From: Roseovarius sp.
GTDB lineage: Bacteria > Pseudomonadota > Alphaproteobacteria > Rhodobacterales > Rhodobacteraceae
Direction of reading: 5' to 3'
Assembly: GCA_027493545.1 (NCBI GenBank)
Contig: JAOSKR010000003.1
Span: forward strand, 117,360 to 181,359
DNA: 64,000 nucleotides
Shown here: positions 1 through 64,000 of the stretch, piece by piece
Layout: the number at the start of each line of letters is the position of its first letter
Position numbering within the stretch: position 1 is the stretch's first letter
Program-made: the position numbers and the translations under genes
The notes under the pieces: generated by a model
What the model saw: the letters and a program-made list of their open reading frames with translations, nothing else
Database searches by the model: none
Told to the model about the DNA's origin: nothing

Positions 1-500
1 AACCCAAGCCCCACAAGCCCGGTCAGCAGCAAGAACCCGAGGCCGAGCGCCGCGAACCGCGCCGGCAGCCCCAGCGGCCGCGCCCGCCACAGCGTGACAC
101 CGACGTTGAGCGCCCCGAGCGCCAGCCCCGCGACAACCGGGGCGCCGCCGACCGGCAGGCAGGCGACATGGAGCCAGGTCACGCCGCCCAGCGCGAGAAA
201 CCCCGCCACCATCGCCGCCAGCCCGACAATCAGGGCGGCATAGGACAGGATCGGAAGGCGCTGGCTGTAGAGCGTCGTCGAGGTGATGACCGGAACGAAC
301 TGATAGAGCGCGCCCAGCATCATCACGCTGAGCCAGCCGATGGTGATGAGATGCACCACCGCCAGCGTGTTCGGCTCGGCCAGCCCGGAGGTGACATCGG
401 CAAAGCCCGACGCCAGCAGCCCGAGCGCCAAAAGCAGCGCCACCACCGCTGTTCCCAGGTGCAGCATCGTCCAGCGCGAGACCCCGGCTCCGATCGTCAT
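1..500 (-). CDS. integral membrane protein of unknown family; N-terminal part in window, 3' end runs off the left edge; divergent from nsrR
   Basis: Reverse frame is open from the window edge to ATG (complement of cat 498-500). Translation MTIGAGVSRWTMLHLGTAVVALLLALGLLASGF...VVHLITIGWLSVMMLGALYQFVPV... is a chain of hydrophobic helices. The listed + ORF 168..527 is its Arg-rich shadow. Confidence 0.5.
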   Translation of the reverse strand, partial: MTIGAGVSRWTMLHLGTAVVALLLALGLLASGFADVTSGLAEPNTLAVVHLITIGWLSVMMLGALYQFVPVITSTTLYSQRLPILSYAALIVGLAAMVAGFLALGGVTWLHVACLPVGGAPVVAGLALGALNVGVTLWRARPLGLPARFAALGLGFLLLTGLVGLG

Positions 501-529
501 GGTTGCGCTCCGGCGGTGATTCCATGAAG

Positions 530-590
530 AAGTATCTTAAATACTTTTTATGCCGGATTCTGCTGGTAAGCAATATTTAAAATGCTAGTT
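530..590. promoter_or_regulatory. candidate Rrf2/NsrR operator(s) in the divergent promoter region
   Basis: AT-rich island between divergent starts (500 and 644). Perfect palindrome AAGTAT-N5-ATACTT at 530-546. AAGCAATATTTAAAATGCTAGTT at 568-590 matches about 16/23 positions of the AAGATGCATTTAAAATGCATCTT-type NsrR inverted repeat as I recall it. Confidence 0.35.
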
Positions 591-643
591 AAGGCGGGCG
601 GGACTGCAAGAACGGCAACAGGCCCCCTCGGCGAGGTGGAGAC

Positions 644-1093
644 ATGCGGCTGACGACCTTCACGGATTATTGCCTGCGCGTGCTGACATATGTCGGAACC
701 AAGGGCAGCGGCCCGGCGACCATCGACGAGATCGCCGGTCATTACGGCATCTCGCGCAACCATGTCATGAAGGTGGTTCTGCGCCTCGGCCAGTGCGGCT
801 ATCTCGAGACCACGCGCGGCAAGGGCGGCGGGATGCGGCTGGGCATGGCACCCGAAGAGGTCAATCTCGGGGCGCTCATCCGCGAGGTCGAGGTCGATAC
901 CGAACTGGTCGAATGTTTCGAGAGCGGCGGAGGCGATTGCCGCATCGCCTCGGTCTGCGTGCTGCGCTCGGTCCTGCACGAGGCACTCGAGGCCTTTTTC
1001 GCCGTGCTTGACCGCTATACGCTGGCCGACCTGCTGGCCCCGAAAAGCGACCTTGCCCGGCTGCTGGCGCTGCCGCAGCCGGGCGGTGCCTGA
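644..1093 (+). CDS. nsrR: Rrf2-family transcriptional regulator, NsrR-like nitric-oxide-sensing repressor
   Basis: 149-aa ORF MRLTTFTDYCLRVLTYV... with a winged-helix N-terminus. Cys cluster ECFESGGGDCRIASVC (C-x7-C-x5-C) is typical of Fe-S ligating Rrf2/NsrR proteins. Confidence 0.85.
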   Translation: MRLTTFTDYCLRVLTYVGTKGSGPATIDEIAGHYGISRNHVMKVVLRLGQCGYLETTRGKGGGMRLGMAPEEVNLGALIREVEVDTELVECFESGGGDCRIASVCVLRSVLHEALEAFFAVLDRYTLADLLAPKSDLARLLALPQPGGA

Positions 1094-1135
1094 TGTTCGC
1101 ATGGCCTGCCCACGCTGGCAGGGCTGCCCCTTGTT

Positions 1136-2018
1136 TCAGCGCAAGCCGCGCTGGCTTGACACCTTCCATCCCTGCGGTGGAACGGCCGGACATCGACCTC
1201 GACGCTGCCCATCAGCTCCTGCGCGACGCTGCCGAGAAACAGGCGCTTCACCCCCGAGAGCCCTCGCGTACCGATGACCAGAAGGTCGGGCCTTGCCTGT
1301 TCGACAAGCCCGATGATGGCATCCGCGGCGATACCCTCGATGATGCGGGCGCCATAGTTCAGATCGTCGAGGTCAAGGCGCTCCACGAACCGTCCAAGTT
1401 CGTGTCGCATCGTCCGGAACTCGCGCTCGGCTTCCTCGCGGGTGTGTTCGACCGGGATACCGGCACGGGTCATCATCTGCCGGGTGATCGGTGCACAGGC
1501 ATGAACAAAGCTCACGTCGGCGTCTTCAAGTAACCCCAGCGTCTTTGCCGCGCGGGCTGCATGGGCGGATGCCTCGGAAAGATCGGTTGCGATGAAGATC
1601 CGCCGCCATGGCCCGTCAGCGGGCTTGTTTGCCATGAGAACGGGACGACCGGCAGTGCGGGTGACGCGCTCGATGGTCGTGCCGACGAAGACGTCGCGCA
1701 GAAACTGGCGGCGATGCGTGCCCATGACAATCAGATCGGCAGAGCGGGCGCGCGCCTCTTCGGCGATCACACGAAAAGCATGGCCGGTCGCGACGATCAC
1801 CTCGGATCCCTCGGGTCTTCCAAACTCCTCTGTCTGTGCTGTCAGGTCATCCTCGATCCGCCCGATCTCGGCATACATTCGGCCGCCAAGCAGATCGTCC
1901 TCGACAACACTGAGCACACAAAGCCGGGCCTGATGATCCCTCGCCAGCTGGATCCCCGCTTAACAGCGGGCTGCGAGCGAGACGAGAGATCAGAGGCGAC
2001 AAGAATGGATTTCAGCAT
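1136..2018 (-). pseudogene. tandem-domain universal stress protein (UspA family), two frame disruptions as assembled
   Basis: The N-terminus MLKSILVASDLSSRSQPAVKR (ATG at 2018) is in the tail of ORF 1842..3785. The body is in ORF 1015..1917 (...ADLIVMGTHRR...RIFIATDLSEAS...LLVIGTRGLSGVKRLFLGSVAQ...). The natural-looking end AVPPQGWKVSSQRGLR-stop (tca 1136-1138) is in a third frame. Shifts are near 1940 and 1180. Confidence 0.75.
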
Positions 2019-2156
2019 GGGGTGCATGGCTTGTGGCAAGTGTCCGGGTTCTTGATAGTATTGCATTGAAACAACATCGAGAAAACCGGAAAGGCCCCGA
2101 CCGGATGGCCCCTCTGCAACCCCCTTTCGCTGGCCCTGATCGCAACCTTCCGCGAC

Positions 2157-2849
2157 ATGCTGCCGATCCTTGCGACCATCGCGCTCTTTCAGGGGCTGGT
2201 GCTGGGGACGTGGCCAGAAGACCTGGTGGGACTGCTGGCGGGATTGGTGGCGATCCTGGTTGGCCTCACGCTGCTGGTCCGCGGGCTGGAGATGAGCCTC
2301 TTTCCCATCGGCGAGGCTCTGGCCGACGCCATGGCGCGGCGCGGGCATCCGGCGTGGCTCATGGGGTTCGCCTTCGCGCTGGGGTTTGGCAGCACCGTGG
2401 CCGAGCCTGCACTGGCGGCCGTGGCGATACAGGCGGCAAGCGCCATGGTCGCCGATCCCGACTTTCCGGCAAGCGAGTCCCAACTTGCCGCCCTTGCCCT
2501 GCAGATCCGCTATGGCGTGGCGTTCGGACTGGGCCTGGCGCTGATGCTGGGGGTCTGGCGCATTCTGAAAGGCTGGCCGGTGATCTGGCTGGCCCTGCCA
2601 GGCTACGGGGTGATCGCGCTGGTGGCAATGTTCACCAACGCGCCCTTCGTTGCCGTCGGCCTGGACCTTGGTACGGCGGCGACCTCGACCTTTAACATCC
2701 CGCTGATGCTGGCACTGGGGATCGGTTTGGCGTGGGTTCTGCGCAGCCGAAACGCGCTGGTCGACGGCTTCGGCATGGTGGTGGTGGCGAGCCTGACACC
2801 GATGCTTCTGTTCCTGGCGGCCGCCTTCCTTCTGGTTCCGGGAGGGTGA
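2157..2849 (+). CDS. DUF1538-family integral membrane protein
   Basis: 230-aa polytopic ORF (…GLEMSLFPIGEALA…GSTVAEPALAAV…GTAATSTFNIPLMLALGIG…). First of a DUF1538 pair followed by a P-II-like gene, which is the usual arrangement for this family. Confidence 0.8.
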   Translation: MLPILATIALFQGLVLGTWPEDLVGLLAGLVAILVGLTLLVRGLEMSLFPIGEALADAMARRGHPAWLMGFAFALGFGSTVAEPALAAVAIQAASAMVADPDFPASESQLAALALQIRYGVAFGLGLALMLGVWRILKGWPVIWLALPGYGVIALVAMFTNAPFVAVGLDLGTAATSTFNIPLMLALGIGLAWVLRSRNALVDGFGMVVVASLTPMLLFLAAAFLLVPGG

Positions 2850-2850
2850 G

Positions 2851-3626
2851 ATGCTGGAGTTGATCCTGCACGAAGTAATCCGAACGGCCTTTGACCTGGC
2901 CCCTATCGTCCTGATCCTTGGCCTCTTCGCGGCTCGTTTCCTGGTCCGCGATCGCGCGCTCCTGCGTCGGGTGCTGATCGGTGGATTCCATCTGGCAGTG
3001 GGGCTGACGCTGTTCCGGATTGGGCTGGATCGCGCGCTGTTGCCGCTTGCCGGAGATCTGGCGCGAGGGCTGGCGGAGCCGCTGGTCACCGACCGGCGCT
3101 GGCCGCAGATCCCGGCCGTCACGGGCTTTGCAACGGCCATTGGCGCGACCGCGGCGCTGATCGAACCCACACTGGCGGCAACGGCCGACCGGGTGCGCGA
3201 CCTGACCGGCGGCACGGTCCGGCCCCTGGTGCTGCGCACCGCAGTAGCCATCGGTTTTGGCCTGGGATTGGGGCTGGCCGGGCTGCGGCTGGTCTGGGGG
3301 CTGCCACTGGGGGCGGTCCTGGTTCCGGCCGTGGTCCTGCTGGGTCTGCTTACGTTCGTCGCCCCCGTCCGCTGGTGCCGCTGGCGCTCGACAGCGGAGC
3401 GATCGCCACCTCGGTCGTCACGGTTCCGATCATTACCGCCTATGGCGTGACCGTGGCCGATACCCTGCCCGACCGCAGCGGGCTGGCCGACGGGTTCGGG
3501 ATGATCGTGCTGGCCATGATCTGCTCCGGCATCTCTGTGCTGGCCATCGCGACCCTGGCCGAACGCATCCGGCGCCGGACCCCCGGTGCCCGCAAGAAAA
3601 CGAAAGGAGCGACCCATGAAGTTTAA
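2851..3626 (+). pseudogene. second DUF1538-family membrane protein, one frameshift
   Basis: ORF 2851..3450 (MLELILHEVIRTAFDLAPIV...) continues in ORF 3375..3626 (VPLALDSGAIATSVVTVPIITAYG...). The junction is at the C5 run 3362-3366; one extra C restores ...TFVAPRPLVPLALDSG... Confidence 0.75.
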
Positions 3627-3954
3627 ATTGATTGTTGCCTTCCTGCCCGACGATCGCCTTGACGAAGTGCTCAAGGTTGCACGCACCGCCGGGGCGACGG
3701 GCTCGACGGTCATCACCTCGGCGCGCGGTGAGGGCCTCGAGCCGGAACGGAAGTTCCTCGGTCTCGAGGTCTCTTCCCATCGCAACCTCGCCTTCTGGCT
3801 GGTGGAGGAGAGCGTCGCGCCGGATGTGCTTGCGCAAATCTCGCGTGAGGGCCGTTTTGAGGAGGACCGCGGCGCCGGGATCGCGTGCCAGATCGATGTC
3901 GAGGAAGTGATGGGATTGAGGCGTCAGATCAAGGCTTTGGAAGACAAGAATTAG
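3616..3954 (+). CDS. P-II-like signal-transduction protein associated with DUF1538 transporters
   Basis: ATG at 3616 preceded by AAAGGAG. MKFKLIVAFLPDDRLDEVLKVARTAGATGSTVITSARGEG... has the beta-alpha-beta start of P-II/GlnB-like proteins. It overlaps the end of the upstream DUF1538 gene. Confidence 0.75.
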   Translation: MKFKLIVAFLPDDRLDEVLKVARTAGATGSTVITSARGEGLEPERKFLGLEVSSHRNLAFWLVEESVAPDVLAQISREGRFEEDRGAGIACQIDVEEVMGLRRQIKALEDKN

Positions 3955-4078
3955 GGCGCGTCGTGTCTGATCGGTTGTCCACCCGCCCCGGGCGTGACCC
4001 GGGGGCCTCGCCATCGCGAAAGGAGGTCCGGGCCCAAGGCTTGGGCGGGTATCGGATATGATCAGACGCGACACGCCC
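3954..4078. repeat. nested inverted-repeat element between convergent genes (possible bidirectional terminator or REP-like element)
   Basis: The outer arms GGGCGCGTCGTGTCTGATC (3954-3972) and GATCAGACGCGACACGCCC (4060-4078) pair over 19 nt with one mismatch and one wobble. They enclose the hairpins CCCCGGG-cgtga-CCCGGGG (3986-4004) and GCCCA-aggct-TGGGC (4032-4046). Confidence 0.35.
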
Positions 4079-4089
4079 TGGCTGACAGA

Positions 4090-4740
4090 TCAGCCCCGCG
4101 CCACCGCCAGCGCCGCGATCATGTCGGGCTTGGGCACCCCGGGCGCTGGATAGCTGCGGGCGCTATGGCAAAGCCCGAGCGCCAGGAACCCCGCCGCCAG
4201 CCGCACCGAGAGGGCAAGCGGCTCGATCACGGGCAGGCCGGTGGCGTCGCGCAGCGCCTGCGCTTCAGCCTCGTCGAAGGAACCCGCCAGAACCAGTACG
4301 TCGGCGTCAGACAGCTGCCCCGCGGCGTTTGTCAGGTTGCTGGCCTCGGGGGCGAAGGCGACGCCGGCGCATTGCGCGGCAAGCCCGAATTCCTGCACCT
4401 GCCTTTTCATCCGGTGCGTTGCCGCCGGCCGAGCGATCACGCCGAAGCGCGCGCCCAGCGTGAGCGCATAGAGCATCGCCGACCGCCCCGCACCGATCAC
4501 CGGCACGTCCAGCACAGAGCGCAGCGCGTTCGCGCCGAAATCCTCGGCGTCGCCGACGCAGACGGCGTCAAAGCCCTCCGCGTCCTGTCCGGCGGCAAGA
4601 TATGAAAGATCCGCCAGCGGCCAATGCGCCGGGCCGTCGAGGTCGGCGGGCAGCCCCGCGGGCGCGCGTAGCACGATCTCGGCCTCGGGATCGGCGGGCG
4701 CGGCGTGGTGCGTGTTGGAAATCACCAGAATGCGGGTCAT
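4090..4740 (-). CDS. Asp/Glu/hydantoin racemase family protein
   Basis: 216-aa ORF MTRILVISNTHH...GFDAVCVGDAEDFGANALRSVLDVPVIGAGRSAMLYA... Last gene of the long minus-strand operon. Confidence 0.7.
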   Translation of the reverse strand: MTRILVISNTHHAAPADPEAEIVLRAPAGLPADLDGPAHWPLADLSYLAAGQDAEGFDAVCVGDAEDFGANALRSVLDVPVIGAGRSAMLYALTLGARFGVIARPAATHRMKRQVQEFGLAAQCAGVAFAPEASNLTNAAGQLSDADVLVLAGSFDEAEAQALRDATGLPVIEPLALSVRLAAGFLALGLCHSARSYPAPGVPKPDMIAALAVARG

Positions 4741-4743
4741 GGC

Positions 4744-5520
4744 TCAGCCTCGTTCGGTCAGGACGGCACCGGCCTCGGCCAGGGCGCGCAAGCGGGCGGT
4801 CTCGGACGTTGCGGCGGCGGGGTAGGCGCGGCGGCTGTGACGATGGCCCAGCCCCAGCGCCGCGATCGCCATCCGGTAGGTCAGCGGCCCGGGATTGATC
4901 ACCGGCACCGGCAAGCGTTCGGCAAGATAGCCATGGGCTTCGTGCATGGTGGTCGAGCCCAGAACGATCACGTCGGCGCCGTCCTCCTCGACGCATTGCA
5001 GCGCGGCGCGGTGGAGGGCGGGAAATGTCTCGTCCTCCTTGCCGCCGAGCAGGCTCTGGTTGTCGGGGCGCAGCCCGGCCGCGCGCACCGAAGCGCATTT
5101 GTCGCCCAACCCCAGATCGGCCAGTGTCTTGGCATAAAGGTGCCGCCACTTGTCCCACATCGCGAGGATCGAGAAACGCTCGCCCAGCATCAGCGCCGAC
5201 AGCATGGCATGGCGTCCGGGGCCGATCACGGGAATGTCGAGCGCGGCGCGCAGCGGTGTCATGCCGGAATCGCTCATGGTGTCGATGCAAACCGCGTCGA
5301 AGCCCTCGGCCTGGGCATTCACCCCGGCCGCGAGGATGCCGAGATCGGCGAGCACCGAATCGTGCTGGCTGACATAGCCCGAGGGCGCGAAGGCGACCGG
5401 ACGGAACTCGAACGAAACCCCCTCGACAAGCCGGACGGCCCGCAACTGGGCGCGCCGCTTTTCGAGGTTTTCGGCACTCATCGGAAAGGGCACGATTACC
5501 AGAACTCTGTGCATGGTCAT
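4744..5520 (-). CDS. Asp/Glu/hydantoin racemase family protein (second paralogue)
   Basis: 258-aa ORF ...GFDAVCIDTMSDSGMTPLRAALDIPVIGPGRHAMLSA...DVIVLGSTTMHEA... It shares the family blocks of the downstream paralogue. Confidence 0.75.
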   Translation of the reverse strand: MTMHRVLVIVPFPMSAENLEKRRAQLRAVRLVEGVSFEFRPVAFAPSGYVSQHDSVLADLGILAAGVNAQAEGFDAVCIDTMSDSGMTPLRAALDIPVIGPGRHAMLSALMLGERFSILAMWDKWRHLYAKTLADLGLGDKCASVRAAGLRPDNQSLLGGKEDETFPALHRAALQCVEEDGADVIVLGSTTMHEAHGYLAERLPVPVINPGPLTYRMAIAALGLGHRHSRRAYPAAATSETARLRALAEAGAVLTERG

Positions 5521-5521
5521 C

Positions 5522-6912
5522 TCACTTCCTTGGTGGTTCGGCCAGCGCCCGGCGCAGCGTGGTCAGGCTGGCGGCATCGTCCAGCGCAGCGACCGCCGCC
5601 TCGACGGCCGAGGCATGGGCGCCGCCCCAGACCGGCGCGGCCAGTTCGTGGAACTTGGCGCGGATCTCGTCGGGCCTGTAGGGGTCGGCGGCGTCGCCGC
5701 GATTGGTCAGGGTCTCGCCTTCCAGTACCCGGCCATCGGCAAGCGTCATGCGCACCCGCGCCGGGAGCTGCGCGGGCAGCCGGGCGGTCATGTCGGGATC
5801 TTCGGCCACGCTCACGCGCGCGGCCAGCGCCAGCACGGTTTCGTCGGTCAGCGCCGGGGGCGGAAGGCGGACACGCTGGCGGCGCCGTGGACCAGCATCG
5901 TCGCCACCGCGAAAGGCACCGAGAACTTGGCGGCCAGCATCGTCGGCGGCGCCGGGGCGTCGAGCTGTGCCGCCATGGCGTAGCTCTCGACCTCGATGCG
6001 CGCGACGGCGTCGGGGTCGAACGGACCGTGCCGCGCAATCAGCTCGGCCAGCACGTCGAGCGCGCCGTGGGTAAAGCGGCAGGCGGCGTGGCGCTTGAAA
6101 TAGTTGCGCCTGATTTCCCAGCGCGTGCCCAGTTCCCCGGTCATCGTCGCTGCGTCGAAAGCCTCGGCCAGCACGCCTGAATAGACGCTGCGCAGGGCGT
6201 CGGTCTCGCCGGTAAAGCCGCTGGCAACGAGGTCCCAGGCATAAAGCCCGTTGCGCGCCGCAACCCCGGCATAGGCGTTGCGCACCGTCACGCCCTCGAG
6301 CATGGCACGCAGGCTGCTGCCCGGGCCCAGCGCGGCCGAGACGTTCATCGTCCGCACGATGTCGCGGCCGCCGGCACCCTCGGCGGCGGCGGCGGCCACC
6401 GCTGCACCGATCACGCCCCAGGTGCCGTGGGGATGGATGGCGGGCCTGAGCCGCGTCGCCGTGCCCACCCGTGCGCCGGCCTCGTAGCCCAGCACGAAGG
6501 CGCGCAAGAAACCGATCCCGTCCAGCCCCGCACCGCCGATCCCCGACAGCAGCGCCGGCAGGACGTGAATGCCGGGATGGCCACGGGCAAAGCTGTTGCC
6601 CTCGTCGAGTTCCAGCATGGTTCCCGCGACGCCGTTCAGAAAAGCCGCGTCACCCCCGTGCAGGCGCAGCCCCGCCCCCACCGCGATGCCGTCGCCGGGG
6701 GTGCGCGCCAGCCGCGCGGCCAGCGCGCGGGCCTCGGGCTCCTGCATCCCGGCGGCGATGGCGCCGATACAGTCGAGCAGCACCAGACGAGCCCGGGCAA
6801 TCAGCGCCGGTTCGGCGCGGCGCAGGTCGAAATCGCCGGCGAAATCGCTCCACGTCCGGGCCCGGGCCGGCGCGGGCTCGGCCAGCATGACCGAGGCTGG
6901 GGTGAGACCCAT
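5522..6912 (-). pseudogene. MmgE/PrpD-family protein (2-methylcitrate-dehydratase-like), one frameshift
   Basis: ATG at 6912 is preceded by GGGAGGA. The body lies in ORF 5848..7362 (…LLDCIGAIAAGMQ…GHPGIHVLPALL…HPHGTWGV…FKRHAACRFTHGA…). The C-terminus lies in ORF 5522..5836. The junction is at the G5 run 5856-5860 (a C6 on the coding strand would restore ...AFRPPALTDETVLALAARV...). Confidence 0.8.
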
Positions 6913-6937
6913 GACGCATCCTCCCTTCATGTTGCGG

Positions 6938-7641
<704 letters not shown>

Positions 7642-7658
<17 letters not shown>

Positions 7659-8391
7659 CCCCCGCTTTCATCCGCTTGGCCGCACCGTGCCCGAGATAGG
7701 CCTCGATCACGCCCGCGTCGCTGCTGACCTCGGCCGGGGTGCCGTGCGCGATCATCCTGCCCTGCGCCAGCACGTAGACCTCTTCGCAGAGGTTCATCAC
7801 TGCCTGCATGACGTGCTCGATCATCAGGATGGTCACGCCGTCGTCGCGGATCGCTCGGATCACCGGGACGATGTCGCGCACCTCAGACGGGTTGAGCCCG
7901 GCGAGAACCTCGTCGAGCAGCAGGAGCCGCGGCTCGGTGGCCAGCGCGCGCGCCAGTTCCAGCCGCTTGCGTCCGGCTACGGTCAGCTCGGAGGCCTGCA
8001 TGTCGAGCACCGGTGTCAGGCCGACGCGTTCGGCCACCTCCTCGGCGCGGGCATGGGCCTCGATGGTGCGGCGGTGGCGCAGATAGGCGCCCACCGCGAT
8101 ATTCTCGCGCACGTCGAGACCGGCAAAGGGCTGCACGATCTGGAAGGTCCGCGCGATCCCGCGCCGGGCGCGCTGATGCGCCTTGAGGCGGGTGATGTCC
8201 TCGCCGTCGAAGATCACGCGCCCCTCGGTCGGGGCCTGGAACCCGGCGATCATGGTGAAAAGCGTCGTCTTGCCGGCGCCGTTGGGGCCGATCAGTCCCA
8301 CGATCTGGCCACTCCCGACGCTGAGCGACGCGCCATCGACGGCAACGAGGCCGCTGAACCGCTTGGTGACGTTGTCGACCTCCAGCATCAT
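7642..8391 (-). CDS. livG: branched-chain amino-acid-type ABC transporter ATP-binding protein LivG
   Basis: MMLEVDNVTKRFSGLVAVDGASLSVGSGQIVGLIGPNGAGKTTLF... is the C-terminal 250 aa of ORF 7642..9237. The ATG at 8391 overlaps the livM stop. Confidence 0.85.
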
Positions 8392-9364
8392 GCGCCTCCA
8401 CGGTTGCCGACGCGCCGGGCGAGGCGGCTCAGTTTCTGCATCAGTCCGAGGATGCCGCCGGGCGCGAACGCCACGACCAGGATCAGGACCATGCCGTAGA
8501 TCGCCGGGTCGATCCCCGGCGCCCGTCCGGCGAGTTCCTTGGTCACCTCGCCCAGCCCGTGCAGGGTGAACGCTCCGACCAGGGCGCCCAGCACCATGCC
8601 CTTGCCGCCGACCATCGCCGCCAGCAGCGCCTCGACCGAAATCCACACACCATAGCCGATATTGGCGTCGATATAGAGAAAGTATTGCAGGTACAGGCAT
8701 CCGGCGGCGGCAGTGAAGGCCCCCGAGACGGTAATCGCCCGCAGCTTGACGCCCAGCACATCGACCCCCAGCGCCATTGCCGCGTCCTCGTTCTCGCGCA
8801 CCGCCGCGAGGTGGGCGCCGAACCTCGAATTGGCGATCCACTGGGTGACGATCAGCGCCACGCCAAGCACTGCGGTCGCCAGCCAGACAAAGGCGGCGCG
8901 GCTGGAGAACTGCAGGTTGGCGGCGCGCACGTCGAGTTCCAGCAACAGACCCGCGGCGCCGCCTGTCAGGCCCCATGAATTGGCGACGATCCGCATGACC
9001 TCGGCAAAGGCCAGCGTGACCAGCGCGAAATAGGATCCCCGGAGCCCGGCGCGGAATGACAGAAAGCCGATGATCCAGCCCACCGCCCCGCCTGCCGCCA
9101 CCGCCAGCGCGCTGGCCGTCCAGGATTGAGCCCGGCATGTATCTGCAAGATCGCCGAGACATAGGCGCCGGTGCCGAAAAACGCCGCATGGCCGAAGGAA
9201 AGCTGCCCGCCCATGCCGCCGAGCAGGTTCCAGCCATGCGCCGTCAGCGCGATGATCAGCGCGAATACGATGAAGTTCAGCGCTTCGTTCGAGGCGATGA
9301 CGACCGGCAGCAGCGCCAGTCCCGCCAGTACCAGCGCGACCGGCAGATAGCCCCGCATGCTCAT
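8388..9364 (-). pseudogene. livM: branched-chain amino-acid-type ABC permease LivM, one frameshift
   Basis: The N-terminus MSMRGYLPVALVLAGLALLP...GGQLSFGHAAFFGTGAYV is in ORF 8966..9589. The C-terminal two thirds are in ORF 8388..9605 (...WIIGFLSFRAGLRGSYFALVTLAFAE...). The junction is near 9120. Confidence 0.8.
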
Positions 9365-10234
9365 GCCCGCGCTCCGAACAGGCCGGTGGGCCGGAAGAGC
9401 AGCACCAGGATGAAGATGAGGAAGATGCCGATCTGACCCAGGCTCTCGCCGAGATAGAGCCCCGAAAGGCTCTCGACCACGCCGACGATGAGCCCGCCCA
9501 TGAGCGCCCCGGGGATCGAGCCCATGCCCCCAGCACGACGATGGTGAAGGCCACCAGCACGAAGGCGCCGCCGACACGCGGGTTGACATAGAAGGACGGC
9601 ATCAAAAAGGCAGGCGGCCACCGCCAGCGTCGCCGTCCCCAGCCCGAAGGTGATGGCGAAGATGTGCTTGACGTCGATGCCCACCAGGCTCGCGCCGAGC
9701 TTTTCCCTGGCCACCGCCCGGATCGCCTTGCCGGTGTCTGAATGCGCCAGCAGCGCCCACAAGAGCACGGTCACCACCACCGCCCCGACAAAGCCGTAAA
9801 GCCGCGCCTTGGACAACAGCAGCGGACCCAGTTCAACCACCTGAAACGAGATGTCGGTCGGGATCGAGCGGGTGTCCGACTGAAAGCCCGCCAGCAGCAG
9901 GTTCTCGATGACGATCGAGATGCCCAGCGTCACCAGCAGGATGTTGCCGTCGTCGCCGTGGCTGGCCGGCCCGATCACCGGGGCGCTGCACGGCATAGCC
10001 CAGAACGAAGAACACCGCCGATAGCGGCAGGATCATCAGATAGGGGTTCATCCCCAGCACCGTGTAGCCCAGCCAGACGGCGAACATGGCCACGGTCAGA
10101 AAGGCGCCGTGGGCGAAGTTGATGATGTGCAGCACGCCGTAGACGAGCGTCAGGCCCAGCGCCACGAGCGCATAGACTGCCCCCGTCAGCAGCCCGTTCA
10201 GCATCGCTTCGGCGACGATGGATATGGGATACAT
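9361..10234 (-). pseudogene. livH: branched-chain amino-acid-type ABC permease LivH, about three frameshifts
   Basis: MYPISIVAEAMLNGLLTGAVYALVALGLTLVYG (ORF 9833..10273) is followed by ORF 9361..9996. A short stretch then lies in the frame of ORF 8388..9605 (MMPSFYVNPRVGGAFVLVAFTIVVLG) before the sequence returns to GGMGSIPGALMGGLIVG. Junctions are near 9990, 9600 and 9535. Confidence 0.75.
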
Positions 10235-10297
10235 TGATCGCTCCGCTGGCAGGGGGGCCGACGGCGCGGACATCCGGTCCGCGCCGCCGGCCGGGGG

Positions 10298-11520
10298 TCA
10301 CGAGTTGGCCGGGAAACGCGCCTCTGCGTTGGCGAATTCCTCGGGTCGCACGACCTTGATCTCGCCTTCCTGCACCTGCGTGCCGACCGGCGAGGCGCCC
10401 TGGTTCTGGCCGTTCTCGAACCGGGTCGGCCCGTAGGGCATCAGGTGGCCGTCGAACGTCGAGGCGGCGATCGCCTCGATCAGCGCCGCCCGCTCGGCGG
10501 TGCCCGCGCGCTCGAGCGCATCGGCGACCAGCAGGACGTTGGAGTAGTTCAGCGGCGTGTTGTAGGCCCAGGTCGCGCCCTGTTCGTGAACCCGCGCGAT
10601 CAGTTCGTCATTCCGGGGTTGCGCGGATCCTGCCAGTGGTTGACGTCCATGATGCCCTCGGCCGCGTCCGGAAACTCGGAGACGAAGCGCGGGTTCGAGG
10701 CGGCACCGTTCAGCACCGAATAGACCGCCATCGGCCGCACGCGCTGCTGCTGCATGGTCCGTGCCAGCAGCACCGTTTCGCCGTAGTAGGTGCTGGGGAT
10801 CACCAGGTCGGGATTGAGCGAGCGCAGGCGCAGCGCCACGTTCGACAGATCGCGCGCGGGCGTCGGGATCGCGATCCGCTCGACGATCTCGAAACCGTGC
10901 TGCGGCAGCTCCTTTTCCATCAGGTCCGACAGGCCGGTGCCGAACAGCCCGTCCTCGTGAACCAGCGCGATGGTCTTTGCGGGCTTGCCCGTGGCCTCGT
11001 TGAGCGCGACCAAGGTTGCCGATGGCGAACTTGGTGCAGATCGCGAAGCCCGGCGCGAAGCGGAAGGTGTTGGTCAGGCCGCGCGAGGTGATCTTGTCGG
11101 AGACGCCCACATCGACCATGTAGGCCAGATCGTAGCGCGAGGCGGCCCGGCTGGCGGCCAGGCAGATCGGGCTGGCAAAGCCGCCGACGATGGCCGCGAC
11201 GCCCACCGACTGCATCCGCTCGACCTCCTGCACCCCGGCCTCGGGGTTCGAGCGCGCGTCGCCGAACACCATTTCGAGTTTGGCGCCGCCCAGCGCCTTG
11301 ATGCCGCCCGCGGCGTTGATGTCCGCGATCGCCATCTCGGCGCCGCGGCGCCCCAGTTCACCGTCCTGGGCCAGTGCGCCGGTTACCGGCTGCAGGATGC
11401 CCAGCTTGACGGGGTCGGGCTCGGCCCCCAGAGGATCGAGGGGGTGGCCAGCGCGGTGGCGGCGGCGGTGGCGGCGCCTCCGCGCAGCAGCTGACGGCGG
11501 TTCGGTCTGAATGTGGTCAT
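10298..11520 (-). pseudogene. ABC transporter periplasmic substrate-binding protein (LivK/amide-urea type, Tat signal), about three frameshifts
   Basis: The ATG at 11520 follows AAGGGAGA. MTTFRPNRRQLLRGGAATAAATALA is a twin-arginine signal. The body is spread over ORFs 10298..11335 and 10600..11013 (…DINAAGGIKALGGAKLEMVFGD…IALVHEDGLFGTG…). Junctions are near 11430, 11015 and 10605. Confidence 0.75.
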
Positions 11521-11569
11521 TTGTCTTCTCCCTTTGATGCTTGGTTCGTCCATTCTGCGGACCCGGACG

Positions 11570-13015
11570 TCATGGCGCCCCGGTCCCTCGCGCCCGTGGC
11601 ACGACGCGAGGCGCCCGGGCCGATCCGATATCGGGCGCCGGGGCGGAGCACGGCACGGCCCGTCCGGCGAGCCAGCCCAGCACCGCGGCGGCAAGCAGGC
11701 CGTTTCCCGAAAGATAGCCATCGTCGCCTTGCCCCGATACACCGCAGGCGGCACCGCCGGCGGCAAGGAGGTTGGGCAGCGGTCGGCCCTCGGCATCCAC
11801 CACCCGCGCGTCCGCGTCGACCTCGAGCCCGCCCCGGGTGTGAAAGAGCGCACCGGTCACCTTGACCCCGCAATAGGGCGGCGTCAGCGGTGGTGTCGTG
11901 GAAAAATCGCGCCCGAATGTATCGGCGCCCTCGCGCGGCAGCCCGGCGAGGGTCTCGGCCAGCGCCTCGGCCGGCAGCCCCAGCGCCCCGGCCAGCCCCT
12001 CGGCGGTATCGGCGCGGCGGATGGCTCCCTGCGCCTCGGCGGTCCGGAAATCCTCGAACTGGCGGGCGATGCCGGCGATGCGGTCGTCGAAGATCGCCCA
12101 GGCCACGCCTCCGGGCTGGGCCAGCACATGGCGCGCGGCCTCGGAATAGCCGTTCGATTCGTCCCAGAAACGGCGGCCTTCGGCATTCACCTGCACACCA
12201 CCCTCGGTCATCGTGGCCCGGGTGATCAGGATGCCGTGGGGCTGGGCAACGTTACCGTGGCCCTGATAGGCGCCCAGGTGCCGCGCCCGGCCGCCCAGCG
12301 CGGTGCCCCAGTCGAGCGCGTCGCCGGTGTTGCCGCCATGGCCGAACCATAGCGCATCGGCGATCTCGGGCATGTGTGCGCGCACCATCTCCCGGTTGCC
12401 GCCGAAACCGTTGCAGGCCAGGATCACGCGCCCCGCGCCGACGCTCTCGGCACGGCTGTCGGGGCGCTCGAAGCTGGCGCCGGTCACGTGCCGGCCCTCG
12501 GCGTGCAGGGTGGTCACCCGCGCCTCGCACAGGATGTCGATGCCCAGCGCCTCGCAACGGCCGCGCAGCGCGTCGACCAGTTCGCGCCCGGCACGGCTGG
12601 GCAGCCCGTGCATGCGCCGGCGCGAATGGCCCGGATAGTCGAAGCCCTCGACCACGCTGAAGGGCAGCCCGTGGGTGTCGCTTAGCCAGCCGATAACCCG
12701 CGCGGCGTTTCCCGCCAGCAGCGCCACCAGGTCGGGGTCGTTCTGGCCGTGGGCCTTGCGCTGGATGTCGGCGGCGAAACAGTCCGGGTCGTCGTCGATG
12801 CCGGCGGCGCGCTGCTGGGCGGTGCCGGCGGCGGGGATCAGCCCGGCCGACAGCGCGGTCGAACCCGAGGGCATCGCGTCGCGCTCGAGCACCAGCACCG
12901 TCTGCCCGGCCTCGTGCGCGGCGAGCGCGGCAATCAGCCCGGCGGCGCCGGCGCCAACGACGAGCGTGTCGACCTCGAAGGGAAAGCTGTCCGGGTTTTG
13001 CGCGATCCGGCCCAT
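11570..13015 (-). CDS. FAD-dependent oxidoreductase (fumarate reductase / succinate dehydrogenase flavoprotein-like, KsdD/TcuA-like)
   Basis: 481-aa ORF with dinucleotide fold DTLVVGAGAAGLIAALAAHEAG and later ...GGLEVDADARVVD...PNLLAAGGAA... The C-terminal ~30 aa look odd and may hide another frame problem. Confidence 0.75.
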   Translation of the reverse strand: MGRIAQNPDSFPFEVDTLVVGAGAAGLIAALAAHEAGQTVLVLERDAMPSGSTALSAGLIPAAGTAQQRAAGIDDDPDCFAADIQRKAHGQNDPDLVALLAGNAARVIGWLSDTHGLPFSVVEGFDYPGHSRRRMHGLPSRAGRELVDALRGRCEALGIDILCEARVTTLHAEGRHVTGASFERPDSRAESVGAGRVILACNGFGGNREMVRAHMPEIADALWFGHGGNTGDALDWGTALGGRARHLGAYQGHGNVAQPHGILITRATMTEGGVQVNAEGRRFWDESNGYSEAARHVLAQPGGVAWAIFDDRIAGIARQFEDFRTAEAQGAIRRADTAEGLAGALGLPAEALAETLAGLPREGADTFGRDFSTTPPLTPPYCGVKVTGALFHTRGGLEVDADARVVDAEGRPLPNLLAAGGAACGVSGQGDDGYLSGNGLLAAAVLGWLAGRAVPCSAPAPDIGSARAPRVVPRARGTGAP

Positions 13016-13018
13016 GCC

Positions 13019-13879
13019 TCAGCCCTCCTCATAGGCGCGGCCCTCGGCCAGCAGCGTCTCGGTGCCGATCACCCCGTTGAGGCCCGAGAAATCGAACATC
13101 CGGTCGGCGAAGGGCCGGTTGGTGCCGTGGGCATGAAGGCTGGCGTAATAGTCCTGCGCCGTGCGCGCCAGCGCGCGCACGATGCCGCCCGGGAAGATCA
13201 CGATGGAAAAGCCCGCCGCCTCGAGATCGGCGGCCGAGCGGATCGGCGTGGCGCCGCCCTCGACCATGTTGGCCAGAAGCGGGATGCGCCCGCCGAAACG
13301 GTCGGTGATGCCGGCCAGTTCCCGCGCCGAGCGCGGCGCCTCGATGAAGAGCACGTCGGCACCGGCCTCGATATAGCGTTCGGCGCGGGCGCAGGCGTCG
13401 TCAAATCCCTCGACGGCGATGGCGTCGGTGCGGGCAATGATCAGCGTCTCGCGGCTGGCGCGGGCATCGGCCATGGCAGCGATCTTGCCGGCCATCTCGG
13501 CGGCCGGGATCAGCGACTTGTCCGACAGGTGCCCGCAGCGCTTGGGAAAGGTCTGGTCCTCGATCTGCAGCGCGCTGGCGCCGGCGCGCTCGTAGACGCG
13601 CATGGTGCGCGCGGCATTCAATGCATTGCCAAAGCCGGTATCGGCGTCGATGATCACCGGCAGATCGACCCGGTCGCGGATCAGCGCCATGGTGTCGGCC
13701 ATCTCGGACATGGTCGAGAGCCCGATATCGGGCCGGCCCAGCCGGGTATAGGCCACCGCCGCCCCCGAGAGATAGAGCAGCTCGAATCCCGCCTCGGCCG
13801 CCATTGCCGCGGTCAGTCCGTCATAGACCCCCGGCGCGATCGCGATCCGGTCCGAGGCGAGGCGGGCGCGCAGGCTCAT
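13019..13879 (-). CDS. isocitrate lyase / PEP mutase superfamily enzyme (methylisocitrate-lyase / carboxyvinyl-carboxyphosphonate phosphorylmutase-like)
   Basis: MSLRARLASDRIAIAPGVYDGLTAAMAAEAGFELLYLSGAAVA...IIDADTGFGNA...ALQIEDQTFPKRCGHL... are hallmark blocks. The ATG at 13879 overlaps the upstream stop (ATGA). Confidence 0.8.
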   Translation of the reverse strand: MSLRARLASDRIAIAPGVYDGLTAAMAAEAGFELLYLSGAAVAYTRLGRPDIGLSTMSEMADTMALIRDRVDLPVIIDADTGFGNALNAARTMRVYERAGASALQIEDQTFPKRCGHLSDKSLIPAAEMAGKIAAMADARASRETLIIARTDAIAVEGFDDACARAERYIEAGADVLFIEAPRSARELAGITDRFGGRIPLLANMVEGGATPIRSAADLEAAGFSIVIFPGGIVRALARTAQDYYASLHAHGTNRPFADRMFDFSGLNGVIGTETLLAEGRAYEEG

Positions 13880-14490
13880 GACCCATCCCCGATCATCGCG
13901 GCCGCCTCGGCGCAGGTCATCACGCGGGTGACCGAGCCCAGCGAGATCAACGTCGCCTCGTGCACCTCGTCGCTGAAGGCGGCGCAGCCATCCGACAGCA
14001 GGATCGTCCCGATGCCGCGCAGATGCGCGTCGCGCACGGTGCTGGCGACGCCGCCATTGGTGACGATGCCGCCGATGATCAGCGTATCGACCCCGATCGC
14101 GCCCAGAACCCATTCCAGCCGGGTCTGGTAGAAGGCGGAATAGTTGATCTTCTCGACAGTGAAATCGGCCGGTTTCAGCGCATCGACAAGGTCGTGACCG
14201 AAGGCGCCCGGCTCGAAATCGCCGCGCGTCAGGAACGGCCGCAGCGCCTTGAGGTGCGGCGCGATCAGCGGCTCCCCCCGGGGGCGCGGGACCAGCGTGA
14301 ACTGGGCCGAGACATAGTGCCCGCCGTGCCCGCGCAGCGCCGCGATCACCGGCGCGATGCGGCCGGGCAGGGGCGCGATCGCGGGCGAGGACTGGCCGGC
14401 CCGGCCGTAGGCGCCCTGCGGGTGAAGGAAATCGTTCTGCAGGTCAATCGTCAGCACCGCGCTGCGGCCGGGATCGAAGGTGTCGCTCAT
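13876..14490 (-). CDS. isochorismatase-family cysteine hydrolase (amidase-like)
   Basis: MSDTFDPGRSAVLTIDLQNDFLHPQGAY...TLIIGGIVTNGGVASTVRDA... (D-K-C type family blocks). ATGA overlaps on both sides. Confidence 0.8.
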   Translation of the reverse strand: MSDTFDPGRSAVLTIDLQNDFLHPQGAYGRAGQSSPAIAPLPGRIAPVIAALRGHGGHYVSAQFTLVPRPRGEPLIAPHLKALRPFLTRGDFEPGAFGHDLVDALKPADFTVEKINYSAFYQTRLEWVLGAIGVDTLIIGGIVTNGGVASTVRDAHLRGIGTILLSDGCAAFSDEVHEATLISLGSVTRVMTCAEAAAMIGDGS

Positions 14491-16547
14491 GTCCTGGCCT
14501 CGATGATGACGTTGCCAAAGGCGTCGACGGTGCCCTTCAGCTCGGGTTCGATGAGAATGGTCGTGTCGGGCTGCTCGAGGATTGCCGGCCCGTCGATCAC
14601 CGCACCAACCGGCAGGTCGAGCCGGGCATAGATGGCGGTGTCGTGCCACTGTCCGTCGAAATAGACCTGTCGGGTCGCCTGGCGCGCATCCTCGGCGCTG
14701 CCGGCAGTGGCGGGGGCGAGGCTCTTGAGGTCGAACTTGGGCCGCTCGCCGATCACCGCGCTGCGCAGGTTCATCACCCGGCGCACGCCCTTGTCGAGGA
14801 GCCGGCCATAGGTGCCCCGGTAGGCGGCGTCGAACGCTTCGGCGATCCCGGCGCGGGTGGGCGGCGTGACGATGCCGTCCTCGACGGTGACCGGCAGCGG
14901 CACCGCAACGGTGTGGGTCTGGCCGATATAGGCCATGTCCAGCTCGAAGCGCGCGACGCGGCGGTCGAACCGGGTGCCGGAGGCGTCGAGCACCGCCATG
15001 CCGTCGTCGTGGTGGCGCTGCATCAGCGCGCCGAGCGCCGCCTCGTCCACCGCATCGACCAGTGCGTTGACGGTCTGCACGAAATCCTGCCGCATGTCGG
15101 CGATGACGCAGCCCATGGCGCTGGTGACGCCGGGATAGCGCGGCACCAGTGCACGGCCGAGGCCGACATCGGCGAGCATCGCCCCGGCATGGAGCGCGCC
15201 GCCGCCGCCGAAGGGCATGAAGGTAAAGCGCCGCGGATTGAAGCCGCGCTCGATGCTGACCAGGCGGATGGCGCCGGCCATCCGGGCATTGGCGACGCGC
15301 AGAATGGCCTCGGCCGCCTCCAGCATGCCAAGTCCCAGCGGCGTGCCGACATGGGCCTCGATGGCGCGCGCGGCGGCATCCACATCCAGCCGCTCGAGCG
15401 CGCCGATGGGGCTCCGGGCGTCGATGCGGCCCAGCACCACGTTGGCGTCCGTCACCGTGGGCCGGTCGTTGCCGCGCCCGTAGGCCACCGGGCCGGGATT
15501 GCTGCCCGCGCTTTCGGGGCCGATGTTGAGCAGCCCGCCCTTGTCCACCCACGCGATCGAGCCGCCGCCGGCCCCGATGGTCGCGATCTCGATCATCGGC
15601 GAGCGCACCACCATGCCGAAATCGAGCGAGGTCTGCGCCGCCAGCATCGACTGCCCGCCCGAAATCAGCGCCACGTCGAAGCTGGTGCCGCCGACATCGC
15701 CGGTGATGACATCGTCAAAGCCCGCGCTTTGGGCGATGTAGCCGGCCGCGATCACGCCCGCCGCCGGTCCCGACAGTGTGGTTCGGATCGGCAGGCGGCT
15801 GGCCATGTCAACGTCCATCACCCCGCCATTCGACTGCACGATCATGAATTCGCCGCCAAAGCCGTCGCGGGTCAGCCCATCCTCGAGCCGCTGGATATAA
15901 CCCGACACCTCGGGTTGCAGGTAGGCGTTGAGCGTGGTGGTCGAAAACCGTTCGAACTCGCGGATCTCGGGCAGGATCTCGGAGGAGGCCGAGACGTGCG
16001 GGTTGGGCCAGATCGCGCGCAACACCTCGACCGCGCGGGTCTCGTTTTCGGGGTTGGCATAGGCATTGGCGAAAAGCACCGCCACCGCGGCGCAGCCCGC
16101 GTCGAGCAGCTCCCGCCCGGCGGCGCGCACCGCGGCGAGGTCGACCGCCTGACGCACGGTGCCGTCGGCCAGGGTGCGCTCGGGCACCTCGAGCCGCAGT
16201 TCACGCGGGACTACCGGCACGAAATCGCCGCGCAGCCCCCAGGTGCGCGGCCGGTCGCGGCGGCGCATCTCGAGCACGTCGCGCAGACCTTGCGTGGTGA
16301 TGACGCCGATACGCGCACCCTTGCGTTCGAGCAGGGCGTTGGTACCGGTGGTGGTCCCGTGGACGACCACCGACAGGTCGGCGGCGTCCCCGGCCAGTTC
16401 GTCGATGCCGGCAAGAAAGCCGCCGGACTGGTCCGGGCGGGTGGTGGCCACCTTGGTCACGCGCGCGTCGCCGGTCGCCTCGTCGAGCATGAAGACATCC
16501 GTGAAGGTGCCGCCGACGTCGACGCCGATCATCCTGCTGCCGCTCAT
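14487..16547 (-). CDS. hyuA: hydantoinase A / oxoprolinase-family ATP-dependent amidohydrolase, A subunit
   Basis: MSGSRMIGVDVGGTFTDVFMLDE...VVHGTTTGTNALLERKGA...GDVGGTSFDVALI... 687 aa within ORF 14487..16949. The ATG at 16547 overlaps the hyuB stop. Confidence 0.85.
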   Translation of the reverse strand: MSGSRMIGVDVGGTFTDVFMLDEATGDARVTKVATTRPDQSGGFLAGIDELAGDAADLSVVVHGTTTGTNALLERKGARIGVITTQGLRDVLEMRRRDRPRTWGLRGDFVPVVPRELRLEVPERTLADGTVRQAVDLAAVRAAGRELLDAGCAAVAVLFANAYANPENETRAVEVLRAIWPNPHVSASSEILPEIREFERFSTTTLNAYLQPEVSGYIQRLEDGLTRDGFGGEFMIVQSNGGVMDVDMASRLPIRTTLSGPAAGVIAAGYIAQSAGFDDVITGDVGGTSFDVALISGGQSMLAAQTSLDFGMVVRSPMIEIATIGAGGGSIAWVDKGGLLNIGPESAGSNPGPVAYGRGNDRPTVTDANVVLGRIDARSPIGALERLDVDAAARAIEAHVGTPLGLGMLEAAEAILRVANARMAGAIRLVSIERGFNPRRFTFMPFGGGGALHAGAMLADVGLGRALVPRYPGVTSAMGCVIADMRQDFVQTVNALVDAVDEAALGALMQRHHDDGMAVLDASGTRFDRRVARFELDMAYIGQTHTVAVPLPVTVEDGIVTPPTRAGIAEAFDAAYRGTYGRLLDKGVRRVMNLRSAVIGERPKFDLKSLAPATAGSAEDARQATRQVYFDGQWHDTAIYARLDLPVGAVIDGPAILEQPDTTILIEPELKGTVDAFGNVIIEART

Positions 16548-18238
16548 CGGGCCACCTCTTTCCATCCGGCACCATAGCTGGCGGTTGCGGCCTCGGCGCT
16601 GAGATAGCCGGCGGCGACATCGCGGGCCACGGCCTCGGGCGGGCGTTCGCTGGCCGGGCCGTAGCCGCCTCCGCCCGGGGTCTCCAGCCGCACCGAGTGG
16701 CCACCATCGAGCCGGATGCCGCGCATCTTCGATGCCAGCGGCGGATGGTGCCAGCCATCGGCCTGCTCGAAGGAAAAGACGTTGAGCGCCGCGTCGCCGC
16801 CGCCCGCCACCCCCTTGGGGGCAAAGCGGCCGCGCTCGCCGAAGAGAAACGCCTCGGCGCCGTTCTCTTCCAGCACCTCGATCTCGTAGATCGCGCCGAG
16901 ACCGCCACGGTGCCGGCCGGCGCCGGCGCTGTCGGGGCGCAGCGCCCATTGCCGGAACATCACCGGATAGGCCGCCTCGAGGATTTCCAGCGGCGGGATG
17001 GTGGCGGTCGAGATCGGGGCGTTGCCGTGGTTGAGCCCGTCCGAATCGGACGAACCGCCATGCCCGCCGCCGTAGAAGCTGAACATCACCCAGGGGCTGC
17101 CGTCCGAGCGCCGCCCGGCGATCGAAAGCGCGTTGATGGTACCATAGGCGTTGGCGACCACGCGCTCGGGCGCGGCCTGAGCGGCTGCGGCAAAGATCAC
17201 GTCGATCATGCGCAGGATGGTCTCGGTATAGCCGCCGGTGGGCTTTGGAAACTCGGCCGCGAGCAGCGATCCCTCGGGGATCCGTACCTCGATCGGGCGC
17301 ATCACCCCGGCATTGGCAGGCAGCGACGGGAAGATGTGCTTGATCGCCACATAGGCGGTCGCCACCGCCGTCGGCAGCGCGATATTGACCGGGCCCTGCG
17401 TCACCGGCGCGGTGCCCTCGAAATCGAGCACCATGCGGTCCCCCTTGATCTCCAGCGCCACGCGGATCGGCAGCGGCGTGTCGGTGATGCCGTCATTGTC
17501 GAGGAAATCCCCGGCTTCCCAGCGGCCGTCAGGCAGCGCCGACAGCTCGGCCCGCATCAGCGTCTCGGCCCGCCGGCCCATCGCGTCGAGCGCGGCCGCG
17601 ACGGTTTCGGCGCCGTATTCGTCGAGTACCGAGTCGAGACGGCGCACGCCGAGATCGAGCGCGTTCATCTGCCCGTTCAGGTCACCCGTCGCCGACTGCG
17701 GCAGGCGGGTGTTGCGCATGATGATGTCGATGATGTCGGGCTGCACCTCGCCGGCCCGAACCAGCCGCACCGGCGGCAGCACGAACGCCTCCTGGAACGC
17801 CTCGGTCGCCGCCGGATTGTAGTTGCCCGGAACGTTGCCGCCGACATCGTGCCAGTGCCCGACGCTGGCGAGGTAGCAAAAGAGCTTGCCGTCGCGGAAA
17901 TAGGGCCGCACCAGGCGCATGTCCGACAGGTGGGTGCCGCCGATATGGGCATCGTTGAAGATCCACACGTCGCCGTCGTTCAGCTCGCCGCGCTCGGCGG
18001 CCTTCTCGATCACCGCCTTGACCGCAAAGGCCATGACGCCGACAAAAATCGGCAGCCCGGACTTGCCCTGCACCAGCGTATCGCCGGTCTCGGCGTGATA
18101 AAGCCCGTGGCTGGCGTCATGCGCCTCGGCGATGATCGGGTTGAAGGCCGAGCGGAACAGCGTCGCGTCCATCTCGTCGGCGATCTGCTCCATCCGGCCG
18201 GTCAGCACGGCCAGGGTGATCGGGTCGATCTCAGTCAC
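16544..18238 (-). CDS. hyuB: hydantoinase B / oxoprolinase-family subunit
   Basis: GTG start at 18238 (GTGA overlap with the upstream stop). VTEIDPITLAVLTGRMEQIADEMDATLFRSAFNPIIAEAHDAS...GGHGGSSDSDG...GGGGYGP... is typical HyuB. Confidence 0.85.
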   Translation of the reverse strand: MTEIDPITLAVLTGRMEQIADEMDATLFRSAFNPIIAEAHDASHGLYHAETGDTLVQGKSGLPIFVGVMAFAVKAVIEKAAERGELNDGDVWIFNDAHIGGTHLSDMRLVRPYFRDGKLFCYLASVGHWHDVGGNVPGNYNPAATEAFQEAFVLPPVRLVRAGEVQPDIIDIIMRNTRLPQSATGDLNGQMNALDLGVRRLDSVLDEYGAETVAAALDAMGRRAETLMRAELSALPDGRWEAGDFLDNDGITDTPLPIRVALEIKGDRMVLDFEGTAPVTQGPVNIALPTAVATAYVAIKHIFPSLPANAGVMRPIEVRIPEGSLLAAEFPKPTGGYTETILRMIDVIFAAAAQAAPERVVANAYGTINALSIAGRRSDGSPWVMFSFYGGGHGGSSDSDGLNHGNAPISTATIPPLEILEAAYPVMFRQWALRPDSAGAGRHRGGLGAIYEIEVLEENGAEAFLFGERGRFAPKGVAGGGDAALNVFSFEQADGWHHPPLASKMRGIRLDGGHSVRLETPGGGGYGPASERPPEAVARDVAAGYLSAEAATASYGAGWKEVAR

Positions 18239-18798
18239 AAGGCACCTTTCGTTTCGGCGAGGTCGTTCCAGACGTCCTGTCTGACGATCAGCCCGCCGGT
18301 CAGCTCGAATCGGTCGACAAACCGGATGCCGGCGAAGGGTGTGCCGTCGGGCCAGTGGCCCGAGAGCGTGCCCCGGCAATAGACAACCGTGGCATCGCCA
18401 TCCTGGCAGGCGTCGAACCCGGCATAGACCTTGGCGATGTCGCGGTAGCGGGTGCGCGCCTGGTCGACGAGGTCCGACAGGCGCGTCATCGGCGCGGCGC
18501 CGGGGAAATGCATGGTGAAACCCTCGCCCAGGAACGCGCCCGCAGCGTCGAGGTCGCGGGCGGCCATGGCGTCGAGAAAGGCGCGCACGGTGTCGACCGG
18601 GTCCGGCAGGACGGGGGCGGGGCTGCGGGCGATGCCGCCGCGGATGTAATTGCCCGGTGCGGCCTCGCGGGTGATGACGGTCACCAGATCGGCCGGTGCC
18701 GGCACGACCATGCGCACCGCATCGGTTACGGCCCGCGCGAGACGTGTCCGCACGTCTGTGTCGTAGCCCTCTATCAAAGTGATCTCGACGACCGGCAT
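18235..18798 (-). CDS. fusion protein: 4-oxalocrotonate-tautomerase-like domain + SnoaL/NTF2-like domain; first gene of the operon
   Basis: ATG at 18798 is preceded by GGAGGGGA. MPVVEITLIEGYDTDVRTRLARAVTDAV is the Pro-1 tautomerase motif. It is followed by VDTVRAFLDAMAARDLDAAGAFLGEGF...FVDRFELTGGLIVRQDVWND, which is NTF2-like. Confidence 0.7.
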   Translation of the reverse strand: MPVVEITLIEGYDTDVRTRLARAVTDAVRMVVPAPADLVTVITREAAPGNYIRGGIARSPAPVLPDPVDTVRAFLDAMAARDLDAAGAFLGEGFTMHFPGAAPMTRLSDLVDQARTRYRDIAKVYAGFDACQDGDATVVYCRGTLSGHWPDGTPFAGIRFVDRFELTGGLIVRQDVWNDLAETKGAL

Positions 18799-18840
18799 GA
18801 AATCCCCTCCAAAACCTGTCATACGAAAGATACCGAAATC

Positions 18841-18871
18841 GGGCAATATAAATTTGCATTTCATGATTGCC
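18841..18871. promoter_or_regulatory. candidate GntR/HutC operator in the divergent promoter region
   Basis: Perfect 7-bp inverted repeat GGGCAAT (18841-18847) / ATTGCCC (18865-18871) around an AT-rich spacer. It lies between the divergent starts at 18798 (-) and 18938 (+). Confidence 0.35.
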
Positions 18872-18937
18872 CAAGTAACAATCCCACTCAACGCCAGCCT
18901 GGCGCTGGTTTCCAGAGGAACACCAACCGGGATCGCC

Positions 18938-19759
18938 ATGGACAAGAACGGCCCTCATTCATCGCCCGGCGGCGGCAAGTTCACCCTGCCCGAGGGTGGG
19001 AAATCGCGCCGGGTTTTCCTGTTGCTGCGCGACGCCATCGCCGGCGGCCAGTACCCCGCCGACAGCCTTCTGCCCAGCGAACAGCGGCTGGCGGCAATGC
19101 ACGACGTCTCGCGCGTGACCGTCCGCCGCGCGCTCGATGCGCTGGCCGCCGACGGGCTGATCGAGAAGCGGGCCGGCGCGGGCTCGGCGGTGCGTGCGGC
19201 GGTGCCGGCCATGGCCGCAGACATGACGACCTTCATCCCGCAGATCGTGGCGATGGGCCGGCAGACCGAGGTCCGGCTGCTGTCGTTTTCCTATGACGAG
19301 GCACCGCCGCAGGTGGCCGCGGCGCTGAAGCTGGCCAGGGGCGCGCTGGTGCAGCGGGCAGTGCGCATCCGTCTGGTGCGCGGGCGGCCCTTTTCGCACC
19401 TGACCACCTTCGTTCCCGAGGCGATCGCGAGCAACTTCTCCGAGGCCGATCTGGCCAACACGCCGCTCTTCGAGTTGCTCGAGCGTGGCGGCGCGCGTAT
19501 CGAATCGGCACGGCAATCCGTGACCGCGGCACTGGCCACGCCCGAGGTGGCGCCGGCGCTCGGGGTCTCGGTGGGCTCGGCGCTGCTGGCGCTGACACGG
19601 ACGGTCTACGACGATGCCGGGCGCGGGATCGAGTATCTGTCGGCGCTCTATCGCCCCGACCTCTTCCGGCTCGACATGGCCATGGCTCGCGTCGGCACCG
19701 GCGGCGGCCGCCAGTGGCAGCCCGTCATCGGCGGGGCAAGCGAGGAGACACCGTCATGA
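18938..19759 (+). CDS. GntR-family (HutC/UTRA subfamily) transcriptional regulator
   Basis: MDKNGPH...LLPSEQRLAAMHDVSRVTVRRALDALAADGLIEKRAGAGSAV (winged HTH) followed by a UTRA-like C-terminal domain. Its stop overlaps the leuC-like start (ATGA). Confidence 0.8.
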   Translation: MDKNGPHSSPGGGKFTLPEGGKSRRVFLLLRDAIAGGQYPADSLLPSEQRLAAMHDVSRVTVRRALDALAADGLIEKRAGAGSAVRAAVPAMAADMTTFIPQIVAMGRQTEVRLLSFSYDEAPPQVAAALKLARGALVQRAVRIRLVRGRPFSHLTTFVPEAIASNFSEADLANTPLFELLERGGARIESARQSVTAALATPEVAPALGVSVGSALLALTRTVYDDAGRGIEYLSALYRPDLFRLDMAMARVGTGGGRQWQPVIGGASEETPS

Positions 19760-21162
19760 ACGCACCACGGACCCTGCTGGACAAGCTCTGGAACCGGCAC
19801 GAGATCGTGCGCGGCGACGAGGGCACCTCGCTGCTCTGGGTCGACCGGCATCTGGTGCACGAGGGATCGCACCACGCCTTTCGCAAGCTTTCCGAACGCA
19901 ACCTGCCGGTGGCGCATCCCGAACTGACCGTGGCGGTGGTCGACCACTACGCGCCCACCCGCCACCGCGACCGTATCACCGACCCGGCACAAAAACGCAT
20001 GATCGACACCCTTGAAGAAAACGCGCGCCGGCATGGCCTGACCTGTTTCGGTCTCGACGATCCGCGGCAGGGGATCGTGCATGTGATCGGGCCGGAACAG
20101 GGGCTGACCCTGCCGGGACTGCTGATCAATTGCGGCGACAGCCACACCTCGACCCACGGCGCATTTGGCGCGCTGGCCTTCGGGATCGGCGCAACCGAGG
20201 TCGCCCACGTACTGGCCACCCAGACGATCTGGCAAAGCCGGCCCAAGGCGATGCGCATCCGCATCGAGGGCACCGCCGGACCCGGCGTCGGGGCCAAGGA
20301 TTTCGCGCTGGGCTGGATCGCCCGGCTGGGGGCCGACGGCGCGCACGGCCACGCCATCGAATACGCGGGCTCGGCGGTGCGGGCGCTGTCGATGGAGGGG
20401 CGCATGACGCTCTGCAACCTCTCGATCGAAGGCGGCGGCCGGCTCGGCATGATCGCGCCGGACGAGACCACGCTGGCCTATCTGGAAGGCCGGCCGCGGG
20501 CACCGGCGGGCGACGAGTGGCAGCGCGCCTGCGCCGAGTGGCTGGCGCTGACAAGCGACGATGGCGCCGCTTTCGACCGCGAGGTGACGATCGACGCGGC
20601 CGAGATCGCCCCCATCGTCACCTGGGGCACCAGCCCCGAGGACGCGCTGCCCATCGACGGCCATGTTCCCGATCCCGCGAAGCTGGCGCCGCGCGAGGCC
20701 GATAACGTCCGCGACGCGCTGGATTACATGGGGCTCACCGCGGGGCAGAAGCTGGCGGGCACACCGGTCGATCAGGTCTTCATCGGCTCATGCACCAACG
20801 CCCGCATCGAGGATCTGCGCGCCGCCGCCGCCGTCCTGGCGGGCCGGCGGTCGCGGGTGCCGGGCATGGTCTCGCCTGGCTCCACCGCCGTCAAGGCCCG
20901 GGCCGAGGCCGAGGGGCTGGACCGGATATTCATCGAGGCCGGGCTCGACTGGGTGGGTTCGGGCTGTTCGATGTGCGTGGCGATGAACGGCGATATCGCG
21001 GCCCCGGGCAGCCGCGTCGCCTCGACCACCAACCGGAACTTCAAGGGCCGGCAGGGGCGCGGCGCGCGCACCCATCTGATGTCGCCGGTCATGGTCGCCG
21101 CGGCGGCCGTCACCGGCGCGCTGACCGATGTGCGCCCGCTGCTCAAAGGACGCAAGCCATGA
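19756..21162 (+). CDS. leuC: aconitase-family dehydratase large subunit (3-isopropylmalate dehydratase LeuC-like)
   Basis: MNAPRTLLDKLWNRHEI...VDRHLVHEGSHHAF...INCGDSHTSTHGAFGALAFGIG...FIGSCTNARIEDL...GCSMCVAMNGD... are Fe-S ligand Cys blocks. From its context this may be a catabolic paralogue rather than the leucine-pathway enzyme. Confidence 0.8.
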   Translation: MNAPRTLLDKLWNRHEIVRGDEGTSLLWVDRHLVHEGSHHAFRKLSERNLPVAHPELTVAVVDHYAPTRHRDRITDPAQKRMIDTLEENARRHGLTCFGLDDPRQGIVHVIGPEQGLTLPGLLINCGDSHTSTHGAFGALAFGIGATEVAHVLATQTIWQSRPKAMRIRIEGTAGPGVGAKDFALGWIARLGADGAHGHAIEYAGSAVRALSMEGRMTLCNLSIEGGGRLGMIAPDETTLAYLEGRPRAPAGDEWQRACAEWLALTSDDGAAFDREVTIDAAEIAPIVTWGTSPEDALPIDGHVPDPAKLAPREADNVRDALDYMGLTAGQKLAGTPVDQVFIGSCTNARIEDLRAAAAVLAGRRSRVPGMVSPGSTAVKARAEAEGLDRIFIEAGLDWVGSGCSMCVAMNGDIAAPGSRVASTTNRNFKGRQGRGARTHLMSPVMVAAAAVTGALTDVRPLLKGRKP

Positions 21163-21761
21163 AGGGCTGGACACGGCACGAGGGCATGGCCGCCGGCCTG
21201 CCGCAGGAAAACATCGACACCGACCAGCTGATTCCGGCGCGCTTCATGTCGGCGCCCCGCAGCGAGGGCTATGGCAAGTTCCTGCTCCACGACCTGCGCT
21301 TTGACGCCGACGGCACGCCGCGCGACTTCCCGCTCGGGCCCGGGACCAGCGTTGTCGTCACGAGGCGCAATTTCGGCAGCGGCTCATCGCGCGAGGCGGC
21401 GGTCTATGCGCTGGTGGATTTCGGCATCAGGGTGGTGGTCGCCCCCAGCTTCGGCGATATCTTCGCCTCGAACGCGGTCAACAACGGGCTGCTGCCCGCG
21501 CGCGTGACACCCGAGATGGCCGAGCAGCTGCTGGGCCAGCTCGCGGCCGGGCCCGTGCGCGTGGTGGCCGATCTGGAAACGGGCCGTATCCGTATCGGGG
21601 ACGAAAGCGTGCCCTTCGACCTGGTGCGCAGCTGGCGCGACAAGCTGATCAACGGCTGGGACGATATCGACCTGACGCTGCGGCACCGGGCCGAGATCGC
21701 CACCTTTGCCGAACGCTATCGTCGCGCCAGCCCCTGGACCTGGCCGCGGGGCACGGGCTGA
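21159..21761 (+). CDS. leuD: aconitase-family dehydratase small subunit (LeuD-like)
   Basis: MKGWTRHEGMAAGLPQENIDTDQLIPARFM...VVTRRNFGSGSSREAAVYALVDFGIRVVVAPSFGDIF... ATGA overlap with the large subunit. Confidence 0.8.
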   Translation: MKGWTRHEGMAAGLPQENIDTDQLIPARFMSAPRSEGYGKFLLHDLRFDADGTPRDFPLGPGTSVVVTRRNFGSGSSREAAVYALVDFGIRVVVAPSFGDIFASNAVNNGLLPARVTPEMAEQLLGQLAAGPVRVVADLETGRIRIGDESVPFDLVRSWRDKLINGWDDIDLTLRHRAEIATFAERYRRASPWTWPRGTG

Positions 21762-21920
21762 GGCTCGGCCCCTCCCGCCACCGGCCCGCGCCGAAAAAGC
21801 CGAGACCGCGCGCCCCATCGTTCGACGCCTCCGGGGGCGATTTCGGACGTGCTGGTTGGCACGCCCTGGCCCGGTCAGGAAAACGCAGCCAAATCGGTCC
21901 AGCCCGAGCCCGCACGCCAA

Positions 21921-22333
21921 TCAATTCGCAACATTGGCGGCCAGTTCGCGGGGCATGTAGTCTTCGTCGTGCTTGGCGAGGATCTCGCTCGCCTGGAACT
22001 GGCCGTTCACCAGCCGCCCGGTGGCGATCGCCCCCTCGCCCTCGGCGAAGAGGTCGGGGAGCAGACCGCCATAGACCACTGGCATCGAGCTTTCGCCATC
22101 GGTAAGGCGGAAGGAGACCGCCGTGCCGTCGCGCAGCAGGCTGCCAGCCTCGACCATGCCGCCGAGACGGAAAGTCTCGCCCGGACCCGGCGCGTCGGCG
22201 GGGTCTGCGACGGCGTGCGGAAGAACCGGATGCCGTCGCGCATTGCGTGCCCGATCATCGCGGTCGAGAGCGCAAGCGCCAGCGCCGCCACGGCCAGCAG
22301 CCGGATGCGGCGGGACTTGTGCAGCCGGCTCAT
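21921..22333 (-). pseudogene. ccmE: cytochrome c maturation haem chaperone CcmE, one frameshift
   Basis: The N-terminal anchor [43 protein letters not shown] is in ORF 22007..22333. The OB-fold part ...GETFRLGGMVEAGSL...ILAKHDEDYMPRE (haem-binding His in KHDE) is in ORF 21921..22358. The junction is near 22210. Confidence 0.8.
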
Positions 22334-23610
22334 CCCGACAAGCCCGATGCACGGGCAAAGGGCAGTTGCAACTCGCGCCAGCAGCGCGCCAGTGCCGTCA
22401 CCAGATCGTCCATCATCTCGTCGTCATGCAGCGGCGTGGCGGTGATGCGCAGCCGCTCGGTCCCGCGTGGAACCGTGGGATAGTTGATCGGCTGGAGGTA
22501 GATCGCGTGTTCGCCAAGAAGCCGGTCGCAAAGCGCCTTGCACCGCGCCGCATCGCCGACGATCACCGGGACGATATGGCTGGGGGCGTCGAGAAACGGG
22601 ATGCGCTCGCTGGCAAGAAGCCGCCGCAACCGCGCGGCGCGCTCGTGCAGCGCGGCGCGCTCGCGGCCGCTCCGGCGCAGATGCCGCACCGATGCCAGCG
22701 CCCCGGCGGCGACCGCGGGCGGAACTGCGCTGGTAAAGATGAAACCGTTGGCGTGGCTGCGGATCGCATCGATGATGGAACGGTCCGCCGCGACATAGCC
22801 GCCGATCACGCCATAGGCCTTGGCGAGCGTTCCCTGGACGATGTCGATTTCGCCGGCCACGCCGTCGCGCTCGGCGACGCCCGCGCCGGTAGGGCCGTAC
22901 ATGCCCACCGCATGCACCTCGTCGAGATAGGTGAGCGCGCCATGCTCACGGGCAATCTCGACGATCTCGCCGATGGGCGCGATGTCGCCGTCCATCGAAT
23001 AGACCGATTCGAAGGCGATGATCTTGCAACGCTCGCGCGGCAGCCCCAACAGCAGTTCGTGCAGGTGATCGAGGTCGTTATGACGGAAGATGCGCTTTTC
23101 CGCGCGGCTGGTCAGCACGCCCTGAATCATGGAGGCGTGGTTGAGCTCATCCGACAGGATCACGCAATCGGGCAGCAGCCGGCCCAGCGTGGCCAGCGTG
23201 GCGAGGTTGGCGAGATAGCCGCAGCCGAAGACCAGCGCGCCGGGCTTGCCGTGCAGCATCGCCAGTTCACGTTCCAGCGCGACGATGGGTCCGTGATTGC
23301 CCGAGATGTTGCGGGTGCCGCCCGCGCCCGCCCCGAAATCGTCGATGGCCTCCTTCATCGCCTGGCGCACGCCGGGGTGCTGGCCCATGCCGAGATAGTC
23401 GTTCGAGCACCAGACGGCGATGCGCCGTTCCTCGGCGCCTGCGATGGCCATCGACCATGGAAAGCTGCCGACGATCCGGTTGTGCTCCTGAAAGACACGA
23501 TAGCGCCCTTCCTCGACCAACCCGTCGACCGAGCCCTGCAACAGTGCAAGGTAATCGGGCGTGGCCCCCTCCGGGTCGTTCGCCCCCATCCGCAGGACAG
23601 TCGTGTTCAT
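22330..23610 (-). CDS. hemA: 5-aminolevulinate synthase (PLP-dependent, HemA/HemT type)
   Basis: ATG at 23610 follows GGAGGAAGG. ...[17 protein letters not shown]...[14 protein letters not shown]...SMDGDIAP...GTLAKAYG...TATPLHDD... ATGA overlaps with ccmI upstream and ccmE downstream. Confidence 0.85.
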
Positions 23611-24581
23611 GGCCTTCCTCCCGTGGTTCCGCCGGTAATGTCGATCATCTCGAGCATGGAGCGCACCCGCGCCGTCGCCGGGTGTTCCGGCGCCAGCCGG
23701 ACCGCCAGCCATTCCAGATCGGCCCGAGCCGCATCGGGCCGGGCCAGTCTCAGATTGAGCAGGGCGCGATACCAATGCGCCTCGGCCAGATCCGGGGCGG
23801 CAGCCAGCACCGCCCCGACCTGGTCGAGAAGCTCGGCGGCAGGCGGCGCATCGGGCGTCTCGATCACCATGCGCAGATAGTTCATGCGAAATTCCAGATC
23901 GTCGGGATACTGCTCCGCCGCCGCAGCGAGCACCTCGGGCGCTTCCGCCTCCCGGCCCAGCACGCCATAGCTGCGCAGGAGCATCCGGTAGTCGTCGGAC
24001 GTCGCCGCGCCGTCGCGAACACGTGCCTCCAGCCGGGCGACCATCGCGCCGATATCGGGCGCGCCGTCGGCGGTCATCGGCATGTCGGGTGGCAGGGCAG
24101 GGGCCGCGGCGGAGGGTGCCTCGATGGGAATGCGGCCATCGGCATGGGGCGAGACGGTCATGTCGATGTCATTCCAGGATGCGGCGCGGCTCACGCCGAA
24201 GGCCGCCGCGGCAACGCAGAGCATCGTGAGGGCCGAGCCGATGCGCCCCGGCATCCGCGCTTGGGGGCCGTCGACGGGGTCGAACGCGTCGCGCGCGCGG
24301 CGCAGCGCCTCGAGCGCGGTCTCGGCCTCGGCGGCAAGGTGGCGATTGTTGAGCCCGTGCGCGGCCTGGTCAATTCGGCCTTCGGCCAGCGCCATGTCGT
24401 TCTCGCGCAACTGCCCGGTCAGGCGGTCCTTCTCGACCTGCCAGCGGTCCACGGGGTCGCGGCTCTCCACGCCGCGGCCGAGCGCACGGTTGGCCGCCGG
24501 GCGAAAGAGCGGCAGCGCCACAAGACCCGCTGTCAGCAGCACGAGGCCGATGGCCATAATCGCGGGAACGGTCATCGTCAT
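23607..24581 (-). CDS. ccmI: cytochrome c-type biogenesis protein CcmI (CycH)
   Basis: [26 protein letters not shown] (TM) ...[26 protein letters not shown]... A second TM is followed by a TPR-like C-terminal region. ATGA overlaps on both sides. Confidence 0.7.
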
Positions 24582-25021
24582 GGTTCCAACTCCTCGAGCC
24601 GCGCTTCGGTCAGCTGGGCATGGGTCTCCGGGGTGTCCTTCCCGGGGCCGCGCAGCCGGTACACCAGCAACAGCGCGAGCCCCGCGCCGCCGATCACCAG
24701 AAGTACGGGGACCAGCCAGATCACGGCTCCGGGTCCGGTCGATGGCGGCGAGAGCAGCACGTAATCGCCGTAGCGCGCCCGGAAGAATGCCATGATCTGC
24801 GCGTCCGAGCGCCCCTCGATCACCTGCTCGCGCACCAGTTCCAGCATCTCGCGCGCGGTGCCGGAATGGGAGTCGAGGATGTTTTCGCTCTGGCAGACCG
24901 GACAACGCAATCCGGTGGCGACGGCGCGCACGCGCGCCTCGGCGGGATCCTCGCCGACCAGACGCCCGGCCCAGAGCGGCGCCGCGGTCAGCGCCAGAAC
25001 GAAGGCCAGCACGAGCCTCAT
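24578..25021 (-). CDS. ccmH: cytochrome c-type biogenesis protein CcmH (CycL)
   Basis: MRLVLAFVLALTAAPLWA signal followed by LRCPVCQSENILDSHSGTAREM (the LRCxxCQ motif) and a C-terminal TM. Confidence 0.85.
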   Translation of the reverse strand: MRLVLAFVLALTAAPLWAGRLVGEDPAEARVRAVATGLRCPVCQSENILDSHSGTAREMLELVREQVIEGRSDAQIMAFFRARYGDYVLLSPPSTGPGAVIWLVPVLLVIGGAGLALLLVYRLRGPGKDTPETHAQLTEARLEELEP

Positions 25022-25578
25022 GGCGTCACCCCGATCCGTGGCATCGCCTCGGCGAGGACGGCAGCGGTGAGCGGGCCGGCGTGACGCATCCGCACGATGC
25101 CCCCGGCGTCGATGAAGAACGTCTCGGGCATTCCGTAGACGCCGAAATCTATGCCGAGCCGTCCCCTCGGGTCGTGACCCGATGGATAGGGAAAGCGGCC
25201 CTCCCGCGCGAGATAGGCGGCGGCCCTGTCGGGGTCGTCGCGATAGTTGATGCCGGCGATCCGAAAGGCGCCGCTGGTCTCGCTGAACTGGCCCAGACGA
25301 ATGAGTTGAGCATGTTCCTGCCGGCACGAGGTGCACCAGGATGCCCAGAAATTCAACACCAGCGGCTCTCCCGCCAGATCGGCCGAGCGCAGCACCCCCT
25401 CGCGCTCGAGATAGGCGATCTCGAAGGCGGGCATCGGCTGGCCCACGAGCGCCGAGGGCAGTCGGCCGGGCTCACGCGTGAGGCCGATGGCCAGAAGCCC
25501 CAGCAGCGCCAGCGCCGCCGCGCCGAGGGCGTAGCGCCAGCGTGCCGGGCGTCTTGGGGACTGCGTGACGTCGGTCAT
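25018..25578 (-). CDS. ccmG: periplasmic thiol:disulfide oxidoreductase CcmG/DsbE
   Basis: N-terminal anchor followed by LVLNFWASWCTSCRQEH (thioredoxin CxxC) and GVYGMPETFFID. Confidence 0.85.
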   Translation of the reverse strand: MTDVTQSPRRPARWRYALGAAALALLGLLAIGLTREPGRLPSALVGQPMPAFEIAYLEREGVLRSADLAGEPLVLNFWASWCTSCRQEHAQLIRLGQFSETSGAFRIAGINYRDDPDRAAAYLAREGRFPYPSGHDPRGRLGIDFGVYGMPETFFIDAGGIVRMRHAGPLTAAVLAEAMPRIGVTP

Positions 25579-27587
25579 TGCGCGGGTACTCCCCTGGCCT
25601 GTGGTGCGGGTCGGCGCGTGCAAACCCCAACCATGCGGGTGCGTTCGGTCAGCGACAGCGCCGCGCCCGCCAGCACCACCGCCCAGCCGATCCAGATCCA
25701 CGACACGAGCGGGTTCCAGAAGAGGCGCGCGATCAGCCGCCCGTCTGCGGACTCATCGCCCATCACGGCATAGAGATCGCCCCAGGCTTGCGGCCGGAGC
25801 GCAACCTCGGTGGTGGTCATGGCGCGGATCGGATAGAATCGCTTTTCGGGACGCAACTCGAAAAGCGGACGGCCGTCCCCGGCGACGCTGAAGGTCGCGC
25901 GCCGGCCCTGATAATTGGGCATGTCGATGTCGGCGATGCCGCGCAGGGTGATGACATGGCCCGCGATCTCGACGGAATCGCCGCGCCGCATCTCGACCGT
26001 CGCCTGGCTCTGGAAAAGGCCCGAGCCGATCATGCCCACCGCGATCAAAACCATGCCCAGATGCACGATCAGCCCGCCGAAACGGCGGCGCGACCGGCTC
26101 AGCACCATGCCCGCCGCCCGCGCCCACGCGACCCCGCCCGAGCGGCGCCGCGCCGCGACGGCGAGCGACATGTCGGTGAGGATGGCGGTGGCGGCAAAGA
26201 CCGCTCCGGCGATCGACAGCAGCGTGAGCGGCGCGCGAATGCCCAGGCCGAGTCCGGCGGCAAGCGCTGCCGCGGCGAGCGCGAAGGGCAGCCGGAAATG
26301 CCGCAGGAACCGCGCGGAGGTCATGCCGCGCCAGGGGATCGACGGGCCGATCCCCATCAGGAAGAGGAGCGCCACCATCACCGGCGCAACGACCTTGTTG
26401 AAGTAGGGTGCCCCGACGCTGAGTTTCTGACCCGTCACCACCTCGACCGCCAGCGGGAACAGGGTACCGATGAAGACCACCGCGGTGACGACCAGCAGAA
26501 GCACCGAATTGGCGAGGATCGCGGTCTCGCGCGACAGGGCGCCTTCGAGCCTGGCTTCCGACTCGAGCATCGTGGCGCGCCAGATGATCAGCCCGTAGCC
26601 GGCGGTCATCGCCAGTGCGAGAAAGCCCAGCATGTAGGCCCCGCGCCCCGGATCGACGGCGAAGGCATGGACCGAGGTCAGAACGCCGGAACGCACCAGA
26701 AAGGTGCCCAGCAGTGTCAGCAGGAATGTTGTCACCACGAGAAAGACGTTCCAGCTGCGAAACATCCGGCGCTTTTCCTGCACCATCATCGAATGCAGCA
26801 GCGCCGTGCCCGCGAGCCACGGCATCAGCGACGCGTTCTCGACCGGATCCCAGGCCCAGTAGCCGCCCCAGCCGAGCTCGTAATACGCCCAGTAGCCGCC
26901 GAAGATGATCCCCGAGGTCAGCGCCGTCCGGGCAAAGAGCGTCCAGCGGCGCACGGCCGTCACCCATTCGTGTCCGACCTGCCCGCGGATCAGCGAGGCG
27001 ATGGCGAAGGCGAAGGGCACGGCAAATCCGACATAGCCCAGGTAGAGAACCGGCGGATGGAAGGCGAGGCCCGGATCCTGCAGCAGCGGGTTGAGGTCGC
27101 GGCCGTTCGCCGGGACGGGCGTCAGGCTCGCGAAGGGGTTGGAAAGCAGCAGGATGAAGGCCAGGAACCCGGCCTGAATCGCGGCCAGTGTCGCGATGAT
27201 CCACGGCATCGACAACGGATGCTCGCGCCAGTGCAGCCAGAGCGCGGCGGCGGTGAAGAGCGAAAGGTACCACGCCCAGAGCAGCAGCGAGCCCTCATGC
27301 GCGCCCCACATCGCGGTGAACCGGTAGAGCAGCGGCAGTTCGAGATTGCTGTTTTGAGCCACATAGGCGACCGAGAAATCCGAGATCACGAAGGCATGGA
27401 TCAACGTCGCGGCGCCGGCGCTGAGAAGCGCAAGATTGGCGAACATGGCGTTGCGGGCCGCAACCAGGCGCGCGGGGGCGCACTGACGCACCGAAAGCAC
27501 CGCCCGGGCGATGGCAAAGACACAGAGCACCAGCGCGAGGCCCGCCGCCAGTTGCCCCAGTTCGGCGAGTGTCAGCGTCATGGACAT
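25575..27587 (-). CDS. ccmF: cytochrome c haem lyase subunit CcmF
   Basis: 670 aa within ORF 25575..27716. Polytopic, with the WGGYWAWDPVEN (WWD) motif and conserved His-containing loops. ATG at 27587. Confidence 0.9.
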   Translation of the reverse strand: MSMTLTLAELGQLAAGLALVLCVFAIARAVLSVRQCAPARLVAARNAMFANLALLSAGAATLIHAFVISDFSVAYVAQNSNLELPLLYRFTAMWGAHEGSLLLWAWYLSLFTAAALWLHWREHPLSMPWIIATLAAIQAGFLAFILLLSNPFASLTPVPANGRDLNPLLQDPGLAFHPPVLYLGYVGFAVPFAFAIASLIRGQVGHEWVTAVRRWTLFARTALTSGIIFGGYWAYYELGWGGYWAWDPVENASLMPWLAGTALLHSMMVQEKRRMFRSWNVFLVVTTFLLTLLGTFLVRSGVLTSVHAFAVDPGRGAYMLGFLALAMTAGYGLIIWRATMLESEARLEGALSRETAILANSVLLLVVTAVVFIGTLFPLAVEVVTGQKLSVGAPYFNKVVAPVMVALLFLMGIGPSIPWRGMTSARFLRHFRLPFALAAAALAAGLGLGIRAPLTLLSIAGAVFAATAILTDMSLAVAARRRSGGVAWARAAGMVLSRSRRRFGGLIVHLGMVLIAVGMIGSGLFQSQATVEMRRGDSVEIAGHVITLRGIADIDMPNYQGRRATFSVAGDGRPLFELRPEKRFYPIRAMTTTEVALRPQAWGDLYAVMGDESADGRLIARLFWNPLVSWIWIGWAVVLAGAALSLTERTRMVGVCTRRPAPQARGVPAQ

Positions 27588-29076
27588 GACACGACCTCGG
27601 CGTCGCTCATGCAGGCGGCGAGGGCGGCGATCGCGTACCGGATGGTCCTTTCGTCGATCGCCGCATAACCCAGCAGGAGATGGCCGCGGTGGCGGCGGTT
27701 GTCGGGCGAGATCCACGAGCCGCCCGAGCCGGGCCGGTAGACGCCGATGCGCCGGAGCGCCGCGCGTCTTTCCAGCCGCGTCGCGTCGGCACCGCCGCCG
27801 GGCAGCCGCAACGACAGGTGCATTCCCGCGCGGTGGCCGAAGGTGGGCGCATCGGGGAAATGCAGTGCCAATTCGGACAGGAGCGTGTCACGGCGGCTCA
27901 TGTAGAGCGCCCGGATGCGCCGCAGGTGCCGCCGGAAACCGCCGCAGGCCATGAACTCGCCCATCGCCGCCTGTTCCAGCCAGGGCGCGCAGTTGCTGCT
28001 GAGCTGCTTCCAGCGCTTCAGCAGCACCACCACCCCCCGGCGAGGCGATGACGAAGCCCAGCCTCAGCCCTGGCCCGATGGACTTGGAAAAGGTGCCGAG
28101 ATAGATCACCCGCCCGGTCCGGTCGAGCCCGCGCAGCGCAGTGAGCGGCGCCCCCTCGTAGCGGAACTCGCCGTCATAGTCGTCCTCGATGATCAGGCTG
28201 TCCGTCCGCTCGGCCCAGTCGAGCAGCGCCAGGCGGCGTTCCAGTGTCATGGTCATGCCGATCGGATACTGGTGCGAGGGGGTGACATAGAGCAAGGAGG
28301 GGCCGCGTTCGGGCAGCCGTTCGACCTCGATTCCCTGCGCGTCCACCGGAACCGGCGTGCAGGTCCAGCCGGTGCCGTGAAAGGCGAAGCGTGCGCCCTG
28401 ATAGCATGGATCCTCGTGCAGGAAGGTGTTGCAGTGATGCCCGAACGCCTGTGCGATCAGCGTGAGCCCGTCCTGCGAGCCGCCGACGATGACGATATCC
28501 TCGGGGTCGGCGGGAATGCCGCGCGCGGGTCCGATGTGATCGGCGATGGCCTGCCGCAGCACCGGCAGGCCCTGCGGGTCTCCATAGGACGACAGCTGCG
28601 GCGCAACCGTAGCGCAGCTTGGTGTCGAGAATGCGCCGCCACTCGCGTGCGGGAAACGATTTGGGTTCGACCTTGCCGATCCAGAAATCCACCTGCATCC
28701 GCGCGCCATCGGGGTTGGTCACCGATTGCACCTCGGGCAGCGGCGCCAAGGGCGCCGTGAAGGGGGACGGACGGAGCGCCGGATCGGGCACCAGCGCAAG
28801 ACGGCCCGACGCCCGCATCGCCGCGTCGGGGAGATTGGAGCTGACGAAGGTGCCGACGTTCGCGCGGCTCTCGATGTAGCCCTCGCTCAGCAGCTTCTCG
28901 TAGGCGATGATGACGGTGTTGCGCGATACGCCCAGCTGTTCGCTGAGCGCGCGCGACCCCGGCATCGGATCGCCGCTGCGCAGCTTGCCATCGAGGATCA
29001 GCCGCTTGACCGCATCGAAGACCTGGGTCTGAAGCGTGCGCGTGTCATCGGGGTCAATCGTGAGAACGACCTGCAT
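27578..29076 (-). pseudogene. MocR-type regulator (GntR wHTH fused to a PLP-dependent aminotransferase-like domain), two frameshifts
   Basis: The wHTH ...PMPGSRALSEQLGVSRNTVIIAYEKLLSEGYIESRANVGTFV is in ORF 28174..29172 (ATG 29076). The aminotransferase-like body is in ORF 27888..28709 (...YGDPQGLPVLRQAIADHI...GTFSKSIGPGLRLGF...). The tail is in ORF 27578..28033. Junctions are near 28615 and 28030. The 3' end overlaps the ccmF start by 10 nt. Confidence 0.8.
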
Positions 29077-29125
29077 TGCCGGAACCTCCTCCGGTCCCAT
29101 GCTATCACGATGTCGGGAGTTTTTC

Positions 29126-29145
29126 ATGATTCCGGGATGAATCAT
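29126..29145. promoter_or_regulatory. inverted repeat upstream of the MocR-type regulator (candidate operator)
   Basis: ATGATTC-cgggat-GAATCAT (arms 29126-29132 and 29139-29145) lies about 50 nt upstream of the ATG at 29076, in the only AT-richer spot of the 114-nt gap between haoB and the regulator. Confidence 0.25.
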
Positions 29146-29190
29146 TTCCATGAGTCCGCCACGGGTCCGCATCGGGCGGCTTGCGGCGCG

Positions 29191-30211
29191 TCACAGCCCG
29201 GCCGTGGTGGGTTCCAGACGGTACACCCAGTAGCCGCCGGTCTGATAGACCAGCCTTGTGCCGGGTACCTGCCCGATGGCGGCCGAGTCGAATGGCAGGA
29301 GCTGACCCAGCAGGGTGCTCTTGTCGCGCGCGTCCGACAGGACATAGGCCCGGATCGTATCGCCGCCGCGGCGCTCGACGGCATAGGCGGCGTGGCCCTC
29401 GGCCGCGACCCAGTCCTTGACCGCGCGGGACTTGTCATGCGCGATGCCCGCGGCAGGAAAGTCGCGCTGCCCGACATGGATCCGGTCCGGGGCGTTCAGC
29501 CCGATGTCGAAAATGTCGCGGACATGCACGATCACATAGCCTGGCCGTGCCCCGCCAAGCGCCCGCAGCCGGGCGGCGCCGTAGATGTCTTCGGCCAGCA
29601 GCGCGTCGATCAGCACCGTGAAGGCCTCACCCGGCTCCCCCGCGACGCGCGATGCGGCCGGTTCCGCGTGCCAGCGTGCCTCGGTCCGTGTCACGGCGGC
29701 CTCGGTTCCGGTCCGGGGCGGGCAGGCGCAGAGCCGCCTGCGCCGCCGCCCCGGCCAGCGGGAACTCGGCCGGAATGAAATGCGCCAGCCGCTCCGAGAG
29801 CGCGGGCATGGCGATCACCGTGCTGCCTTCGGGCAGATGCTTGCGCAGCGCGCTGGCCAGCGCCAGCTCTTCCTGCGCGGAAACGTCCGAACGCAGGACC
29901 GGCTCGGGTGCCCGGCTCCGCCAGCCGACGATCACCTCGGCGCCATCGGTCATGGTGACGATCTCGGCGGTGGCGACGGCGCGATCGGGCTCGGTCGTCC
30001 GCAATTCGAGAGACGAGGCCACGGCGCCGGGCACCAGCTCCGCAAGCTTCACCGCGGCCTCCGACGGGGCCTCGGCGCCCGCCTCGTAACGATAGGGCGG
30101 CAAATCGGCGGCCGGTACCGACCAGCGCGCGGTGCCCCAGAGCGCCGCCCCGCCCAGACCCGCGAACGCCGCGATCGCGGCCGTGGATGTCACCAGACTC
30201 CGTCTTGTCAT
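29191..30211 (-). pseudogene. haoB: HaoB-like (hao orf2-like) anchored periplasmic protein, one frameshift; assignment is by position and topology only
   Basis: ORF 29627..30211 (MTRRSLVTSTAAIAAFAGLGGAALWG anchor/signal) and ORF 29191..29694 overlap by 68 nt. Both have natural-looking sequence only on one side of about 29715, which implies a single ~340-aa product directly downstream of haoA. Confidence 0.45.
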
Positions 30212-30274
30212 GTCTTCGCCTCCCGCGAGAAAAACCCCGGCCCGGGGGGCCGGGGATGTCTGCCGGTGCCCCGG

Positions 30275-31855
30275 TCACTCGGGGCTTTCGAGCTTGCGGA
30301 TCCGCTCCAGTATCGCGGCCTTCTCTCGCAACTGGGTGTCGGCATCGCGGATGCGGATCCCCTGGCGGAGCAGATGCGACCAGGCATTGGTGTAGGTGAA
30401 GCCACCCGGGTTGGCATGGGCCACGCCCTTGAAGACGCTCATCAGGCGTTGTTCCCACATCTCGGTGAACTCGTAGTCGATCGCCGAAGGGTTGTTGCCG
30501 TCGGCCCAGAAGAGCGAGTAGAAACCACCGGGAGCATCCTTGGCCGGCTCCGGCGGCAACGGACGGTTGGTGGTCTGGCCCACCAGCAGCTTGTCGTCAT
30601 AGAGAGCCTGCATGACCGTGCGCGCCTCTTCCACTTCGTCGACCGCATCGATCGTGACCTGGTCGATGATCTCGAAGTAGCTGCGGGCGAAGCTGTCGGA
30701 ATGGCACTGGCCGCAGGTCGCGATCCAGGATTCCTTGCGGCCCTCGAACCATTCATGCCCGAGATTGTCGGCGATGGATTTCATCGGCTGGAACCCCCAG
30801 CGGACCTTCTGAACGAGGTTGTGGCCGTACTCGCCGTCCTTCTCGAAGTGGCAGGTCTGGCAGGTCGGGCCGGTCTGGCCGCCCTTCTCGAAGGCTTCCT
30901 TGAGAGGCAGTTCCCAATCCCATTCGTCGCCATGGGCAGTATAGATCACGCCGTGCTTGGACATCATGAAGTTCTCGAACTCGGGGTGATCGACACCGTT
31001 GTGGCAGGTCGAGCAGGCTTCGGGCTTGCGTGCCTCCACGGCCGAGAATTCATGCCGCGTGTGGCAGGAATTGCAGGTGTTCTGCGAGGTGTGACACATG
31101 GTGCAGCCCTCGGCCACCTCGCGTTCCTCCATGCCGGCCCAGATCGCGGTCTCGTAGTTGGCCAGCATCGCGAGCGCGTGCGAAGGCCGCCCGTCGGGCC
31201 ATTGCCCCTGTGGCCAGATCGCGGTGTCACGTTCGGATTCGCGTTCCGCGAACTGCTGTAGATGGCACTGACCGCAATCGCCAGCATCGGGCATGCGCAG
31301 ATCGGTCTTGTGATTGCCGGCCTTGGTGCCGATGCCCATGTGGCAATCGATGCAGCCTACCTCCTCGAGCTGTTCGCCCTCGTTCAGCAGACCCATCGAG
31401 ACCAGGTTGGTCTCGACCTGCGCGATGATTTCCTGCTTGTAGAACCGTGAATCGGCTTCGGTCAGTTCGCGGATTTCGTCGAGGTCGCTGTGGACGCTCT
31501 TTTCCCAGGAATGGACCCAGCCCGGCGTCACCCCCTGGTGACATTCGACGCATTCGCGTGCCGTGACTTCGAAATCCAGGTCGGGCCCCTCGTAGAAGAG
31601 CCCCGGGCTCATGTATTTCGAAAACTCTATCGGCTCCCACAGATCGGCGAAGGCGCCCTTGCTGTAGCCCTGAGCGGGCTCGCGGTAGCGCTTCACGATC
31701 GCCTCGTAGAGCACGTTGGGCGCGGCGTTGCGCTCCAGCCCGAGCGCATCGAACAATTCATCCGGGATTTCAGCCTGCGCAGGCGGCACCAGGGCTGCCA
31801 GCGCCAGACATGCCCCCCCCGCAACGGCTCTCATCCATTCTCCCAAGCCGGTCAT
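30275..31855 (-). CDS. haoA: octahaem cytochrome c, hydroxylamine oxidoreductase (HAO) family
   Basis: 526 aa. Signal peptide ...LVPPAQA/EIP. Eight CxxCH motifs (CVECH, CIDCH, CGQCH, CTMCH, CNSCH, CSTCH, CQTCH, CGQCH). Blocks FAERESERDT, GRPSHAL, REVAEGCTMCHT, CHTRHEFSA, RKPEAC and SKHG read like Nitrosomonas HAO as I recall it. NPGGFTYTNAW retains the cross-link Tyr (codon 30392-30394). Confidence 0.9.
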   Translation of the reverse strand: MTGLGEWMRAVAGGACLALAALVPPAQAEIPDELFDALGLERNAAPNVLYEAIVKRYREPAQGYSKGAFADLWEPIEFSKYMSPGLFYEGPDLDFEVTARECVECHQGVTPGWVHSWEKSVHSDLDEIRELTEADSRFYKQEIIAQVETNLVSMGLLNEGEQLEEVGCIDCHMGIGTKAGNHKTDLRMPDAGDCGQCHLQQFAERESERDTAIWPQGQWPDGRPSHALAMLANYETAIWAGMEEREVAEGCTMCHTSQNTCNSCHTRHEFSAVEARKPEACSTCHNGVDHPEFENFMMSKHGVIYTAHGDEWDWELPLKEAFEKGGQTGPTCQTCHFEKDGEYGHNLVQKVRWGFQPMKSIADNLGHEWFEGRKESWIATCGQCHSDSFARSYFEIIDQVTIDAVDEVEEARTVMQALYDDKLLVGQTTNRPLPPEPAKDAPGGFYSLFWADGNNPSAIDYEFTEMWEQRLMSVFKGVAHANPGGFTYTNAWSHLLRQGIRIRDADTQLREKAAILERIRKLESPE

Positions 31856-31927
31856 GTTTCTCTCCCTTCCGCTTCGGGGCCACGCGCATGGCCTCGCCGG
31901 GCATGATGCCGCAAAGGCGGGATTCCC

Positions 31928-32130
31928 CTAGACCCGACAGGGTGGAAAGATTTGGGTCCGGTGGTTCATCTCCCATGCTCGCCGCTCACGCGGGCCGATC
32001 ACCCGCGCGGTTCGGGCGCACAGGCCTTCGACGCCGCGCAGCGAGAGCGGGAAACGAGTATCCATCATCACCGCAAGGCGGATGACCTCGGGGCTGGTCC
32101 GGAAATGGCGAGGGGGTTGGGCTTGCCCAT
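31928..32130 (-). mobile_element. IS6-family transposase gene remnant (N-terminal ~55 codons, frameshifted and truncated)
   Basis: The reverse strand reads MGKPNP..(shift)..RHFRTSPEVIRLAVMMDTRFPLSLRGVEGL..., resembling the FR.F.TSPE(I/V)IRLAVM.Y.RFPLSLR.VEDLL N-terminus of IS6/IS26-family transposases. Recognisable sequence stops well short of the expected length, about 70 nt before the haoA start. Confidence 0.5.
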
Positions 32131-32237
32131 TCCGGCAGGGCAGGGCAGGGCGGTCCCTGTTGGAGCGCGAGCCACGCCGCGTTTACCGGCCCCTTTTCCG
32201 GCATCGGGAATTGAAGCGAGCTTGTGCCGCGTACCGG

Positions 32238-33625
32238 TCAGGCGAAGGTTTCGTCCAGCCAGTCCATCGAAACGGCGGCTGAATAGCCGAGATTCATGGT
32301 TTGGCAATGGCCGTCCGCCCCCTCCTCTTCGGTAAAGAGGTAATTCGATGCCGGTCCCGATATGCCATCGCAGAACCGGCTGAACTGGGCGAGCGGTTCT
32401 GGCCTTCGCCGCTGCCCACCGGGGCGAGCGCCGGGCAGCTGATTTGTGACAGCGCATCGTCGACCCGGAAGTCGCGCAGGCGAAGATAGGTCTTCTTGAA
32501 GCTCTCCCGGCCAAAACGCAGGATGAGGTTGCGCGCCATCAGTCGTTGCTGAGGCGTGGCCTCCTCGGGTGGTATGTGGTCGATGTCGGCGGCGCTGAAA
32601 TCCTCCGTGTCCGGCAGTTCGGCCGGATCGAAGCCGACAAACGAGCTCATGTAGGCGTGAAGGTCGAGGATCGGCGAGTTGGCGATGAGCGCCCGTATTC
32701 GCGGCTCATGCACCGCCGAGCGCGTGGCGAAATAGCCGCCGAAGCTGATCCCCATGAGCGCCACCCGCGCCGGATCGGTCTCGGGGCGGGTCAGCAGATG
32801 GTCGAGCGCCGCGGCGGTGACGCGCTCAAAGTCCGGGATGAAGGCAAGATCGGGATGGAAGCGCAGCGTGTCCATCTGGCCGGGGCCGGCGAAGAGCAGA
32901 AGAGCATATCCGCGCTCGAGCGCGGCGCGGCCGTAGCACAGATAGGTTTCCTCGAGCGTACCGTCGTAGCCGCTGACGATCATGAGTGTGCCGGCCGTTG
33001 CGCCGGATTTGCCGGGCCGCATGTAATAGGCGGGCAGCGGTGTGTCACCGAAGGGCAGGGAGAGGGTTTCAAAGGAGTGATCCGCGAACCGCATGGCGGC
33101 CAGAAAACATTCCCGGCTTTTCAATCCGTATTCGAGGTGAGCCGGATCGGCGACGCTGGTGTAGTACTCGGCGGCGCGCCATGAGTTGGAGGCGACGAGA
33201 TACTGATCGCGGGCGCTGACGGAATGTTTCCGTTCCGCCCGTTTCCGCGCATCCGCTTCCTGACGCCCGGCCTGCGCCGCGAATGCCGCAACCCAGCTCG
33301 CGGGGACGCCGCTCTCGATCCGCTGCGCCGCGGCCAGACATTCGCCCACCGATGCGCCGCCATAACGCGCTGCGCCCAATTGCCGCATCAGCTGGAAATC
33401 CATTTCGGCATCGGCAAAACCCTGCACCCGCGTCCTGCCGCGCTCGAGTCCCGCATGCGCGGCTGTATCATCGTTCATGTCTGCCTCCGTGTCCGTTTTT
33501 CCGCCGCCGCCCGACGGCAACACCGCGGATGGAAAAACCGCGGTCATGGCGCCTGCCGCCGCGCTGGTCATGAACCGGCGGCGCGAAAGGGATGGCAGGA
33601 GGCAGGCCGTCATTATATCCCGCAT
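32238..33625 (-). pseudogene. Tat-exported alpha/beta-fold hydrolase, one frameshift near the 3' end
   Basis: ORF 32294..33691 has the twin-arginine signal LSRRRFMTSAAAGAM and the nucleophile elbow GISFGGYFA. After ...SQISCPALA the natural continuation ...PLAQFSRFCDGISGPASNYLFTEEEGADGHCQTMNLGYSAAVSMDWLDETFA-stop (tca 32238-32240) is in another frame. The junction is near 32390. Confidence 0.7.
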
Positions 33626-33766
33626 GAAAAGCTCGTCTCCGTCGCAAGGTGCGAATAATCCGTACAGGCCGGCATTTCCCGGGTGCCGCACCGTGACGTC
33701 AGGATTGCGTGATCTTGCTTTTCGGTCAAGACCGCCGGACCCACGGCAAGCCGGTGCGGCAAAAGC

Positions 33767-34726
33767 CTATCTCGTCATGCCGCCGATCTTTTCGGCCGCC
33801 TTGTCGGCGATCAGTTCTTGCGCGGCATGGCTGAGGTGATCGCCATCCCAGAAGAGATAGCCGACGGCATCCGCGCAAGGCGTTCCATGCTCGGTGATCG
33901 GCCCCGCATAACAGGGCTCGATGATCTGCGTGAAGCCGAAGCGGGCAGGATCGCTGGCAATAGCGCCCGTAACCGAAGCCGTGTCGAACAGGGTAACCGG
34001 GACATCAAGTTCGTTTCGCATCCGTTCGATGAGCGCGGCAAGCCGTGCATTGTGGTCGGCTGTGTTGATCGCGTCCCAGGCTTGCGACCCGGCGGCTCTG
34101 GCTTCGGGGAAAACGAGATCCTCGTTGATATTGGCCACGAGGAACTGGCGGGCCCCGGCTTTTGCCAGCAGACGGATCGTGCTCTCGATATTGGCGATGG
34201 CGCGCCCCACCGCCTGCGGGTCCACACTGTCGACATTGGCGTAATCGTTATCGCCCGCCCAGACGACGAACAACGTATCGGGTGCAGCCTTTCCGCCGGC
34301 GGCCAGATATGCCTCCGCCTGCGCCAGCATTCCTGTCTCTTGCAGGGCGCGGGCCAGAGTCGTACCGGGAGCCATGTCGGAAACACGATTGCCGTATCCC
34401 GTATAGGCACCGCCTACCGCATGATTTGCATAGCGCTCGGCGGGAATGTCCAGACGGTCGCGCAATATCTCGGCCCACACCGGACCGTTGCTGAAACGCC
34501 CCTCCCAGAAAGGCGGGCTTGCGGGAAAGAATTTTCCGCTGATGCGCCACGCATTGCCGTCATCGCTGTTGCTATCGCCGAAGACTTCCAGGCCGCCGAC
34601 CGTCTGCCCTCCGGCGAGAGCCGGAAAGGGCGCGCATATCACCGCGAGCAGCAGGATGCGGATCGCTCCGCGCAAACGCCGCGCACCCGGCGCAGCCAAT
34701 GCCGTTATCGAATGCCATTCAGCCAT
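33767..34726 (-). CDS. secreted SGNH/GDSL-family hydrolase (lipase/esterase)
   Basis: ATG at 34726 follows GGGAGAAGCAGGG. Signal ...ILLLAVICAPFPALAGG, then block I EVFGDSNSDDGN, GGAYTG, and the C-terminal LFWDGDHLSHAA (DxxH). Confidence 0.8.
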   Translation of the reverse strand: MAEWHSITALAAPGARRLRGAIRILLLAVICAPFPALAGGQTVGGLEVFGDSNSDDGNAWRISGKFFPASPPFWEGRFSNGPVWAEILRDRLDIPAERYANHAVGGAYTGYGNRVSDMAPGTTLARALQETGMLAQAEAYLAAGGKAAPDTLFVVWAGDNDYANVDSVDPQAVGRAIANIESTIRLLAKAGARQFLVANINEDLVFPEARAAGSQAWDAINTADHNARLAALIERMRNELDVPVTLFDTASVTGAIASDPARFGFTQIIEPCYAGPITEHGTPCADAVGYLFWDGDHLSHAAQELIADKAAEKIGGMTR

Positions 34727-35372
34727 CCCTGCTTCTCCCTTTCGGCACCGTTCACCCGGCCAGGCGGTACGCGCCTCACGCCGGCCTATGTCGCCCCATC
34801 CCCCAGGTCCGGACTCCAATTCCATCGCCGCCATAGCGGGTGCCGGACCCGCAATCAAGGCGGGTAAGCACACGGCGGGCCTCGCCTTCAATGAAGGTCG
34901 CGGTATTGGTGACGTCGCGTTTTCCGATTGCACCGCGGCAGTGTCCGCCGCCGCCGGTTTTCCTTGCCACGTTCATGGCATTTGTATCACGTGCCGAAAT
35001 CATCCTTCCACAAGACCTCTGCACGACTGGCGATATTCTGAACATTTCAGATTTTGCCCTGCGCCGCCTCTTTTGTGGTTGCCGCCCGTGATGCAGGAAG
35101 CTTTCTCCGCCTGATTGTGTGATCGAGTGCGGTCTTCTGCAAGGCCTTTTCCCGCGACGTTCATCATGTCGCTGGCCGGTATGGTGATCAGCGAAACGGC
35201 CCATCCAGACCGGGATCGGCGCGAGAGCTCGGACCTCGCGCTGCGTGCGGCTGATCGCCGCCTGTGCCGCTGGTTCTGTGCCATTCGTTGCGGGATGGGC
35301 GTGTTTGTGCTAGTGATGCGATTACTCAATAGCCGGCGCGGGCCCCGCGCGGAACACGAAAGGGCATGAGCC

Positions 35373-35810
35373 ATGATCTTGCGTGTGCTGTCTGTCGCCT
35401 GTCTGCTTCCCGCCACCACCGCTTGGGCCGGCGTGGCGCCACCTCCCCCGCGGATCCCGTTCAACATCGTCAAGACCGACCCGACACTCTATCTCGGCCT
35501 TGTCTGGACCTTCGGCGTCGGGGGTGGCATGCACAGCAGCGGCACGCCCGGCGTGACGCTCAAGCTCCTCTCGACCAACAAGCACGATTCCCTGGCCGCC
35601 GCCGGCGGTGTCACCTACAATTTCGATAACACCTTCGGCTGCGACCTCGGCCTCGGCTACAACTTCAGCGGGGCGGCGATGACCATGAGCTGGGATTTCT
35701 GCCGCAGGGGGCCGCAGTTCGGTTTCGGTGCCCTCACCAAGGAGCAGAAGACGGTCACCACCTTTGTCGCTGGCGGAGGCGGCAATCCCCCTCCTCCCCC
35801 TCCACCGTGA
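35373..35810 (+). CDS. small secreted beta-rich protein of unknown function with a Gly4-Asn-Pro7 C-terminus
   Basis: 145 aa. Signal MILRVLSVACLLPATTAWA/GV. Alternating Gly/aromatic pattern (GVTYNFDNTFGCDLGLGYNFSG) and tail GGGGNPPPPPPP. No family recognised. Confidence 0.5.
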   Translation: MILRVLSVACLLPATTAWAGVAPPPPRIPFNIVKTDPTLYLGLVWTFGVGGGMHSSGTPGVTLKLLSTNKHDSLAAAGGVTYNFDNTFGCDLGLGYNFSGAAMTMSWDFCRRGPQFGFGALTKEQKTVTTFVAGGGGNPPPPPPP

Positions 35811-35831
35811 CACCCACGTTGGCTGGTCGTG

Positions 35832-36314
35832 ATGTCCCGTCATCGCGTCACGCGCCGCAGGCTCCTGGCGTCGTCACTGACGGCTAGCCTTGGCCTGCTG
35901 ACCCTGCCTGCCGCGGCCGAGGATGCCGGCACCGACGCCATGGCCTCGCTCGGTGCGGTGCTCGACGGCCTGTTGCCGGCCGACGCGCTGTCGCCGTCGG
36001 CGACGGAGCTGGGCGTGGATGACGAGTTGCGCACCTTCCTTGCCGGGCAGGAGATGCTCACACGGCTGATCTCGCTGGGGCTCGGCTGGATGGACCGGAT
36101 CGGCGGGCGGCCGTTCCGCGAGCTTTCACCCATGCGGCAGGCGGCGATCCTCGCCCAGATGGAAGCGTCCGACCCCAACCATATCCCCGGCCGCTGCTAC
36201 CACATCCTGCGCGCGCTGGCCGTCGAATTCTACTATGCGCGCGCCGAGGCACTGGGCGGGCTGCCGCTCGATCCGGCCCCGCAGCCGCACGGCTATCCGC
36301 CGCCATGGGGATAA
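35832..36314 (+). CDS. gluconate 2-dehydrogenase subunit-3-family small subunit (Tat signal)
   Basis: MSRHRVTRRRLLASSLTASLGLLTLPAAA is a twin-arginine leader, followed by ...FRELSPMRQAAILAQME...FYYAR... It overlaps the start of the GMC flavoprotein gene (ATG 36305). Confidence 0.7.
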   Translation: MSRHRVTRRRLLASSLTASLGLLTLPAAAEDAGTDAMASLGAVLDGLLPADALSPSATELGVDDELRTFLAGQEMLTRLISLGLGWMDRIGGRPFRELSPMRQAAILAQMEASDPNHIPGRCYHILRALAVEFYYARAEALGGLPLDPAPQPHGYPPPWG

Positions 36315-37989
36315 GCGGGGGCCATGACGCGGTGGTGATCGGATCGGGCGCGGGCGGGGCCGCGGCCGCGTGGCGGTTGTGCGCGCACGGTCTGCGGGTG
36401 CTCGTGCTCGAGGCGGGTCCGGCCTTCGATCCCGCCCGCGACTATCCGCAAGACCGCCCGGGATGGGAACTGCGGGGCTTTCCCGAACGCCCCGGCAGCC
36501 GGGCCGTCGTCAGCTACGGCGATCTCGGGCAGCTTGATCCGGCGGATGCGGACCTCGGTTCATGGTCGCGCGCCGGCTTTCCCTGGCGGCTGCCCGCGGG
36601 CGCGCCGCGTCCGCCGTCGGGGCGCGGCTATAGCCATGTCCTGGGGGTGGGCGGCAGTACGCTGCACTTCGTGGGCGAGCAGCACCGGCTGCATCCCGAT
36701 GCCTTTCGCCTGTTCAGCCTGACCGGCAAGGGTGCCGACTGGCCGATCGCCTATGACGATCTCGAACCCTATTACACCATCGCCGAGGAAATGCAGCTGG
36801 TCGCCGGCGCGGGCGCAGCCCCGGGGCGTTGGCGCAGCCGCGGCTTTGCGCAAAGCGCCCATCCGCTCGGCCCCGGGGCGCGCGCGGTCGTGGCGGCGGG
36901 ACGGCGGCTCGGCCAGGACTGGCAGGTGAACCCGCGCGCCACCCTGTCCGCGCCCGACGCCGGCCGCCCCGCCTGCAACTACTGCGGGCAATGCGCGCGC
37001 GGCTGCCCCCTGGGCGACAAGGGGTCGGTCGAGGTCACCTTCCTGCGCGTGGCCGCCGCCACCGGACGGCTCGATCTTGTCAGCGATGCCACGGTGACGC
37101 GGCTCCACGCCGGTCCGGACGGGCGGATCACCCATCTTGACGCGATCGTTGACGGGCAGGGCGAGAGCATCGAGACGCCGCTCGTCGTGCTCGCCGCGGG
37201 GGCGGTTCAGACGCCGCGCCTGCTGCTGCTTTCGGCGGATGCCGATCATCCGCAGGGTATCGCCAATTCCTCGGGCGAGGTCGGGCGCAACTTCATGGAA
37301 ACCCTGTCGTGGCAGACGACAGGGCTGGTCGCGGGGCTCAGCGGCAGCCATCTCGGCCTGCCCGACGACGCCATCTGCTGGGACATGGCGGCACCGGGGC
37401 GGGTGCCGGGCCATGCCGGCGGCTTCGTGCTGAAGCATACGACAGTCGAGACCGGGCTGAACGGGCCGATTGCCTATGCCACGCGGCTGGTGGCGGGTTT
37501 CGGCGCTTCGCTCAAGACGGCCCTGCGCGCGCGGTTCGGCAGTGCGCTGAGCGTCGGGGCGGTCGGACAGCTGATCCCCGATGAGCAAGCCCGCGTCGGC
37601 CTCGACCCCGGACTGCGCGATGCCCACGGGCTGCCCGCCGCGCGCATCGAATCCGTGCTGACGGCCGAGAGCCGCGCGCTCCTGCGCGAGATGGCCGGCG
37701 CCGTTCGCACCCTGCTGGCGGAGGCGGGGGCGGAACCGGTCGAAGAAACCGGCAGCCGTGATGCCTTTGCGGCGCCGCATGTCTTGGGCACTGCCCGCAT
37801 GGGCGGCGATGCCGGCCGTTCGGTGGTGGGCCCCGACGCGCGCGCCCATGATCATCCCAACCTGTGGATTGCTGACGCCAGCATCTTTCCGACATCGGGG
37901 GCGGTGAATCGCCGAGCCTCACGATCATGGCGCTGGCCATCCGCGCCGCCGATGCGATCACCGGCAACATGATCGTGTCGGGACAGTGA
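36305..37989 (+). pseudogene. GMC-family FAD oxidoreductase (flavoprotein subunit), one frameshift near the 3' end
   Basis: GHDAVVIGSGAGGAAAAWRL dinucleotide fold and ...CNYCGQCARGCPLGDK...HVLGTARMGGD...NLWIADASIFPTSG. After the G5 run 37897-37901, the natural end GGESPSLTIMALAIRAADAITGNMIVSGQ-stop (37987-37989) is in the +1 frame; a G6 would restore it. Confidence 0.8.
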
Positions 37990-38505
37990 GCCTCGTTTTC
38001 GTTGCCGGTGGCGGGGAACAGGGGGATTTGCCGCCGCTGCATGCCGGTGGAAAAGCTGGCCGCCATGTGCCACGACAACCACACGGCGACGATGATCGCC
38101 GCCCCGTGAACGAGCAACACCAGCCATGAAGAAGCCGGTGGACGCCTGCTCCTGCACGACTTCATGGGACGCTGCCGTCAACTGGTCTCAAGCCAGGTTG
38201 CTCACTGCCTGCCACGGAATTCCCAGACAACAGGTTGCTCGATCCGACAATTCAGGACGCGGGCGGCCAGCAAGGGCGTCGGTGGCCAACGCGCGAACTG
38301 CATGCACTGCCGGCGCGGCGGGGAAGGCTGTGTCCGGAATGCAGCAAAGCCGCGGTCCCTGGGTGCAGACTGATCCAGGTAAGTGCGGCGCGCAGGCCGA
38401 GCCGTCAGACTTTGGAGGACTGCCCGCGAATGGTATTGGCTCGGGGGCATCGACACACCCTGCCAATGCACTGCCGGCAGGTTCCGCTTGAAAGATCGAT
38501 TTGAC

Positions 38506-38718
38506 ATGACACAGACAAGGATCACCGGCTTCGTCGTCCTCTCCGTCGGCGCCGTGTTTCTTTACTTCGCCTGGCGGGGATCGAACGCACCGGTCGATCA
38601 ACTCTCCGAGGTGCTGACCGGTCGCTACACAGCCAACACGATGTGGTATCTGCTTGGCGGGTTGATCGGCGTCGTGGCGGGTGGCGCGCTGCTATACCGG
38701 GGCTACCCCCGCGGCTGA
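38506..38718 (+). CDS. DUF3185-like small two-TM membrane protein
   Basis: MTQTRITGFVVLSVGAVFLYFAWRGSNAPVDQLSEVLTGRYTANTMWYLLGGLIGVVAGGALLY (70 aa) is the internal ATG of ORF 38383..38718. Confidence 0.6.
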   Translation: MTQTRITGFVVLSVGAVFLYFAWRGSNAPVDQLSEVLTGRYTANTMWYLLGGLIGVVAGGALLYRGYPRG

Positions 38719-39014
38719 TCGGTGTTCCCGCGCCGGGGGCGTGTCATTTGGCCAGATACGCGGTGACAGTGCGATGGAGATGCCCGACCGGCGGCCTGGC
38801 TGCAAGCATCAGCGCCGCCCCGATCCTGCAGATGAACCGCAGGCGGGGCTGGATCACCCGGTCGACCGGGTTGAAAAGCCTCTCCCCGCCGGTATCCCGT
38901 CCCGATCCCGCGTGTGCCACGTTTCGCCCACCTGTCGCCCCCCCGGGGGTGCCATTTTTGAATGGCCGGTCCGCCATCGGTCCGGCCCGGACTCATCCCC
39001 GAAGGAGCTTTTTC

Positions 39015-39206
39015 ATGTCACTCATCAATCTGGTCATCACGCTGGTCGTCGTCGGTGTGGGGCTTTGGGCGGTCAACACCTATGTCCCGATGGATCGCAA
39101 GATAAAGTCCATCCTGAACCTGGTTGTCGTAATCGCCGTCGTCGTATGGCTCCTGCGCGCTCTTGGTGTGTTGGGTGACATTGGCGGAATGCGCATCGGT
39201 GGCTGA
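39015..39206 (+). CDS. small hydrophobic membrane protein (Thivi_2564-like)
   Basis: ATG at 39015 follows GAAGGAG. MSLINLVITLVVVGVGLWAVNTYVPMDRKIKSILNLVVVIAVVVWLLRALGVLG (63 aa). Confidence 0.6.
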   Translation: MSLINLVITLVVVGVGLWAVNTYVPMDRKIKSILNLVVVIAVVVWLLRALGVLGDIGGMRIGG

Positions 39207-40278
39207 CACGTTCAGACCCTCGGATATTGCCCTTTCCGGGCCAGTGACGCTTGCCACCCTCGACGAGTTGCGCGTGCAGCTCGGCCGGGCCGCAGCCGGA
39301 ACTCGGGTCGATCTCTCGGCAGTCACGGCGCTCGATACCGCCGGGGCCTGGGCGCTGTTGCACCATCAGGGGTTGCAGATCGAGGGCGCCGATGCCGCGC
39401 AGCTCCTGCTGTTGCGCACGGTGCAGGCGGCACTGCCGCCCGCGCCTACCGCCGCCCGACCGCGCAAGGCGCGACATCTGGCAGGCGACACGCTGGAGGG
39501 GGTCGGCGCGGCGGTGGGCCGGTTTCTTGTCGCAATGGCGCAGAGCCTTGGCTTTCTGGGTCTTGTCATGGCCCGGCTGGCCGCCACCCCGGTGCGCCCC
39601 CGCCGGCTGCGGCTGACGGCACTTGTCCATCACATGCAGGAGGCCGGGCTCAATGCCGTGCCCATCGTGGCGCTGATGGGCTTTCTCATCGGTATCGTGC
39701 TGGCGTTCCAGGGGGCCACGCAACTTCGGCAATTCGGGGCCGAGGTCTTTGTGGTGGACCTCATCGCGATCTCGGTCCTGCGCGAGCTTGGCATCCTTCT
39801 GACCGCGATCATCGTTGCCGGCCGGTCGGCTTCGGCATTTACCGCCGCCATCGGATCAATGAAGATGCGAGAGGAGATCGACGCCATGCGGGTTCTCGGG
39901 CTCGACCCGATCGAGCTTCTGGTGCTGCCGCGCCTTCTGGCGCTGGTGATCCTGCTGCCGGTCCTCGGTCTTGTCGCCGATCTTGCCGGGCTTTTCGGCG
40001 GCGGGCTGATGGCCTGGATCGAGCTTGGCATCTCGCCCAGCCAGTTCCGGACCCAGTTGCTGGCGAATGTGAGCGCGACGCACGCGCTCGTCGGTCTGTC
40101 CAAGGCGCCGGTCTTTGCGGTGATCATCGCGCTGGTGGGCTGTCAGCAGGGGCTGCTGGTCGAGGGCGATGCGGAATCGCTGGGCATGCGGACCTCGCGC
40201 TCGGTCGTCATTGCCATCTTTCTGGTGATCGTGGTCGATGCACTGTTTTCCGTTTTCTTCGCGCTCTGGGGGGTATGA
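39199..40278 (+). CDS. mlaE: MlaE-family ABC permease with an N-terminal STAS-like domain
   Basis: ORF 39163..40278. The N-terminal ~90 aa (...LSGPVTLATLDELRVQL...VDLSAVTALDTAGAWALL) look STAS-like. They are followed by the MlaE core ...VLRELGILLTAIIVAGRSASAFTAAIGSMKMREEIDAM... The start is uncertain (GTG 39199 or ATG 39163). Confidence 0.8.
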   Translation: MADTFRPSDIALSGPVTLATLDELRVQLGRAAAGTRVDLSAVTALDTAGAWALLHHQGLQIEGADAAQLLLLRTVQAALPPAPTAARPRKARHLAGDTLEGVGAAVGRFLVAMAQSLGFLGLVMARLAATPVRPRRLRLTALVHHMQEAGLNAVPIVALMGFLIGIVLAFQGATQLRQFGAEVFVVDLIAISVLRELGILLTAIIVAGRSASAFTAAIGSMKMREEIDAMRVLGLDPIELLVLPRLLALVILLPVLGLVADLAGLFGGGLMAWIELGISPSQFRTQLLANVSATHALVGLSKAPVFAVIIALVGCQQGLLVEGDAESLGMRTSRSVVIAIFLVIVVDALFSVFFALWGV

Positions 40279-41051
40279 TGGAAGCGGAAACCGTCATCGC
40301 GATCCGCGGGCTGACCAACAGGTTCGGCAAGACCGTGGTGCATGACAACCTGTCGCTCGATGTACTGCGGGGCGAGGTGCTGGGGGTCGTCGGTGCCTCG
40401 GGCAGCGGGAAATCGGTGCTCTTGCGCACCATCGTGGGGCTTCAGACCCCCAGCGCCGGGCACATCACCATGCTGGGCATGGACGTGCTGGGCGCAAGTG
40501 CCGCCGAACGCGCGGCCGCAAGCGCGCGCACCGGCGTGATGTTTCAGGACGGTGCGCTCTTTTCGGCGCTGACCGTGCGCGAAAACGTCGAGGCGCCGAT
40601 GCGCGAGCGCCTGGCGGTCGACGCAGCCACCCGGGAGGCGCTGGCCGATCTGCGCATTTCAATGGTCGGATTGCCGCCCGAGGCGGGCAATCTCTTTCCG
40701 GCGGCGCTTTCGGGGGCATGCGCAAGCGTGCGGGGCTGGCGCGCGCGCTGTCGCTCGATCCCGAGATCCTGTTTCTGGACGAGCCGACGGCAGGTCTTGA
40801 CCCGATCAGCGCGTCCGCCTTCGACAGCCTCCTGAATTCCCTGCAACGGGCGCTTGGCCTGACGGTGTTTCTGGTGACCCACGATCTCGACACGCTGCAG
40901 GCCACCTGTGACCGGGTTGCCGTGCTGGCCGAGCGCCGTGTGCTCGTGACGGGCACGATGGCCGAGATGCGGGAGGTCGATGATCCATGGGTGCATTCCT
41001 ATTTCCACGGGACCGCGCGCCCATGCGGCCCTTTCGGCGGCGGGCGGCTGA
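40275..41051 (+). pseudogene. mlaF: MlaF-type ABC ATP-binding protein, two frame disruptions
   Basis: Walker A GASGSGKSVLL is in ORF 40275..40835. The signature LSGGMRKRAGLARAL and Walker B ILFLDEPTAGLD are in ORF 40718..41953. The junction is near 40715. Removing one base near 41005 gives ...YFHGPRAHAALSAAGG-stop overlapping the mlaD ATG (TGATG), instead of the apparent in-frame fusion. Confidence 0.8.
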
Positions 41052-41953
41052 TGGAAACCCGCGCGCGCTTCGTTCTGGTGGGCCTGTTCACCATCTTCGG
41101 GTTTCTGACCGCGCTCGGCTTTGTCCTGTGGCTGGCCAAGGTCCAGCTGGACCGGACCTATGCGCAATACGACATCGTCTTCGGCACGGTTGCGGGCCTC
41201 AGTCAGACGGCCGCTGTCAGATACAATGGCGTCGATGTGGGCAGGGTCCTGAGCATCGCGCTCGAACGCGACGATCCCGCGCTGGTGCGCGTGCGCATCG
41301 AGGTCTTTGCGAGCACACCAATCCGCACCGACACAACCGCCACGCTCGCCTCGCAGGGGGTGACGGGCGTTGCCTTCATCGCGTTGGAAGGTGGCAGTGC
41401 CGAGGCGGAGCCCCCGCGGGCCGAGCCCCCGGAAGACGTGCCGATGATCCGGTCGAAAAGGTCGGTCGTGCAGGACTTGATGATCTCTGGCCCCGATCTT
41501 CTGGTCGAGGCGGCCGCGCTTATCGCCGAGGTCCGGACCTTTTTCACGCCGGACAACCGCGACGCCATCGCCGAAATCCTGGCCAACCTGCAGGATGCCA
41601 CCAGTCGGATCGATGCGCTTGCTGCCCGCGCCGAGGGGACGCTTTCGCAGACCGATGCCGCACTGAGTGCGGCAGAGGCAAGCTTTTCTGCGGTCGATGG
41701 GCTGCTTGGGAGTGACATTCCGGCGCTCGTCGCCGATCTCCGGGCAGCCGCCACCAGTGCGACCGGAGCAATGGACGGTGTCCGGAACGTGGCGCAGCGC
41801 GATCTGCCGCAACTCTCGGTGCAGATCACCACGCTGATCCTCGAGGCAAGCAAGATGATTGCGGCCTTCGACGCGCTCGCCCGCCAGATCGCCGGCGATC
41901 CCGGCCGTTTTCTTCTGGGCACTCAGACACCCGAATACAGGAGAACCCAATGA
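41051..41953 (+). CDS. mlaD: MlaD/MCE-domain substrate-binding protein
   Basis: METRARFVLVGLFTIFGFLTALGFVLWL anchor, the MCE domain ...VRYNGVDVGRVLSI...ASQGVTGVAFIALEGG..., and a long helical C-terminal region. Confidence 0.8.
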   Translation: METRARFVLVGLFTIFGFLTALGFVLWLAKVQLDRTYAQYDIVFGTVAGLSQTAAVRYNGVDVGRVLSIALERDDPALVRVRIEVFASTPIRTDTTATLASQGVTGVAFIALEGGSAEAEPPRAEPPEDVPMIRSKRSVVQDLMISGPDLLVEAAALIAEVRTFFTPDNRDAIAEILANLQDATSRIDALAARAEGTLSQTDAALSAAEASFSAVDGLLGSDIPALVADLRAAATSATGAMDGVRNVAQRDLPQLSVQITTLILEASKMIAAFDALARQIAGDPGRFLLGTQTPEYRRTQ

Positions 41954-42567
41954 TCCTATCTCGCCGTGCTCTTCTATCGCTATCGGCCGCAGCCGGCCTT
42001 TCCGGTTGCGGGGCGGTTTCCGCGGTATCGAGGGCGAGCAATCCGCTTGACACCTACACGCTCTCGCCGCTTGGCCCGGCGGGGGCGCGGCCCGGTTCCA
42101 CGCGCCATCTGGTTGTCGAACTGCCCACTTCGGGCGGCGAGCTGGCAACGGACCGCATCCTGATCAAGGTCTCTCCCCTGCAGGCCGAGTATCTTCCCGA
42201 TGCCCGCTGGTCCGAACCGACGCCCGCCATGGTGCAGACTCTTCTGGTCAACTCGCTGTTGAACCGGGGCGGGTTCAGGCTGGTCAGCCGGGTGGGAGCG
42301 GGGCTGGAGCCTGATTTCACCCTGATGAGCGAAATTCAGGCATTTCAGGCCGAACTGTCCGGCCCGGACCTGGCATCGGCACAGATCCGGGTACAGCTTC
42401 AGATGACGCTGATCCGCGAATCCGACCGTGCGATTGCCGGAACGCGGCGCTTCAGCGGCACGGAGGCGGTTGCTTCGGACAGCACGGTTGCACTGATCGC
42501 GGGTCTTGATCGGGCCACGCAGTCGATGCTGGCAGACGCGATCGGCTGGGTGCAGGCAACGGCCTGA
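41950..42567 (+). CDS. ABC-type transport auxiliary lipoprotein (PqiC/DUF330-like)
   Basis: MILSRRALLSLSAAAGLSGC lipobox, then ...ILIKVSPLQAEYLPDARWSEPTPAMVQ... ATGA overlap with mlaD. Confidence 0.75.
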   Translation: MILSRRALLSLSAAAGLSGCGAVSAVSRASNPLDTYTLSPLGPAGARPGSTRHLVVELPTSGGELATDRILIKVSPLQAEYLPDARWSEPTPAMVQTLLVNSLLNRGGFRLVSRVGAGLEPDFTLMSEIQAFQAELSGPDLASAQIRVQLQMTLIRESDRAIAGTRRFSGTEAVASDSTVALIAGLDRATQSMLADAIGWVQATA

Positions 42568-42777
42568 ACGGGGCCGCGCCATTCCTGGCAGCGGCGCGTG
42601 GCAAACCTCGGTCCCGATCTCCGGCTTTCAACTGCTCATGTGACCGGGGTCCGCTGATGGGCTCACGCGAGGGATTGCCGGCACAGGTGTCCGGGCTGAT
42701 CCGGCCTGCCGGTCCGAAGAGATGGAGGCAAAAAAGCCGCGCGCCCAGGGCCCGAGGAGCCACATCCGCCGCAAGAG

Positions 42778-42806
42778 CCGGCGCGGCAAGCCACCGACCG
42801 CGCCGG
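42778..42806 (-). terminator. GC-rich hairpin downstream of fabI (weak intrinsic-terminator candidate)
   Basis: CCGGCGCGG (42778-42786) pairs perfectly with CCGCGCCGG (42798-42806), with an 11-nt loop. It lies 43 nt beyond the fabI stop. There is only a short CTCTT tract after it on the minus strand. Confidence 0.3.
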
Positions 42807-42848
42807 TGAGCGATGAACTGTTCATGTCACCATTTCGGTTTGTCGCAC

Positions 42849-43622
42849 TCAGGCTGTCGTATGGAACCCGTTGTCGGCATAAACGACCGAGCCGCTCATC
42901 GGCGCCGCGGCGTTGCTCGCAAGAAAGGCGGCGAGATGTCCGATCTCGTCGGTACTGACCAGCCTGCCGGAGGGGGTGCGGGCGCGCACCTGGTCGAGCA
43001 ACTCGTCAAAGCGCTCGATCCCCGACGCGGCGCGGGTCTTTACTGGGCCGGCCGAGAGCGAAAAGGCGCGGATACCTTCGTCCGCCAGATCCGCCGCCAC
43101 ATAGCGCACCGAGGATTCGAGGGCGGCCTTGACCGGGCCCATCAGGTTGTAATTTTCAACCACCCGGTCAGCCCCATAGAAGCTGACCGTGATCAGCGCG
43201 CCGCCTTCGGTCATCAATGGACGGGCCAGCCGCGCCATGCGAAGAAAGGAATGGCAGGACACATCCATCGCCATGCCGAACCCCTCGGACGACGCGTTCA
43301 CCACGCTGGTGTGCAGGTCCTCGCGCGGGGCAAAGGCGATGGCATGCAAAAGGAAATCGAGCCGCCCCCATTCGGAATCGATCCGCTCGAACACGGCCTC
43401 AAGCTGACCCGGCTCGCGCACATCACAGGGCAGAAACACGGTCGAATCCACGGCCTTCGCGACGGGCTCGACCCAGGGGCGTGCCTTTTCGTTGAGATAG
43501 GTCAGTGCAAGCTCGGCACCTGCAGCGCGGAATGCGCGGGCGCAACCGGCGGCGATGCTTGCATCATTGGCGACGCCAACGACAAGCCCGCGCTTGCCGT
43601 TCAGATCAATCAATGCCGTCAT
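42849..43622 (-). CDS. fabI: enoyl-[acyl-carrier-protein] reductase FabI-type (SDR)
   Basis: MTALIDLNGKRGLVVGVANDASIAAGCARAF...SFYGADRVVENYNLMGPVKAALES...FLASNAAAPMSGSVVYADNGFH are classical FabI blocks. Confidence 0.85.
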   Translation of the reverse strand: MTALIDLNGKRGLVVGVANDASIAAGCARAFRAAGAELALTYLNEKARPWVEPVAKAVDSTVFLPCDVREPGQLEAVFERIDSEWGRLDFLLHAIAFAPREDLHTSVVNASSEGFGMAMDVSCHSFLRMARLARPLMTEGGALITVSFYGADRVVENYNLMGPVKAALESSVRYVAADLADEGIRAFSLSAGPVKTRAASGIERFDELLDQVRARTPSGRLVSTDEIGHLAAFLASNAAAPMSGSVVYADNGFHTTA

Positions 43623-44791
43623 TCGGTTTCCTTCAAGCTGAAAGCCTCTTCAGCGATGATGGATTCCTCATCCGTCGGGATGACGAGTGCGGTGATGCGG
43701 CTTTCCGGAGTGCTGAACCGCCGGGCGTTGGCGGCGTTTGCGGCCGGGTCCAGTTCCAGCCCCAGCCAGCCAAGCTGCCCGGCCACCATGGCGCGGATCT
43801 CGGGCTGGTTTTCGCCAATGCCGGCGGTAAAGACGAGCGCGTCGAGCCCGTTCAGGGTGGTGGCAAGCCGCGCCACCTCGCCGGCGATGCGGTGACAGAA
43901 GAGGGCAATGGCCTCTGCCGCCTCGGGGCGGTCGCTTGCCATCAGTTCACGGCTGTCAGCCTCGAATCCCGAGACCCCCAGCAAGCCGCTTTCGTGGTAG
44001 AGCATGGTTTCGACCTGTTCGAGGTTCAGGCCCAATGGCCCCATCAGATGCAGGATGACGCCCGGATCCAACGCGCCCGTACGCGTGGCCATCGGGATGC
44101 CGTCGAGCGTGGAAAACCCCATCGAGCTGTCGCGGCTTATCCCGCCCTCCATCGCGCAAAGGCTGGCACCGCTGCCCAGATGGGCCGCAACCACCCTGGC
44201 CCCGGGCGGCAGATCAGCCAGTTGCCTGGCGATGTAGCGGTAGGACAGGCCGTGGAAACCGTACCGCTTGATCCCCTGATCATGCAGCCGACGAGGAATG
44301 GCGAAGCGGCGCACGAGCGCGCTGTTCGTGGCATGGAACGCGGTGTCGAAAGACGCGGTCTGCTTCACGTCGGGGTGGAATGCGCGCATGGCATGGATCA
44401 GGCGCAGGCATTGCGGCTGGTGAAGCGGTGCAAGCTGTGCCAGTGCCTCGATCTGGTCCAGCACTTCATCGGTGATCGTGGCGGGGCCGGTGAAGATGTC
44501 GCCGCCATGCACGACCCGGTGCCCGATCATGGTCAGGCGCGAGAGATCAAATTGCTGCCCCAGCCAGTCGAAGGACTGCTGAAGCAAGGCGTTTGGATCA
44601 CTGAGCCTGGCCGTCAGCGGTTGCGACAGGCGTTGACCGTCGTGATTCAGGCGGATTTCAAAGGGCTCATCACGAAAATCGATGACGCCTGAGGCAAGCG
44701 CGGTGATTTCGGTGCGCCCGGCCTCGAAAAAACCCAGCTTGACGGTCGAGGACCCGGCATTGAGGGTCAGGATCAGATCGTTTGTCATCAC
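43619..44791 (-). CDS. ackA: acetate (short-chain acyl) kinase
   Basis: MMTNDLILTLNAGSSTVKLGFFE...IGHRVVHGG...YGFHGLSYRY...HLGSGASLCA...FTAGIGENQPEIR... ATGA overlaps on both sides. Confidence 0.85.
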   Translation of the reverse strand: MMTNDLILTLNAGSSTVKLGFFEAGRTEITALASGVIDFRDEPFEIRLNHDGQRLSQPLTARLSDPNALLQQSFDWLGQQFDLSRLTMIGHRVVHGGDIFTGPATITDEVLDQIEALAQLAPLHQPQCLRLIHAMRAFHPDVKQTASFDTAFHATNSALVRRFAIPRRLHDQGIKRYGFHGLSYRYIARQLADLPPGARVVAAHLGSGASLCAMEGGISRDSSMGFSTLDGIPMATRTGALDPGVILHLMGPLGLNLEQVETMLYHESGLLGVSGFEADSRELMASDRPEAAEAIALFCHRIAGEVARLATTLNGLDALVFTAGIGENQPEIRAMVAGQLGWLGLELDPAANAANARRFSTPESRITALVIPTDEESIIAEEAFSLKETE

Positions 44792-46180
44792 ACCACGCTT
44801 TCTGCCTTGCGGATAACTGCAAGTTTTGCAAGCGCGGCCGAGGCGATGCGCGCCGAAAGCGGATCGGAGCGACTGGTCAGCACGATGGGAACGCGCGCGC
44901 CCAGCACCAGTCCGGCGGCCGTGGCGCCTGCGAAATAAATTAGTTGCTTGGCCAGCATGTTGCCGGATTCCAGATCGGGCACCAGCAGGATATTGGCCTG
45001 CCCCGCCACCGGCGAGATAATGCCCTTGGTCGCGACCGATTCCGGGCTGATCGCGTTGTCGAAGGCCAGCGGCCCGTCGACCAGCGCGCCGGTGATCTGC
45101 CCGCGCGCGGCCATCACCGTCAGCGCGGCGGCGTCCAGGGTGGCGGGCATGGTCGAGTTTACCGTTTCCACCGCCGCCAGCACCGCGACCTTCGGCTGTT
45201 CCGCCCCGAGAAGCCGCATCAGATCCACCGCGTTCTGGCAGATGTCGCGCTTGTGGTCGAGCGTCGGCTGGATGTTGATCGCGGCATCGGTGATGATCAG
45301 CGGCTTGTCATAGGCGGGCACATCCATGCCGTAGATGTGACTGATGCGGCGTTCGGTCCGCAGCCCCCGGTTTTCGACACGACCGCCGCCAACAGTTCAT
45401 CGGTATGAAGGCTGCCCTTGATCAGGACCGAGATCTGACCGCGTGCCGCCATTTCGACCGCGCGGGCGGCGGCGGCGTGGCTGTGTTCGGTATTCTCGAT
45501 CACCATGCCGTCAAGCGAAACGCCCGCCTCCTCGGCGGCGGCGTGGATCCTGGCCTCGGGGCCGATCAGCAGCGGCTCCATCAGGCCCGCGTCGCGGACC
45601 TCGATCGCGCCGAGGATCGCGGCTTTCGAGCAGGGATGCACGATGCCGGCCGCAACCGGTGGCAGCGCCCGTGCCTGTTCGACAAAGCCCCTGTAGCGGC
45701 CGGGGTGATGGATGACGGCCTTGGGCAAGGGGCCGGATTCCCGGTGACGGCGGTGGTGGGCGCAATGACGAGGGCATCGCCCTCCAGCACCATTTCGCCG
45801 CGCTGGTTGGTGCAGGTCGCCGCCAGGCGCACCTGCTTCTTGTCGGCAATCAGTTCAACCACCTCGACCGTGGCGGTGATGGTATCGCCGGGCGCGACGG
45901 GCTTGCGGAAGCGGATTTCCTGACCCAGATAGATCGTGCCCGGCCCCGGCAGGCGCGTGCCAAGCACGGCCGAAACCAGCCCGGCCGTCCACATGCCGTG
46001 CGCAACGACATGGCCGAAGGGCCCGTCGGCTGCAAAAGCCGCATCGAGATGCGCGGGGTTGTTGTCACCCGAGAGCGCCGCAAACAGCATGATGTCGTCG
46101 TGTTGAACGGTGCGCGTCAGATCGGCGCGATCGCCGATCTGCAGCTGAGCGAAAACGCGGTTGACCAATGTTCCAGTCAT
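44788..46180 (-). pseudogene. bifunctional MaoC-type enoyl-CoA hydratase / phosphate acyltransferase (Pta/Ptb-like), two frameshifts
   Basis: The MaoC hot-dog N-terminus (MTGTLVNRVF...SGDNNPAHLD...AHGMWTAGL) is in ORF 45581..46426. The middle is in ORF 45297..45728. The Pta C-terminus (…PLIITDAAINIQP…ILLVPDLESGNMLAKQL…) is in ORF 44788..45327. Junctions are near 45728 and at the C5 run 45364-45368. Confidence 0.8.
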
Positions 46181-46187
46181 TTCGGCA

Positions 46188-47992
46188 TCACTTCTGATGA
46201 ACATAGGTGCCGGGGGCGTCTGCAAGCGCCGTTCCGGTCGCGGGCGGCGCCACGGGTTTGGACGAATGCACGGCAAGCCATTCCTGCCAAGGCAGCCACC
46301 ATGACCCGCCAACCGGTTCGTTGGTTTCCATCCAGGTCCGCTCGGACAGAAGCGGCGCGCCACGCCTCCGCGTTGCCAGGCGATATTGGCGGCGCGGATG
46401 GTCCGGCGGGGTGACGATGCCGGCATTATGGCCGCCCGAGGTCAGTGCAAAGGTCACGTCGCAATCACTGAACTGGTGGATCTTGTAGACGGATTCCCGA
46501 GGGGCGCCACGTGATCGCGTTCGGTCGCCACCGCAAAGATCGGCACGCGGATGTTTTGCAGCAATATCGTCTTGCCCTCGACCGTAAAGCGCCCCGAGGA
46601 GAGCTCGTTTTCCTGATAGAGCCTGCGCAGATATTCGCTGTGCATCCGCCAGGGCATGCGCGTGCTGTCGGCATTCCATGCCATCAGGTCGAACATCGGG
46701 GCGCGTTCGCCCATCATGTATTCGCGCACGATCCGCGACCCGATCAGGTCGTTCGAGCGCAGAAGCTGAAACGCCCCCGCCATCTGATCCGCCGACAGAT
46801 AGCCGCGGTTCCACATCATGCTGTCCAGAAAATGCAGCTGGCTGGGATCGATGAAGAGCCCAAGCTCCCCGGGTTCGGTGAAGTCCACCTGCGCGGTCAG
46901 CAGCGTCAGGCTGGCCAGGCGGTCATCGCCTTGCCCCGCCATGGCCGCCGCTGCGATCGAGAGCAGTGTGCCCCCGAGGCAATAGCCGACGCCCTGCACC
47001 TTCTGGTCCGGTTGGATCGCGTTGATCTCATCCAGTGCCGCCATGACGCCAAGGCTGCGATAGTCATCCATCCCGAGATCACGGTCCGAGGCATCCGGGT
47101 TGCGCCACGAGATCACATAAACGGTATGGCCCTGCCCGATCAGCCATTTGATCAGCGAGTTTTCCGGGCTGAGGTCGAGAATGTAGTATTTCATGATCCA
47201 CGCCGGGACGATCAGCACCGGCTCGGGGTGGACCTTGTCTGTCGTGGGCGCATACTGGATCAGTTCGATCAGGTGGTTGCGATAGACCACCTTGCCGGGG
47301 GTCACGGCCACGGTCTGGCCGGGCACGAAGTCCTCGGTGCCGACCGGCGGCCGATTCGTGGCCATGCGCGCCTGATCCTCGGCCAGGTTCTTCCAGCCGT
47401 CGACGAAATTCATGCCCCCTGTCGCCATGGTGCGGGCGGTCACCTCGGGGTTGGTGGAGGGGTTGTTCGAGGGCGAAAGGATGTCCAGCAACTGCTTTGA
47501 CACGAACGAGACGACATCTTCGCTTTGCGGGGTCACGCCGGGCACGTCATGCGTGACGCTATGCAGCCATTGCTGCTGCAGCAGGAATGCCTGCGCCAGT
47601 TGATTGAAGGGCGGCTTGGACCAGGACTCATGCGCAAACCGGCGGTCGCCGGGCAGCGGCTCGATCACGGGCGGCGTTTCCGGATCCATCGCGGACGACC
47701 ACAGCCAGGCCGACAGGCGCTGCCATTTGCGCGCGGCCTTGACGCCAAGCTCCATCTGCTTGCCGGGCGCAGAAGCCAGGTGATAGGCCCAGTCGAAATA
47801 GGCAGTGGCAAGCGCACCGGGCGAAATTCCGGCGGTCAGCTTGCTCATATTCGCGGCGCGCATCCGGTCAAAGGACTGAAAGGATTCGATCCCCAACGGC
47901 TCTCCGTCGGCTGCCGCAATCGGGGTCACGGGCGGCGTGACCTGCCTTGCCGCTGGTCCTGATATCTCGATATTCTGGGCTTTCTGGGCCAT
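46188..47992 (-). pseudogene. phaC: class I poly(3-hydroxyalkanoate) synthase PhaC, one frameshift
   Basis: MAQKAQNIEISG... (ATG 47992) with the lipase box GYCLGGTL in ORF 46454..48043. The C-terminus ...SVYKIHQFSDCDVTFALTSGGHNAGIV... is in ORF 46188..46814. The junction is near 46500. Confidence 0.85.
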
Positions 47993-48103
47993 GGGTTTTC
48001 CTTTCAGGGAAATTTCGGTTTCTCGGCCCGCACATGTCAGCATGCGTTGATACCTGCACGTAAGCAGCCGTTCGCTGTTTTCAATCGGGCCGGCCGCGGC
48101 CCT

Positions 48104-49216
48104 TTAGCGCAGGAAGGCACGAAAACGCCGCAGCGCCAGCATGAACAGCACCGTCCCGATTATCGCCAGCGCCAGAAACTGTGGCCAGACCGTTCCGATT
48201 CCGGCACCGCGAAACAGGATGCTTTGTGAGAGCATGACGAAATGCGTGTTCGGCGCCGCCAGCATGATGGCCTGGATGATCTCGGGCATGGATTCGCGCG
48301 GCGTCAGCGCACCCGACAGCACCTGCAGCGGCAGCATGACCAGCATCATCAGCAGGGCAAATTGCGGCATGGTGCCAGCAACGGTCGCCATATAGACGCC
48401 CATCGCCGTCATCGCGAACAGCATCAGAACCGCACCGGCGAGAAACAGCAGGAGCGAGCCCTGAATCGGCACCGCCATCACCCCCTGCACCACCACCGTC
48501 AGCGAGAATGCGGATGCCAGCAGCACGACGCCGCCCATCGACCAGATCTTGGACAGCATGATTTCTCCCGCCGTCACCGGCATGACCAGCAGATGCTCGA
48601 CCGTGCCGTGTTCCTTTTCGCGGATCAGCGCCGCCCCGGTCAGCACCAGCGACAGCATGGTGATCGACTGCATGACACTGGTGATCGCGCCGAACCAGAC
48701 CGGGTCGAGCGACGGGTTGTAGCGCGCGCGCAGCGCCAGCCCCACCGGCAGCGCCATTTCCGCCCTGTGCCCCGCGACATATTCCGACACCTCGGCGCTC
48801 ACGATCTGCTGGATATAGCCGCTGCCGGTAAAGGCCTGGCTCATCCTTGTCGCATCGACATTCAGCTGGATCGCGGGGGCCTTGCCCGCCAGCACGTCGC
48901 GCGCGAAATCGGGCGGGATGTTCAGCGCGAATGTGTCCTCGCCCGCGTCCATGCGTACATCCATCTCGGCCGTGGTAATCATCTTCGGCGGCAGGAAATA
49001 GGGCGGATAGAAGGCGGATACGATGCGCGAGGACAGGTGCGACTGGTCCTCGTCCACGATCGAGATCGTGGCATTGGCCAGCGCCTCGGGCGCGGCATTC
49101 GAGGAAGTCCAGATCGAGAGGCTGAACGAATAGGCGATCAGCACCAGCATGATCGGGTCACGCAGGAGGCCGCGCAACTCCTTGATGCCGAGATTCCAGA
49201 CGTTCTTGAAATTCAT
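48104..49216 (-). CDS. ABC-2-type transporter permease (YhhJ-like)
   Basis: 370 aa: MNFKNVWNLGIKELRGLLRDPIMLVLIAYSF..., a large periplasmic loop, then ...REKEHGTVEHLLVMPV... and five further TMs. Confidence 0.8.
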   Translation of the reverse strand: MNFKNVWNLGIKELRGLLRDPIMLVLIAYSFSLSIWTSSNAAPEALANATISIVDEDQSHLSSRIVSAFYPPYFLPPKMITTAEMDVRMDAGEDTFALNIPPDFARDVLAGKAPAIQLNVDATRMSQAFTGSGYIQQIVSAEVSEYVAGHRAEMALPVGLALRARYNPSLDPVWFGAITSVMQSITMLSLVLTGAALIREKEHGTVEHLLVMPVTAGEIMLSKIWSMGGVVLLASAFSLTVVVQGVMAVPIQGSLLLFLAGAVLMLFAMTAMGVYMATVAGTMPQFALLMMLVMLPLQVLSGALTPRESMPEIIQAIMLAAPNTHFVMLSQSILFRGAGIGTVWPQFLALAIIGTVLFMLALRRFRAFLR

Positions 49217-49220
49217 GGCG

Positions 49221-51968
49221 CTATCTCGCCTGCTTCTTCAGAAAGAGCATGGCCGCAGCAAGGATCACCGGCACCGCGAGTCCCATGGCCAGCATCGGCT
49301 GGATCATCTCGGCCAGACCGAAGGCCTTGGAAAATGCGCCGCGTGCGGCGGTGACGAACCAGGTCGTCGGGTAAATCGTCCCGATGACCTGACCAAAGCC
49401 GGCAAGCGAGGATACCGGGTCGATCAGCCCGGAATAGGAGATCGCCGGAATCAGGGTCAGAAGTGCCGTGGCAAACAGCGCCGCTACCGGCTGGCGATGA
49501 AGACCGAGACCAGAAAGCCAAGCGCGGTCGTCGCGGTGACATAGACCAGCGCGGCAAGGCTGAAGGCCGCCAGACTGCCGCTGAAGGGCACGCCGAACAG
49601 AAACCGCGCCATGCCCAGCATCAGAAAGAAGTTCAGCATCCCGATGACGATATAGGGCAGCTGCTTGCCGATCAGGAATTCGAACCGCGTCACCGGGGTG
49701 ACATAGAAATTGATGATCGAGCCCAGCTCCCTTTCCCGCGCGACCGAAAGCGTGGTCAGCATCGCCGGGATGATCAGCAGCAGGATCGGGATCACCGCCG
49801 GCACGATCGCGATGATCGAGAGCACATCAGGGTTATAGCGATAGCGCGTCACCAGCTTGAAATCGCCGGCAAGGGCGGCAGCGCCGAAGGCTTCGCGGAT
49901 GTGGCGCTGGATCCAGTCGGCATGCATGCCCTGCACATAGCCCTGAATTGTGGTGGCGCGCTGAGGGGCGGCGCCGTCATACCAGGCACCGACCTCGATA
50001 CTGCGGCCGCGCGCGATGTCGGAGGCAAAACCGGGCGGGATCTCGATGGCGAGGCTGATCCTGCCCGCCCGCATCCGCGCGTCCAGATCGTCGTAATCGG
50101 TCAGCGGCGGCTTTTCGATGAAATAGCGTGATCCGGCGATATTCTCGATGTAATCGCGGCTGGTGGTGGTCTGGTCGCGGTCAAGCGCGGCGAAGGACAG
50201 ATCCTCGACATCCATGTTGATGCCAAAACCGATCACGATCATCAGAAGCAGGCTGCCGATCAGCGCCATGGCAAGGCGGATGGGGTCGCGCCTGAGTTGC
50301 AGCGCCTCCAGCTGCGAATAGCTCAGCAAGCGGCGCAGGCTGAAGCGCGAGGGCGTTTCGGGCGCGGCCTCTACCCCGGTCTCGGGCACAGCGGGCGCGG
50401 GCGGCGGCGGCGCGGGCGAGGGTTCGCTTTCGCCGATGGCCTCTTCCAGATACTCGATGAATGCCGCTTCCAGCGTATCATGCCCCTTGGATGCGGCGAT
50501 CTCCTTCGCCGTCCCCGTGACCATCACATGGCCCGCATGCATCAGGCTGATGCGGTCGCACCATTCGGCCTCGTTCATGAAATGGGTCGAGACGAAGATC
50601 GTCACCCCGTCATTGCGCGACAGTTCTGCCAGAATGCGCCAGAATCCGTTGCGCGCCACCGGGTCAACGCCCGAGGTCGGCTCGTCCAGGATCAGGATTT
50701 CGGGGCCGTGGATCATCGCCACCGCCAGCGACAGGCGCTGGCGAATGCCGAGCGGCAGCGCATTGGGCATGCTGTGGGTGACGTCGCCCAGGCTGAAACG
50801 GTCGATCATCGCCTGCACGCGGGCGGGGATCGCGGACTCCTCCATCGAAAACAGCCGCGCATGCAGTTCCAGGTTCTGCAAAACCGTCAGTTCGGAATAA
50901 AGCGAGAACGCCTGAGACATGAAGCCCACGCGCCGACGCACGGCAAGGTTACGCGCGTCAACTTCATGGCCGAACAGCTTGGCATGGCCTTCGCTGGGTT
51001 CCAGCAGGCCGGTCAGCATCTTCATGGTCACGGTCTTGCCGCACCCGTTCGAGCCGAGAAACCCGAAAATCTCGCCGCGCCGGATGCGGAAGGAGACGTT
51101 GTCAACGGCGGTGAAGTCGCCGAAACGTCTGGTCAGGCCCTCCGCCTCGATGGCGATCTCGTCATTGCCGCCTTGGTATGGCGGGGATCACAAGGGTCGC
51201 GTCATCGCCGCGGTCTTCCTCGGGTAGCAGCGCGATGAAGGCCTCGTCCAGCGTCTTTGCACCGGTCTGCGCGAGCAGGGCATCGGGTGAATCCGCTGCC
51301 AGAACCCGGCCCGCGTTCATCGCCACCAGCCAGTCGAAATCCGCGGCCTCCTCCATATAGGCGGTGGCGGTGATCACGCTCATCTGCGGGCGGTCGCGGC
51401 TGATGCGGGCGATCAGGTCCCAGAACTGGCGCCGCGCCAGCGGATCGACGCCGGTTGTCGGCTCATCAAGGATCAGGAAATCGGGGTCGTGGATCAGCGC
51501 ACAGCACAGCCCCAGCTTCTGCTTCATGCCGCCTGACAGCTTGGCCGCCGGACGGTCACGAAACGGCAGCATGCCGGTTGCGCCCAGAAGGTCGTCGCTG
51601 CGCCGGGCACGCTCGGCCTTGCCATGGCCGAACAGGCTGCCGAAGAAATCCAGATTCTCCTGCACCGACAGCGTGGGGTAGAGGTTCTTGCCCAGGCCTT
51701 GCGGCATGTAAGCGATGCGCGGGCCGGCATGACGGCGGTGGCCGACGTCGCGCATGTCGCCGCCAAGGACATGCACCTCGCCCTGCTGGATCACCCGCGC
51801 CCCGGCCAGAAGCGACAGGAGGCTCGATTTGCCGACCCCGTCCGGGCCGATCAGCCCGACCATGCGACCAGCGGGAATATCCAGTGTCACATCATCGAGC
51901 GCCGTGACATGGCCATAGCGCAGAGAGAGGTCGCGGACACCGGCAACCGGCGCGCGATCCCCGGTCAT
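49221..51968 (-). pseudogene. RbbA/YhiH-like fused ABC protein (two ATPase domains + ABC-2 permease domain), two frameshifts
   Basis: The first ATPase ([22 protein letters not shown]) is in ORF 51162..51998. The second ATPase plus the permease ([22 protein letters not shown]) is in ORF 49484..51031. The last ~90 aa (…LFATALLTLIPAISYSGLIDP…LFLKKQAR-stop, cta 49221-49223) are in a third frame. Junctions are near 51170 and 49495. Confidence 0.8.
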
Positions 51969-53033
51969 TTCACGACATCGGTCAGAAAGCTCGGCCATTC
52001 GGCATTCGCATCCAGCCGGATATAGGCCATGCCGGGCAGGCCGGTCTTGACGTGGTCGATATGGCGGATCAGCAGTTCCGGCTCGATCCGGGCACGGACG
52101 CGGAACATGAGCTTTTCGCGCTCATCAGCGGTCTCGACGGTCTTGGGGGTGAATTGCGCCACATCGGCGACATAGGACACCGTGGCCGGGATCACCAGCT
52201 CCTGCGCCGCGTCCATCACCGGGCGCACATCCGAGCCGACTTGCACCCGCCCCGCCTGCGAGGTCGGCAGGAACACCGTCATGTAGACGTCGCCCAGATC
52301 GACAAGGCTGAGGATGCGCCCGCCCGAGCCCACGATCTCGCCCTCCTGCGCGATCAGATACTGGATCCGGCCGTCGCGGGGCGCCGTCAGGGTGGCGTCG
52401 TCAATGGTGGCGGTGATCGCGTCGATCGACGCTTTCGCGGCCTCGATCGACGCTTCGGCATCGACCACCGGGCCCTGGCGCTGCTGATTCCGGCCTGTGC
52501 GGCGGCACGCGAGGCCTCGGCCGAGGCCACCCCCGCCTTGGCCTGACGGTCGCGGGCCAGGTCATCATCCAGCACCTGCTGCGAGATGGTGTTCGAATCG
52601 ACCAGCCGGGCCGAGCGCGCGTAACGTTGCGCCGCGGCGTCCGCCACGGCCTGAGCCCGGTCGACGGCAGCGGCGGCGGCGCGTTCCTGCGCCTCGGCCT
52701 GCACGACCAGGGCGCCGGCGGTCTGGACCCCGATTTCGGCGCGCCGCAGCTGCGCCTCGGCCTGACGCCGCTGGGCATTGAGCTGGACGACATCCATCTG
52801 CACCAGCACATCGCCCTGCTTGACGAAATCACCCTCGGCTGCGGTGATCTCGGCGATGCGGCCACCGGTCAGCGCGGCAATGTCGATCTCGGTCGCCTCG
52901 ATCCGGCCGTTGGCTGCGGCGAAGCCGTCCGGCAGGTCGGGCGCCTGTAACCGCGTCCAGCCGAAATATCCGGCAAGGCCCGCGACCCGAGGATGATTAG
53001 AGGGGCAAATTTTCTGATATTCGATTTCGGCAT
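51965..53033 (-). pseudogene. HlyD-family membrane-fusion/adaptor protein (YhiI-like), two frameshifts
   Basis: MPKSNIRKFAPLIILG (ATG 53033), then LAGYFGWTRLQAPDLPDGFAAANGRIEATEIDIAAL...GDFVKQGDVLVQMD in a second frame (continuing in ORF 52387..52809). The C-terminal barrel is in ORF 51965..52468. Junctions are near 52985 and 52480. Confidence 0.8.
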
Positions 53034-53352
53034 TCCCAATTCCCCGGTCAAAGTCGTGCGCCCCGATGATCGGGGCCGGTGCGATGCGAATGCGCGTGGT
53101 CGTTCGTCAGGCGATCGGATGGAATTTCCGGTCCCGATATGTCAGCATCCGATGACAAGATGGGCGCCGCGGGCGATGTGGTACAAGAGATGCGACAGGA
53201 CGCCGCGATGTAGCATCCCTTGGCTGCAGCGACAAGTGCCAGACTGATCTGTCCCCGTGCAGCATCTTTGCCGGCAGTGCTTTCAGCTCGGCATCCGGCA
53301 TGGCCGGCAACGCCGGGTGCCGCAGCGCCACTCGCATTGTCACGAACCCGTT

Positions 53353-53496
53353 TCACCAAGGACAGTGACGCTGCCCCCTGTGCCGCGCAGGGGCCGCGCC
53401 ACCCGGCGAGAGCGGGAACCGGACGTGGAGCATCACCGCCGGGCGGATGATCTCCCGGCTGTTCATGAAGTACCTGAAGGGCGCGCGTATCGTCAT
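53353..53496 (-). mobile_element. second IS6-family transposase gene remnant (N-terminal ~40 codons)
   Basis: The reverse strand from ATG 53496 reads MTIRAPFRYFMNSREIIRPAVMLHVRFPLS..., then loses similarity. It has the same orientation as the remnant at 31928-32130, and a similar G-rich leader (GGCAGGG(C/T)AGGG on the plus strand) adjoins both ATGs. The rest of the 53034-53570 gap has no credible ORF. Confidence 0.45.
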
Positions 53497-53570
53497 GCGG
53501 GCAGGGTAGGGGGTGGTCAGCCGGGCTCAGGATGGGTTCTTCTGACAGGGTCGGCCGGACTCCCCCCGTC

Positions 53571-55219
53571 TCAGGGCTCGGTCGCGACCTTTGTCGCACG
53601 CGCCTCCAGAACTCCTGTGAGCCAGTCGGGGTCCATTTCGGGCACCGAGGACAGCAGCAGTTCGGTATAGGGATGATGCGGTGGCTGGAACATCTCGTCT
53701 TTCGGGCCCTGCTCGACCACGCGGCCGTTCTGCATCACCACCACTTCGTCGGCGATCGCGCGCACGGTGGCGAGGTCGTGGGTGATGAACATGTAGCCCA
53801 GCGAAAACTCCGATTGCAGCCGGTCGAGGAGTTTCAGGATGCCTTCCGCCACCAGTTGATCCAGCGCCGAGGTGACCTCGTCGCAGATGATGAACTTCGG
53901 CTCCGCGGCAAGGGCGCGGGCGATGCCGATCCTCTGCTTCTGGCCGCCCGAGAGCTCCGAGGGCAGGCGGTCGATATAGGTGTCGGGGTCCAGTTCGATC
54001 AGGTTCAGAAGGTCGCGGATGCGCTCGGTCAGCGCCTTGCCGCGAAGACCCAGATACATCTGCGCGGGGCGGCCGATCAGTTCGCGCAACCGCAACTTCG
54101 GATTGAGCGCGGTATCGGCCATCTGATAGATCATCTGCACCTGGCGCAGCTGATCCCGGCTGCGGCTCCGATAGGCTTTGGGCAGCGGTGCTCCGTCGAG
54201 CAGGATCCGGCCCTGGCGCGGCGGCAACAGCCCGGTGATCACGCGGGCCGCGGTGGATTTGCCGCTGCCGCTCTCGCCGACGACCGCGACGGTCCTGCCG
54301 CGGTGGATGTCGAAGCTGACGTCCTTGAGGATTTCGATGCTGCCATACCCGGCCGTCACGCCCCGCACCGAGACCATCGGCACCGTGTCATCGGGTATCG
54401 GCGATCGTTCGGGCCGGGCGTGGGTTCTCACCGCCCAGAGCGATTTCGTGTAGGCCTCGCGCGGGTTGGCCAGCATGGTGCGGGTCTCGGCTTCCTCGAC
54501 CTCGCAGCCCTTGAGCAGCACCTTGATCCGGTCGGCCATCTGCGCCACGATCGCCAGATCGTGCGAGATGTACATGGCGGCGGTGTCGAACTGCGCGACG
54601 ATGTCGCGGATCGCCGCCAGCACCTCGATCTGGGTGGTCACGTCGAGCGCGGTGGTGGGCTCGTCGAAGATGATGAGGTCCGGCCGGCACGACATCGCCA
54701 TCGCCGTCATCGCCCGCTGCAGCTGCCCGCCCGAGACCTGGTGCGGATAGCGGAAACCGATCTCCTCGGGGTTCGGCAGGCGCATCCGGCGATAGAGTTC
54801 GATCGCGTCGCGCTCGGCCTCGGCCCGGCCCATGACGCCGTGCTTGACCGGTGCCTCGGCATACTGGTCGATGAGCCTGTGCGCCGGGTTGAAACTGGCC
54901 GCGGCCGACTGGGCGACATAGGCGATGCGTTTGCCGCGCAGGCGGCGGCGCTTGTCTTTGATGCCTTGATCAGGTCGATGCCGTCAAAGTCGATGCTTCC
55001 GCCGGTGATCCGGCAGCCGCCGCGGACAAAACCCATCGCGGCAAGCCCCAGAGTGGATTTGCCGGCGCCACTCTCACCGATCAGCCCCAGCACCTCGCCC
55101 CTGTTCAGCGTGATGTTGACGCCCTTGATGATCGGCGTCCAGGTCTCGTCCGAGCGGCCCTCGATATGGATGTCGCGGATTGTCAGGAGGGCGGGCCTGG
55201 CGGCGGCTGCGTCGGTCAT
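53571..55219 (-). pseudogene. fused double ATP-binding protein of a Dpp/Opp-type ABC transporter, one frameshift
   Basis: The first Walker A GESGAGKSTL is in ORF 54707..55219. The remainder, with the signatures VSGGQLQRAMTAMAM / LSGGQKQRIGIARAL and the second Walker A GESGSGKST, is in ORF 53571..54833. The junction is near 54960. Confidence 0.85.
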
Positions 55220-55223
55220 CCGC

Positions 55224-56147
55224 TCACTCCTTCAGTCCGCTGGCGCGGTCGAGCATCCAGTCCACCACGAAGTTCACCGCGACCGTCAAAAGGGCGATCG
55301 CACCCGCGGGCAGAAGCGGAGTGACGTTGCCAAAGGTGATGAGCGCGGCATTGTCGCGCACCATCGACCCCCAGTCGGCGGTGGGCGGCTGGATGCCTAC
55401 GCCAAGGAAGCTGAGCGCCGCGATCGTGAGAAACACGAAGCAGAATCTGAGCCCGAATTCGGCCACCAGAGGTGCCATCGCATTGGGCAGGATCTCCCGC
55501 ATGATCAGCCGCCACAGCCCCTCGCCCCTGAGCTTCGCGGCCTCGATGTAGTCCATCACCACGATATTCATCGCCACCGACCGCGCCAGCCGGAACACGC
55601 GCGTCGAGTCGATCACCGCGATCACGAGGACCAGCGTCACGATCGAGGTGCCGAAGATCGCCAGAAGCAGAAGCGAGAAGATCAGGGACGGGATCGACAT
55701 CAGGACATCGACGATCCGGCTCAGCACCTGGTCGAGCCAGCTGCCGACGGTCGCCGCCAGAAGCCCCGGGATCGCCCCGAGGACGAAGGCGAGCGCGGTC
55801 GTGGCAAAGGCGATGCCGACCGTGTTGCGCGCGCCGTAGACGAGGCGCGAGAACATGTCGCGCCCCAGATTGTCGGTGCCCAGAAGATGCGTCGCGTCCC
55901 AGGGCAGGAACTGAGCGCCCACGATCTCGCGCTCGGCAAAGGGGGCGATCAGCGGCGCGAAGACAGCCACGAAAACGTAGATCAGGATGACCAGCATTCC
56001 GAATCCGGCCGAAACCGGCGCGGTCCTGAGAAGCTTCTCGGCCCGTCCCCGGCTGAGGATGCGCGCGACGGAAAGAAAGAGCCGCCCTGCCGCCACGGCG
56101 GCGACGACCGCGACCGCGACCCACAAGAGGTTGATCAGAACGTTCAT
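55224..56147 (-). CDS. Dpp/Opp-type ABC transporter permease (DppC-like)
   Basis: 307 aa with ...HLLGTDNLGRDMFSRLVYGARN... and the EAA-type loop YIEAAKLRGEGLWRLIMREILPN. Confidence 0.85.
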   Translation of the reverse strand: MNVLINLLWVAVAVVAAVAAGRLFLSVARILSRGRAEKLLRTAPVSAGFGMLVILIYVFVAVFAPLIAPFAEREIVGAQFLPWDATHLLGTDNLGRDMFSRLVYGARNTVGIAFATTALAFVLGAIPGLLAATVGSWLDQVLSRIVDVLMSIPSLIFSLLLLAIFGTSIVTLVLVIAVIDSTRVFRLARSVAMNIVVMDYIEAAKLRGEGLWRLIMREILPNAMAPLVAEFGLRFCFVFLTIAALSFLGVGIQPPTADWGSMVRDNAALITFGNVTPLLPAGAIALLTVAVNFVVDWMLDRASGLKE

Positions 56148-56160
56148 CGGACCGCGCTCC

Positions 56161-57113
56161 TCAGGTACGGTGGATCAGCCGCGGGTTCGACAGGGTCGAA
56201 AGCACATCCGCCATCAGGTTGAGCAGCACATAGGCGGCGGCGAAGAGCAGCGCGACGGCCTGCACGACCGGAATGTCGCGTTTGGACACGCTGTCAACCA
56301 TCAGCTGACCGAGGCCCGGGTAGACAAAGACCACCTCGACCACCACGACGCCGGTGATCAGATAGGCGAGGTTCAGCGCGACGACCGTGACGATCGGCGC
56401 GAACGCGTTCGGCAGCGCGTGATGCAGGATCACCCGCATCGGCTTCATGCCCTTGAGCTGCGCCATCTCGATATAGGGTGAGGCGAGAAGGTTGATGATC
56501 GCCGCCCGGGTCATCCGCATCATGTGCGCGGTCACGACGAGTGTCAGCGTCAGGGCCGGCAGGAAGGTTCGGTAGGCCATCTCGCCCCAGCTGGTTTCGG
56601 GGTCCACCCGCGCCATCGACGGAAAGAGCCCCGACTGCGCCAGCACGAAGATCAGGATGTAGGCGACGAAGAATTCCGGGAAGGAGATGGAGGTCAGCGC
56701 CATTGCGTTCGCCCCCGGTCGAACCAGGTGTTGCGAAAGAGCGCTGCCAGCACCCCGAGGATCAGCGACAGCGGCACCGATATCGCCGCCGCATAGAGCG
56801 CGAGAAAGAGCGTGTTGCCGAGCCGCGTCGCGATCAGATCCGCAATAGGCCGCTTGTTGGCGAGCGAGGTGCCGAAATCGCCCTGCACCGCACCCATGAG
56901 CCAGTTGACGTAGCGCGTGTGCGCGGGCAGATCGAGCCCGAGTTCCCTCTGGAATGCCGCCACCGTTTCCTCGGTCGCCGACTGGCCGAGAATCGCCCGG
57001 GCCAGATCACCCGGCAGCATCTCCGTCGCCAGAAAAATGAGGATTGAAATCGCGAACAGCGTCAGGAGGCCAAGCCCCGGGCGCTTGGCGATCATGATCC
57101 AGATCGTGGGCAT
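56161..57113 (-). pseudogene. Dpp/Opp-type ABC transporter permease (DppB-like), one frameshift
   Basis: The N-terminus MPTIWIMIAKRPGLGLLTLFAISILIFLATEMLPGD is in ORF 56694..57113. The rest (…YIEMAQLKGMKPMRVILHHALPNAFAP…) is in ORF 56161..56703. The junction is near 56705. Confidence 0.85.
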
Positions 57114-57478
57114 TCCTCAACCTCGGTTCTTTCGTTGAAGGCTGTGTGCGTCTGAAACAGCGCTAGGAATCCATCAAACATCAGTTGTCGCTATACCGCA
57201 AATATTCTTTCATATTAATCAGCTGTGTGTGCCCATAACGCCGGCGAGCGGATCAGACGGATCAAGGACGCATCCGTCAGGCAATCACTGCACCCATCGC
57301 GTTCCTGGCACGCTTCGCCGCACCCGGCGCCGGCGTTCAGGGCCACGAGGGCGCGCGCGGCTTTCCGCGACAAATTCCGGGGCCTCATCGCGGTATCCTC
57401 TGGTTGCGCCCGGCATGTGGAGCGACATGGCCTCCGAGCCAGCGGCATGGCCTGCCCCGAACCGCGCAAGAGCCGGGT

Positions 57479-59903
57479 CTATGCCCGGATGCGACTGCCG
57501 CCGGGGTCGTAGGCGCAGCGGTCGATGGCCGTCGCCCGACTGCGCCGGCCGAAGGCCTCGATCTCCACCTCTCGCAGCGCCATATCGTCGCCCGCGAGAT
57601 AGGCGAAGACGATCGGCGCGCCGATGGTATGGCCGAAGTCGCCGCTCGTCGTCATGCCGACGACGCGGCCGTCCGCGATCACGGCCTCCGATCCGTAGAC
57701 TGGCAGGGGATCGTCGAGGCGGAACTGCATCAGCTTGCGGGTTGGGCCTGATTCGCGCTGCGTGAGAAGCGCGTCGCGGCCAAGGAAGTCGCCCTTCTTC
57801 CACGCCACGGCAAAGCCCAGCCCGGACTCGAGCGGGCTGTCGTCCGGGGTAATGTCGGCGCCCCAGTAGAGATAACCCTTTTCCATCCTGAGGCTCGAAA
57901 TCGCCTTGTAGCCGGCATTGACGATGCCGAGCGCCTCACCCACCTGCCAGAGTCGTTCGTAGACATGGGCCGCATATTCGGGCGCGACATAGATCTCCCA
58001 TCCAAGCTCGCCCACATAGGTGAGACGCGCGGCCATCGCCGGCGCCCAGCCGATATGCAGGTCGCGGCAGGTCATGTAAGGAAAGGCGTTGTTGTCGACA
58101 TCGCCCTCGGCCGCCCCCGCCAGCACCTCGCGGGCGCGCGGTCCGCAGATGTTGATGACCGCAAGCGCAGAGGTCACGTCGCCAAGCGTCACCGATCCGT
58201 CCTGCGGCATCAGACGCGCAATCCGCTCGCCGTCACGGGTGCCGAAGGCCGATCCGGTGACGACCAGGAACCGTTCTTCCTCGCGCCGCATGATGGTGAG
58301 GTCGGCCTCTATCCCGCCTCTCTCGTTCAGAAGCTGGGTGTAGACGACCGATCCCGGCGCGCGGTCCACGTTGCCGGCGGCGAGCCAGTTCAGGTAGCGC
58401 GCCGCGCCCGGCCCGGTCACCTCGAACTTGGAAAACGAGGACTGGTCGATCAGCGCCACGTTCTCGCGGATCGCCCGGCATTCGCGGCCGACCACCCCGG
58501 CCAAGGGCGCGCGCTCGAAGGTCTCGACCTCCGGCCGCGCCTCGCCGGGGCGGAGAAAGAAGTTCGCCCGCTCCCAGCCGAATTTCGTGCCCATCACCGC
58601 GCCGCGAGAGACGAGCATGTCGTACAACGTCGAACGCCGCAGCGGCCGGCAGGCGCTGCGCTCCTCTTCCGGCCGGGCGATGGCGTAGTATTTCGAATAG
58701 GCCTCGATCGCGCTCTGGCACAGATAGCCAAGCCCGGTATGCGGTCGGCCAAAGCGGCGCAGGTCGAACGCCCAGAGGTCCATTCCGGGATCGCCGTCGA
58801 GAATCCAGTGGCTCATCGCGCGCCCCGCCCCACCCGAGGCCGCTATGCCCGACGTGAAGCCGCAGGCGACAAAGAAGTTGTCGAACGGGCTGGCAAGCCC
58901 CATCACCGGCTCGCCATCGGCCGAGATCGGGATCGGGCCGTTGACGACGCTGCGGATGCCCAGCTCGTTCAGGATCGGAATCCGCGCCGCCGCCCCCTCG
59001 ACCACCTCAGCGATGCGGTCGAGTTCGCCCCCGAACAGCTCCTGCCCAAAGGCCATCGGCAGCTTGCCCCGCTCGAAGACGGCGCGGGTCTCCTTCTCCC
59101 AGCCGCCGATCGCCATCGCACCGGGCTCCGGCTTGACGTAGAAATTCGCGTCCGGGTCGCGCAGCGTCGGCAGGTCGCCGGGCACACGCGGCGACTTCTC
59201 GGTGACGAGATACTGATGCTCGACCACCGTCACGGGGGAGCTGGATCCCCGCCATCTCGCCCAGCTGCCTTGCCCAGAGACCCGCGGCGTTCACAACCAC
59301 CTCGCAGCCGACCGGGCCCTGGGCCGTCTCCACCGCCACGATGCGACGGCCGGCGGTCTTCAACCCGGTGACGGCGAGATCCTCGATGATCCGCACACCG
59401 CCCGCCCGGGCACCTTTCGCATAGGCCTGGGTCAGCGAATAGGGATCGACATAGCCATCGCTGGCGATCCAGGTCGCGCCGCGCAGACCTTTGGTCTCCG
59501 CCAGCGGAAAGAGCCGGCGCACCTCGTCGGGGCCGATCAGCTCCATCCCGAATCCGTAACTCCTGGCTGCGGTCGCGGCACGCTTCAACTCCTCCCAGCG
59601 CGCGTCCGAGGCAGCCAGCCTGAGGCTGCCGACGTTGCGCCAGCCGACATCCTGGCCCGTTTCCGCCCCGATCCGTGCGCAGAGATCGGCGCTGTACTGC
59701 ATCAGGCGGGTCAGGTTCACCTTGCTGCGCAACTGGCCCATCAGCCCGGCCGCGTGCCAGGTCGCGCCCGAGGTGAGCTTGCCCTTGTCGAGCAGGAGTA
59801 CATCGCGTTCTCCCGCAAGGGCGAGGTGATAGGCGATGGATGTGCCGATGGCGCCGCCGCCAACGATGACGATGCGGGCGTGGCTTGGTGGTGTCCTGGT
59901 CAA
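57479..59903 (-). pseudogene. FAD-dependent oxidoreductase with a GcvT-type folate-binding C-terminal domain (dimethylglycine/sarcosine dehydrogenase-like), one frameshift
   Basis: The N-terminus ARIVIVGGGAIGTSIAYHLA is in ORF 59007..59903. The rest, including the aminomethyltransferase-like part (…IDQSSFSKFEVTG…YVGELGWEIYV…), is in ORF 57479..59233. The junction is near 59235. Confidence 0.85.
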
Positions 59904-59915
59904 GGTCGGGTTCCC

Positions 59916-61437
59916 TCAGGCGGTCGGGACTGCGCGACGGCGGGCGGTGACCCGCCGTTCGCGCCGGCGTCCGCCATCCATGACACGTGGGGTCCATCCC
60001 TCATAGGGGCCGGAGTCGCCCGCCACGATGTTCGGAAAAGCGGCGCGGATACGGGCGTCCGTCTCGGAGTCGAGCCGGGCACGATTGGGCGTGGCGAGGA
60101 TCGCCATCGCCTTGTCGAGGGCGCGGTCGTGGATCGGATGCGATCCCTTCTCCACCCAGGTCTCGCGCAACTGCCGGTCGGCAAGATCGGGCATGAAGGT
60201 CGCGCTCATCATGTCGCGCAGCGTCATCGGCGCGTCGGCGAACATACCCGCGGGCCCGATCCGCTTGATGTCCTCCAGTGCGATGGCGTCTTCGGAGAAC
60301 TCGACCCCCCGCGCACCTGCTTGATCATCCGTGCGATCTCGTCGTCAATCGCCACCTGACCGAAATCGAAGGACATGAGCGCATCGAGAAGCCCGCCCAT
60401 GACGATGAAATCGACGCCCGACAATGCACCAAGCATCGGCGACATGCCCTTTTCGAAACCCGCCCGGGCATCGCAGACCTTGGAATTGGTCAGGCCGAGA
60501 TAGCCGCCCGCCGGCACGTTGTAGAAGCGCGCCATCTGGCAGACGAGCGCGTTCATCATGCCGACCTCGATCGCGCCCGGCGCATAGGCGCCGTCGCGCA
60601 GGTCGGCGAAGACCGGCAGGAAGTTGTAGATCTGCTCGGTCCCCGGACGCGACATCTGCGCCGGGCAGGCGGCGGCGAGCCATTCGGCGTTGATCAACGC
60701 CAGCATGCCGGGCAGCGACAGCGGCGTGTTGATCCCGCCCATCGGCGCCACCGTGCCATAGGCGGTCACGCCGTTCTCGGCAAAGAACATCAGGTTCTCG
60801 GTGCTGTCGAAATCCATCGTCAGCGGGGTCACGATCGAACAATAGCCGAAATTGATGAACGGCCGTTCCCAGAACGCCTCCGGTGAACCGGCGATCAGTT
60901 CGCCGAGCCGCAGCACCTTCGCCGCCTCCTCGGGGTTGAGAACCGAGGTGCGCACCGGCTTCAGACAGTTCTTCAGCGCCGGATAGAAGCGCGAAAGGTT
61001 GAAATGCCCCTCGGGTGCATCATCGGCGAGGACCGAGATCGAGAACACGTCGAAGCCGTCGAGTTCGTTCACCACATGGCCGATCCGCGCGATGTCGTGC
61101 GAGGTCGCGCGCCGGGTGACGCCGGTGACGGGATCGACGATATCGGGGGCCGAGCTTGCCGTCGCGATCACCGGCAGCTTGCGCGGGAAGGTCACGTCGC
61201 GGGCCGGGTCGCGCCCCTCAGCGTGATCGTCGGCGGCACCATGGCGCGATACTTCTCGACGATGTCGGCGGGCAGCCGCACCCGCTCGTTCGCCTCGTCG
61301 ACCCGCGCGCCGTGCTCGGCGAAGCGCCGCCGCGCCTTCTGGCTCCGCACCAAAAGCCCGACTTCCTCGAGAATCTCCAGCGAGGCTTCGTGGACGCGGC
61401 GTATTTCTGATGGCTCGAGATAGCTGAAGAACTGCAT
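59916..61437 (-). pseudogene. trimethylamine-methyltransferase (MttB) superfamily protein, non-pyrrolysine type, two frameshifts
   Basis: MQFFSYLEPSEIRRVHEASLEILEEVGLLV (ORF 61192..61437), the body in ORF 60224..61195, and the tail in ORF 59916..60245. One junction is at the C4 run 61214-61217 (restores ...TLRGRDPARDVTFPRKL...). The other is near 60300. No in-frame TAG: the frame breaks end in TGA. Confidence 0.8.
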
Positions 61438-61510
61438 GATGACCCCATCGGCATTCGCCGCAACCCTAGCATCCGGCCGGGCTTGCCAACAAACAGCATC
61501 TGCTGCTATC

Positions 61511-61533
61511 TCGCATAAGCAGAGCCTATGCGA
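61511..61533. promoter_or_regulatory. LysR-type (T-N11-A-like) inverted repeat in the mttB / lysR divergent region
   Basis: TCGCATA-agcagagcc-TATGCGA is a perfect 7-bp inverted repeat (61511-61517 / 61527-61533). It ends 6 nt before the LysR ATG, within the 101-nt gap between the divergent genes. Confidence 0.45.
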
Positions 61534-61538
61534 AACCC

Positions 61539-62441
61539 ATGTCCAGCAAGCGTCAACTCAACACCATCCGCACCTTCGACGCTGTCGCGCGTCGAATGAG
61601 CTTCTCGCTCGCCGCCGAGGAGCTGGCGATCTCGCAGGCCGCGGTCAGCCAGCAGATCCGGCTTCTCGAGGCCGACCTCGGCTCCGAGCTCTTCGTGCGC
61701 CACAACCGGGCGATTTCGCTCACCGTGGCGGGGCGTGCCTATTTCGACGTGGTGCGCGAGATCCTCGACCGGCTCGATTCGGTCACCGAACAGCTTTTCC
61801 CCAGGAAATCGGCGCGCACCCTGACGGTGCGCTGCACTCCGAGCGTCGCAACGCTCTGGTTGTCGCCGAAGCTGCGCCGCATCGGCCGGCCGCTGCCCGA
61901 AATCGACATTCGGATCATCACGCTCGACAACATGGCTGGCACTCATCACCGGAGCTGGGACCTGGATATCTTCCGGGGCAACTTTCCCGACGACGCCGAC
62001 GGCGACACGGTCAAGCTTTGGGATGCCGAGATTCTGCCGGTCTGCGCGCCCGACTATCTGAAATCCGCCGGCACCATCGAACGTGCGGCTGATCTCGCCC
62101 GTTGTGACCTGATCCACACGCTTGGTTACCAGAACGACTGGCACCGCTGGTTTCGCCGCTTCGTGCCGGAGGTGACCAGAGTGCCCGCCGCGCTCTCGGT
62201 CGACGGGCTGCTGATCGCGCTCGATGCGGCCTGCAACGGCAACGGCATCATCCTCGGCCGCCGCCCGCTGATCGACGCGCATCTGGCCGATGGAAGGCTG
62301 GTGCGGGTGCTGCCGGAAGAGGTTCCGCTCATCTCGACCTATCTCATTCGGATCAACCGGAAATCGGCGGGCTGGCTGGCGGCGCGGGCCTTGCGCGCTC
62401 ATCTCTGCGCGTCGGGTCCGGGAGCCGCCGACGAACCCTGA
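61539..62441 (+). CDS. LysR-family transcriptional regulator (GcvA-like)
   Basis: MSSKRQLNTIRTFDAVARRMSFSLAAEELAISQAAVSQQIRLLEADLGSELFVRHNRA... Intact 300-aa ORF. Confidence 0.85.
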   Translation: MSSKRQLNTIRTFDAVARRMSFSLAAEELAISQAAVSQQIRLLEADLGSELFVRHNRAISLTVAGRAYFDVVREILDRLDSVTEQLFPRKSARTLTVRCTPSVATLWLSPKLRRIGRPLPEIDIRIITLDNMAGTHHRSWDLDIFRGNFPDDADGDTVKLWDAEILPVCAPDYLKSAGTIERAADLARCDLIHTLGYQNDWHRWFRRFVPEVTRVPAALSVDGLLIALDAACNGNGIILGRRPLIDAHLADGRLVRVLPEEVPLISTYLIRINRKSAGWLAARALRAHLCASGPGAADEP

Positions 62442-62526
62442 CAACGGCCGATCACATCCCGGCCGCCTCGTTGAGGATGCTCCGGAACCCTTTGCCAGCC
62501 CCGCAGCCCTGTCGCGAGGCAGTTTC

Positions 62527-62554
62527 GGGGTCTGACGCGTCCGCGTCAGACCCC
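62527..62554. terminator. bidirectional hairpin terminator between convergent genes
   Basis: GGGGTCTGACGC (62527-62538) - gtcc - GCGTCAGACCCC (62543-62554) is a perfect 12-bp stem. It sits between the LysR stop (62441) and the binding-protein stop (62562). Confidence 0.6.
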
Positions 62555-62561
62555 TGAGACG

Positions 62562-64000
62562 TCAGGCGAACCACCAGCGCTCGAGCACGCGGTAGCCGTC
62601 AAGCGTCGAATTCCCCCGACCTTGTCTGAGTGAGCGACCTTGTCGGAAAGACCCATGACGTAATTCGCGAACATCGGGATGATGACGCCGCCCTGATTGG
62701 CGCAGATGTCGTTCATCTCGTAATACATCTGCCGCCGCTTGTCCTCGTCAAGTTCGGAGCGCGCCGCCAACAGAAGCTCGTTGAACTTCTCGTTGTCCCA
62801 GTAGCTGTCGTTCCACGGCGCGCCGGCGGCATAGGCCGTGGAATACATCCAGTCCGCGGTCGGCCGTCCGCTCCAGTAGACCGCGCAGAACGGTTTCTTC
62901 ATCCAGACGTTACTCCAATAGCCGTCATTCGGCTCGCGCACGATCTCGATGTCGATCCCGGCAGCCGCGGCCTTTTCCGAGAACAGGACGGCGGCATCGA
63001 CAGCACCGACGAAGGCCGCATCCGCGGCCGATAGCTGCACCTTGAGGCTGTCGAGCCCGGCTTCTTTCATGTAGTGCCTGGCCTTGTCGGGATCGTAGCT
63101 GTGCTGTTCGAGATCGGGATTGAAGTAGCGCTGATTCCGGCCGATCGGATAGTCGTTTCCGACCGTTCCGTAACCCAGCAGGATCTTGTCCACCATCTCC
63201 TGCCGGTCGAGCGCGTATTTCAGCGCCTGCCGCACGTTGTTGTCCTTGAACGGATCGGCGCGGGTGTCCATCGCGAAGGTGTAGTGCTGCGATCCGGCGA
63301 CCGAGAGGATGTTGATCCCGGGCGCCTTTTCGAGAAGGTGGACGGTATTCAGATCCACCGGGTCGATGACATCGACCTCACCGGTGATCAGCGCGTTCTG
63401 ACGTGCCGCGGAATCGAGGATCGTATACATCTCGATCCCGTCGAACCATGCCCGGTTCGGCTTCCAGTAGTTCGGATTGCGCGTCAGTTTTGCAGACACG
63501 CCCGGCTCCCAGCTGTCGAGCACGTAGCCACCGCAGCCGTCCTTGCTCGTCGGGTCGATCTTGCCATCGGCGGACGGCATGATCGGCAGGTGATAATCGG
63601 ACAGGAGGTGAGGGAAGTCGGCATTGCCGCCGCTCAGCGTGAAGACCACCGCGTTGCCATCGGCCTTGATGTCGGTGATCGGTTCGACGATCGGCTTGGC
63701 CGCCGACTTGCTGTCCTCGCCGCGGTGATGGTTGATCGAGGCCACCACATCGTCAGGGGTCAACGTCTTGCCGCTGTGAAAGGTGATGCCATCGCGGATC
63801 TTGAACGTCCATGTCGCCGCATCGGCCGAGGCCTCCCAGCTTTCGGCGACCTCGCCGATCAGCGAACCGTCGTTGCTGACTTCGGTCAGCCAGCCGCAGC
63901 GCGCGCTGTGCATGATCTGTTCGAACTGCGAGGTCCACAATGCCGGGTCATAGGAGTCGGATGTGCTGCCTGCGGCCTGGGCGAGGCGTAGGATGCCGCC
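62562..64000 (-). pseudogene. ABC transporter substrate-binding protein, family 5 (peptide/opine/nickel type); 5' end beyond the window, one frameshift near the 3' end
   Basis: ORF 62546..63940 and its frame stay open to the window edge (...ESWEASADAATWTFKIRDGITFHSGK...NPNYWKP...). After the C5 run 62613-62617, the natural end ...GGNSTLDGYRVLERWWFA-stop (tca 62562-62564) is in another frame. Confidence 0.8.

Follow-up and report, generated by a model that had tools for sequence, protein, structure and literature searches.

Do the genes at positions 4090 to 21761 of the window (the whole 64,000-nucleotide stretch of a Roseovarius sp. contig analysed here) form a single catabolic unit, and if so, what kind of compound would it degrade? 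An earlier note on this DNA had read them as a fourteen-gene operon facing a regulator-dehydratase unit, and had proposed a pathway of import, ATP-dependent ring opening, deamidation, racemisation or isomerisation, (de)hydration and C-C lyase cleavage.

Organization of the locus

Pfam searches recovered all fourteen co-directional genes, in the families named earlier, on the minus strand from 18798 to 4090, opposite a GntR-LeuC-LeuD unit:

18235..18798, minus: 4OT-SnoaL tautomerase/SnoaL (NTF2-like) fusion, 187 aa, operon gene 1 (Tautomerase, SnoaL_2)
16544..18238, minus: HyuB, hydantoinase B/oxoprolinase family, 564 aa, GTG start (Hydantoinase_B, 555 bits)
14487..16547, minus: HyuA, hydantoinase A/oxoprolinase family, 686 aa (Hydant_A_N, Hydantoinase_A, Hydant_A_C)
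13876..14490, minus: isochorismatase-fold protein without the nucleophilic Cys, 204 aa (Isochorismatase)
13019..13879, minus: PrpB-like lyase of the ICL/PEP-mutase superfamily, 286 aa (PEP_mutase)
11570..13015, minus: FAD_binding_2 flavoprotein (FAD-A), fumarate-reductase/TcuA-like, 481 aa
10298..11520, minus: Liv-type substrate-binding protein with TAT signal (Peripla_BP_6, on fragments), 3 indels
9361..10234, minus: ABC permease 1 (BPD_transp_2), 3 indels
8388..9364, minus: ABC permease 2 (BPD_transp_2), 1 indel
7642..8388, minus: ABC ATPase 1, LivG-like, intact (ABC_tran, BCA_ABC_TP_C)
6938..7649, minus: ABC ATPase 2, LivF-like, 2 indels
5522..6912, minus: MmgE/PrpD-family protein, 463 aa if intact (MmgE_PrpD_N/C over two frames), 1 indel at ~5855
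4744..5520, minus: Rac1, Asp/Glu/hydantoin-racemase fold, 258 aa (Asp_Glu_race)
4090..4740, minus: Rac2, same fold, 216 aa (Asp_Glu_race), last gene of the operon
18799..18937, no strand: divergent control region between operon and GntR gene (weak promoter match; repeat in relatives)
18938..19759, plus: GntR/HutC-type regulator, 273 aa (GntR HTH, UTRA)
19756..21162, plus: LeuC-type aconitase-family large subunit, 468 aa (Aconitase)
21159..21761, plus: LeuD-type small subunit, 200 aa (Aconitase_C)

Direct reading of the junctions bore out the reported chaining of the first six genes. The GTG start of HyuB overlaps the stop codon of the tautomerase gene (GTGA), the next three junctions, down to the lyase gene, are ATGA overlaps, and a 3-nt gap precedes the flavoprotein gene. 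Later operon junctions are overlaps or gaps of 1–3 nt, except for three gaps of 49, 64 and 25 nt. On the opposite strand, the regulator gene overlaps leuC by ATGA at 19756–19759, again as described earlier, and leuC overlaps leuD in the same way. In contig L009, the genes that follow Rac2 are convergent to the operon. In 64 of the 65 related loci with a complete set of six head genes, these genes are colinear and separated by less than 200 nt; because of this conservation the arrangement is beyond chance, and the 14-gene operon with its divergent GntR-LeuCD unit is a genuine, tightly packed arrangement.

The divergent region contains a single weak -35/-10 match (18873–18845), and in relatives an AT-rich inverted repeat is conserved in the corresponding promoter region, immediately 5' of the tautomerase ribosome-binding site. 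The GntR/UTRA regulator scored below the cutoffs of HutC, PhnF and the other NCBIfam models.

Recurrence in other genomes

Hundreds of marine and plant-associated bacteria carry the gene set, with its order rearranged. The same families occur in at least six gene orders among Rhodobacterales, Rhizobiales, Azospirillum, Tistrella and Paraburkholderia, namely a marine order, that of the window, and those of Azospirillum/Methylobacterium, Chelatococcus/Rhizobium, Tistrella (where the cluster is divided between two replicons) and Paraburkholderia. Proteins of the variant loci are 50–83% identical to those of the window, with HyuB at ~82% in marine relatives. The recurring minimum comprises a regulator, a transporter (TRAP or Liv-type ABC), the HyuB-HyuA-isochorismatase-like triplet, an aconitase-type hydratase and an ICL/PrpB-like lyase. 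Accessory members are the flavoprotein, PrpD, tautomerase, Rac pair and an OYE ene-reductase, the last encoded within the Chelatococcus and Rhizobium clusters. The triplet is contiguous in every variant, and its three members are jointly missing from the Tistrella PrpD locus. The GntR/HutC-type regulator is present in 71 of 80 related loci, and LeuC is cluster-linked in 73 of the 80 as well as in the soil variants. The transporter switches between TRAP and ABC types while the enzymes stay; carboxylates are the usual cargo of DctP-type TRAP systems. Not all of the fourteen genes are universal: the ~70 marine relatives, which have a TRAP transporter instead of the Liv-type ABC transporter, also lack PrpD and both Rac proteins. 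The Tistrella cluster encloses genes for a succinate-glutarate-type CoA-transferase and an acyl-CoA dehydrogenase, which in the Marivita lineage are appended to the cluster (71% and 50% identical, respectively, between the two lineages); their presence in these two distant lineages only is a hint that the product may be glutarate-like.

With at least six gene orders of these families in distant taxa, comparative genomics supports the earlier reading of the whole block plus GntR-LeuCD as probably one functional unit. The locus could instead combine two or three unrelated modules lying side by side: HyuAB with the lyase, an amino-acid-type ABC transporter with PrpD and the racemases, and a housekeeping LeuCD. 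This reading would account for the ~70 marine relatives that hold the head module and LeuCD without the Liv-ABC, PrpD and Rac genes, for the three longer gaps that set sub-blocks apart, and for the passing scores of LeuC and LeuD against leucine-biosynthesis NCBIfam models. However, PrpD, the Liv-type ABC transporter, the lyase, HyuBA, the isochorismatase-like protein, the flavoprotein, LeuCD and the Rac pair co-recur in other orders in Chelatococcus, Rhizobium, Azospirillum and Methylobacterium (50–80% identity), one PrpD homologue (P0152) is called as a fusion with an ICL domain, and LeuCD, ATGA-coupled to the cluster regulator, travels with the cluster in every variant. We therefore consider unrelated modules to be quite improbable.

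Frame breaks in the window

Ten 1-nt indels break the reading frames of five genes in the window, as judged against contig L009 (99.2% identical), in which all five are intact. The earlier note had recognized the defect in the binding protein (indels at ~11424, 11012 and 10614) but had missed the other four broken genes, which encode both permeases, ATPase 2 and PrpD. The binding protein is intact, at 407 aa, in metagenome contigs L001 and L006–L009, and PrpD is intact in L009–L016. In the window, ATPase 2 has lost its stop codon and is fused in frame with PrpD (ORF 5848–7362; the 504-aa product is P0123). Such damage, together with a window-specific Gln-to-Arg replacement in the flavoprotein (Q394R, 11834–11836) at a position invariant in 73 orthologues, could mean that the operon of the source strain is a decaying pseudogene cluster with no working pathway. 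We regard this as unlikely: the indels fall mostly in short G, C or T runs, a pattern that fits homopolymer sequencing error, the substitution density of the indel-rich stretch does not exceed that of the clean stretch, and many independent metagenome contigs of ~99% identity carry intact genes. Since similar indels lie outside the operon, down to position 1187, with another gene split at ~59.2 kb, those in the operon are probably sequencing errors of the homopolymer type. Because five genes are frame-broken in this assembly, however, the operon may not be functional in the source strain.

Putative ring-opening enzymes

The family assignments in the cluster stand at the superfamily level, judging from profile scores: apart from LeuCD, no cluster gene reached an NCBIfam equivalog cutoff. 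The tautomerase retains Pro1 in all 85 relatives, and its fusion is a full-length homologue (52% identity, TM 0.93) of 4OT-SnoaL from 'P. atlanticus', which also has Pro1 and whose crystal structure was released in April 2025 (PDB 9MUA/9MUP); the comparison used the structure and title of these entries, from which no substrate or pathway role was recovered.

HyuA and HyuB share the two-subunit architecture of caprolactamase CapAB, N-methylhydantoin amidohydrolase and 5-oxoprolinase, with full-length Pfam matches. Their best NCBIfam models are caprolactamase alpha (495 bits) and beta (299 bits), although these scores are only a third to half of the 1000-bit equivalog cutoffs. In addition, HyuAB of the cluster is always followed by the Cys-less isochorismatase-fold protein and accompanied by the hydratase and lyase, a gene neighbourhood that is not known for those enzymes. 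ATP-dependent ring opening, as proposed earlier, is plausible for this family, but hydantoin is not specifically favoured as the substrate.

The isochorismatase-fold protein has Gly in the position of the nucleophilic Cys (GIVTNGGVAST, aligned to RutB, 3KL2 and 3HB7) and retains the Asp and Lys of the triad; the replacement is invariant in 72 of 74 orthologues. This speaks against the deamidation suggested earlier on the model of N-carbamoylsarcosine amidase (CSHase) or NicF, which, like RutB and BiuH, are cysteine amidases of the same fold. Isochorismatases EntB and PhzD likewise lack the nucleophilic Cys, and true isochorismatases hydrolyse vinyl ethers. By analogy with EntB/PhzD, the cluster protein may have a hydrolytic role, but it is closer in sequence to the amidase branch (3KL2, RutB), and no vinyl-ether substrate is evident from the cluster context. 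It could instead be a non-catalytic subunit.

Hydratase, lyase and accessory proteins

LeuC matches NF009116 (720 bits) and TIGR00170 (613 bits; cutoff 560), and LeuD matches TIGR00171 (153 bits; cutoff 116); substrates of the 2-alkylmaleate type are therefore expected. The lyase scored 280.6 bits against TIGR02317 (prpB; cutoff 354.4), and among PDB entries it is closest to methylisocitrate lyase (183 bits), followed by petal death protein (175) and dimethylmalate lyase (168). Its EDQ..PK(R/K)CGHL motif is conserved in 75 of 75 sequences, including the catalytic Cys loop K(R/K)CGH. The (de)hydration suggested earlier is plausible for LeuCD/PrpD, as is ICL-type C-C cleavage for this lyase.

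PrpD has no NCBIfam equivalog match (26 bits; cutoff 950), and its closest PDB entry is iminodisuccinate epimerase (IDS-epimerase, 88 bits), followed by IRG1/cis-aconitate decarboxylase. The flavoprotein scores 236 bits with flavocytochrome c and 187 bits with TcuA, reaching neither cutoff. It shares the FAD_binding_2 fold and two conserved substrate-carboxylate-binding His residues with TcuA and the soluble fumarate and urocanate reductases, but has Tyr, conserved in 73 orthologues, at the positions of the catalytic/binding Arg402 and Arg545 of Fcc3, lacks the Glu378/Arg381 relay, and has neither a TcuB nor a cytochrome partner in the cluster. As the fumarate-reductase catalytic Arg is missing, its reaction direction and substrate need not be those of a fumarate reductase. 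In Rac1, aligned to 3QVJ and orthologues, Thr and Ser replace the two catalytic Cys, and Rac2 has neither; this speaks against a hydantoin racemase or maleate isomerase (NicE) and, with them, the racemisation or isomerisation step of the earlier scheme.

Relation to known pathways

A full-text literature search found no published pathway or assignment that matches the gene set, in keeping with the earlier statement that no characterized pathway uses exactly this set. A variant of the creatinine/N-methylhydantoin route (HyuAB plus N-carbamoylsarcosine amidase), of nicotinate degradation (NicF/NicE, or dimethylmaleate hydratase plus dimethylmalate lyase) or of the methylcitrate cycle is highly improbable. 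Each of these has two or three families in common with the cluster, and the nearest characterized relatives of the isochorismatase-fold protein (RutB, biuret hydrolase) act on ureido or amide compounds. The lower methylcitrate cycle shares three chemistries, those of a MmgE/PrpD dehydratase-type enzyme, an aconitase-family hydratase and a PrpB-like lyase, and in nicotinate fermentation by Eubacterium barkeri a LeuCD-type hydratase precedes an ICL/PEPM-type 2-alkylmalate lyase, as it would here. However, the cysteines required by CSHase, NicF, RutB, NicE or hydantoin racemase are missing, the PrpB, PrpD, TcuA and caprolactamase cutoffs were all missed, PrpD is lacking altogether in the marine variant, and the hydratase belongs to the bacterial LeuCD subfamily (NF009116) and not to archaeal-type DmdAB. 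No upstream nicotinate enzyme is present in the cluster, and the ~90 loci examined lack sarcosine oxidase, Mo-hydroxylase, B12 mutase, enamidase and methylcitrate synthase. The homarine operon (homABCDER) differs in its gene content. Still less probable is that HyuAB is an ATP-dependent carboxylase of the acetone/acetophenone-carboxylase type and that the cluster makes a branched dicarboxylate from a ketone or enol, with no ring opening. The HyuAB relatives do include ketone carboxylases, both subunits have secondary matches to acetophenone carboxylase subunits, and the tautomerase could provide an enol, but the caprolactamase models clearly outscore the carboxylase models (495 versus 295 bits for HyuA, 299 versus 148 for HyuB), and a small gamma or epsilon subunit is absent from every variant.

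A proposed catabolic route

We give about an even chance to the cluster serving the substrate-inducible catabolism of a carboxylate-bearing cyclic amide, of the lactam or cyclic-imide type, to central metabolites without CoA esters. We infer the step order, all of the chemistry and the substrate class from the gene content, linkage and active-site residues described above. The substrate or an intermediate would release both divergent units from the GntR/HutC-type repressor, and uptake would proceed via the Liv-type ABC transporter of the window or via DctPQM TRAP in most marine relatives. HyuAB would open the ring at the expense of ATP. Its partners would be the Cys-less isochorismatase-fold protein, whose gene is obligatorily adjacent, and the Pro1 tautomerase fusion in those genomes that encode it. 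Processing of the ring-opened product, with release of nitrogen, would fall to these two; the most plausible mechanism is protonation of an enamine- or enol-type C=C bond followed by vinyl-ether-like hydrolysis, and not a thioester amidase reaction. The resulting C4-dicarboxylate of the maleate/succinate type, which would bear an alkyl or carboxyalkyl substituent, would be hydrated across its cis double bond by the LeuCD-type enzyme. Cleavage of the 2-hydroxy acid by the PrpB-like lyase would then yield pyruvate or glyoxylate as the 2-oxo acid, together with a shorter (di)carboxylate that may be glutarate. Import, ring opening, (de)hydration and lyase cleavage of the earlier order thus remain plausible, while deamidation and racemisation fail the residue tests. 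The earlier scheme had no role for the tautomerase fusion or for the flavoprotein. The latter may desaturate saturated analogues and PrpD may dehydrate hydroxy isomers; together with Rac1/Rac2 and, in other genomes, OYE, they would broaden the range of isomers and congeners able to enter the pathway.

Operon organization and control region

The G+C content of the operon region is about 70%, and real genes were therefore told apart from spurious ORFs by a third-position G+C frame plot. On the minus strand, from 18798 to 4090, Pfam assigns in order a Taut/SnoaL protein (Taut, a 4OT-SnoaL fusion), HyuB, HyuA, an isochorismatase-fold protein (Isoch), a PEP-mutase/ICL protein (the PrpB-like lyase), an FAD_binding_2 flavoprotein, a Liv-type five-component ABC importer (Liv5), an MmgE/PrpD protein and two Asp/Glu-racemase-fold proteins (Rac1 and Rac2). 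Genes 1-6 are linked by a GTGA overlap, three ATGA overlaps and one 3-nt gap; from there on, neighbouring genes overlap or lie 1-3 nt apart, with the exception of three gaps of 49, 64 and 25 nt. The genes beyond the last racemase-fold gene are convergent, so the operon ends at 4090. On the plus strand (18938-21761), the GntR/UTRA regulator, a HutC-type GntR protein, is joined to LeuC and LeuC to LeuD by ATGA overlaps. Pfam and the reading of the junctions thus confirm an earlier note on this DNA, which described fourteen same-strand genes, coupled by GTGA/ATGA overlaps and facing GntR-LeuCD.

In many marine relatives (L017-L096), the GntR-Taut interval contains a conserved AT-rich inverted repeat directly upstream of the Taut ribosome-binding site, for example ATCTGTATTAC-N-TACAGAT or GTATTACAGATAATAC, which is likely to be the GntR/HutC operator. 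In the window (18799-18937) this repeat is present only in degenerate form (GGTATCTTTCGTATGACAGG). A promoter/terminator scan of the window gave counts no higher than background, and a search of positions 1-64000 against Rfam found no family at gathering score, tRNAs and riboswitches included.

Distribution and gene order

Alignment of the Taut/SnoaL fusion protein retrieved at least 588 genome loci, in species-level genomes that include many abundant marine bacteria of the Roseobacter group, and the 17 window proteins were mapped onto the best 80. These 80 of at least 588 loci come mostly from Rhodobacterales (Sulfitobacter, Ruegeria, Roseobacter, Marivita, Aestuariivita), with some from Roseibium, Hoeflea and Zhengella. 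LeuD-LeuC-GntR facing Taut-HyuB-HyuA-Isoch-ICL-FAD was found in 65-76 of them, colinear in 64 of the 65 complete head-gene examples, with identities to the window proteins of about 82% for HyuB and 75% for both HyuA and ICL. A DctP-DctQ-DctM TRAP transporter continues past LeuD in 56-61 of 74 loci; the 80 marine loci lack the Liv-type importer, PrpD and both racemase-fold genes. An interim reading of these loci, that the head module alone is conserved and the tail unrelated, was overturned by PrpD-seeded neighbourhoods, which contain the complete set arranged differently.

Chelatococcus and Rhizobium mayense have FAD-A followed by a divergent LeuC-LeuD-OYE-GntR-Liv5-PrpD-ICL-HyuB-HyuA-Isoch-Taut-FAD-B-Rac-Rac, and Azospirillum brasilense and Methylobacterium sp. 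4-46 have GntR-Liv5-PrpD-ICL-HyuB-HyuA-Isoch-FAD-LeuC-LeuD. In Tistrella mobilis the set is split between a replicon with GntR-Liv5-PrpD-ICL-Taut-FAD-B-Rac-Rac-PrpD2 and plasmid pTM2 with GntR-HyuB-HyuA-Isoch-acyl-CoA dehydrogenase-CoA-transferase-LeuC-LeuD. The shortest form, in Paraburkholderia, is GntR-Liv5, a divergent aconitase-type pair, HyuB-HyuA-Isoch-ICL and then IS genes. The window's own order recurs on a metagenome contig whose PrpD is 83% identical. Counterparts in the shuffled clusters are 50-83% identical to the window proteins, and such reshuffling of one set of families among orders and classes argues strongly that the predicted gene set is functionally coupled. The window cluster itself is a hybrid of a marine-type head and a soil-type tail.

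The invariant elements are a regulator, a transporter, a contiguous HyuB-HyuA-Isoch triplet, an aconitase-type hydratase and an ICL-type lyase; FAD-A is nearly universal, and PrpD, the tautomerase, FAD-B, the Rac pair and the Old Yellow Enzyme (OYE) are accessory. The proposal of a single pathway is supported by the recurrence of these families in many orders; only a subset of the genes is universal. The enzyme set is also retained by plant-associated Azospirillum, Rhizobium, Methylobacterium and Paraburkholderia, and a conserved 10-17-gene catabolic system this widespread without an assigned substrate is a gap in the view of which dissolved organic nitrogen and carbon compounds are consumed by these bacteria.

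The OYE (Oxidored_FMN) gene lies between LeuD and GntR in Chelatococcus and Rhizobium (L099, 3394-4365; L104, 3487-4458), and the second flavoprotein paralogue of these clusters, FAD-B, is about 44% identical and always accompanied by a 163-aa tautomerase and the Rac pair. In several loci (e.g. L022, L048, L059) the cluster adjoins repA/parB-type replication genes or sits on plasmid-labelled records, and HyuB homologues occur on 44 plasmid or chromid records (Sulfitobacter, Azospirillum, Tistrella, Paraburkholderia, Variovorax).

Frameshifts in the window

Exact-protein look-ups identified metagenome contigs 99.1-99.8% identical to the window, among them a 104-kb contig (L009, 99.2%) in which all operon genes are intact. 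Compared with L009, the window has a 15-nt insertion (at about 1486) and 16 indels of a single base, all within 1187-11424. The stretch 11425-15515, at whose end L009 stops, is free of them, and so is 15515-21050 when set against L001-L004. Ten of the indels fall inside five operon genes, namely those for the binding protein (three), permease-1 (three), permease-2 (one), ATPase-2 (two) and PrpD (one). One of them deletes the ATPase-2 stop codon and creates a 504-aa ABC/PrpD hybrid ORF, which is also present in the protein database, from an 845,710-bp contig.

Such a concentration of frameshifts could reflect real gene decay or an error of sequencing or assembly. Error is the more likely cause, because most of the indels alter the length of G, C or T runs, substitution density in the indel-rich part is not above that of the clean part, the indels run on past the operon boundary, and, well outside the operon, a DAO/GCV_T dehydrogenase gene is likewise split between frames (59007-59903 and 57479-59233, with the break at about 59230). 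We regard decay as unlikely. The source assembly thus appears to be uneven in sequence quality.

Putative ring-opening, isochorismatase-fold and racemase-fold proteins

Among the cluster proteins, LeuC and LeuD alone reach NCBIfam equivalog cutoffs. The best match of HyuA and HyuB is caprolactamase, at 495 and 299 bits, well short of the 1000 bits per subunit that define CapAB, with acetophenone carboxylase behind. Isoch keeps the Asp and Lys of the triad; where RutB, 3KL2 and 3HB7 have the nucleophilic Cys it carries Gly, in the motif GIVTNGGVAST, found in 72 of 74 orthologues. Because of this Gly, a thioester-type amidase mechanism of the N-carbamoylsarcosine amidase or NicF style is excluded, and the deamidation by such an enzyme that had been proposed finds no support in that form. 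To our knowledge, true isochorismatases are the only well-understood Cys-less members of the fold; they hydrolyse a vinyl ether via carbon protonation.

The racemisation or isomerisation step fares no better. The two substrate-facing catalytic Cys residues of the Asp/Glu racemase superfamily (hydantoin/allantoin racemase, maleate isomerase) are absent from both Rac proteins: Rac1 has Thr and Ser at these sites, conserved in five orthologues, and both positions are variable in Rac2.

Tautomerase fusion and flavoprotein

The scheme in the earlier note was also incomplete, in that it overlooked the tautomerase and the flavoprotein. Taut combines the Pfam domains Tautomerase and SnoaL_2 and has Pro1 (MP...) in 85 of 85 relatives, as expected of the 4OT-SnoaL fusion subgroup with its beta-alpha-beta unit and NTF2-like domain. 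Over its full length it is homologous to "4OT-SnoaL from P. atlanticus" (PDB 9MUA/9MUP, April 2025; 52% identity, TM 0.93), an entry which shows that the family of the first operon gene is under study by at least one laboratory.

The flavoprotein is similar to the soluble fumarate and urocanate reductases and to TcuA, scoring 186.9 bits against the TcuA equivalog cutoff of 369. It keeps the two His residues that hold the substrate carboxylate, and has Tyr at the positions of Fcc3 Arg402 (catalytic) and Arg545 (distal carboxylate-binding) and no Glu378/Arg381 relay, a pattern conserved in 73 orthologues. Since both Arg sites carry Tyr and the relay is absent, its sequence is not that of a canonical fumarate reductase. 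In the window, codon CGG at 11834-11836 encodes Arg394 in the FHTQGG motif, where 73 of 73 orthologues and the near-identical metagenome contigs have Gln (Q394R); this residue adjoins the His aligned with the substrate-binding His504 of fumarate reductase. At its C-terminus the window lineage's flavoprotein also extends about 26 aa further (…AVPCSAPAPDIGSARAPRVVPRARGTGAP) than orthologues of 455-462 aa (window 11570-11660, L009 3860-3946), which may be a lineage-specific stop shift.

Hydratase, lyase and PrpD-like protein

LeuC and LeuD score above the 3-isopropylmalate dehydratase cutoffs (TIGR00170, 613.5 vs 560.25 bits; TIGR00171, 153.4 vs 116.25 bits), so that by sequence the pair is a LeuCD; because its catabolic context is conserved, a paralogous role may be argued for rather than leucine biosynthesis. 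The lyase is nearest methylisocitrate lyase, at 280.6 bits against the TIGR02317 (PrpB) cutoff of 354.4 and 183 bits to the PDB relative, and is also near petal death protein and dimethylmalate lyase. The window lyase and 75 of 75 orthologues have EDQ..PK(R/K)CGHL, combining the EDQ metal-binding motif with the catalytic Cys gating loop of ICL/PEPM-superfamily C-C lyases (ICL, PrpB, Dml, PDP, OAH). The PrpD-like protein gives one weak match to NCBIfam PrpD (2-methylcitrate dehydratase), at 26 bits against a cutoff of 950; its closest PDB relatives are iminodisuccinate epimerase (IDS-epimerase, 88 bits) and IRG1-type decarboxylases, not PrpD.

Comparison with known pathways

The cluster shares pieces with the creatinine/N-methylhydantoin, aerobic and anaerobic nicotinate, methylcitrate, tricarballylate and caprolactam routes but fails a defining feature of each. 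The proposed succession of LeuCD and lyase parallels both nicotinate fermentation, in which dimethylmaleate is converted to dimethylmalate and then to propionate and pyruvate, and the final pair of reactions in the methylcitrate cycle. The N-methylhydantoin/creatinine pathway needs an Asp-Lys-Cys isochorismatase-fold amidase, whereas Isoch has Gly at the Cys position. Residue and cutoff tests ruled out the creatinine, nicotinate and methylcitrate assignments. Linked genes for creatinine deaminase or sarcosine oxidase/dehydrogenase are absent from all cluster variants examined, and the only sarcosine-type dehydrogenase in the window is 36 kb away. The homarine operon homABCDER was rejected as well, as its gene families differ from those of the cluster; it encodes a flavin-binding protein (HomA), HomB, a peptidase-like HomC and an aldehyde-dehydrogenase-like HomD (SPO3188-3192; PMC13236597).

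A full-text literature search, with most subscription journals outside its reach, found neither the cluster nor PDB 9MUA described. As far as the literature search and the defining-feature tests of known routes extend, the view that a pathway with this gene set is undescribed holds. Judged by its sequences, we classify the cluster as a putative operon for the catabolism of a cyclic amide, which draws on known superfamilies and has textbook catalytic residues replaced in three subfamilies: the Cys-less Isoch, the Cys-less racemase-fold pair and the fumarate-reductase-fold flavoprotein with Tyr for Arg. As a lead for pathway discovery it is well founded and occurs widely, but it is not surprising in its own right; its solution would probably reveal new chemistry in well-known folds.

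Transporters and CoA genes

The transporter type is exchangeable among the cluster variants. DctP-type TRAP systems typically require a substrate carboxylate. The best PDB relative of the TRAP binding protein (4MNC/4MNI, 169 bits) is too dissimilar for transfer of its ligand, and the structurally solved relatives of the Liv-type binding protein are LivJ-like only and uninformative on ligand.

Two genes, for a family III CoA-transferase and an acyl-CoA dehydrogenase, are embedded in the Tistrella pTM2 cluster (L105, 13464-15954) and, in the Marivita lineage, come directly past FAD (L052 at 17163-19537, and six related loci); the versions of the two lineages are 71% and 50% identical. Among NCBIfam models the CoA-transferase scores by far highest with succinate-glutarate CoA-transferase, at 528-533 bits (cutoff 750), the next match having 295. 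Among the marine loci the glutaryl-CoA-dehydrogenase-type gene past FAD is confined to one closely related lineage and L046, and is weak evidence alone, gaining weight only through the independent Tistrella case. The presence of both genes in two distant lineages hints that the second lyase product might be glutarate or a close analogue.

Proposed pathway

Beyond the gene linkage and the residues, the following steps are what we infer. Given the invariant HyuB-HyuA-Isoch triplet, HyuAB would open a lactam- or imide-type ring with ATP, and the Cys-less Isoch, together with the tautomerase where present, would convert the ring-opened enamine- or enol-type product and release nitrogen. The product would already be a cis-unsaturated dicarboxylate, as the minimal Paraburkholderia gene set implies; the LeuCD-type enzyme would hydrate it and the PrpB-like lyase would then cleave it. 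The flavoproteins, OYE, PrpD and the Rac pair would convert congeners that are saturated, hydroxylated or isomeric, so that these join at that intermediate.

As a speculation that we consider very unlikely to be correct, the cluster could be an undescribed CoA-independent pathway mineralising carboxylated maleimide/succinimide-type ring fragments, hematinic acid and related maleimides being the most attractive substrates. Hematinic acid, carboxyethyl-methyl-maleimide, is an oxidation product of chlorophyll, haem and bilins. Three features would agree with this reading: transporters of the carboxylate type, genes for a glutarate CoA-transferase and dehydrogenase in two lineages, and hosts confined to bacteria associated with algae or plants. 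If so, opening of the ring and removal of its nitrogen would fall to HyuAB and Isoch, hydration of 2-methyl-3-(2-carboxyethyl)maleate to LeuCD, and release of pyruvate and glutarate to the lyase, while the flavoproteins, OYE, tautomerase, PrpD and Rac pair would take vinyl, ethyl, ethylidene and saturated congeners.

Neighbouring genes

Beyond LeuD, the window encodes the following:

22330-23775, minus strand: 5-aminolevulinate-synthase-like gene, convergent to LeuD
25575-27716 and 30275-31855, both minus strand: CcmF/NrfE-type haem lyase near a multi-haem cytochrome (PF13447)

The first of these, taken for an aminotransferase, is unlinked to the cluster in any relative. This arrangement may represent a dedicated maturation system for a multihaem reductase. 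The best named relative of the CcmF protein is from Roseovarius spongiae (82%), which makes a Roseobacter-group host probable for the window cluster; the plasmid-borne CycK of Ruegeria pomeroyi DSS-3 (66%) is also among the closest named relatives.

Follow-up and report, generated by a model that had tools for sequence, protein, structure and literature searches.

The six genes ccmF-ccmG-ccmH-ccmI-like-hemA-ccmE probably form the distal part of a conserved, self-contained and horizontally mobile "HAO production cassette", which would serve the synthesis and maturation of hydroxylamine oxidoreductase (HAO). The cassette is carried here by a marine-type alphaproteobacterium. Its gene order is haoA-haoB-mocR-ccmF-G-H-I-hemA-ccmE, and the six ccm and hemA genes make up its distal two-thirds. 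An earlier sequence-only reading had proposed an accessory module serving HAO, and this proposal was supported; we infer the role in HAO maturation from the linkage. The nine-gene unit as a whole, including haoB and a MocR/PdxR-like regulator gene, had been overlooked, as had a copy in a model organism. Judged from sequence comparison, the operon appears to be real, accessory and dedicated to HAO. The features assigned in the window (the whole 64-kb stretch of DNA that was analysed) were as follows:

31927..31959, minus strand: direct repeat in two parts, GGACCCAAA-N15-GGGTCTAGG, some 70-100 nt ahead of the haoA start codon
30275..31855, minus strand: haoA, hydroxylamine oxidoreductase, 526 aa, intact
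30235..30255, minus strand: GC-rich hairpin with T-run, terminator- or attenuator-like, directly 3' of haoA
29191..30211, minus strand: haoB, 340 aa in relatives, in two frames here
29125..29169, minus strand: direct repeats GGACCCGTG / GGACTCATG / GGAATCATG in the haoB-mocR spacer
27578..29076, minus strand: mocR, MocR-type regulator gene, 498 aa in relatives
25575..27587, minus strand: ccmF, haem lyase core of the CcmF/NrfE family, 670 aa
25018..25578, minus strand: ccmG/dsbE, thiol-disulfide oxidoreductase, 186 aa, motifs WCTSC and GVYGMPET
24578..25021, minus strand: ccmH, 147 aa, PF03918, motif LRCPVCQSE
23607..24581, minus strand: candidate CcmI-like apocytochrome chaperone, 324 aa, weak TPR match only
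22330..23610, minus strand: hemA-type 5-aminolevulinate synthase (ALAS) paralogue, 426 aa
21921..22333, minus strand: ccmE, haem chaperone, 137 aa in relatives, frameshifted here
21801..21817, minus strand: weak hairpin of terminator type roughly 100 nt beyond ccmE, consensus match only

Gene content and integrity of the operon

Five ATGA stop/start overlaps join the six genes on the minus strand, as had been claimed, and appear on the plus strand as TCAT at 25575-25578, 25018-25021, 24578-24581, 23607-23610 and 22330-22333. They are not chance occurrences, since at each of them a family-validated gene stops where the next one starts, and relatives such as L083 show identical 4-nt overlaps. 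A sixth junction was found upstream, where the mocR stop and the ccmF start share 10 nt (ATGTCCATGA, 27578-27587). Downstream, leuD/leuC are the convergent neighbours beyond the hairpin 3' of ccmE.

The gene list of the sequence-only reading stood for the ccmF, ccmG, ccmH, ALAS and ccmE families, while its ccmI label is without sequence-family support. CcmF carries PF01578 and PF16327, scores 586 bits on TIGR00353 (cut-off 569), contains the WWD motif (WGGYWAWDPVEN) and the periplasmic His motifs FHPP and LLHS, and aligns along the whole length with E. coli CcmF at 42% identity. The CcmG product scored 127.8 on TIGR00385 (cut-off 123). The 324-aa protein matched no CcmI or NrfG sequence family, and it is a candidate CcmI by gene position and predicted architecture. 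Its AF2 model (mean pLDDT 84) predicts two TM helices, with a helical hairpin on the cytoplasmic side and an 8-helix TPR domain on the periplasmic side; Foldseek returned only generic TPR folds for the model. The position of an ALAS gene between the CcmI-like gene and ccmE was confirmed: its product scored 593 bits on TIGR01821 (cut-off 339) and matched the ALAS structures 7x98 and 2bwn at E values of 6e-144 and 7e-131. The cassette of lineage L100 is without the ALAS gene, so that ALAS is dispensable at least in L100.

The product of haoA has eight canonical CXXCH motifs, and its cross-link tyrosine is Y488, which aligns to Y467 of N. europaea. The HAO structures 6m0p and 4fas match its residues 29-524 (E about 1e-186 to 1e-190). 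All 11 cassette HAO copies have the eight CXXCH motifs and the cross-link tyrosine, and no CXXCK or CXnCH motif was found in any of the 11. No other coding ORF in the 64 kb bears a CXXCH motif, so that HAO is the sole c-type cytochrome of both the window and the cassette and thus the obvious client of the lyase. The hairpin behind haoA consists of 9 GC pairs followed by TTTTTCTCGC.

The family and overlap of ccmE had been assigned correctly, but the frameshift of this gene in the assembly had been overlooked. The span 21921-22333 is 413 nt long, which is not divisible by three, and, with one base missing at 22198, the N-terminus (ATG 22333) is out of frame with the C-terminus (stop 21921). The Logan assemblies L088 and L091 (99.4-99.5% identical) and L092 (99.7%) have the extra base and encode an intact 137-aa CcmE with the haem-binding His motif LAKHDEDYMP; the intact protein scores 167 bits on NF009731 (cut-off 152). 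Likewise, haoB is split by a 2-nt deletion at 29714, mocR is broken by 1-nt insertions at 28605 and 28033, and the loop of the hairpin behind haoA is two bases short (indel at 30243). The four frame-breaking events within the cassette could be taken as real pseudogenising mutations of a cassette decaying in this strain, which is extremely improbable: every indel of the window lies in a homopolymer (C5-7, G5/6, T4/5), a CCWGG site or a 2-3-base run, a pattern characteristic of long-read consensus errors left uncorrected, and genes outside the cassette are affected as well (32398, 33760, 37896, 40711 and 41009). Moreover, ccmE, haoB and mocR are intact in independent short-read assemblies that are 99.4-99.9% identical, five of which jointly show every affected gene intact. 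Compared with the closest assembly, L090 (99.88% over 18.5 kb), the window had 11 substitutions and 11 gap positions. The ccmE frameshift is almost certainly an assembly error.

Distribution and mobility of the cassette

The cassette was found in Ruegeria pomeroyi DSS-3 (on a megaplasmid), Mesorhizobium sp. Root157, a Yoonia MAG, two other genomes or MAGs, and about ten metagenomic lineages. The R. pomeroyi cassette has apparently been undescribed so far; its hao (Silicibacter pomeroyi) was already known as a non-nitrifier copy (PMC2802487). The flanks differ at each occurrence and sometimes include transposases, and those of the Yoonia cassette carry IS605, IS91 and integrase genes. In hao-less relatives the ccm-hemA order was not seen, and haoA and haoB accompany the ccmFGHI-hemA-ccmE order in all 11 lineages that extend far enough. 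In the subgroup L106 and L108 hao has moved to the other side with the linkage kept.

As had been stated, ccmB, ccmC and ccmD are not in the 64-kb window. They were also not found within 10 kb on either side of any cassette locus, whereas ordinary ccm loci have them. As ccmABCD are always absent from the cassette, the host must supply them. The claim that the gene order is unlike that of ordinary loci held, as none of the ordinary ccm or hemA loci examined shares it. No ccm gene lay in an operon with hemA among the best 80 ALAS loci listed from GTDB species representatives, which are a sample of housekeeping-type loci with the R. pomeroyi cassette copy not among the matches listed; only one of the 80 (L049) has ccmFGH within 10 kb, on the opposite strand. 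Ordinary ccm loci, reached through weak CcmI matches, were ccm(B)C-E-F-G-H clusters that had neither ALAS nor hao.

Each of the cassette proteins ALAS, CcmF and CcmE is monophyletic, with a grouping that does not follow the taxonomy of the hosts. The absence of ccmABCD, the megaplasmid location, the mobile elements flanking the Yoonia copy and the host-incongruent clades point to an accessory set.

Candidate operators and proposed function

The mocR product combines a GntR HTH domain with a PLP aminotransferase-like domain in which the SKS lysine motif is present. The repeat before haoA is a candidate operator of this MocR-like regulator, and the repeats 49-95 nt upstream of the mocR ATG are another. 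The 24-bp-spaced dyad was also seen upstream of haoA in L083, L084, L086, L087 and L091, and the pair before mocR is kept in L083, L086, L087 and L091; in L084 the pattern scan gave no match there, and a looser second half-site, GGTTACA, was spotted by eye. The scan gave 13 matches compared with 2.6 ± 1.7 in shuffled sequences, with a motif that had been built from the very loci that were scanned. Of these 13 matches, 11 fall at the two regulatory regions. The strict form of the dyad occurs only in Rhodobacterales-type loci.

According to the cassette model, the MocR/PdxR-like regulator would act at the similar repeats before haoA and its own gene and switch on haoA and the maturation operon together, and the tight overlaps would couple translation from mocR through ccmE. 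The ALAS paralogue may boost the supply of 5-aminolevulinate and with it haem b, while the CcmABCD proteins of the host would export haem and load the extra CcmE. CcmG and CcmH would hold the CXXCH cysteines of apo-HAO reduced, and the CcmF/H/I-like lyase would attach eight haems per HAO monomer, or 24 per trimer. If this is true, a heterotroph that acquires the cassette makes a very haem-rich periplasmic enzyme independently of the capacity, expression timing and specificity of its housekeeping lyase and ALAS.

That these are simply the housekeeping ccmFGHI/ccmE and hemA genes of the organism, placed beside hao by chance, is very improbable. All of the proteins appear functional, and the 64 kb, the only part of the genome in view, hold no second copy. 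However, the block travels with hao across orders of Alphaproteobacteria, sits on a megaplasmid, and has an arrangement missing from the 80 ALAS loci. Furthermore, the ALAS of the Root157 cassette is 72% identical to that of the window and groups with the Roseobacter-group copies, apart from the eight Mesorhizobium housekeeping ALAS, whose identity to it is about 57% and which make up a separate clade. The CcmI-like family, which amounts to just 57 clusters (at 90% identity) among 5.8 billion proteins, also argues against housekeeping genes. Its small size, sharp bounds and restriction to the cassette context would fit another alternative, a lyase set that is specialised and does not merely add capacity. 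In this case the CcmF/H/I-like proteins, CcmG and CcmE would perform a step impossible for the housekeeping lyase, such as the attachment of the catalytic P460 haem that is later cross-linked to Tyr, or ordered insertion into the trimeric octahaem fold. Substrate-dedicated CcmF/H/I paralogues beside their client have precedents in NrfEFG, which serves CXXCK, and SirEFG, which serves the atypical site of SirA (PMC12285233; PMC6976685). The cassette CcmF, CcmH and CcmG are set apart by a clade of their own or by motif variants specific to the cassette (LRCPVCQSE, GVYGMPET). This alternative is nevertheless decidedly unlikely, as those dedicated lyases serve non-canonical haem motifs while the cassette HAO has only canonical CXXCH, and as it leaves the presence of ALAS and CcmE unaccounted for. 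Moreover, the cassette HAO aligns nearly full length with that of N. europaea. To our knowledge, ammonia oxidisers, including N. europaea, mature the orthologous HAO without a hao-linked dedicated lyase. Like the non-canonical motifs served by the known dedicated lyases, this also counts against the cassette model, as it leaves the need for a dedicated lyase set unexplained.

A link to PLP is possible, if unlikely. PLP enzymes are inhibited by carbonyl reagents, among them hydroxylamine, which forms oximes with pyridoxal phosphate. The PdxR-like MocR protein might thus sense hydroxylamine or PLP depletion at its PLP site, and the extra ALAS, itself a PLP-dependent enzyme, might replace or out-titrate a housekeeping ALAS inactivated by hydroxylamine when HAO needs haem. 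Consistent with this idea, the intact regulator scores 417.6 bits on the NCBIfam PdxR-like equivalog NF052282 (cut-off 320) with its PLP lysine kept, mocR always stands in line between haoB and ccmF, and direct repeats of the MocR type lie ahead of haoA as well as of mocR. On the other hand, the ligand and its binding are entirely conjectural, the PdxR model may only be the nearest broad MocR model (the rhizopine MocR model gives 355 bits, under its own cut-off), and L100 presumably functions without ALAS. The PLP link is also compatible with the cassette model and not exclusive of it.

Comparison with related systems

In E. coli, NrfEFG are the CcmF/CcmH/CcmI paralogues of the nrf operon, and the housekeeping CcmABCDE(G) deliver the haem (PMC12285233). 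In the cassette, too, a second System I lyase set is encoded in the operon of a multihaem nitrogen-cycle enzyme; NrfA and HAO belong to one superfamily. Unlike NrfEFG, which acts on a CXXCK site, the cassette set faces eight CXXCH sites, and the cassette also brings second copies of CcmG and CcmE along with ALAS and a regulator. Its full-length CcmF matches E. coli CcmF better (436 bits, against 271 bits for NrfE) and falls outside the NrfE group, and the TPR protein has a predicted two-TM CcmI architecture, unlike NrfG. In Shewanella oneidensis, SirEFG is a dedicated lyase for the octahaem sulfite reductase SirA alongside the general Ccm (PMC6976685). Here, too, a CcmF-type synthetase and a chaperone are encoded in the cluster of an octahaem cytochrome c, but the site is atypical (CX12NKGCH), the cluster is without ALAS, CcmE and CcmG, and the host is gammaproteobacterial.

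In its haoA-haoB tandem the cassette resembles the hao clusters (haoA-haoB/orf2, with or without cycA-cycB) found in ammonia oxidisers and methanotrophs. The cassette HAO is close to that of N. europaea, with eight haems and the cross-link tyrosine, and HaoB passes TIGR04392 (haoB_nitrify) as in the ammonia oxidisers, the intact L091 copy scoring 258 bits (cut-off 200). Unlike those clusters, the cassette is without cycA and cycB, with no other CXXCH protein in the 64 kb; it adds ccm, hemA and mocR, and resides in heterotrophic Alphaproteobacteria with no amo/pmo nearby.

In the photosynthesis gene cluster of Rhodobacteraceae, hemA adjoins puhE (PMC6052148). The gene was also observed in such a cluster on a Thalassococcus plasmid. 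The hemA and hemT genes of Rhodobacter are pathway-linked ALAS paralogues. Both the photosynthesis cluster and the cassette thus have an extra ALAS in a cluster whose products use much tetrapyrrole, although the sink is bacteriochlorophyll in the former and would be haem c for one enzyme in the latter, where overlaps tie the ALAS gene into a ccm operon and would link its translation to that of its neighbours. Compared with ordinary System I (ccmABCDEFGH(I); rhizobial cycHJKL), the cassette has the same families and catalytic motifs and the same F-G-H-I order as ccmABCDEFGH(I) operons, but it is without ccmABCD, its ccmE is displaced to the end behind the inserted ALAS gene, and its proteins form separate clades.

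Gene content and assembly quality of the ccm-hemA block

The minus strand of the window holds six genes from 21921 to 27587. These genes and their matches to family models are as follows.

25575-27587, minus strand: CcmF/NrfE-family haem lyase of 670 aa, with PF01578 (Cytochrom_C_asm) and PF16327 (CcmF_C); TIGR00353, 586 bits vs 569
25018-25578, minus strand: DsbE/CcmG thioredoxin-like protein; TIGR00385, 127.8 vs 123
24578-25021, minus strand: CcmH; PF03918
23607-24581, minus strand: 324-aa protein (CcmI-like); sub-threshold TPR match
22330-23610, minus strand: 5-aminolevulinate synthase (ALAS); TIGR01821, 593 bits vs 339
21921-22333, minus strand: CcmE; span of 413 nt in two frames

The five ATGA stop/start overlaps described in the sequence-only reading were recovered position for position. 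Moreover, a sixth junction was found, at which the stop of the upstream MocR-type gene and the start of ccmF share 10 nt (ATGTCCATGA, 27578-27587). CcmF carries the WWD motif as WGGYWAWDPVEN and its periplasmic histidines in FHPP and LLHS. The motifs LRCPVCQSE of CcmH, WCTSC and GVYGMPET of CcmG (GVYGMPETF in the window), and LAKHDEDYMP with the haem-binding histidine of CcmE were kept in all copies of the cassette. For the window ALAS, the sister enzymes BioF, Kbl, and SPT scored far below their own cut-offs (next-best BioF 336, <426; Kbl 294). Crystallised bacterial ALAS aligned end to end (7x98, E 6e-144, residues 20-416; also 2bwn), and the PLP lysine of GTLAKA was aligned between the window ALAS and 7x98. 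The N-terminus of the cassette ALAS is about 18 residues longer than that of housekeeping ALAS, whose start lies at about the equivalent of residue 19. A 419-aa version was apparently called by NCBI (P0134), as compared with 22330-23610 (minus strand) in the window.

The 324-aa protein had been labelled CcmI. It gave no NCBIfam match to the CcmI/NrfG family models, its sole Pfam match was a sub-threshold TPR_9, and BLASTP showed no similarity to the C-terminus of E. coli CcmH or to NrfG. CcmI, as in Rhodobacter, has two N-terminal TM helices around a cytoplasmic loop, followed by a periplasmic TPR domain. The AlphaFold (AF2) model of the 324-aa protein (44 family members, mean pLDDT 84) places two TM helices (5-26 and 113-137) on either side of a cytoplasmic helical hairpin (42-100), and the second helix is followed by a linker and an eight-helix periplasmic TPR domain (177-316). 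Foldseek with this model returned generic TPR folds, and no CcmI or NrfG structure was among the top matches. The gene was directly 3′ of ccmH in every case. Furthermore, the family comprised 57 clusters (90% identity) with E 1e-26 or better in 5.8 billion proteins, beyond which generic TPR proteins were reached. The label is thus supported by the modelled two-TM/TPR architecture and by the position after ccmH but not by a sequence-family match, and the protein is predicted to be CcmI-like by position and topology.

The CcmE identity of 21921-22333 also stood, as the intact protein scored 167 against the NF009731 cut-off of 152. Its frame, however, is not continuous, since the N-terminus (ATG at 22333) and the C-terminus lie in different frames. 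In addition, haoB is broken once and mocR twice in the window. Exact-protein look-ups led to five independent Logan short-read assemblies (L088-L092) of near-identical populations, with 99.4-99.9% identity to the window, and the sequences were compared base by base. The ccmE (137 aa), haoB (340 aa), and mocR (498 aa) genes were intact in these assemblies wherever the contig covered the gene. The window indels (1-2 nt) were located at 22198, 28033, 28605, 29714, and 30243 within the cassette and at 32398, 33760, 37896, 40711, and 41009 outside it. All of them sit in a homopolymer, a CCWGG (Dcm-like) site, or a 2-3-base run, and the comparison with the closest assembly gave 11 gap positions and 11 substitutions.

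To judge from these alignments, the indel pattern is what uncorrected errors in a long-read consensus typically leave and not biology, and ccmE, haoB, and mocR were therefore treated as intact. Programmed frameshifting or pseudogenisation of ccmE was rejected, as the base-by-base comparison favours assembly error. Decay of the cassette in this strain is disfavoured and very improbable, both the intact genes in the short-read assemblies and the sequence context of the indels being against it. ORF-level readings of the window, such as split genes, should allow for systematic 1-2-nt indels. Elsewhere in the window (14487-18958, minus strand), the frames of hydantoinase/oxoprolinase A and B (14487-17492 and 16544-18958) run on one strand and share about 400-950 nt, which is probably another assembly-indel effect or the result of long upstream open frames.

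The nine-gene cassette in other genomes

The ALAS homologues were split into two groups, a tight set with 64-85% identity and the alphaproteobacterial housekeeping mass with 63% or less. An exact-sequence look-up returned no match for the window ALAS or the Roseovarius spongiae ALAS. The neighbourhood of every tight-set ALAS with a readable contig was haoA-haoB-mocR-ccmF-ccmG-ccmH-(314-324-aa protein)-ALAS-ccmE. The carriers of this cassette are listed below.

Carriers of the nine-gene cassette, with flanking genes
Mesorhizobium sp. Root157
NCBI MAG (L083): rhodanese; ScsC
Yoonia MAG: IS605, IS91, integrase
1.1-Mb JGI contig
The window's own population: FrsA-like hydrolase; leuD/leuC
Ruegeria pomeroyi DSS-3 megaplasmid NC_006569, SPO_RS20840 to SPO_RS20800 (ccmF to ccmE, SPO_RS20825 to SPO_RS20800): hisD; truncated haemoglobin and cbb3 oxidase

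Metagenomes scanned with a CcmI-like protein alignment yielded about ten more lineages. The conserved block stops exactly at haoA and ccmE, and the flanking genes vary between carriers. When the region was searched against plasmids, megablast gave short gene-level matches, and the protein-mode search gave the DSS-3 megaplasmid. Variants of the cassette were also found. The order in the divergent subgroup L106, L108, and L109 is mocR-ccmFGHI-hemA-ccmE, with haoA-haoB downstream of ccmE where the contigs reach (in the same orientation in L108, inverted in L106). At L100 (10700-11250), ccmI is followed by about 450 nt and then ccmE with no ALAS gene, which makes this locus a natural ALAS-minus variant. 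In Yoonia, genes for IS605 OrfB, DDE transposases, an IS91-family transposase, and a phage-type integrase lie on either side of the cassette (L084 1-1192 and 11898-13508; L085 11834-13759), which is consistent with recent mobility.

In unbootstrapped NJ trees, the 12 core cassette ALAS formed one long-stemmed clade with all 80 housekeeping sequences outside it. The cassette ALAS of Mesorhizobium Root157 joined the Roseobacter-group copies and was well separated from the housekeeping ALAS of eight Mesorhizobium loci. Close to the Root157 cassette, a gene for a 405-aa aminotransferase was considered as a second ALAS and rejected. The cassette CcmF and CcmE were each monophyletic with the variant group included, and the CcmF clade lay apart from alphaproteobacterial housekeeping CcmF (L049, a housekeeping-type locus), E. 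coli CcmF, and E. coli NrfE. The ALAS pair of L106 and L108 fell outside the core cassette clade, while their CcmF and CcmE fell inside the cassette clades; either replacement of the ALAS in the L106/L108/L109 subgroup or poor resolution of the tree may account for this.

The ALAS scan of GTDB representatives served as a negative control, in which the best 80 loci among the matches listed were used. All of the listed matches were housekeeping-type with at most 62% identity, and the R. pomeroyi cassette copy was not among them, so that these loci are a sample of housekeeping loci and not a census. None of these best 80 among the listed matches had ccm genes in an operon with hemA. Weak matches to the CcmI-like protein led to ordinary ccm(B)C-E-F-G-H clusters, in which hao and ALAS were both absent. 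Hence the gene order was not seen in hao-less relatives within this sample, in line with the sequence-only reading, and hao was present in 11 of the 11 cassette lineages whose contigs extend far enough. On these comparisons the cassette ccm-hemA set is best read as accessory rather than housekeeping, and the alternative that these are plain housekeeping genes is disfavoured.

The earlier remark that ccmABCD are missing from the window was borne out for ccmB, ccmC, and ccmD, as a search found no CcmB, CcmC, or CcmD homologue there. None was present within 10 kb on either side of any cassette locus either, whereas ordinary ccm loci have them. Without CcmABCD, which form the haem-delivery half, the cassette is an incomplete System I and must use the CcmABCD of the host. 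Since CcmE cannot be loaded in System I without CcmABCD, the carriers must hold at least the CcmABCD part of the housekeeping system elsewhere.

The HAO, the MocR-type regulator and candidate control sites

An eight-haem hydroxylamine oxidoreductase (HAO) had been proposed near the operon, and eight CXXCH motifs were indeed counted in the product of 30275-31855. This gene and the candidate control sites around it are as follows.

30275-31855, minus strand: HAO, intact; matches Nitrosomonas europaea HAO over residues 29-524 with E ~1e-186
31927-31959, minus strand: bipartite direct repeat about 100 nt 5′ of haoA, candidate MocR-type operator
30235-30255, minus strand: hairpin of 9 bp, all GC, then TTTTT, directly 3′ of haoA in the 63-nt haoA-haoB spacer
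29125-29169, minus strand: direct repeats in the haoB-mocR spacer, candidate MocR-type operator

The P460 cross-link tyrosine is present (GGFTY488T, aligned with Y467). All 11 cassette HAOs had the eight canonical CXXCH motifs and the tyrosine, and none of them contained CXXCK, CX3CH, or CX4CH. The HAO is the sole CXXCH-bearing coding ORF in the 64-kb window and likewise the sole one in the cassette. No cycA/cycB-type partners were found nearby, and the remainder of the window encodes unrelated metabolism. With eight c-haem sites, the P460 tyrosine, and close similarity, the predicted product has the features of an oxidative-clade HAO.

The regulator combines an N-terminal GntR wHTH with an Aminotran_1_2 (fold-type I aminotransferase-like) domain, as assigned by Pfam in relatives. 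The intact protein scored 417.6 bits against NF052282 (NCBIfam PdxR-like MocR; cut-off 320), and the PLP-lysine motif TFSKSIGPGLR is kept. These features assign it, by sequence, to the PdxR-like MocR subfamily of GntR regulators, with targets that are only candidates. The repeat on the coding strand reads GGAC(Y)(Y)A..-N15-GG....A with a 24-bp spacing in the Rhodobacterales-type loci L083, L084, L086, L087, and L091. In the haoB-mocR spacer, four of these five loci gave a pattern-scan match, and in L084 the repeat was seen by eye only. The scan gave 13 matches compared with 2.6 ± 1.7 in shuffles, and 11 of the 13 were at the haoA and mocR upstream sites; as the same loci served both to derive and to count the motif, this is a lead and not proof. 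Hyphomicrobiales-type and variant loci have related GG(C/T)ACCA and TATGGnnCCAGG boxes before mocR. The repeat resembles the CTGGACYTAA repeats attributed to the MocR-type TauR of Rhodobacter capsulatus.

Hairpins similar to that at 30235-30255 were visible in the Yoonia and L086 spacers, and the haoA-haoB spacer is 13 nt long in L081 and L083. By terminating in part, the strong hairpin of the window could keep the ratio of haoA to the downstream genes high. Together, the repeats, the regulator, and the hairpin suggest two putative units under common control, haoA(B) and the stretch from mocR to ccmE.

Proposed function and relation to known systems

The best reading of these data, which we consider fairly likely, is a portable cassette for HAO production. 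From the observed linkage, clade structure, absence of ccmABCD, and shared repeats, we infer the following functional steps. The extra ALAS would contribute to the haem supply, and the extra CcmE would receive haem loaded by the CcmABCD of the host. CcmG and CcmH would serve in thiol reduction, and the CcmF/H/I-like lyase would attach eight haems to each HAO. The cassette's own regulator would be a part of this production unit.

Two other explanations concern the lyase and the cofactor chemistry. The lyase may be specialised for one particular step, for instance that of the P460 haem, and this reading is weakened because the haem motifs of the HAO are all canonical. The idea that the lyase is there to serve a non-canonical haem motif was rejected, as only canonical CXXCH occurs in the 11 cassette HAOs. 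A putative PLP-centred logic is attractive: PLP would react with hydroxylamine, the regulator would sense PLP, and the extra ALAS would offset inhibition by hydroxylamine. It is compatible with a portable HAO production cassette. A hydroxylamine-responsive unit, which we regard as rather unlikely, can also be envisaged. The PdxR-like MocR would sense the formation of an oxime with its PLP ligand, or the loss of that ligand, and would switch on haoAB and mocR-ccm-hemA-ccmE via the shared repeats. The ALAS would be embedded because hydroxylamine poisons the PLP-dependent housekeeping ALAS when 24 haems are needed for each HAO trimer. If true, MocR regulators would have a new principle for sensing small molecules, and for the first time an enzyme of haem biosynthesis would be seen drawn into a cytochrome c maturation operon to shield the cofactor supply from the enzyme's own substrate.

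Dedicated CcmF/H/I paralogues next to a multihaem client are known from NrfEFG (PMC12285233) and SirEFG (PMC6976685), where they serve non-canonical haem sites, and dedicated System I lyases have so far been explained by such odd haem-binding motifs. The cassette is similar in that a paralogous CcmF/H/I-type set is encoded with its client cytochrome (11/11 lineages with contigs that reach far enough). It differs in that the HAO has no non-canonical haem motif, and in that CcmE, CcmG, and ALAS are all present in the cassette but absent from NrfEFG and SirEFG. That the cassette CcmF is an orthologue of NrfE was not supported in the NJ tree. As a paralogous lyase set with its own CcmG, CcmE, and ALAS accompanies an enzyme with only CXXCH motifs, a different rationale is indicated, namely capacity, timing, or portability of multihaem production. 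The cassette also resembles the photosynthesis gene cluster, in which an ALAS paralogue is embedded in a tetrapyrrole-consuming gene set (PMC6052148).

The haoA-haoB tandem in S. pomeroyi was noted earlier, in a passage of PMC2802487 that cites Bergmann et al. (2005). No description of the hao-ccm-hemA(-mocR) linkage was found in a full-text literature search whose reach stopped short of two key earlier papers on hao, Bergmann et al. (2005) and Klotz et al. (2008), and none of the relevant genes is listed in the re-annotation supplement of DSS-3. Since the genes have been publicly annotated since the DSS-3 genome, what is new is the recognition of the cassette and of its logic rather than the sequences themselves. 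The results suggest that hao can spread as a plug-and-play unit among heterotrophic Alphaproteobacteria, with implications for how marine and soil bacteria nitrify heterotrophically and detoxify hydroxylamine. Because the identical cassette is carried on the megaplasmid of the genetically tractable R. pomeroyi DSS-3, these hypotheses are directly testable.

In DSS-3, the stretch downstream of the cassette (L087 13765-23641) encodes a group III truncated haemoglobin, a second cbb3 oxidase operon, and an Rrf2-family regulator. A cbb3/NOR-like subunit I, an SCO protein, a formate/nitrite transporter, and a cytochrome c are encoded in the same stretch. This neighbourhood, which is absent from the window, suggests the handling of NO and nitrite.

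Follow-up and report, generated by a model that had tools for sequence, protein, structure and literature searches.

A P460-type hydroxylamine oxidoreductase gene and its probable detoxification cassette in a Roseobacter-group heterotroph

Hydroxylamine is a reactive and leaky intermediate of nitrification, which the hydroxylamine oxidoreductases (HAO) convert to NO or nitrite. Analysis of a 64-kb stretch of DNA (the window) from a Roseobacter-group heterotroph, whose nearest named genome is Roseovarius spongiae, suggests that a P460-type oxidative HaoA and an anchored HaoB head a ~10-kb gene cassette. It is likely that this cassette serves hydroxylamine detoxification and that the frameshifts within it are artefactual. 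The message of the window itself is modest: the HAO call is right, the gene set was already present in a model genome of 2004 (Ruegeria pomeroyi), and the break in haoB is probably a sequencing artefact. Reports of hao in non-nitrifiers, among them Silicibacter pomeroyi, go back to 2004-05, and the literature documents the gene in non-ammonia-oxidisers (PMC2802487); the window adds another case.

The haoA and haoB genes

The haoA gene (30275..31855, minus strand) was recognised from its ORF, motifs, and profile and alignment matches, and encodes an exported octahaem hydroxylamine oxidoreductase of 526 aa. As claimed in the preliminary description, the protein contains exactly eight CxxCH motifs (at aa 102, 168, 194, 251, 261, 281, 332, and 381); a CxxCK motif was sought in the 526 aa and is absent. 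HaoA matches the Nitrosomonas europaea enzyme (NeHAO) end to end with ~51% identity (E 7.5e-190 for structure 6m0p; 4.7e-186 for 4fas), and the profile PF13447 with 475 bits. Anammox relatives match more weakly, including the HAO-like 6h5l (5.8e-49), KsHOX (5.8e-36), and HDH (2.7e-31). The five blocks that had been described as nitrifier-like (FAERESERDT, GRPSHAL, REVAEGCTMCHT, CHTRHEFSA, and RKPEAC) are all identical in the NeHAO alignment, and the N-terminus (MTGLGEWMRAVAGGACLALAALVPPAQA/EIPDE) lies opposite the NeHAO signal peptide. In the NJ tree, HaoA sits inside the Tyr-bearing clade. The earlier assignment as an oxidative HAO was thus borne out by both the reference comparison and the phylogeny; judged by its sequence, the window HaoA is a genuine nitrifier-type HAO.

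The NPGGFTYTNAW motif begins at aa 482, and its Tyr488 is encoded by the TAC codon at 30392-30394. Because HaoA 437-524 aligns without gaps to 416-503 of 4fas, Y488 is the counterpart of NeHAO Y467. The MAFFT alignment also places it opposite the same residue (Tyr491 in the precursor, Tyr467 in the mature protein), where Tyr is invariant (132/132). Both alignments therefore agree with the earlier proposal that this Tyr is the P460 cross-linking residue. The pair D289/H290, which corresponds to Asp267/His268 of mature NeHAO (D291/H292 in the precursor), is likewise invariant in the 132-sequence alignment, and all eight haem motifs are kept in 130-132 of the 132 homologues. Eight further His residues (122, 182, 226, 268, 290, 301, 345, and 480) are kept in at least 98% of the 131 full-length sequences used for this count; they are presumed to be the seven distal haem ligands and the catalytic His. 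The active-site Tyr358 of NeHAO is replaced by Gln356 in the window protein. Among the 132 aligned sequences, Tyr358 was found in NeHAO only, and is therefore not family-defining.

In summary of this comparison, HaoA and NeHAO (PDB 1fgj, 4fas, and 6m0p) have in common full-length homology, eight c-haems, the cross-linking Tyr, the Asp-His pair, and the signal peptide. They differ at the C-terminus: the NeHAO precursor has 570 aa, and the window protein is without its ~40-aa extension. In alphaproteobacterial HAO forms of 565-575 aa this extension is a hydrophobic anchor. A C-terminal TM segment was sought in the window HaoA and is absent, which makes it a short form without membrane anchor.

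The haoB gene (29191..30211, minus strand) lies directly downstream of haoA, as in the N. europaea hao locus, behind a spacer of 63-65 nt (63 nt in the window). If intact, it encodes a membrane-anchored periplasmic protein of 340 aa, whose N-terminal hydrophobic/TM segment covers about aa 5-25; its fold gave no further clue. The window copy is broken up: the ORFs 29627..30211 (194 aa) and 29191..29694 (167 aa) lie in different frames, and each fragment matches the HaoB model TIGR04392 (68.2 and 167.4 bits singly; the family is also covered by PF27869). The intact allele, taken from contigs 99.5-99.9% identical to the window, scores 257.9 bits against the cutoff of 200 bits, which confirms the haoB identity given to the downstream gene. 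The anchored protein of ~340 aa described earlier exists as such in four near-identical contigs, whereas the window holds it in two pieces.

The haoB break is a 2-nt deletion at ~29715 relative to these four metagenome (Logan) contigs, which carry intact genes. Two more genes of the cassette are interrupted, mocR by 1-nt insertions at 28605 and 28033, and ccmE by a 1-nt deletion at 22199. Taken as given, the sequence would make haoB, mocR, and ccmE pseudogenes in the strain, and with a decaying cassette of this kind the strain would produce no HAO, or at best one that lacks both regulation and HaoB. Such decay is unlikely. The hao, ccmF, dsbE, ccmH, TPR, and hemA genes are all intact, and the broken ones are intact in the four independent assemblies. 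The window contains about 11 indels in ~20 kb, most of them in or beside homopolymer runs; against contig L015, 11 gapped positions were counted versus 11 mismatches in 18.5 kb, so that indels are about as frequent as substitutions. Each indel falls at the same window position against all four contigs, and flanking genes outside the cassette are broken as well (32399, 33761, 37897, 40712, and 41009). This pattern is the signature of an unpolished long-read assembly. Because the four near-identical contigs are intact and the window indels are mostly homopolymer-associated, the haoB break is most likely an assembly error, and the frameshifts in mocR and ccmE are most likely of the same origin.

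The nine-gene cassette and its distribution

The cassette spans window positions 21921-31855 on the minus strand, in the order hao, haoB, mocR, ccmF, dsbE, ccmH, a CcmI-like TPR gene, hemA, and ccmE. From mocR to ccmE the start and stop codons overlap, and the run is translationally coupled. The mocR gene (27578..29076, minus strand; 498 aa if intact) encodes a regulator with a GntR winged-helix domain and a fold-type-I aminotransferase-like PLP domain. Its intact allele matches PF00392 and PF00155 as well as the PdxR, MocR, and GabR models (417 bits for PdxR), aligns to the GabR and PdxR structures, and keeps the PLP-lysine motif (TFSK/FSKS). The ccmF gene (25575..27587, minus strand) encodes a CcmF/NrfE-family haem lyase of 670 aa, which belongs to an HAO-linked subfamily. 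It contains the WWD motif (WGGYWAWDPVEN) and passes the generic CcmF/NrfE model (TIGR00353, 594 bits), but fails the strict NrfE model (558 bits, cutoff 927). It is followed on the same strand by a DsbE/CcmG-like thiol:disulfide oxidoreductase (25018..25578, 186 aa; TIGR00385, 127.8 bits; WCTSC motif) and a CcmH/NrfF-like protein (24578..25021, 147 aa; PF03918, weakly TIGR03147; LRCPVC motif).

The membrane-anchored TPR protein (23607..24581, minus strand, 324 aa) occupies the CcmI/NrfG position and is annotated as a TPR protein in R. pomeroyi. A Pfam search of the 324-aa window protein gave no direct match; it is 35% identical to its L021 orthologue, which carries PF23914 (TPR_CcmH_CycH). The last two genes on the minus strand encode a 5-aminolevulinate synthase (hemA, 22330..23610, 426 aa; TIGR01821, 592.6 bits, cutoff 338; annotated hemA in R. 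pomeroyi) and the haem chaperone CcmE (21921..22333, 137 aa if intact; NF009731, 167 bits; haem-binding motif KHDEDY). All the Ccm catalytic motifs and PLP lysines of the cassette are intact.

The genes that border the cassette are leuCD as well as hydrolase and GMC-oxidoreductase genes. Its distant flanks are of the heterotroph type (PhaC, a dimethylglycine-dehydrogenase-like protein, MttB, ABC transporters, hydantoinase, and PrpD). The heterotrophic neighbourhood described earlier thus holds for these flanks, whereas the immediate neighbours of haoAB are mocR, ccmF-dsbE-ccmH-TPR, hemA, and ccmE. Neither amo nor pmo is present in the 64 kb, which leaves no hydroxylamine source there. In N. 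europaea, haoB is followed by cycA (c554) and cycB (cM552); neither follows haoB in the window, where mocR, ccm, and hemA genes are found instead. A search of all six frames of the 64 kb revealed no second credible CxxCH ORF, and therefore no c554 or cM552. The sole other CxxCH lies in a low-GC3 shadow frame (36757-37137) that overlaps the GMC-oxidoreductase gene. The reported lack of amo, c554, and cM552 is thereby sustained, and no electron acceptor gene was found in the cassette or the 64 kb.

The same nine-gene order occurs in Roseovarius spongiae, HGW-Alpha-1, PRO6, a Xanthobacteraceae MAG, and, by RefSeq annotation, on the megaplasmid of R. (Silicibacter) pomeroyi DSS-3 (NC_006569, 204.5-214.3 kb; identical orientation). 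HGW-Alpha-6 keeps the order as far as its contig end, and one 927-kb contig keeps it without hemA. The order is thus kept across Rhodobacterales and Hyphomicrobiales, and carriers include several Hyphomicrobiales and other alphaproteobacterial MAGs. Like the window's host, R. pomeroyi is a non-nitrifying Roseobacter-group heterotroph; its proteins share 73% (HAO), 51% (HaoB), 59% (MocR), 66-67% (CcmF), 71% (HemA), and 60% (CcmE) identity with those of the window. Its cluster has different flanks: hisD borders one end, and genes for a truncated haemoglobin, ccoNOQP, and an Rrf2 regulator border the opposite end.

These comparisons bear on whether ccm, hemA, and mocR might be ordinary housekeeping genes of the host that adjoin hao without a specific functional link. 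In line with such an arrangement, CcmF passes only the generic model, the HAO haem sites are all standard CxxCH, and a second ccm set in the same genome was not demonstrated in the 64 kb covered. Even so, the arrangement appears unlikely. The order is kept across two orders of bacteria, and in R. pomeroyi it is megaplasmid-borne with other flanks. It runs F-G-H-I-hemA-E, which differs from the housekeeping alphaproteobacterial ccmI-ccmE-ccmF. In sequence comparisons, the cassette CcmF falls in a clade of hao-linked CcmFs and tracks HAO rather than host taxonomy: at least 14 top CcmF matches lie on the same contig as top HAO matches, and the identities of HAO and CcmF to the window copies co-vary (Spearman 0.85). 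It is only 42-45% identical to the housekeeping CycK of S. meliloti, the E. coli CcmF, and a Phaeobacter plasmid CcmF, with CycK no closer than the E. coli protein. The CcmF, CcmH, and TPR (CcmI) paralogues adjoin their client HAO and are co-inherited. Moreover, hao-ccmF linkage recurs in Chromatiaceae, with a different CcmF lineage, and in comammox Nitrospira, and a Methylocystis MocR adjoins hao-haoB although no ccm is adjacent.

Proposed function and comparison with known systems

In the favoured reading, hydroxylamine detoxification, the MocR-type PLP regulator would turn the cassette on, and HemA would boost the supply of 5-aminolevulinate and haem. The System-I lyase set (CcmE, CcmF, DsbE, CcmH, and TPR) may then load eight haems per monomer, depending on CcmABCD encoded elsewhere. 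Exported HaoA is expected to form a trimer, in which Tyr488 would cross-link the catalytic haem of the neighbouring subunit. The soluble periplasmic enzyme would oxidise hydroxylamine to NO or nitrite, and the electrons could pass through a general c-type cytochrome to a terminal oxidase. The outcome would be detoxification with some extra respiratory electrons, not lithotrophic nitrification.

The octahaem family also includes reductive members, and HaoA might run in the reductive direction in the cell, with nitrite, NO, or hydroxylamine as substrate, as epsilon-Hao and the anammox HAO-like reductases do; neither a c554-type acceptor nor a hydroxylamine-producing enzyme is encoded nearby. This direction is very improbable. 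HaoA has the cross-linking Tyr at the aligned position, and no member of its clade departs from it, whereas established work on the family (reportedly Haase et al. 2017) holds that reductive octahaem members lack it. HaoA is ~140 orders of magnitude closer by E-value to NeHAO than to the non-cross-linked Kuenenia 6h5l, and HaoB is conserved alongside it, as in nitrifiers and methanotrophs.

A more ambitious extension of the detoxification reading was considered, in which the nine genes would make up a "hydroxylamine oxidation cassette" that is self-contained and moves horizontally. MocR would sense hydroxylamine through its attack on the PLP aldimine to form an oxime, and the dedicated Ccm set and private ALA synthase would be needed for a 24-haem HAO trimer where the housekeeping machinery cannot serve. 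Attack of hydroxylamine on a PLP aldimine with oxime formation is the classic chemistry of PLP-enzyme inhibition. Since all eight HAO sites are standard CxxCH, a special lyase is not obviously demanded. The extension is at present doubtful, though conceivable. If true, it would provide a new sensing mechanism and a second client-specific Ccm system after NrfEFG, and many marine and soil Alphaproteobacteria would be unrecognised hydroxylamine sinks or NO sources.

Methanotrophs produce their own hydroxylamine via pMMO; no such source is present in the window. Their haoAB genes (Methylocystis, Methylococcus, and Methylacidiphilum) also pair HAO with HaoB in non-nitrifiers, where mHAO is thought to clear hydroxylamine (PMC12636513). 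The Methylocystis locus has a MocR-type gene beside haoAB, as in the window, but no adjacent ccm or hemA, and its HAO is the long, anchored form. The NrfEFG proteins are a client-specific set of CcmF/H/I paralogues (PMC12285233). E. coli-type nrf operons place the genes for a CcmF paralogue, a CcmH-like protein, and a TPR CcmI-like protein next to that of a multihaem client, as in the window; however, that client has an unusual CXXCK site, the strict NrfE model excludes the window CcmF, and the cassette additionally contains ccmE, dsbE, hemA, and a regulator. In comammox Nitrospira, System-I ccm genes adjoin hao (bioRxiv 10.1101/138586; PMC6131200) in the hao/amo region; in Ca. N. inopinata, ccmF is the gene immediately after hao. 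Another hydroxylamine pathway of a heterotroph, the dirammox (dnf) pathway of Alcaligenes, is controlled by DnfR, a regulator of the MocR family that is encoded within the pathway's gene cluster (PMC12575085). Its targets DnfABC are unrelated to octahaem HAO, and its likeness to the window MocR is one of family.

The Roseobacter group, whose members are abundant marine heterotrophs, and related Alphaproteobacteria thus carry an HAO cassette that is complete and has regulatory and maturation genes of its own. If the cassette is expressed, these bacteria may consume hydroxylamine from ammonia oxidisers, and carriers may also emit NO or N2O precursors. Marker surveys based on hao would count such carriers among the nitrifiers or methanotrophs. 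R. pomeroyi DSS-3 is open to genetic work, which makes the cassette a tractable system for the role of HaoB, the need of multihaem enzymes for private maturation and haem supply, and hydroxylamine sensing.

Candidate regulatory elements

Several short elements on the minus strand might control expression. The element CCGGACCCA (31953..31961) precedes the hao start codon by ~100 nt, and related motifs occur upstream of hao in the related genomes L001, L004, L005, and L018; it may act as an operator or promoter, and the pattern is suggestive only. The haoB-mocR spacer contains tandem GCGGACCCGTG / GCGGACTCATG repeats (29149..29170), a candidate binding site for the regulator. The motif is also found upstream of mocR in L005 and L014-L017; in the window alone, three matches versus 1.48 expected are not significant. 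Within the 63-nt hao-haoB spacer, a GC-rich hairpin of nine G-C pairs followed by a T-run (30235..30255) looks like an intrinsic terminator or attenuator by consensus match only, and its loop is 2 nt shorter in the window than in the Logan contigs. Downstream of ccmE, a terminator-like hairpin (21801..21817), also a consensus match only, probably marks the end of the cassette.

Sequence features and family placement of the octahaem enzyme

The hao ORF (30275..31855, minus strand) encodes an octahaem hydroxylamine oxidoreductase (HAO) of 526 aa, with exactly eight CxxCH motifs, as the preliminary description had counted, and no CxxCK. Residues 1-28 match the signal peptide of the Nitrosomonas europaea enzyme (NeHAO), ending AQA/E. 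When all PDB sequences were searched, the best match by far was NeHAO 6m0p (E 7.5e-190, query residues 4-524); the NeHAO structures 4fas and 1fgj gave E values of about 5e-186. The next matches were anammox enzymes, including an HAO-like protein (6h5l, 5.8e-49), HOX (4n4j, 5.8e-36), and hydrazine dehydrogenase (2.7e-31). Five blocks earlier thought to resemble nitrifier HAO (FAERESERDT, GRPSHAL, REVAEGCTMCHT, CHTRHEFSA, and RKPEAC) have the same residues in NeHAO.

With the NPGGFTYTNAW segment starting at residue 482, its Tyr occupies position 488 (codon TAC, 30392-30394). Since residues 437-524 align without gaps to residues 416-503 of 4fas, Tyr488 corresponds to mature Tyr467 (precursor Tyr491) of NeHAO, which we take from established structural work to be the residue cross-linking the P460 haem. 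The D289/H290 pair lies opposite Asp267/His268 of NeHAO. By sequence, the gene has all the determinants of an oxidative P460 HAO. The alternative of a reductive octahaem enzyme was rejected because the cross-linking Tyr is present; the wide lead of NeHAO over the anammox relatives also agrees with the oxidative assignment made at first reading.

A multiple alignment of 132 HAO sequences was built from the window protein, NeHAO, 119 database homologues, and 11 translations from the comparison loci. All of them share Tyr488, D289, and H290, and each of the eight haem motifs is conserved in 130-132 of the 132 sequences. Another eight His residues show full or nearly full conservation, as expected for seven haems with bis-His ligation and one catalytic His. 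Tyr358 of NeHAO is replaced by Gln356 in the window protein. NeHAO alone has Tyr at this position in the aligned set, the others having E, N, A, or Q; therefore Tyr358 is no family-defining residue. The neighboring Phe is conserved instead.

The window HAO shares about 51% sequence identity with NeHAO, 57% with the Methylocystis enzyme, 73% with that of R. pomeroyi, and 89% with that of Roseovarius spongiae. In the neighbor-joining (NJ) tree, it falls in a Rhodobacterales-type subclade inside the radiation of Tyr-bearing HAOs. Database searches found hundreds of close homologues in Hyphomicrobiales, Methylocystis, Hyphomicrobium, and Rhodobacterales MAGs. The short class of HAOs (520-535 aa) makes up 20 of the 120 listed matches, and lacks the hydrophobic anchor that the 565-575-aa alphaproteobacterial HAOs carry at the C-terminus. 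Because the window HAO belongs to this short class, it should be a fully soluble periplasmic enzyme.

NeHAO-like, Tyr-bearing HAOs (55-57% identity) were also observed in anoxygenic phototrophs and one Thermodesulfovibrionales genome. These loci come from a Chloroflexaceae MAG (L006), a Chlorobium MAG (L007), Thiorhodococcus, Halochromatium, Thiocapsa, Chromatiaceae and Gammaproteobacteria MAGs (L008-L012), and the Thermodesulfovibrionales genome (L013). In the NJ tree, their HAOs group nearer to NeHAO than the alphaproteobacterial HAOs do.

The occurrence of hao in non-ammonia-oxidizers has been noted, with Silicibacter pomeroyi and methanotrophs named (PMC2802487, citing Moran 2004 and Bergmann 2005). 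RefSeq already has annotations of haoB, hemA, ccmE, and the CcmF/NrfE gene for the cluster of R. pomeroyi. Given this precedent, the RefSeq annotation, and the hundreds of homologues, the HAO call is correct but does not describe a new kind of gene; HAO outside the nitrifiers is already known. Literature searches found no description of the nine-gene cassette around hao, its MocR gene, or its hemA, nothing specific on hao-ccmF or hao-MocR links in Alphaproteobacteria, and no functional study of any Roseobacter HAO.

The nine-gene cassette and its sequence quality

In the window, hao is followed by two ORFs (29627..30211 and 29191..29694) that lie in different frames and both match the HaoB family TIGR04392. 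The haoB identity proposed in the preliminary description was thus borne out, while the single protein of about 340 aa is split in the window. Four near-identical metagenome contigs (L014-L017) encode an intact 340-aa HaoB, which scored 257.9 bits (curated cutoff 200) and has an N-terminal membrane anchor; an intact HaoB therefore exists in the population. The identity of HaoB rests on NCBIfam, and the Pfam scan gave no match. Its AlphaFold2 model, built from an 18-sequence alignment, was of moderate quality (pLDDT 68.9, pTM 0.67). A Foldseek search of the PDB found nothing at E <= 0.001, and matches spanning the model had TM-scores of at most 0.27; the methyltransferase-like top matches were taken as noise.

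The frameshift in haoB is one of several. The four contigs, which are independent assemblies, share 99.5-99.9% identity with the window over 16-18 kb, and the exact HAO protein is present on many public metagenome contigs. In all four comparisons, indels of 1-2 nt fall at identical window positions, mostly in or beside homopolymer runs. They include a 2-nt loss in haoB (29715), 1-nt gains in mocR (28605 and 28033), a 1-nt loss in ccmE (22199), an indel at 30244, and others in unrelated flanking genes (32399, 33761, 37897, 40712, and 41009). Against L015, gapped positions are as many as substitutions. This pattern is that of an unpolished long-read assembly; the haoB, mocR, and ccmE frameshifts were therefore treated as artefacts, which they very likely are, and other ORF calls in the window need care.

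The cassette (21921-31855, minus strand) consists of nine co-oriented genes, on which the gene calls of the near-identical contigs, the family scans, and the RefSeq annotation of the R. pomeroyi DSS-3 megaplasmid agree. After hao and haoB come a MocR-type regulator (a GntR winged helix-turn-helix plus a PLP aminotransferase-like domain; 498 aa when intact in L014-L017), a CcmF/NrfE-family haem lyase, a DsbE/CcmG-like thioredoxin, a CcmH/NrfF-like protein, a membrane-anchored TPR protein in the CcmI/NrfG position, the 5-aminolevulinate synthase gene hemA (TIGR01821, 592 bits), and ccmE. The TPR protein had no match in the Pfam scan, and its identity rests on orthology to a PF23914-bearing protein. 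All catalytic motifs are intact, in CcmF (WGGYWAWDPVEN), CcmE (KHDEDY), CcmH (LRCPVC), and DsbE (WCTSC), as are the PLP lysines of MocR and HemA. The immediate neighbors of hao are thus not the catabolic genes suggested at first reading. From mocR to ccmE, start and stop codons overlap by 4-10 nt, so these seven genes very probably form one operon; a terminator-like site lies 3' of ccmE. The set of regulator, maturation, and haem-supply genes is conserved and, as read from the sequence, translationally coupled.

Five other carriers share this nine-gene order: R. pomeroyi DSS-3, Roseovarius spongiae, HGW-Alphaproteobacteria-1, 'Proteobacteria bacterium PRO6', and a Xanthobacteraceae MAG. HGW-Alphaproteobacteria-6 keeps the order as far as the contig end. 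Protein identities across these genomes are 37-91%. One 927-kb contig has the order without hemA. In Methylocystis sp. ATCC 49242 (L019), however, hao-haoB adjoins a divergent MocR gene and has no adjacent ccm genes; therefore the MocR-hao association is wider than the ccm-bearing cassette. The L019 locus contains this MocR-type gene and, a few kb from haoAB, a phage-type integrase (13203-14738 and 19694-20974).

In R. pomeroyi, the cassette lies on a megaplasmid with flanks unlike those of the window, indicating mobility of the nine genes as a unit. The G+C content reaches about 68-70% in most of the cassette (roughly 22-30 kb; 21921-29100 was compared with the flanks), against about 64% in hao itself and in the 30-36 kb flank. 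This mild step is compatible with acquisition as a unit. Megablast of 22 kb around hao against plasmids gave no close replicon, the only matches being at the leuC and hemA level.

No other credible CxxCH ORF was found in any frame of the 64-kb window; therefore no c554, cM552, or other cytochrome partner is encoded nearby. Elsewhere in the 64 kb are genes for heterotroph functions, namely PhaC, a DMG-dehydrogenase-like protein, MttB, ABC transporters, hydantoinase, PrpD, LeuCD, a GMC oxidoreductase, and Mla proteins. On both points, the heterotroph-type setting noted earlier holds. Among named genomes, Roseovarius spongiae comes closest (76.5% nucleotide identity across the 10-kb cassette), so the host is most likely a member of the Roseobacteraceae.

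Linkage of cytochrome c maturation genes to hao

Among the database relatives of the cassette CcmF, the top 120 span identities from 100% to 49%. At least 14 of them lie on contigs whose size exactly matches that of a contig with a top HAO relative, and adjacency was verified directly for one of these pairs. The identities of HAO and CcmF to the window copies co-vary (Spearman 0.85, n = 16 pairs). The cassette CcmF shares 42-45% identity with the housekeeping CycK of S. meliloti, which lies in the classical ccmI-ccmE-ccmF order; E. coli CcmF and an accessory CcmF from Phaeobacter plasmids are just as distant. The NJ tree unites the hao-linked CcmFs from Alphaproteobacteria and Magnetococcales in a single clade, with these three outside it.

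Halochromatium has the order hao, HaoB-like gene (146 bits, under the cutoff), ccmF, and ccmH, and its CcmF is of a different lineage. The hao-adjacent CcmF of Chromatiaceae, with 42% identity and a position outside the clade, was not assigned to the subfamily of the cassette CcmF. In comammox Nitrospira, ccm genes are reported in the hao/amo region, and in Ca. N. inopinata ccmF lies immediately 3' of hao (bioRxiv 10.1101/138586; PMC6131200). Taken together, the co-varying identities, the CcmF clade, and the Halochromatium and comammox arrangements show a recurrent linkage between HAO and the genes of System-I lyases; in Alphaproteobacteria the two are co-inherited. A strict NrfE identity of the cassette CcmF was rejected (TIGR03145, 558 bits versus a cutoff of 927), and the client sites in HAO are all standard CxxCH.

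An accessory ccmF-dsbE-ccmH-ccmI set, together with genes for a DsbD-domain protein and small cytochromes c, was seen on the Phaeobacter gallaeciensis plasmid pP11_b (L023, 6839-13190). It is also found on about 20 other Roseobacter plasmids, lies beside Tn7-like tniB/tniQ, and is unrelated to hao; its CcmF is 44-45% identical to that of the cassette.

Putative role and regulation

The HAO would trimerize, form the Tyr-haem cross-link, and act in the periplasm, oxidizing hydroxylamine to NO or nitrite. A general soluble c-type cytochrome might take up the electrons and hand them on to a terminal oxidase. Directly after the R. pomeroyi cassette (L018, 23892-29312) are genes for a group III truncated haemoglobin, a DUF2189 protein, the cbb3 oxidase (ccoNOQP), and an Rrf2-family regulator, none of which is adjacent to the cassette in the window. 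These are plausible NO-handling and electron-sink partners, and the cbb3 operon is a suggestive hint to the terminal oxidase. Hydroxylamine detoxification or scavenging has been proposed for the methanotroph mHAO (PMC12636513); by analogy, the role here might be the same rather than lithotrophy.

The cassette may be controlled by its MocR protein, by analogy with DnfR, which belongs to the MocR family and regulates the Alcaligenes hydroxylamine (dirammox) cluster (PMC12575085). As a speculation, MocR could sense hydroxylamine through PLP-oxime formation. In several genomes, a motif resembling CCGGACCCA is seen repeatedly upstream of hao and of mocR, and SCGGACYCRWG shows positional clustering there across loci; its three matches in the window (1.48 expected) are not significant, since 19 of 100 shuffles reach three. 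Copies of the (C/G)CGGACCCA-type motif, which may be a MocR operator, lie on the minus strand of the window about 100 nt upstream of hao (31953-31961) and just upstream of mocR (29149-29170). Others are at 9913-9923 in L001, 9898-9908 in L004, 6423-6433 and 9223-9233 in L005, and 13681-13691 in L018. In the short hao-haoB spacer (30235-30255, minus strand), a GC hairpin of nine G-C pairs with a T-run could terminate or attenuate transcription, yielding more hao than haoB transcript. The hairpin loop is 2 nt shorter in the window than in the other assemblies. An Rrf2-family regulator gene is also present in the window (593-1090, plus strand), about 30 kb from hao.
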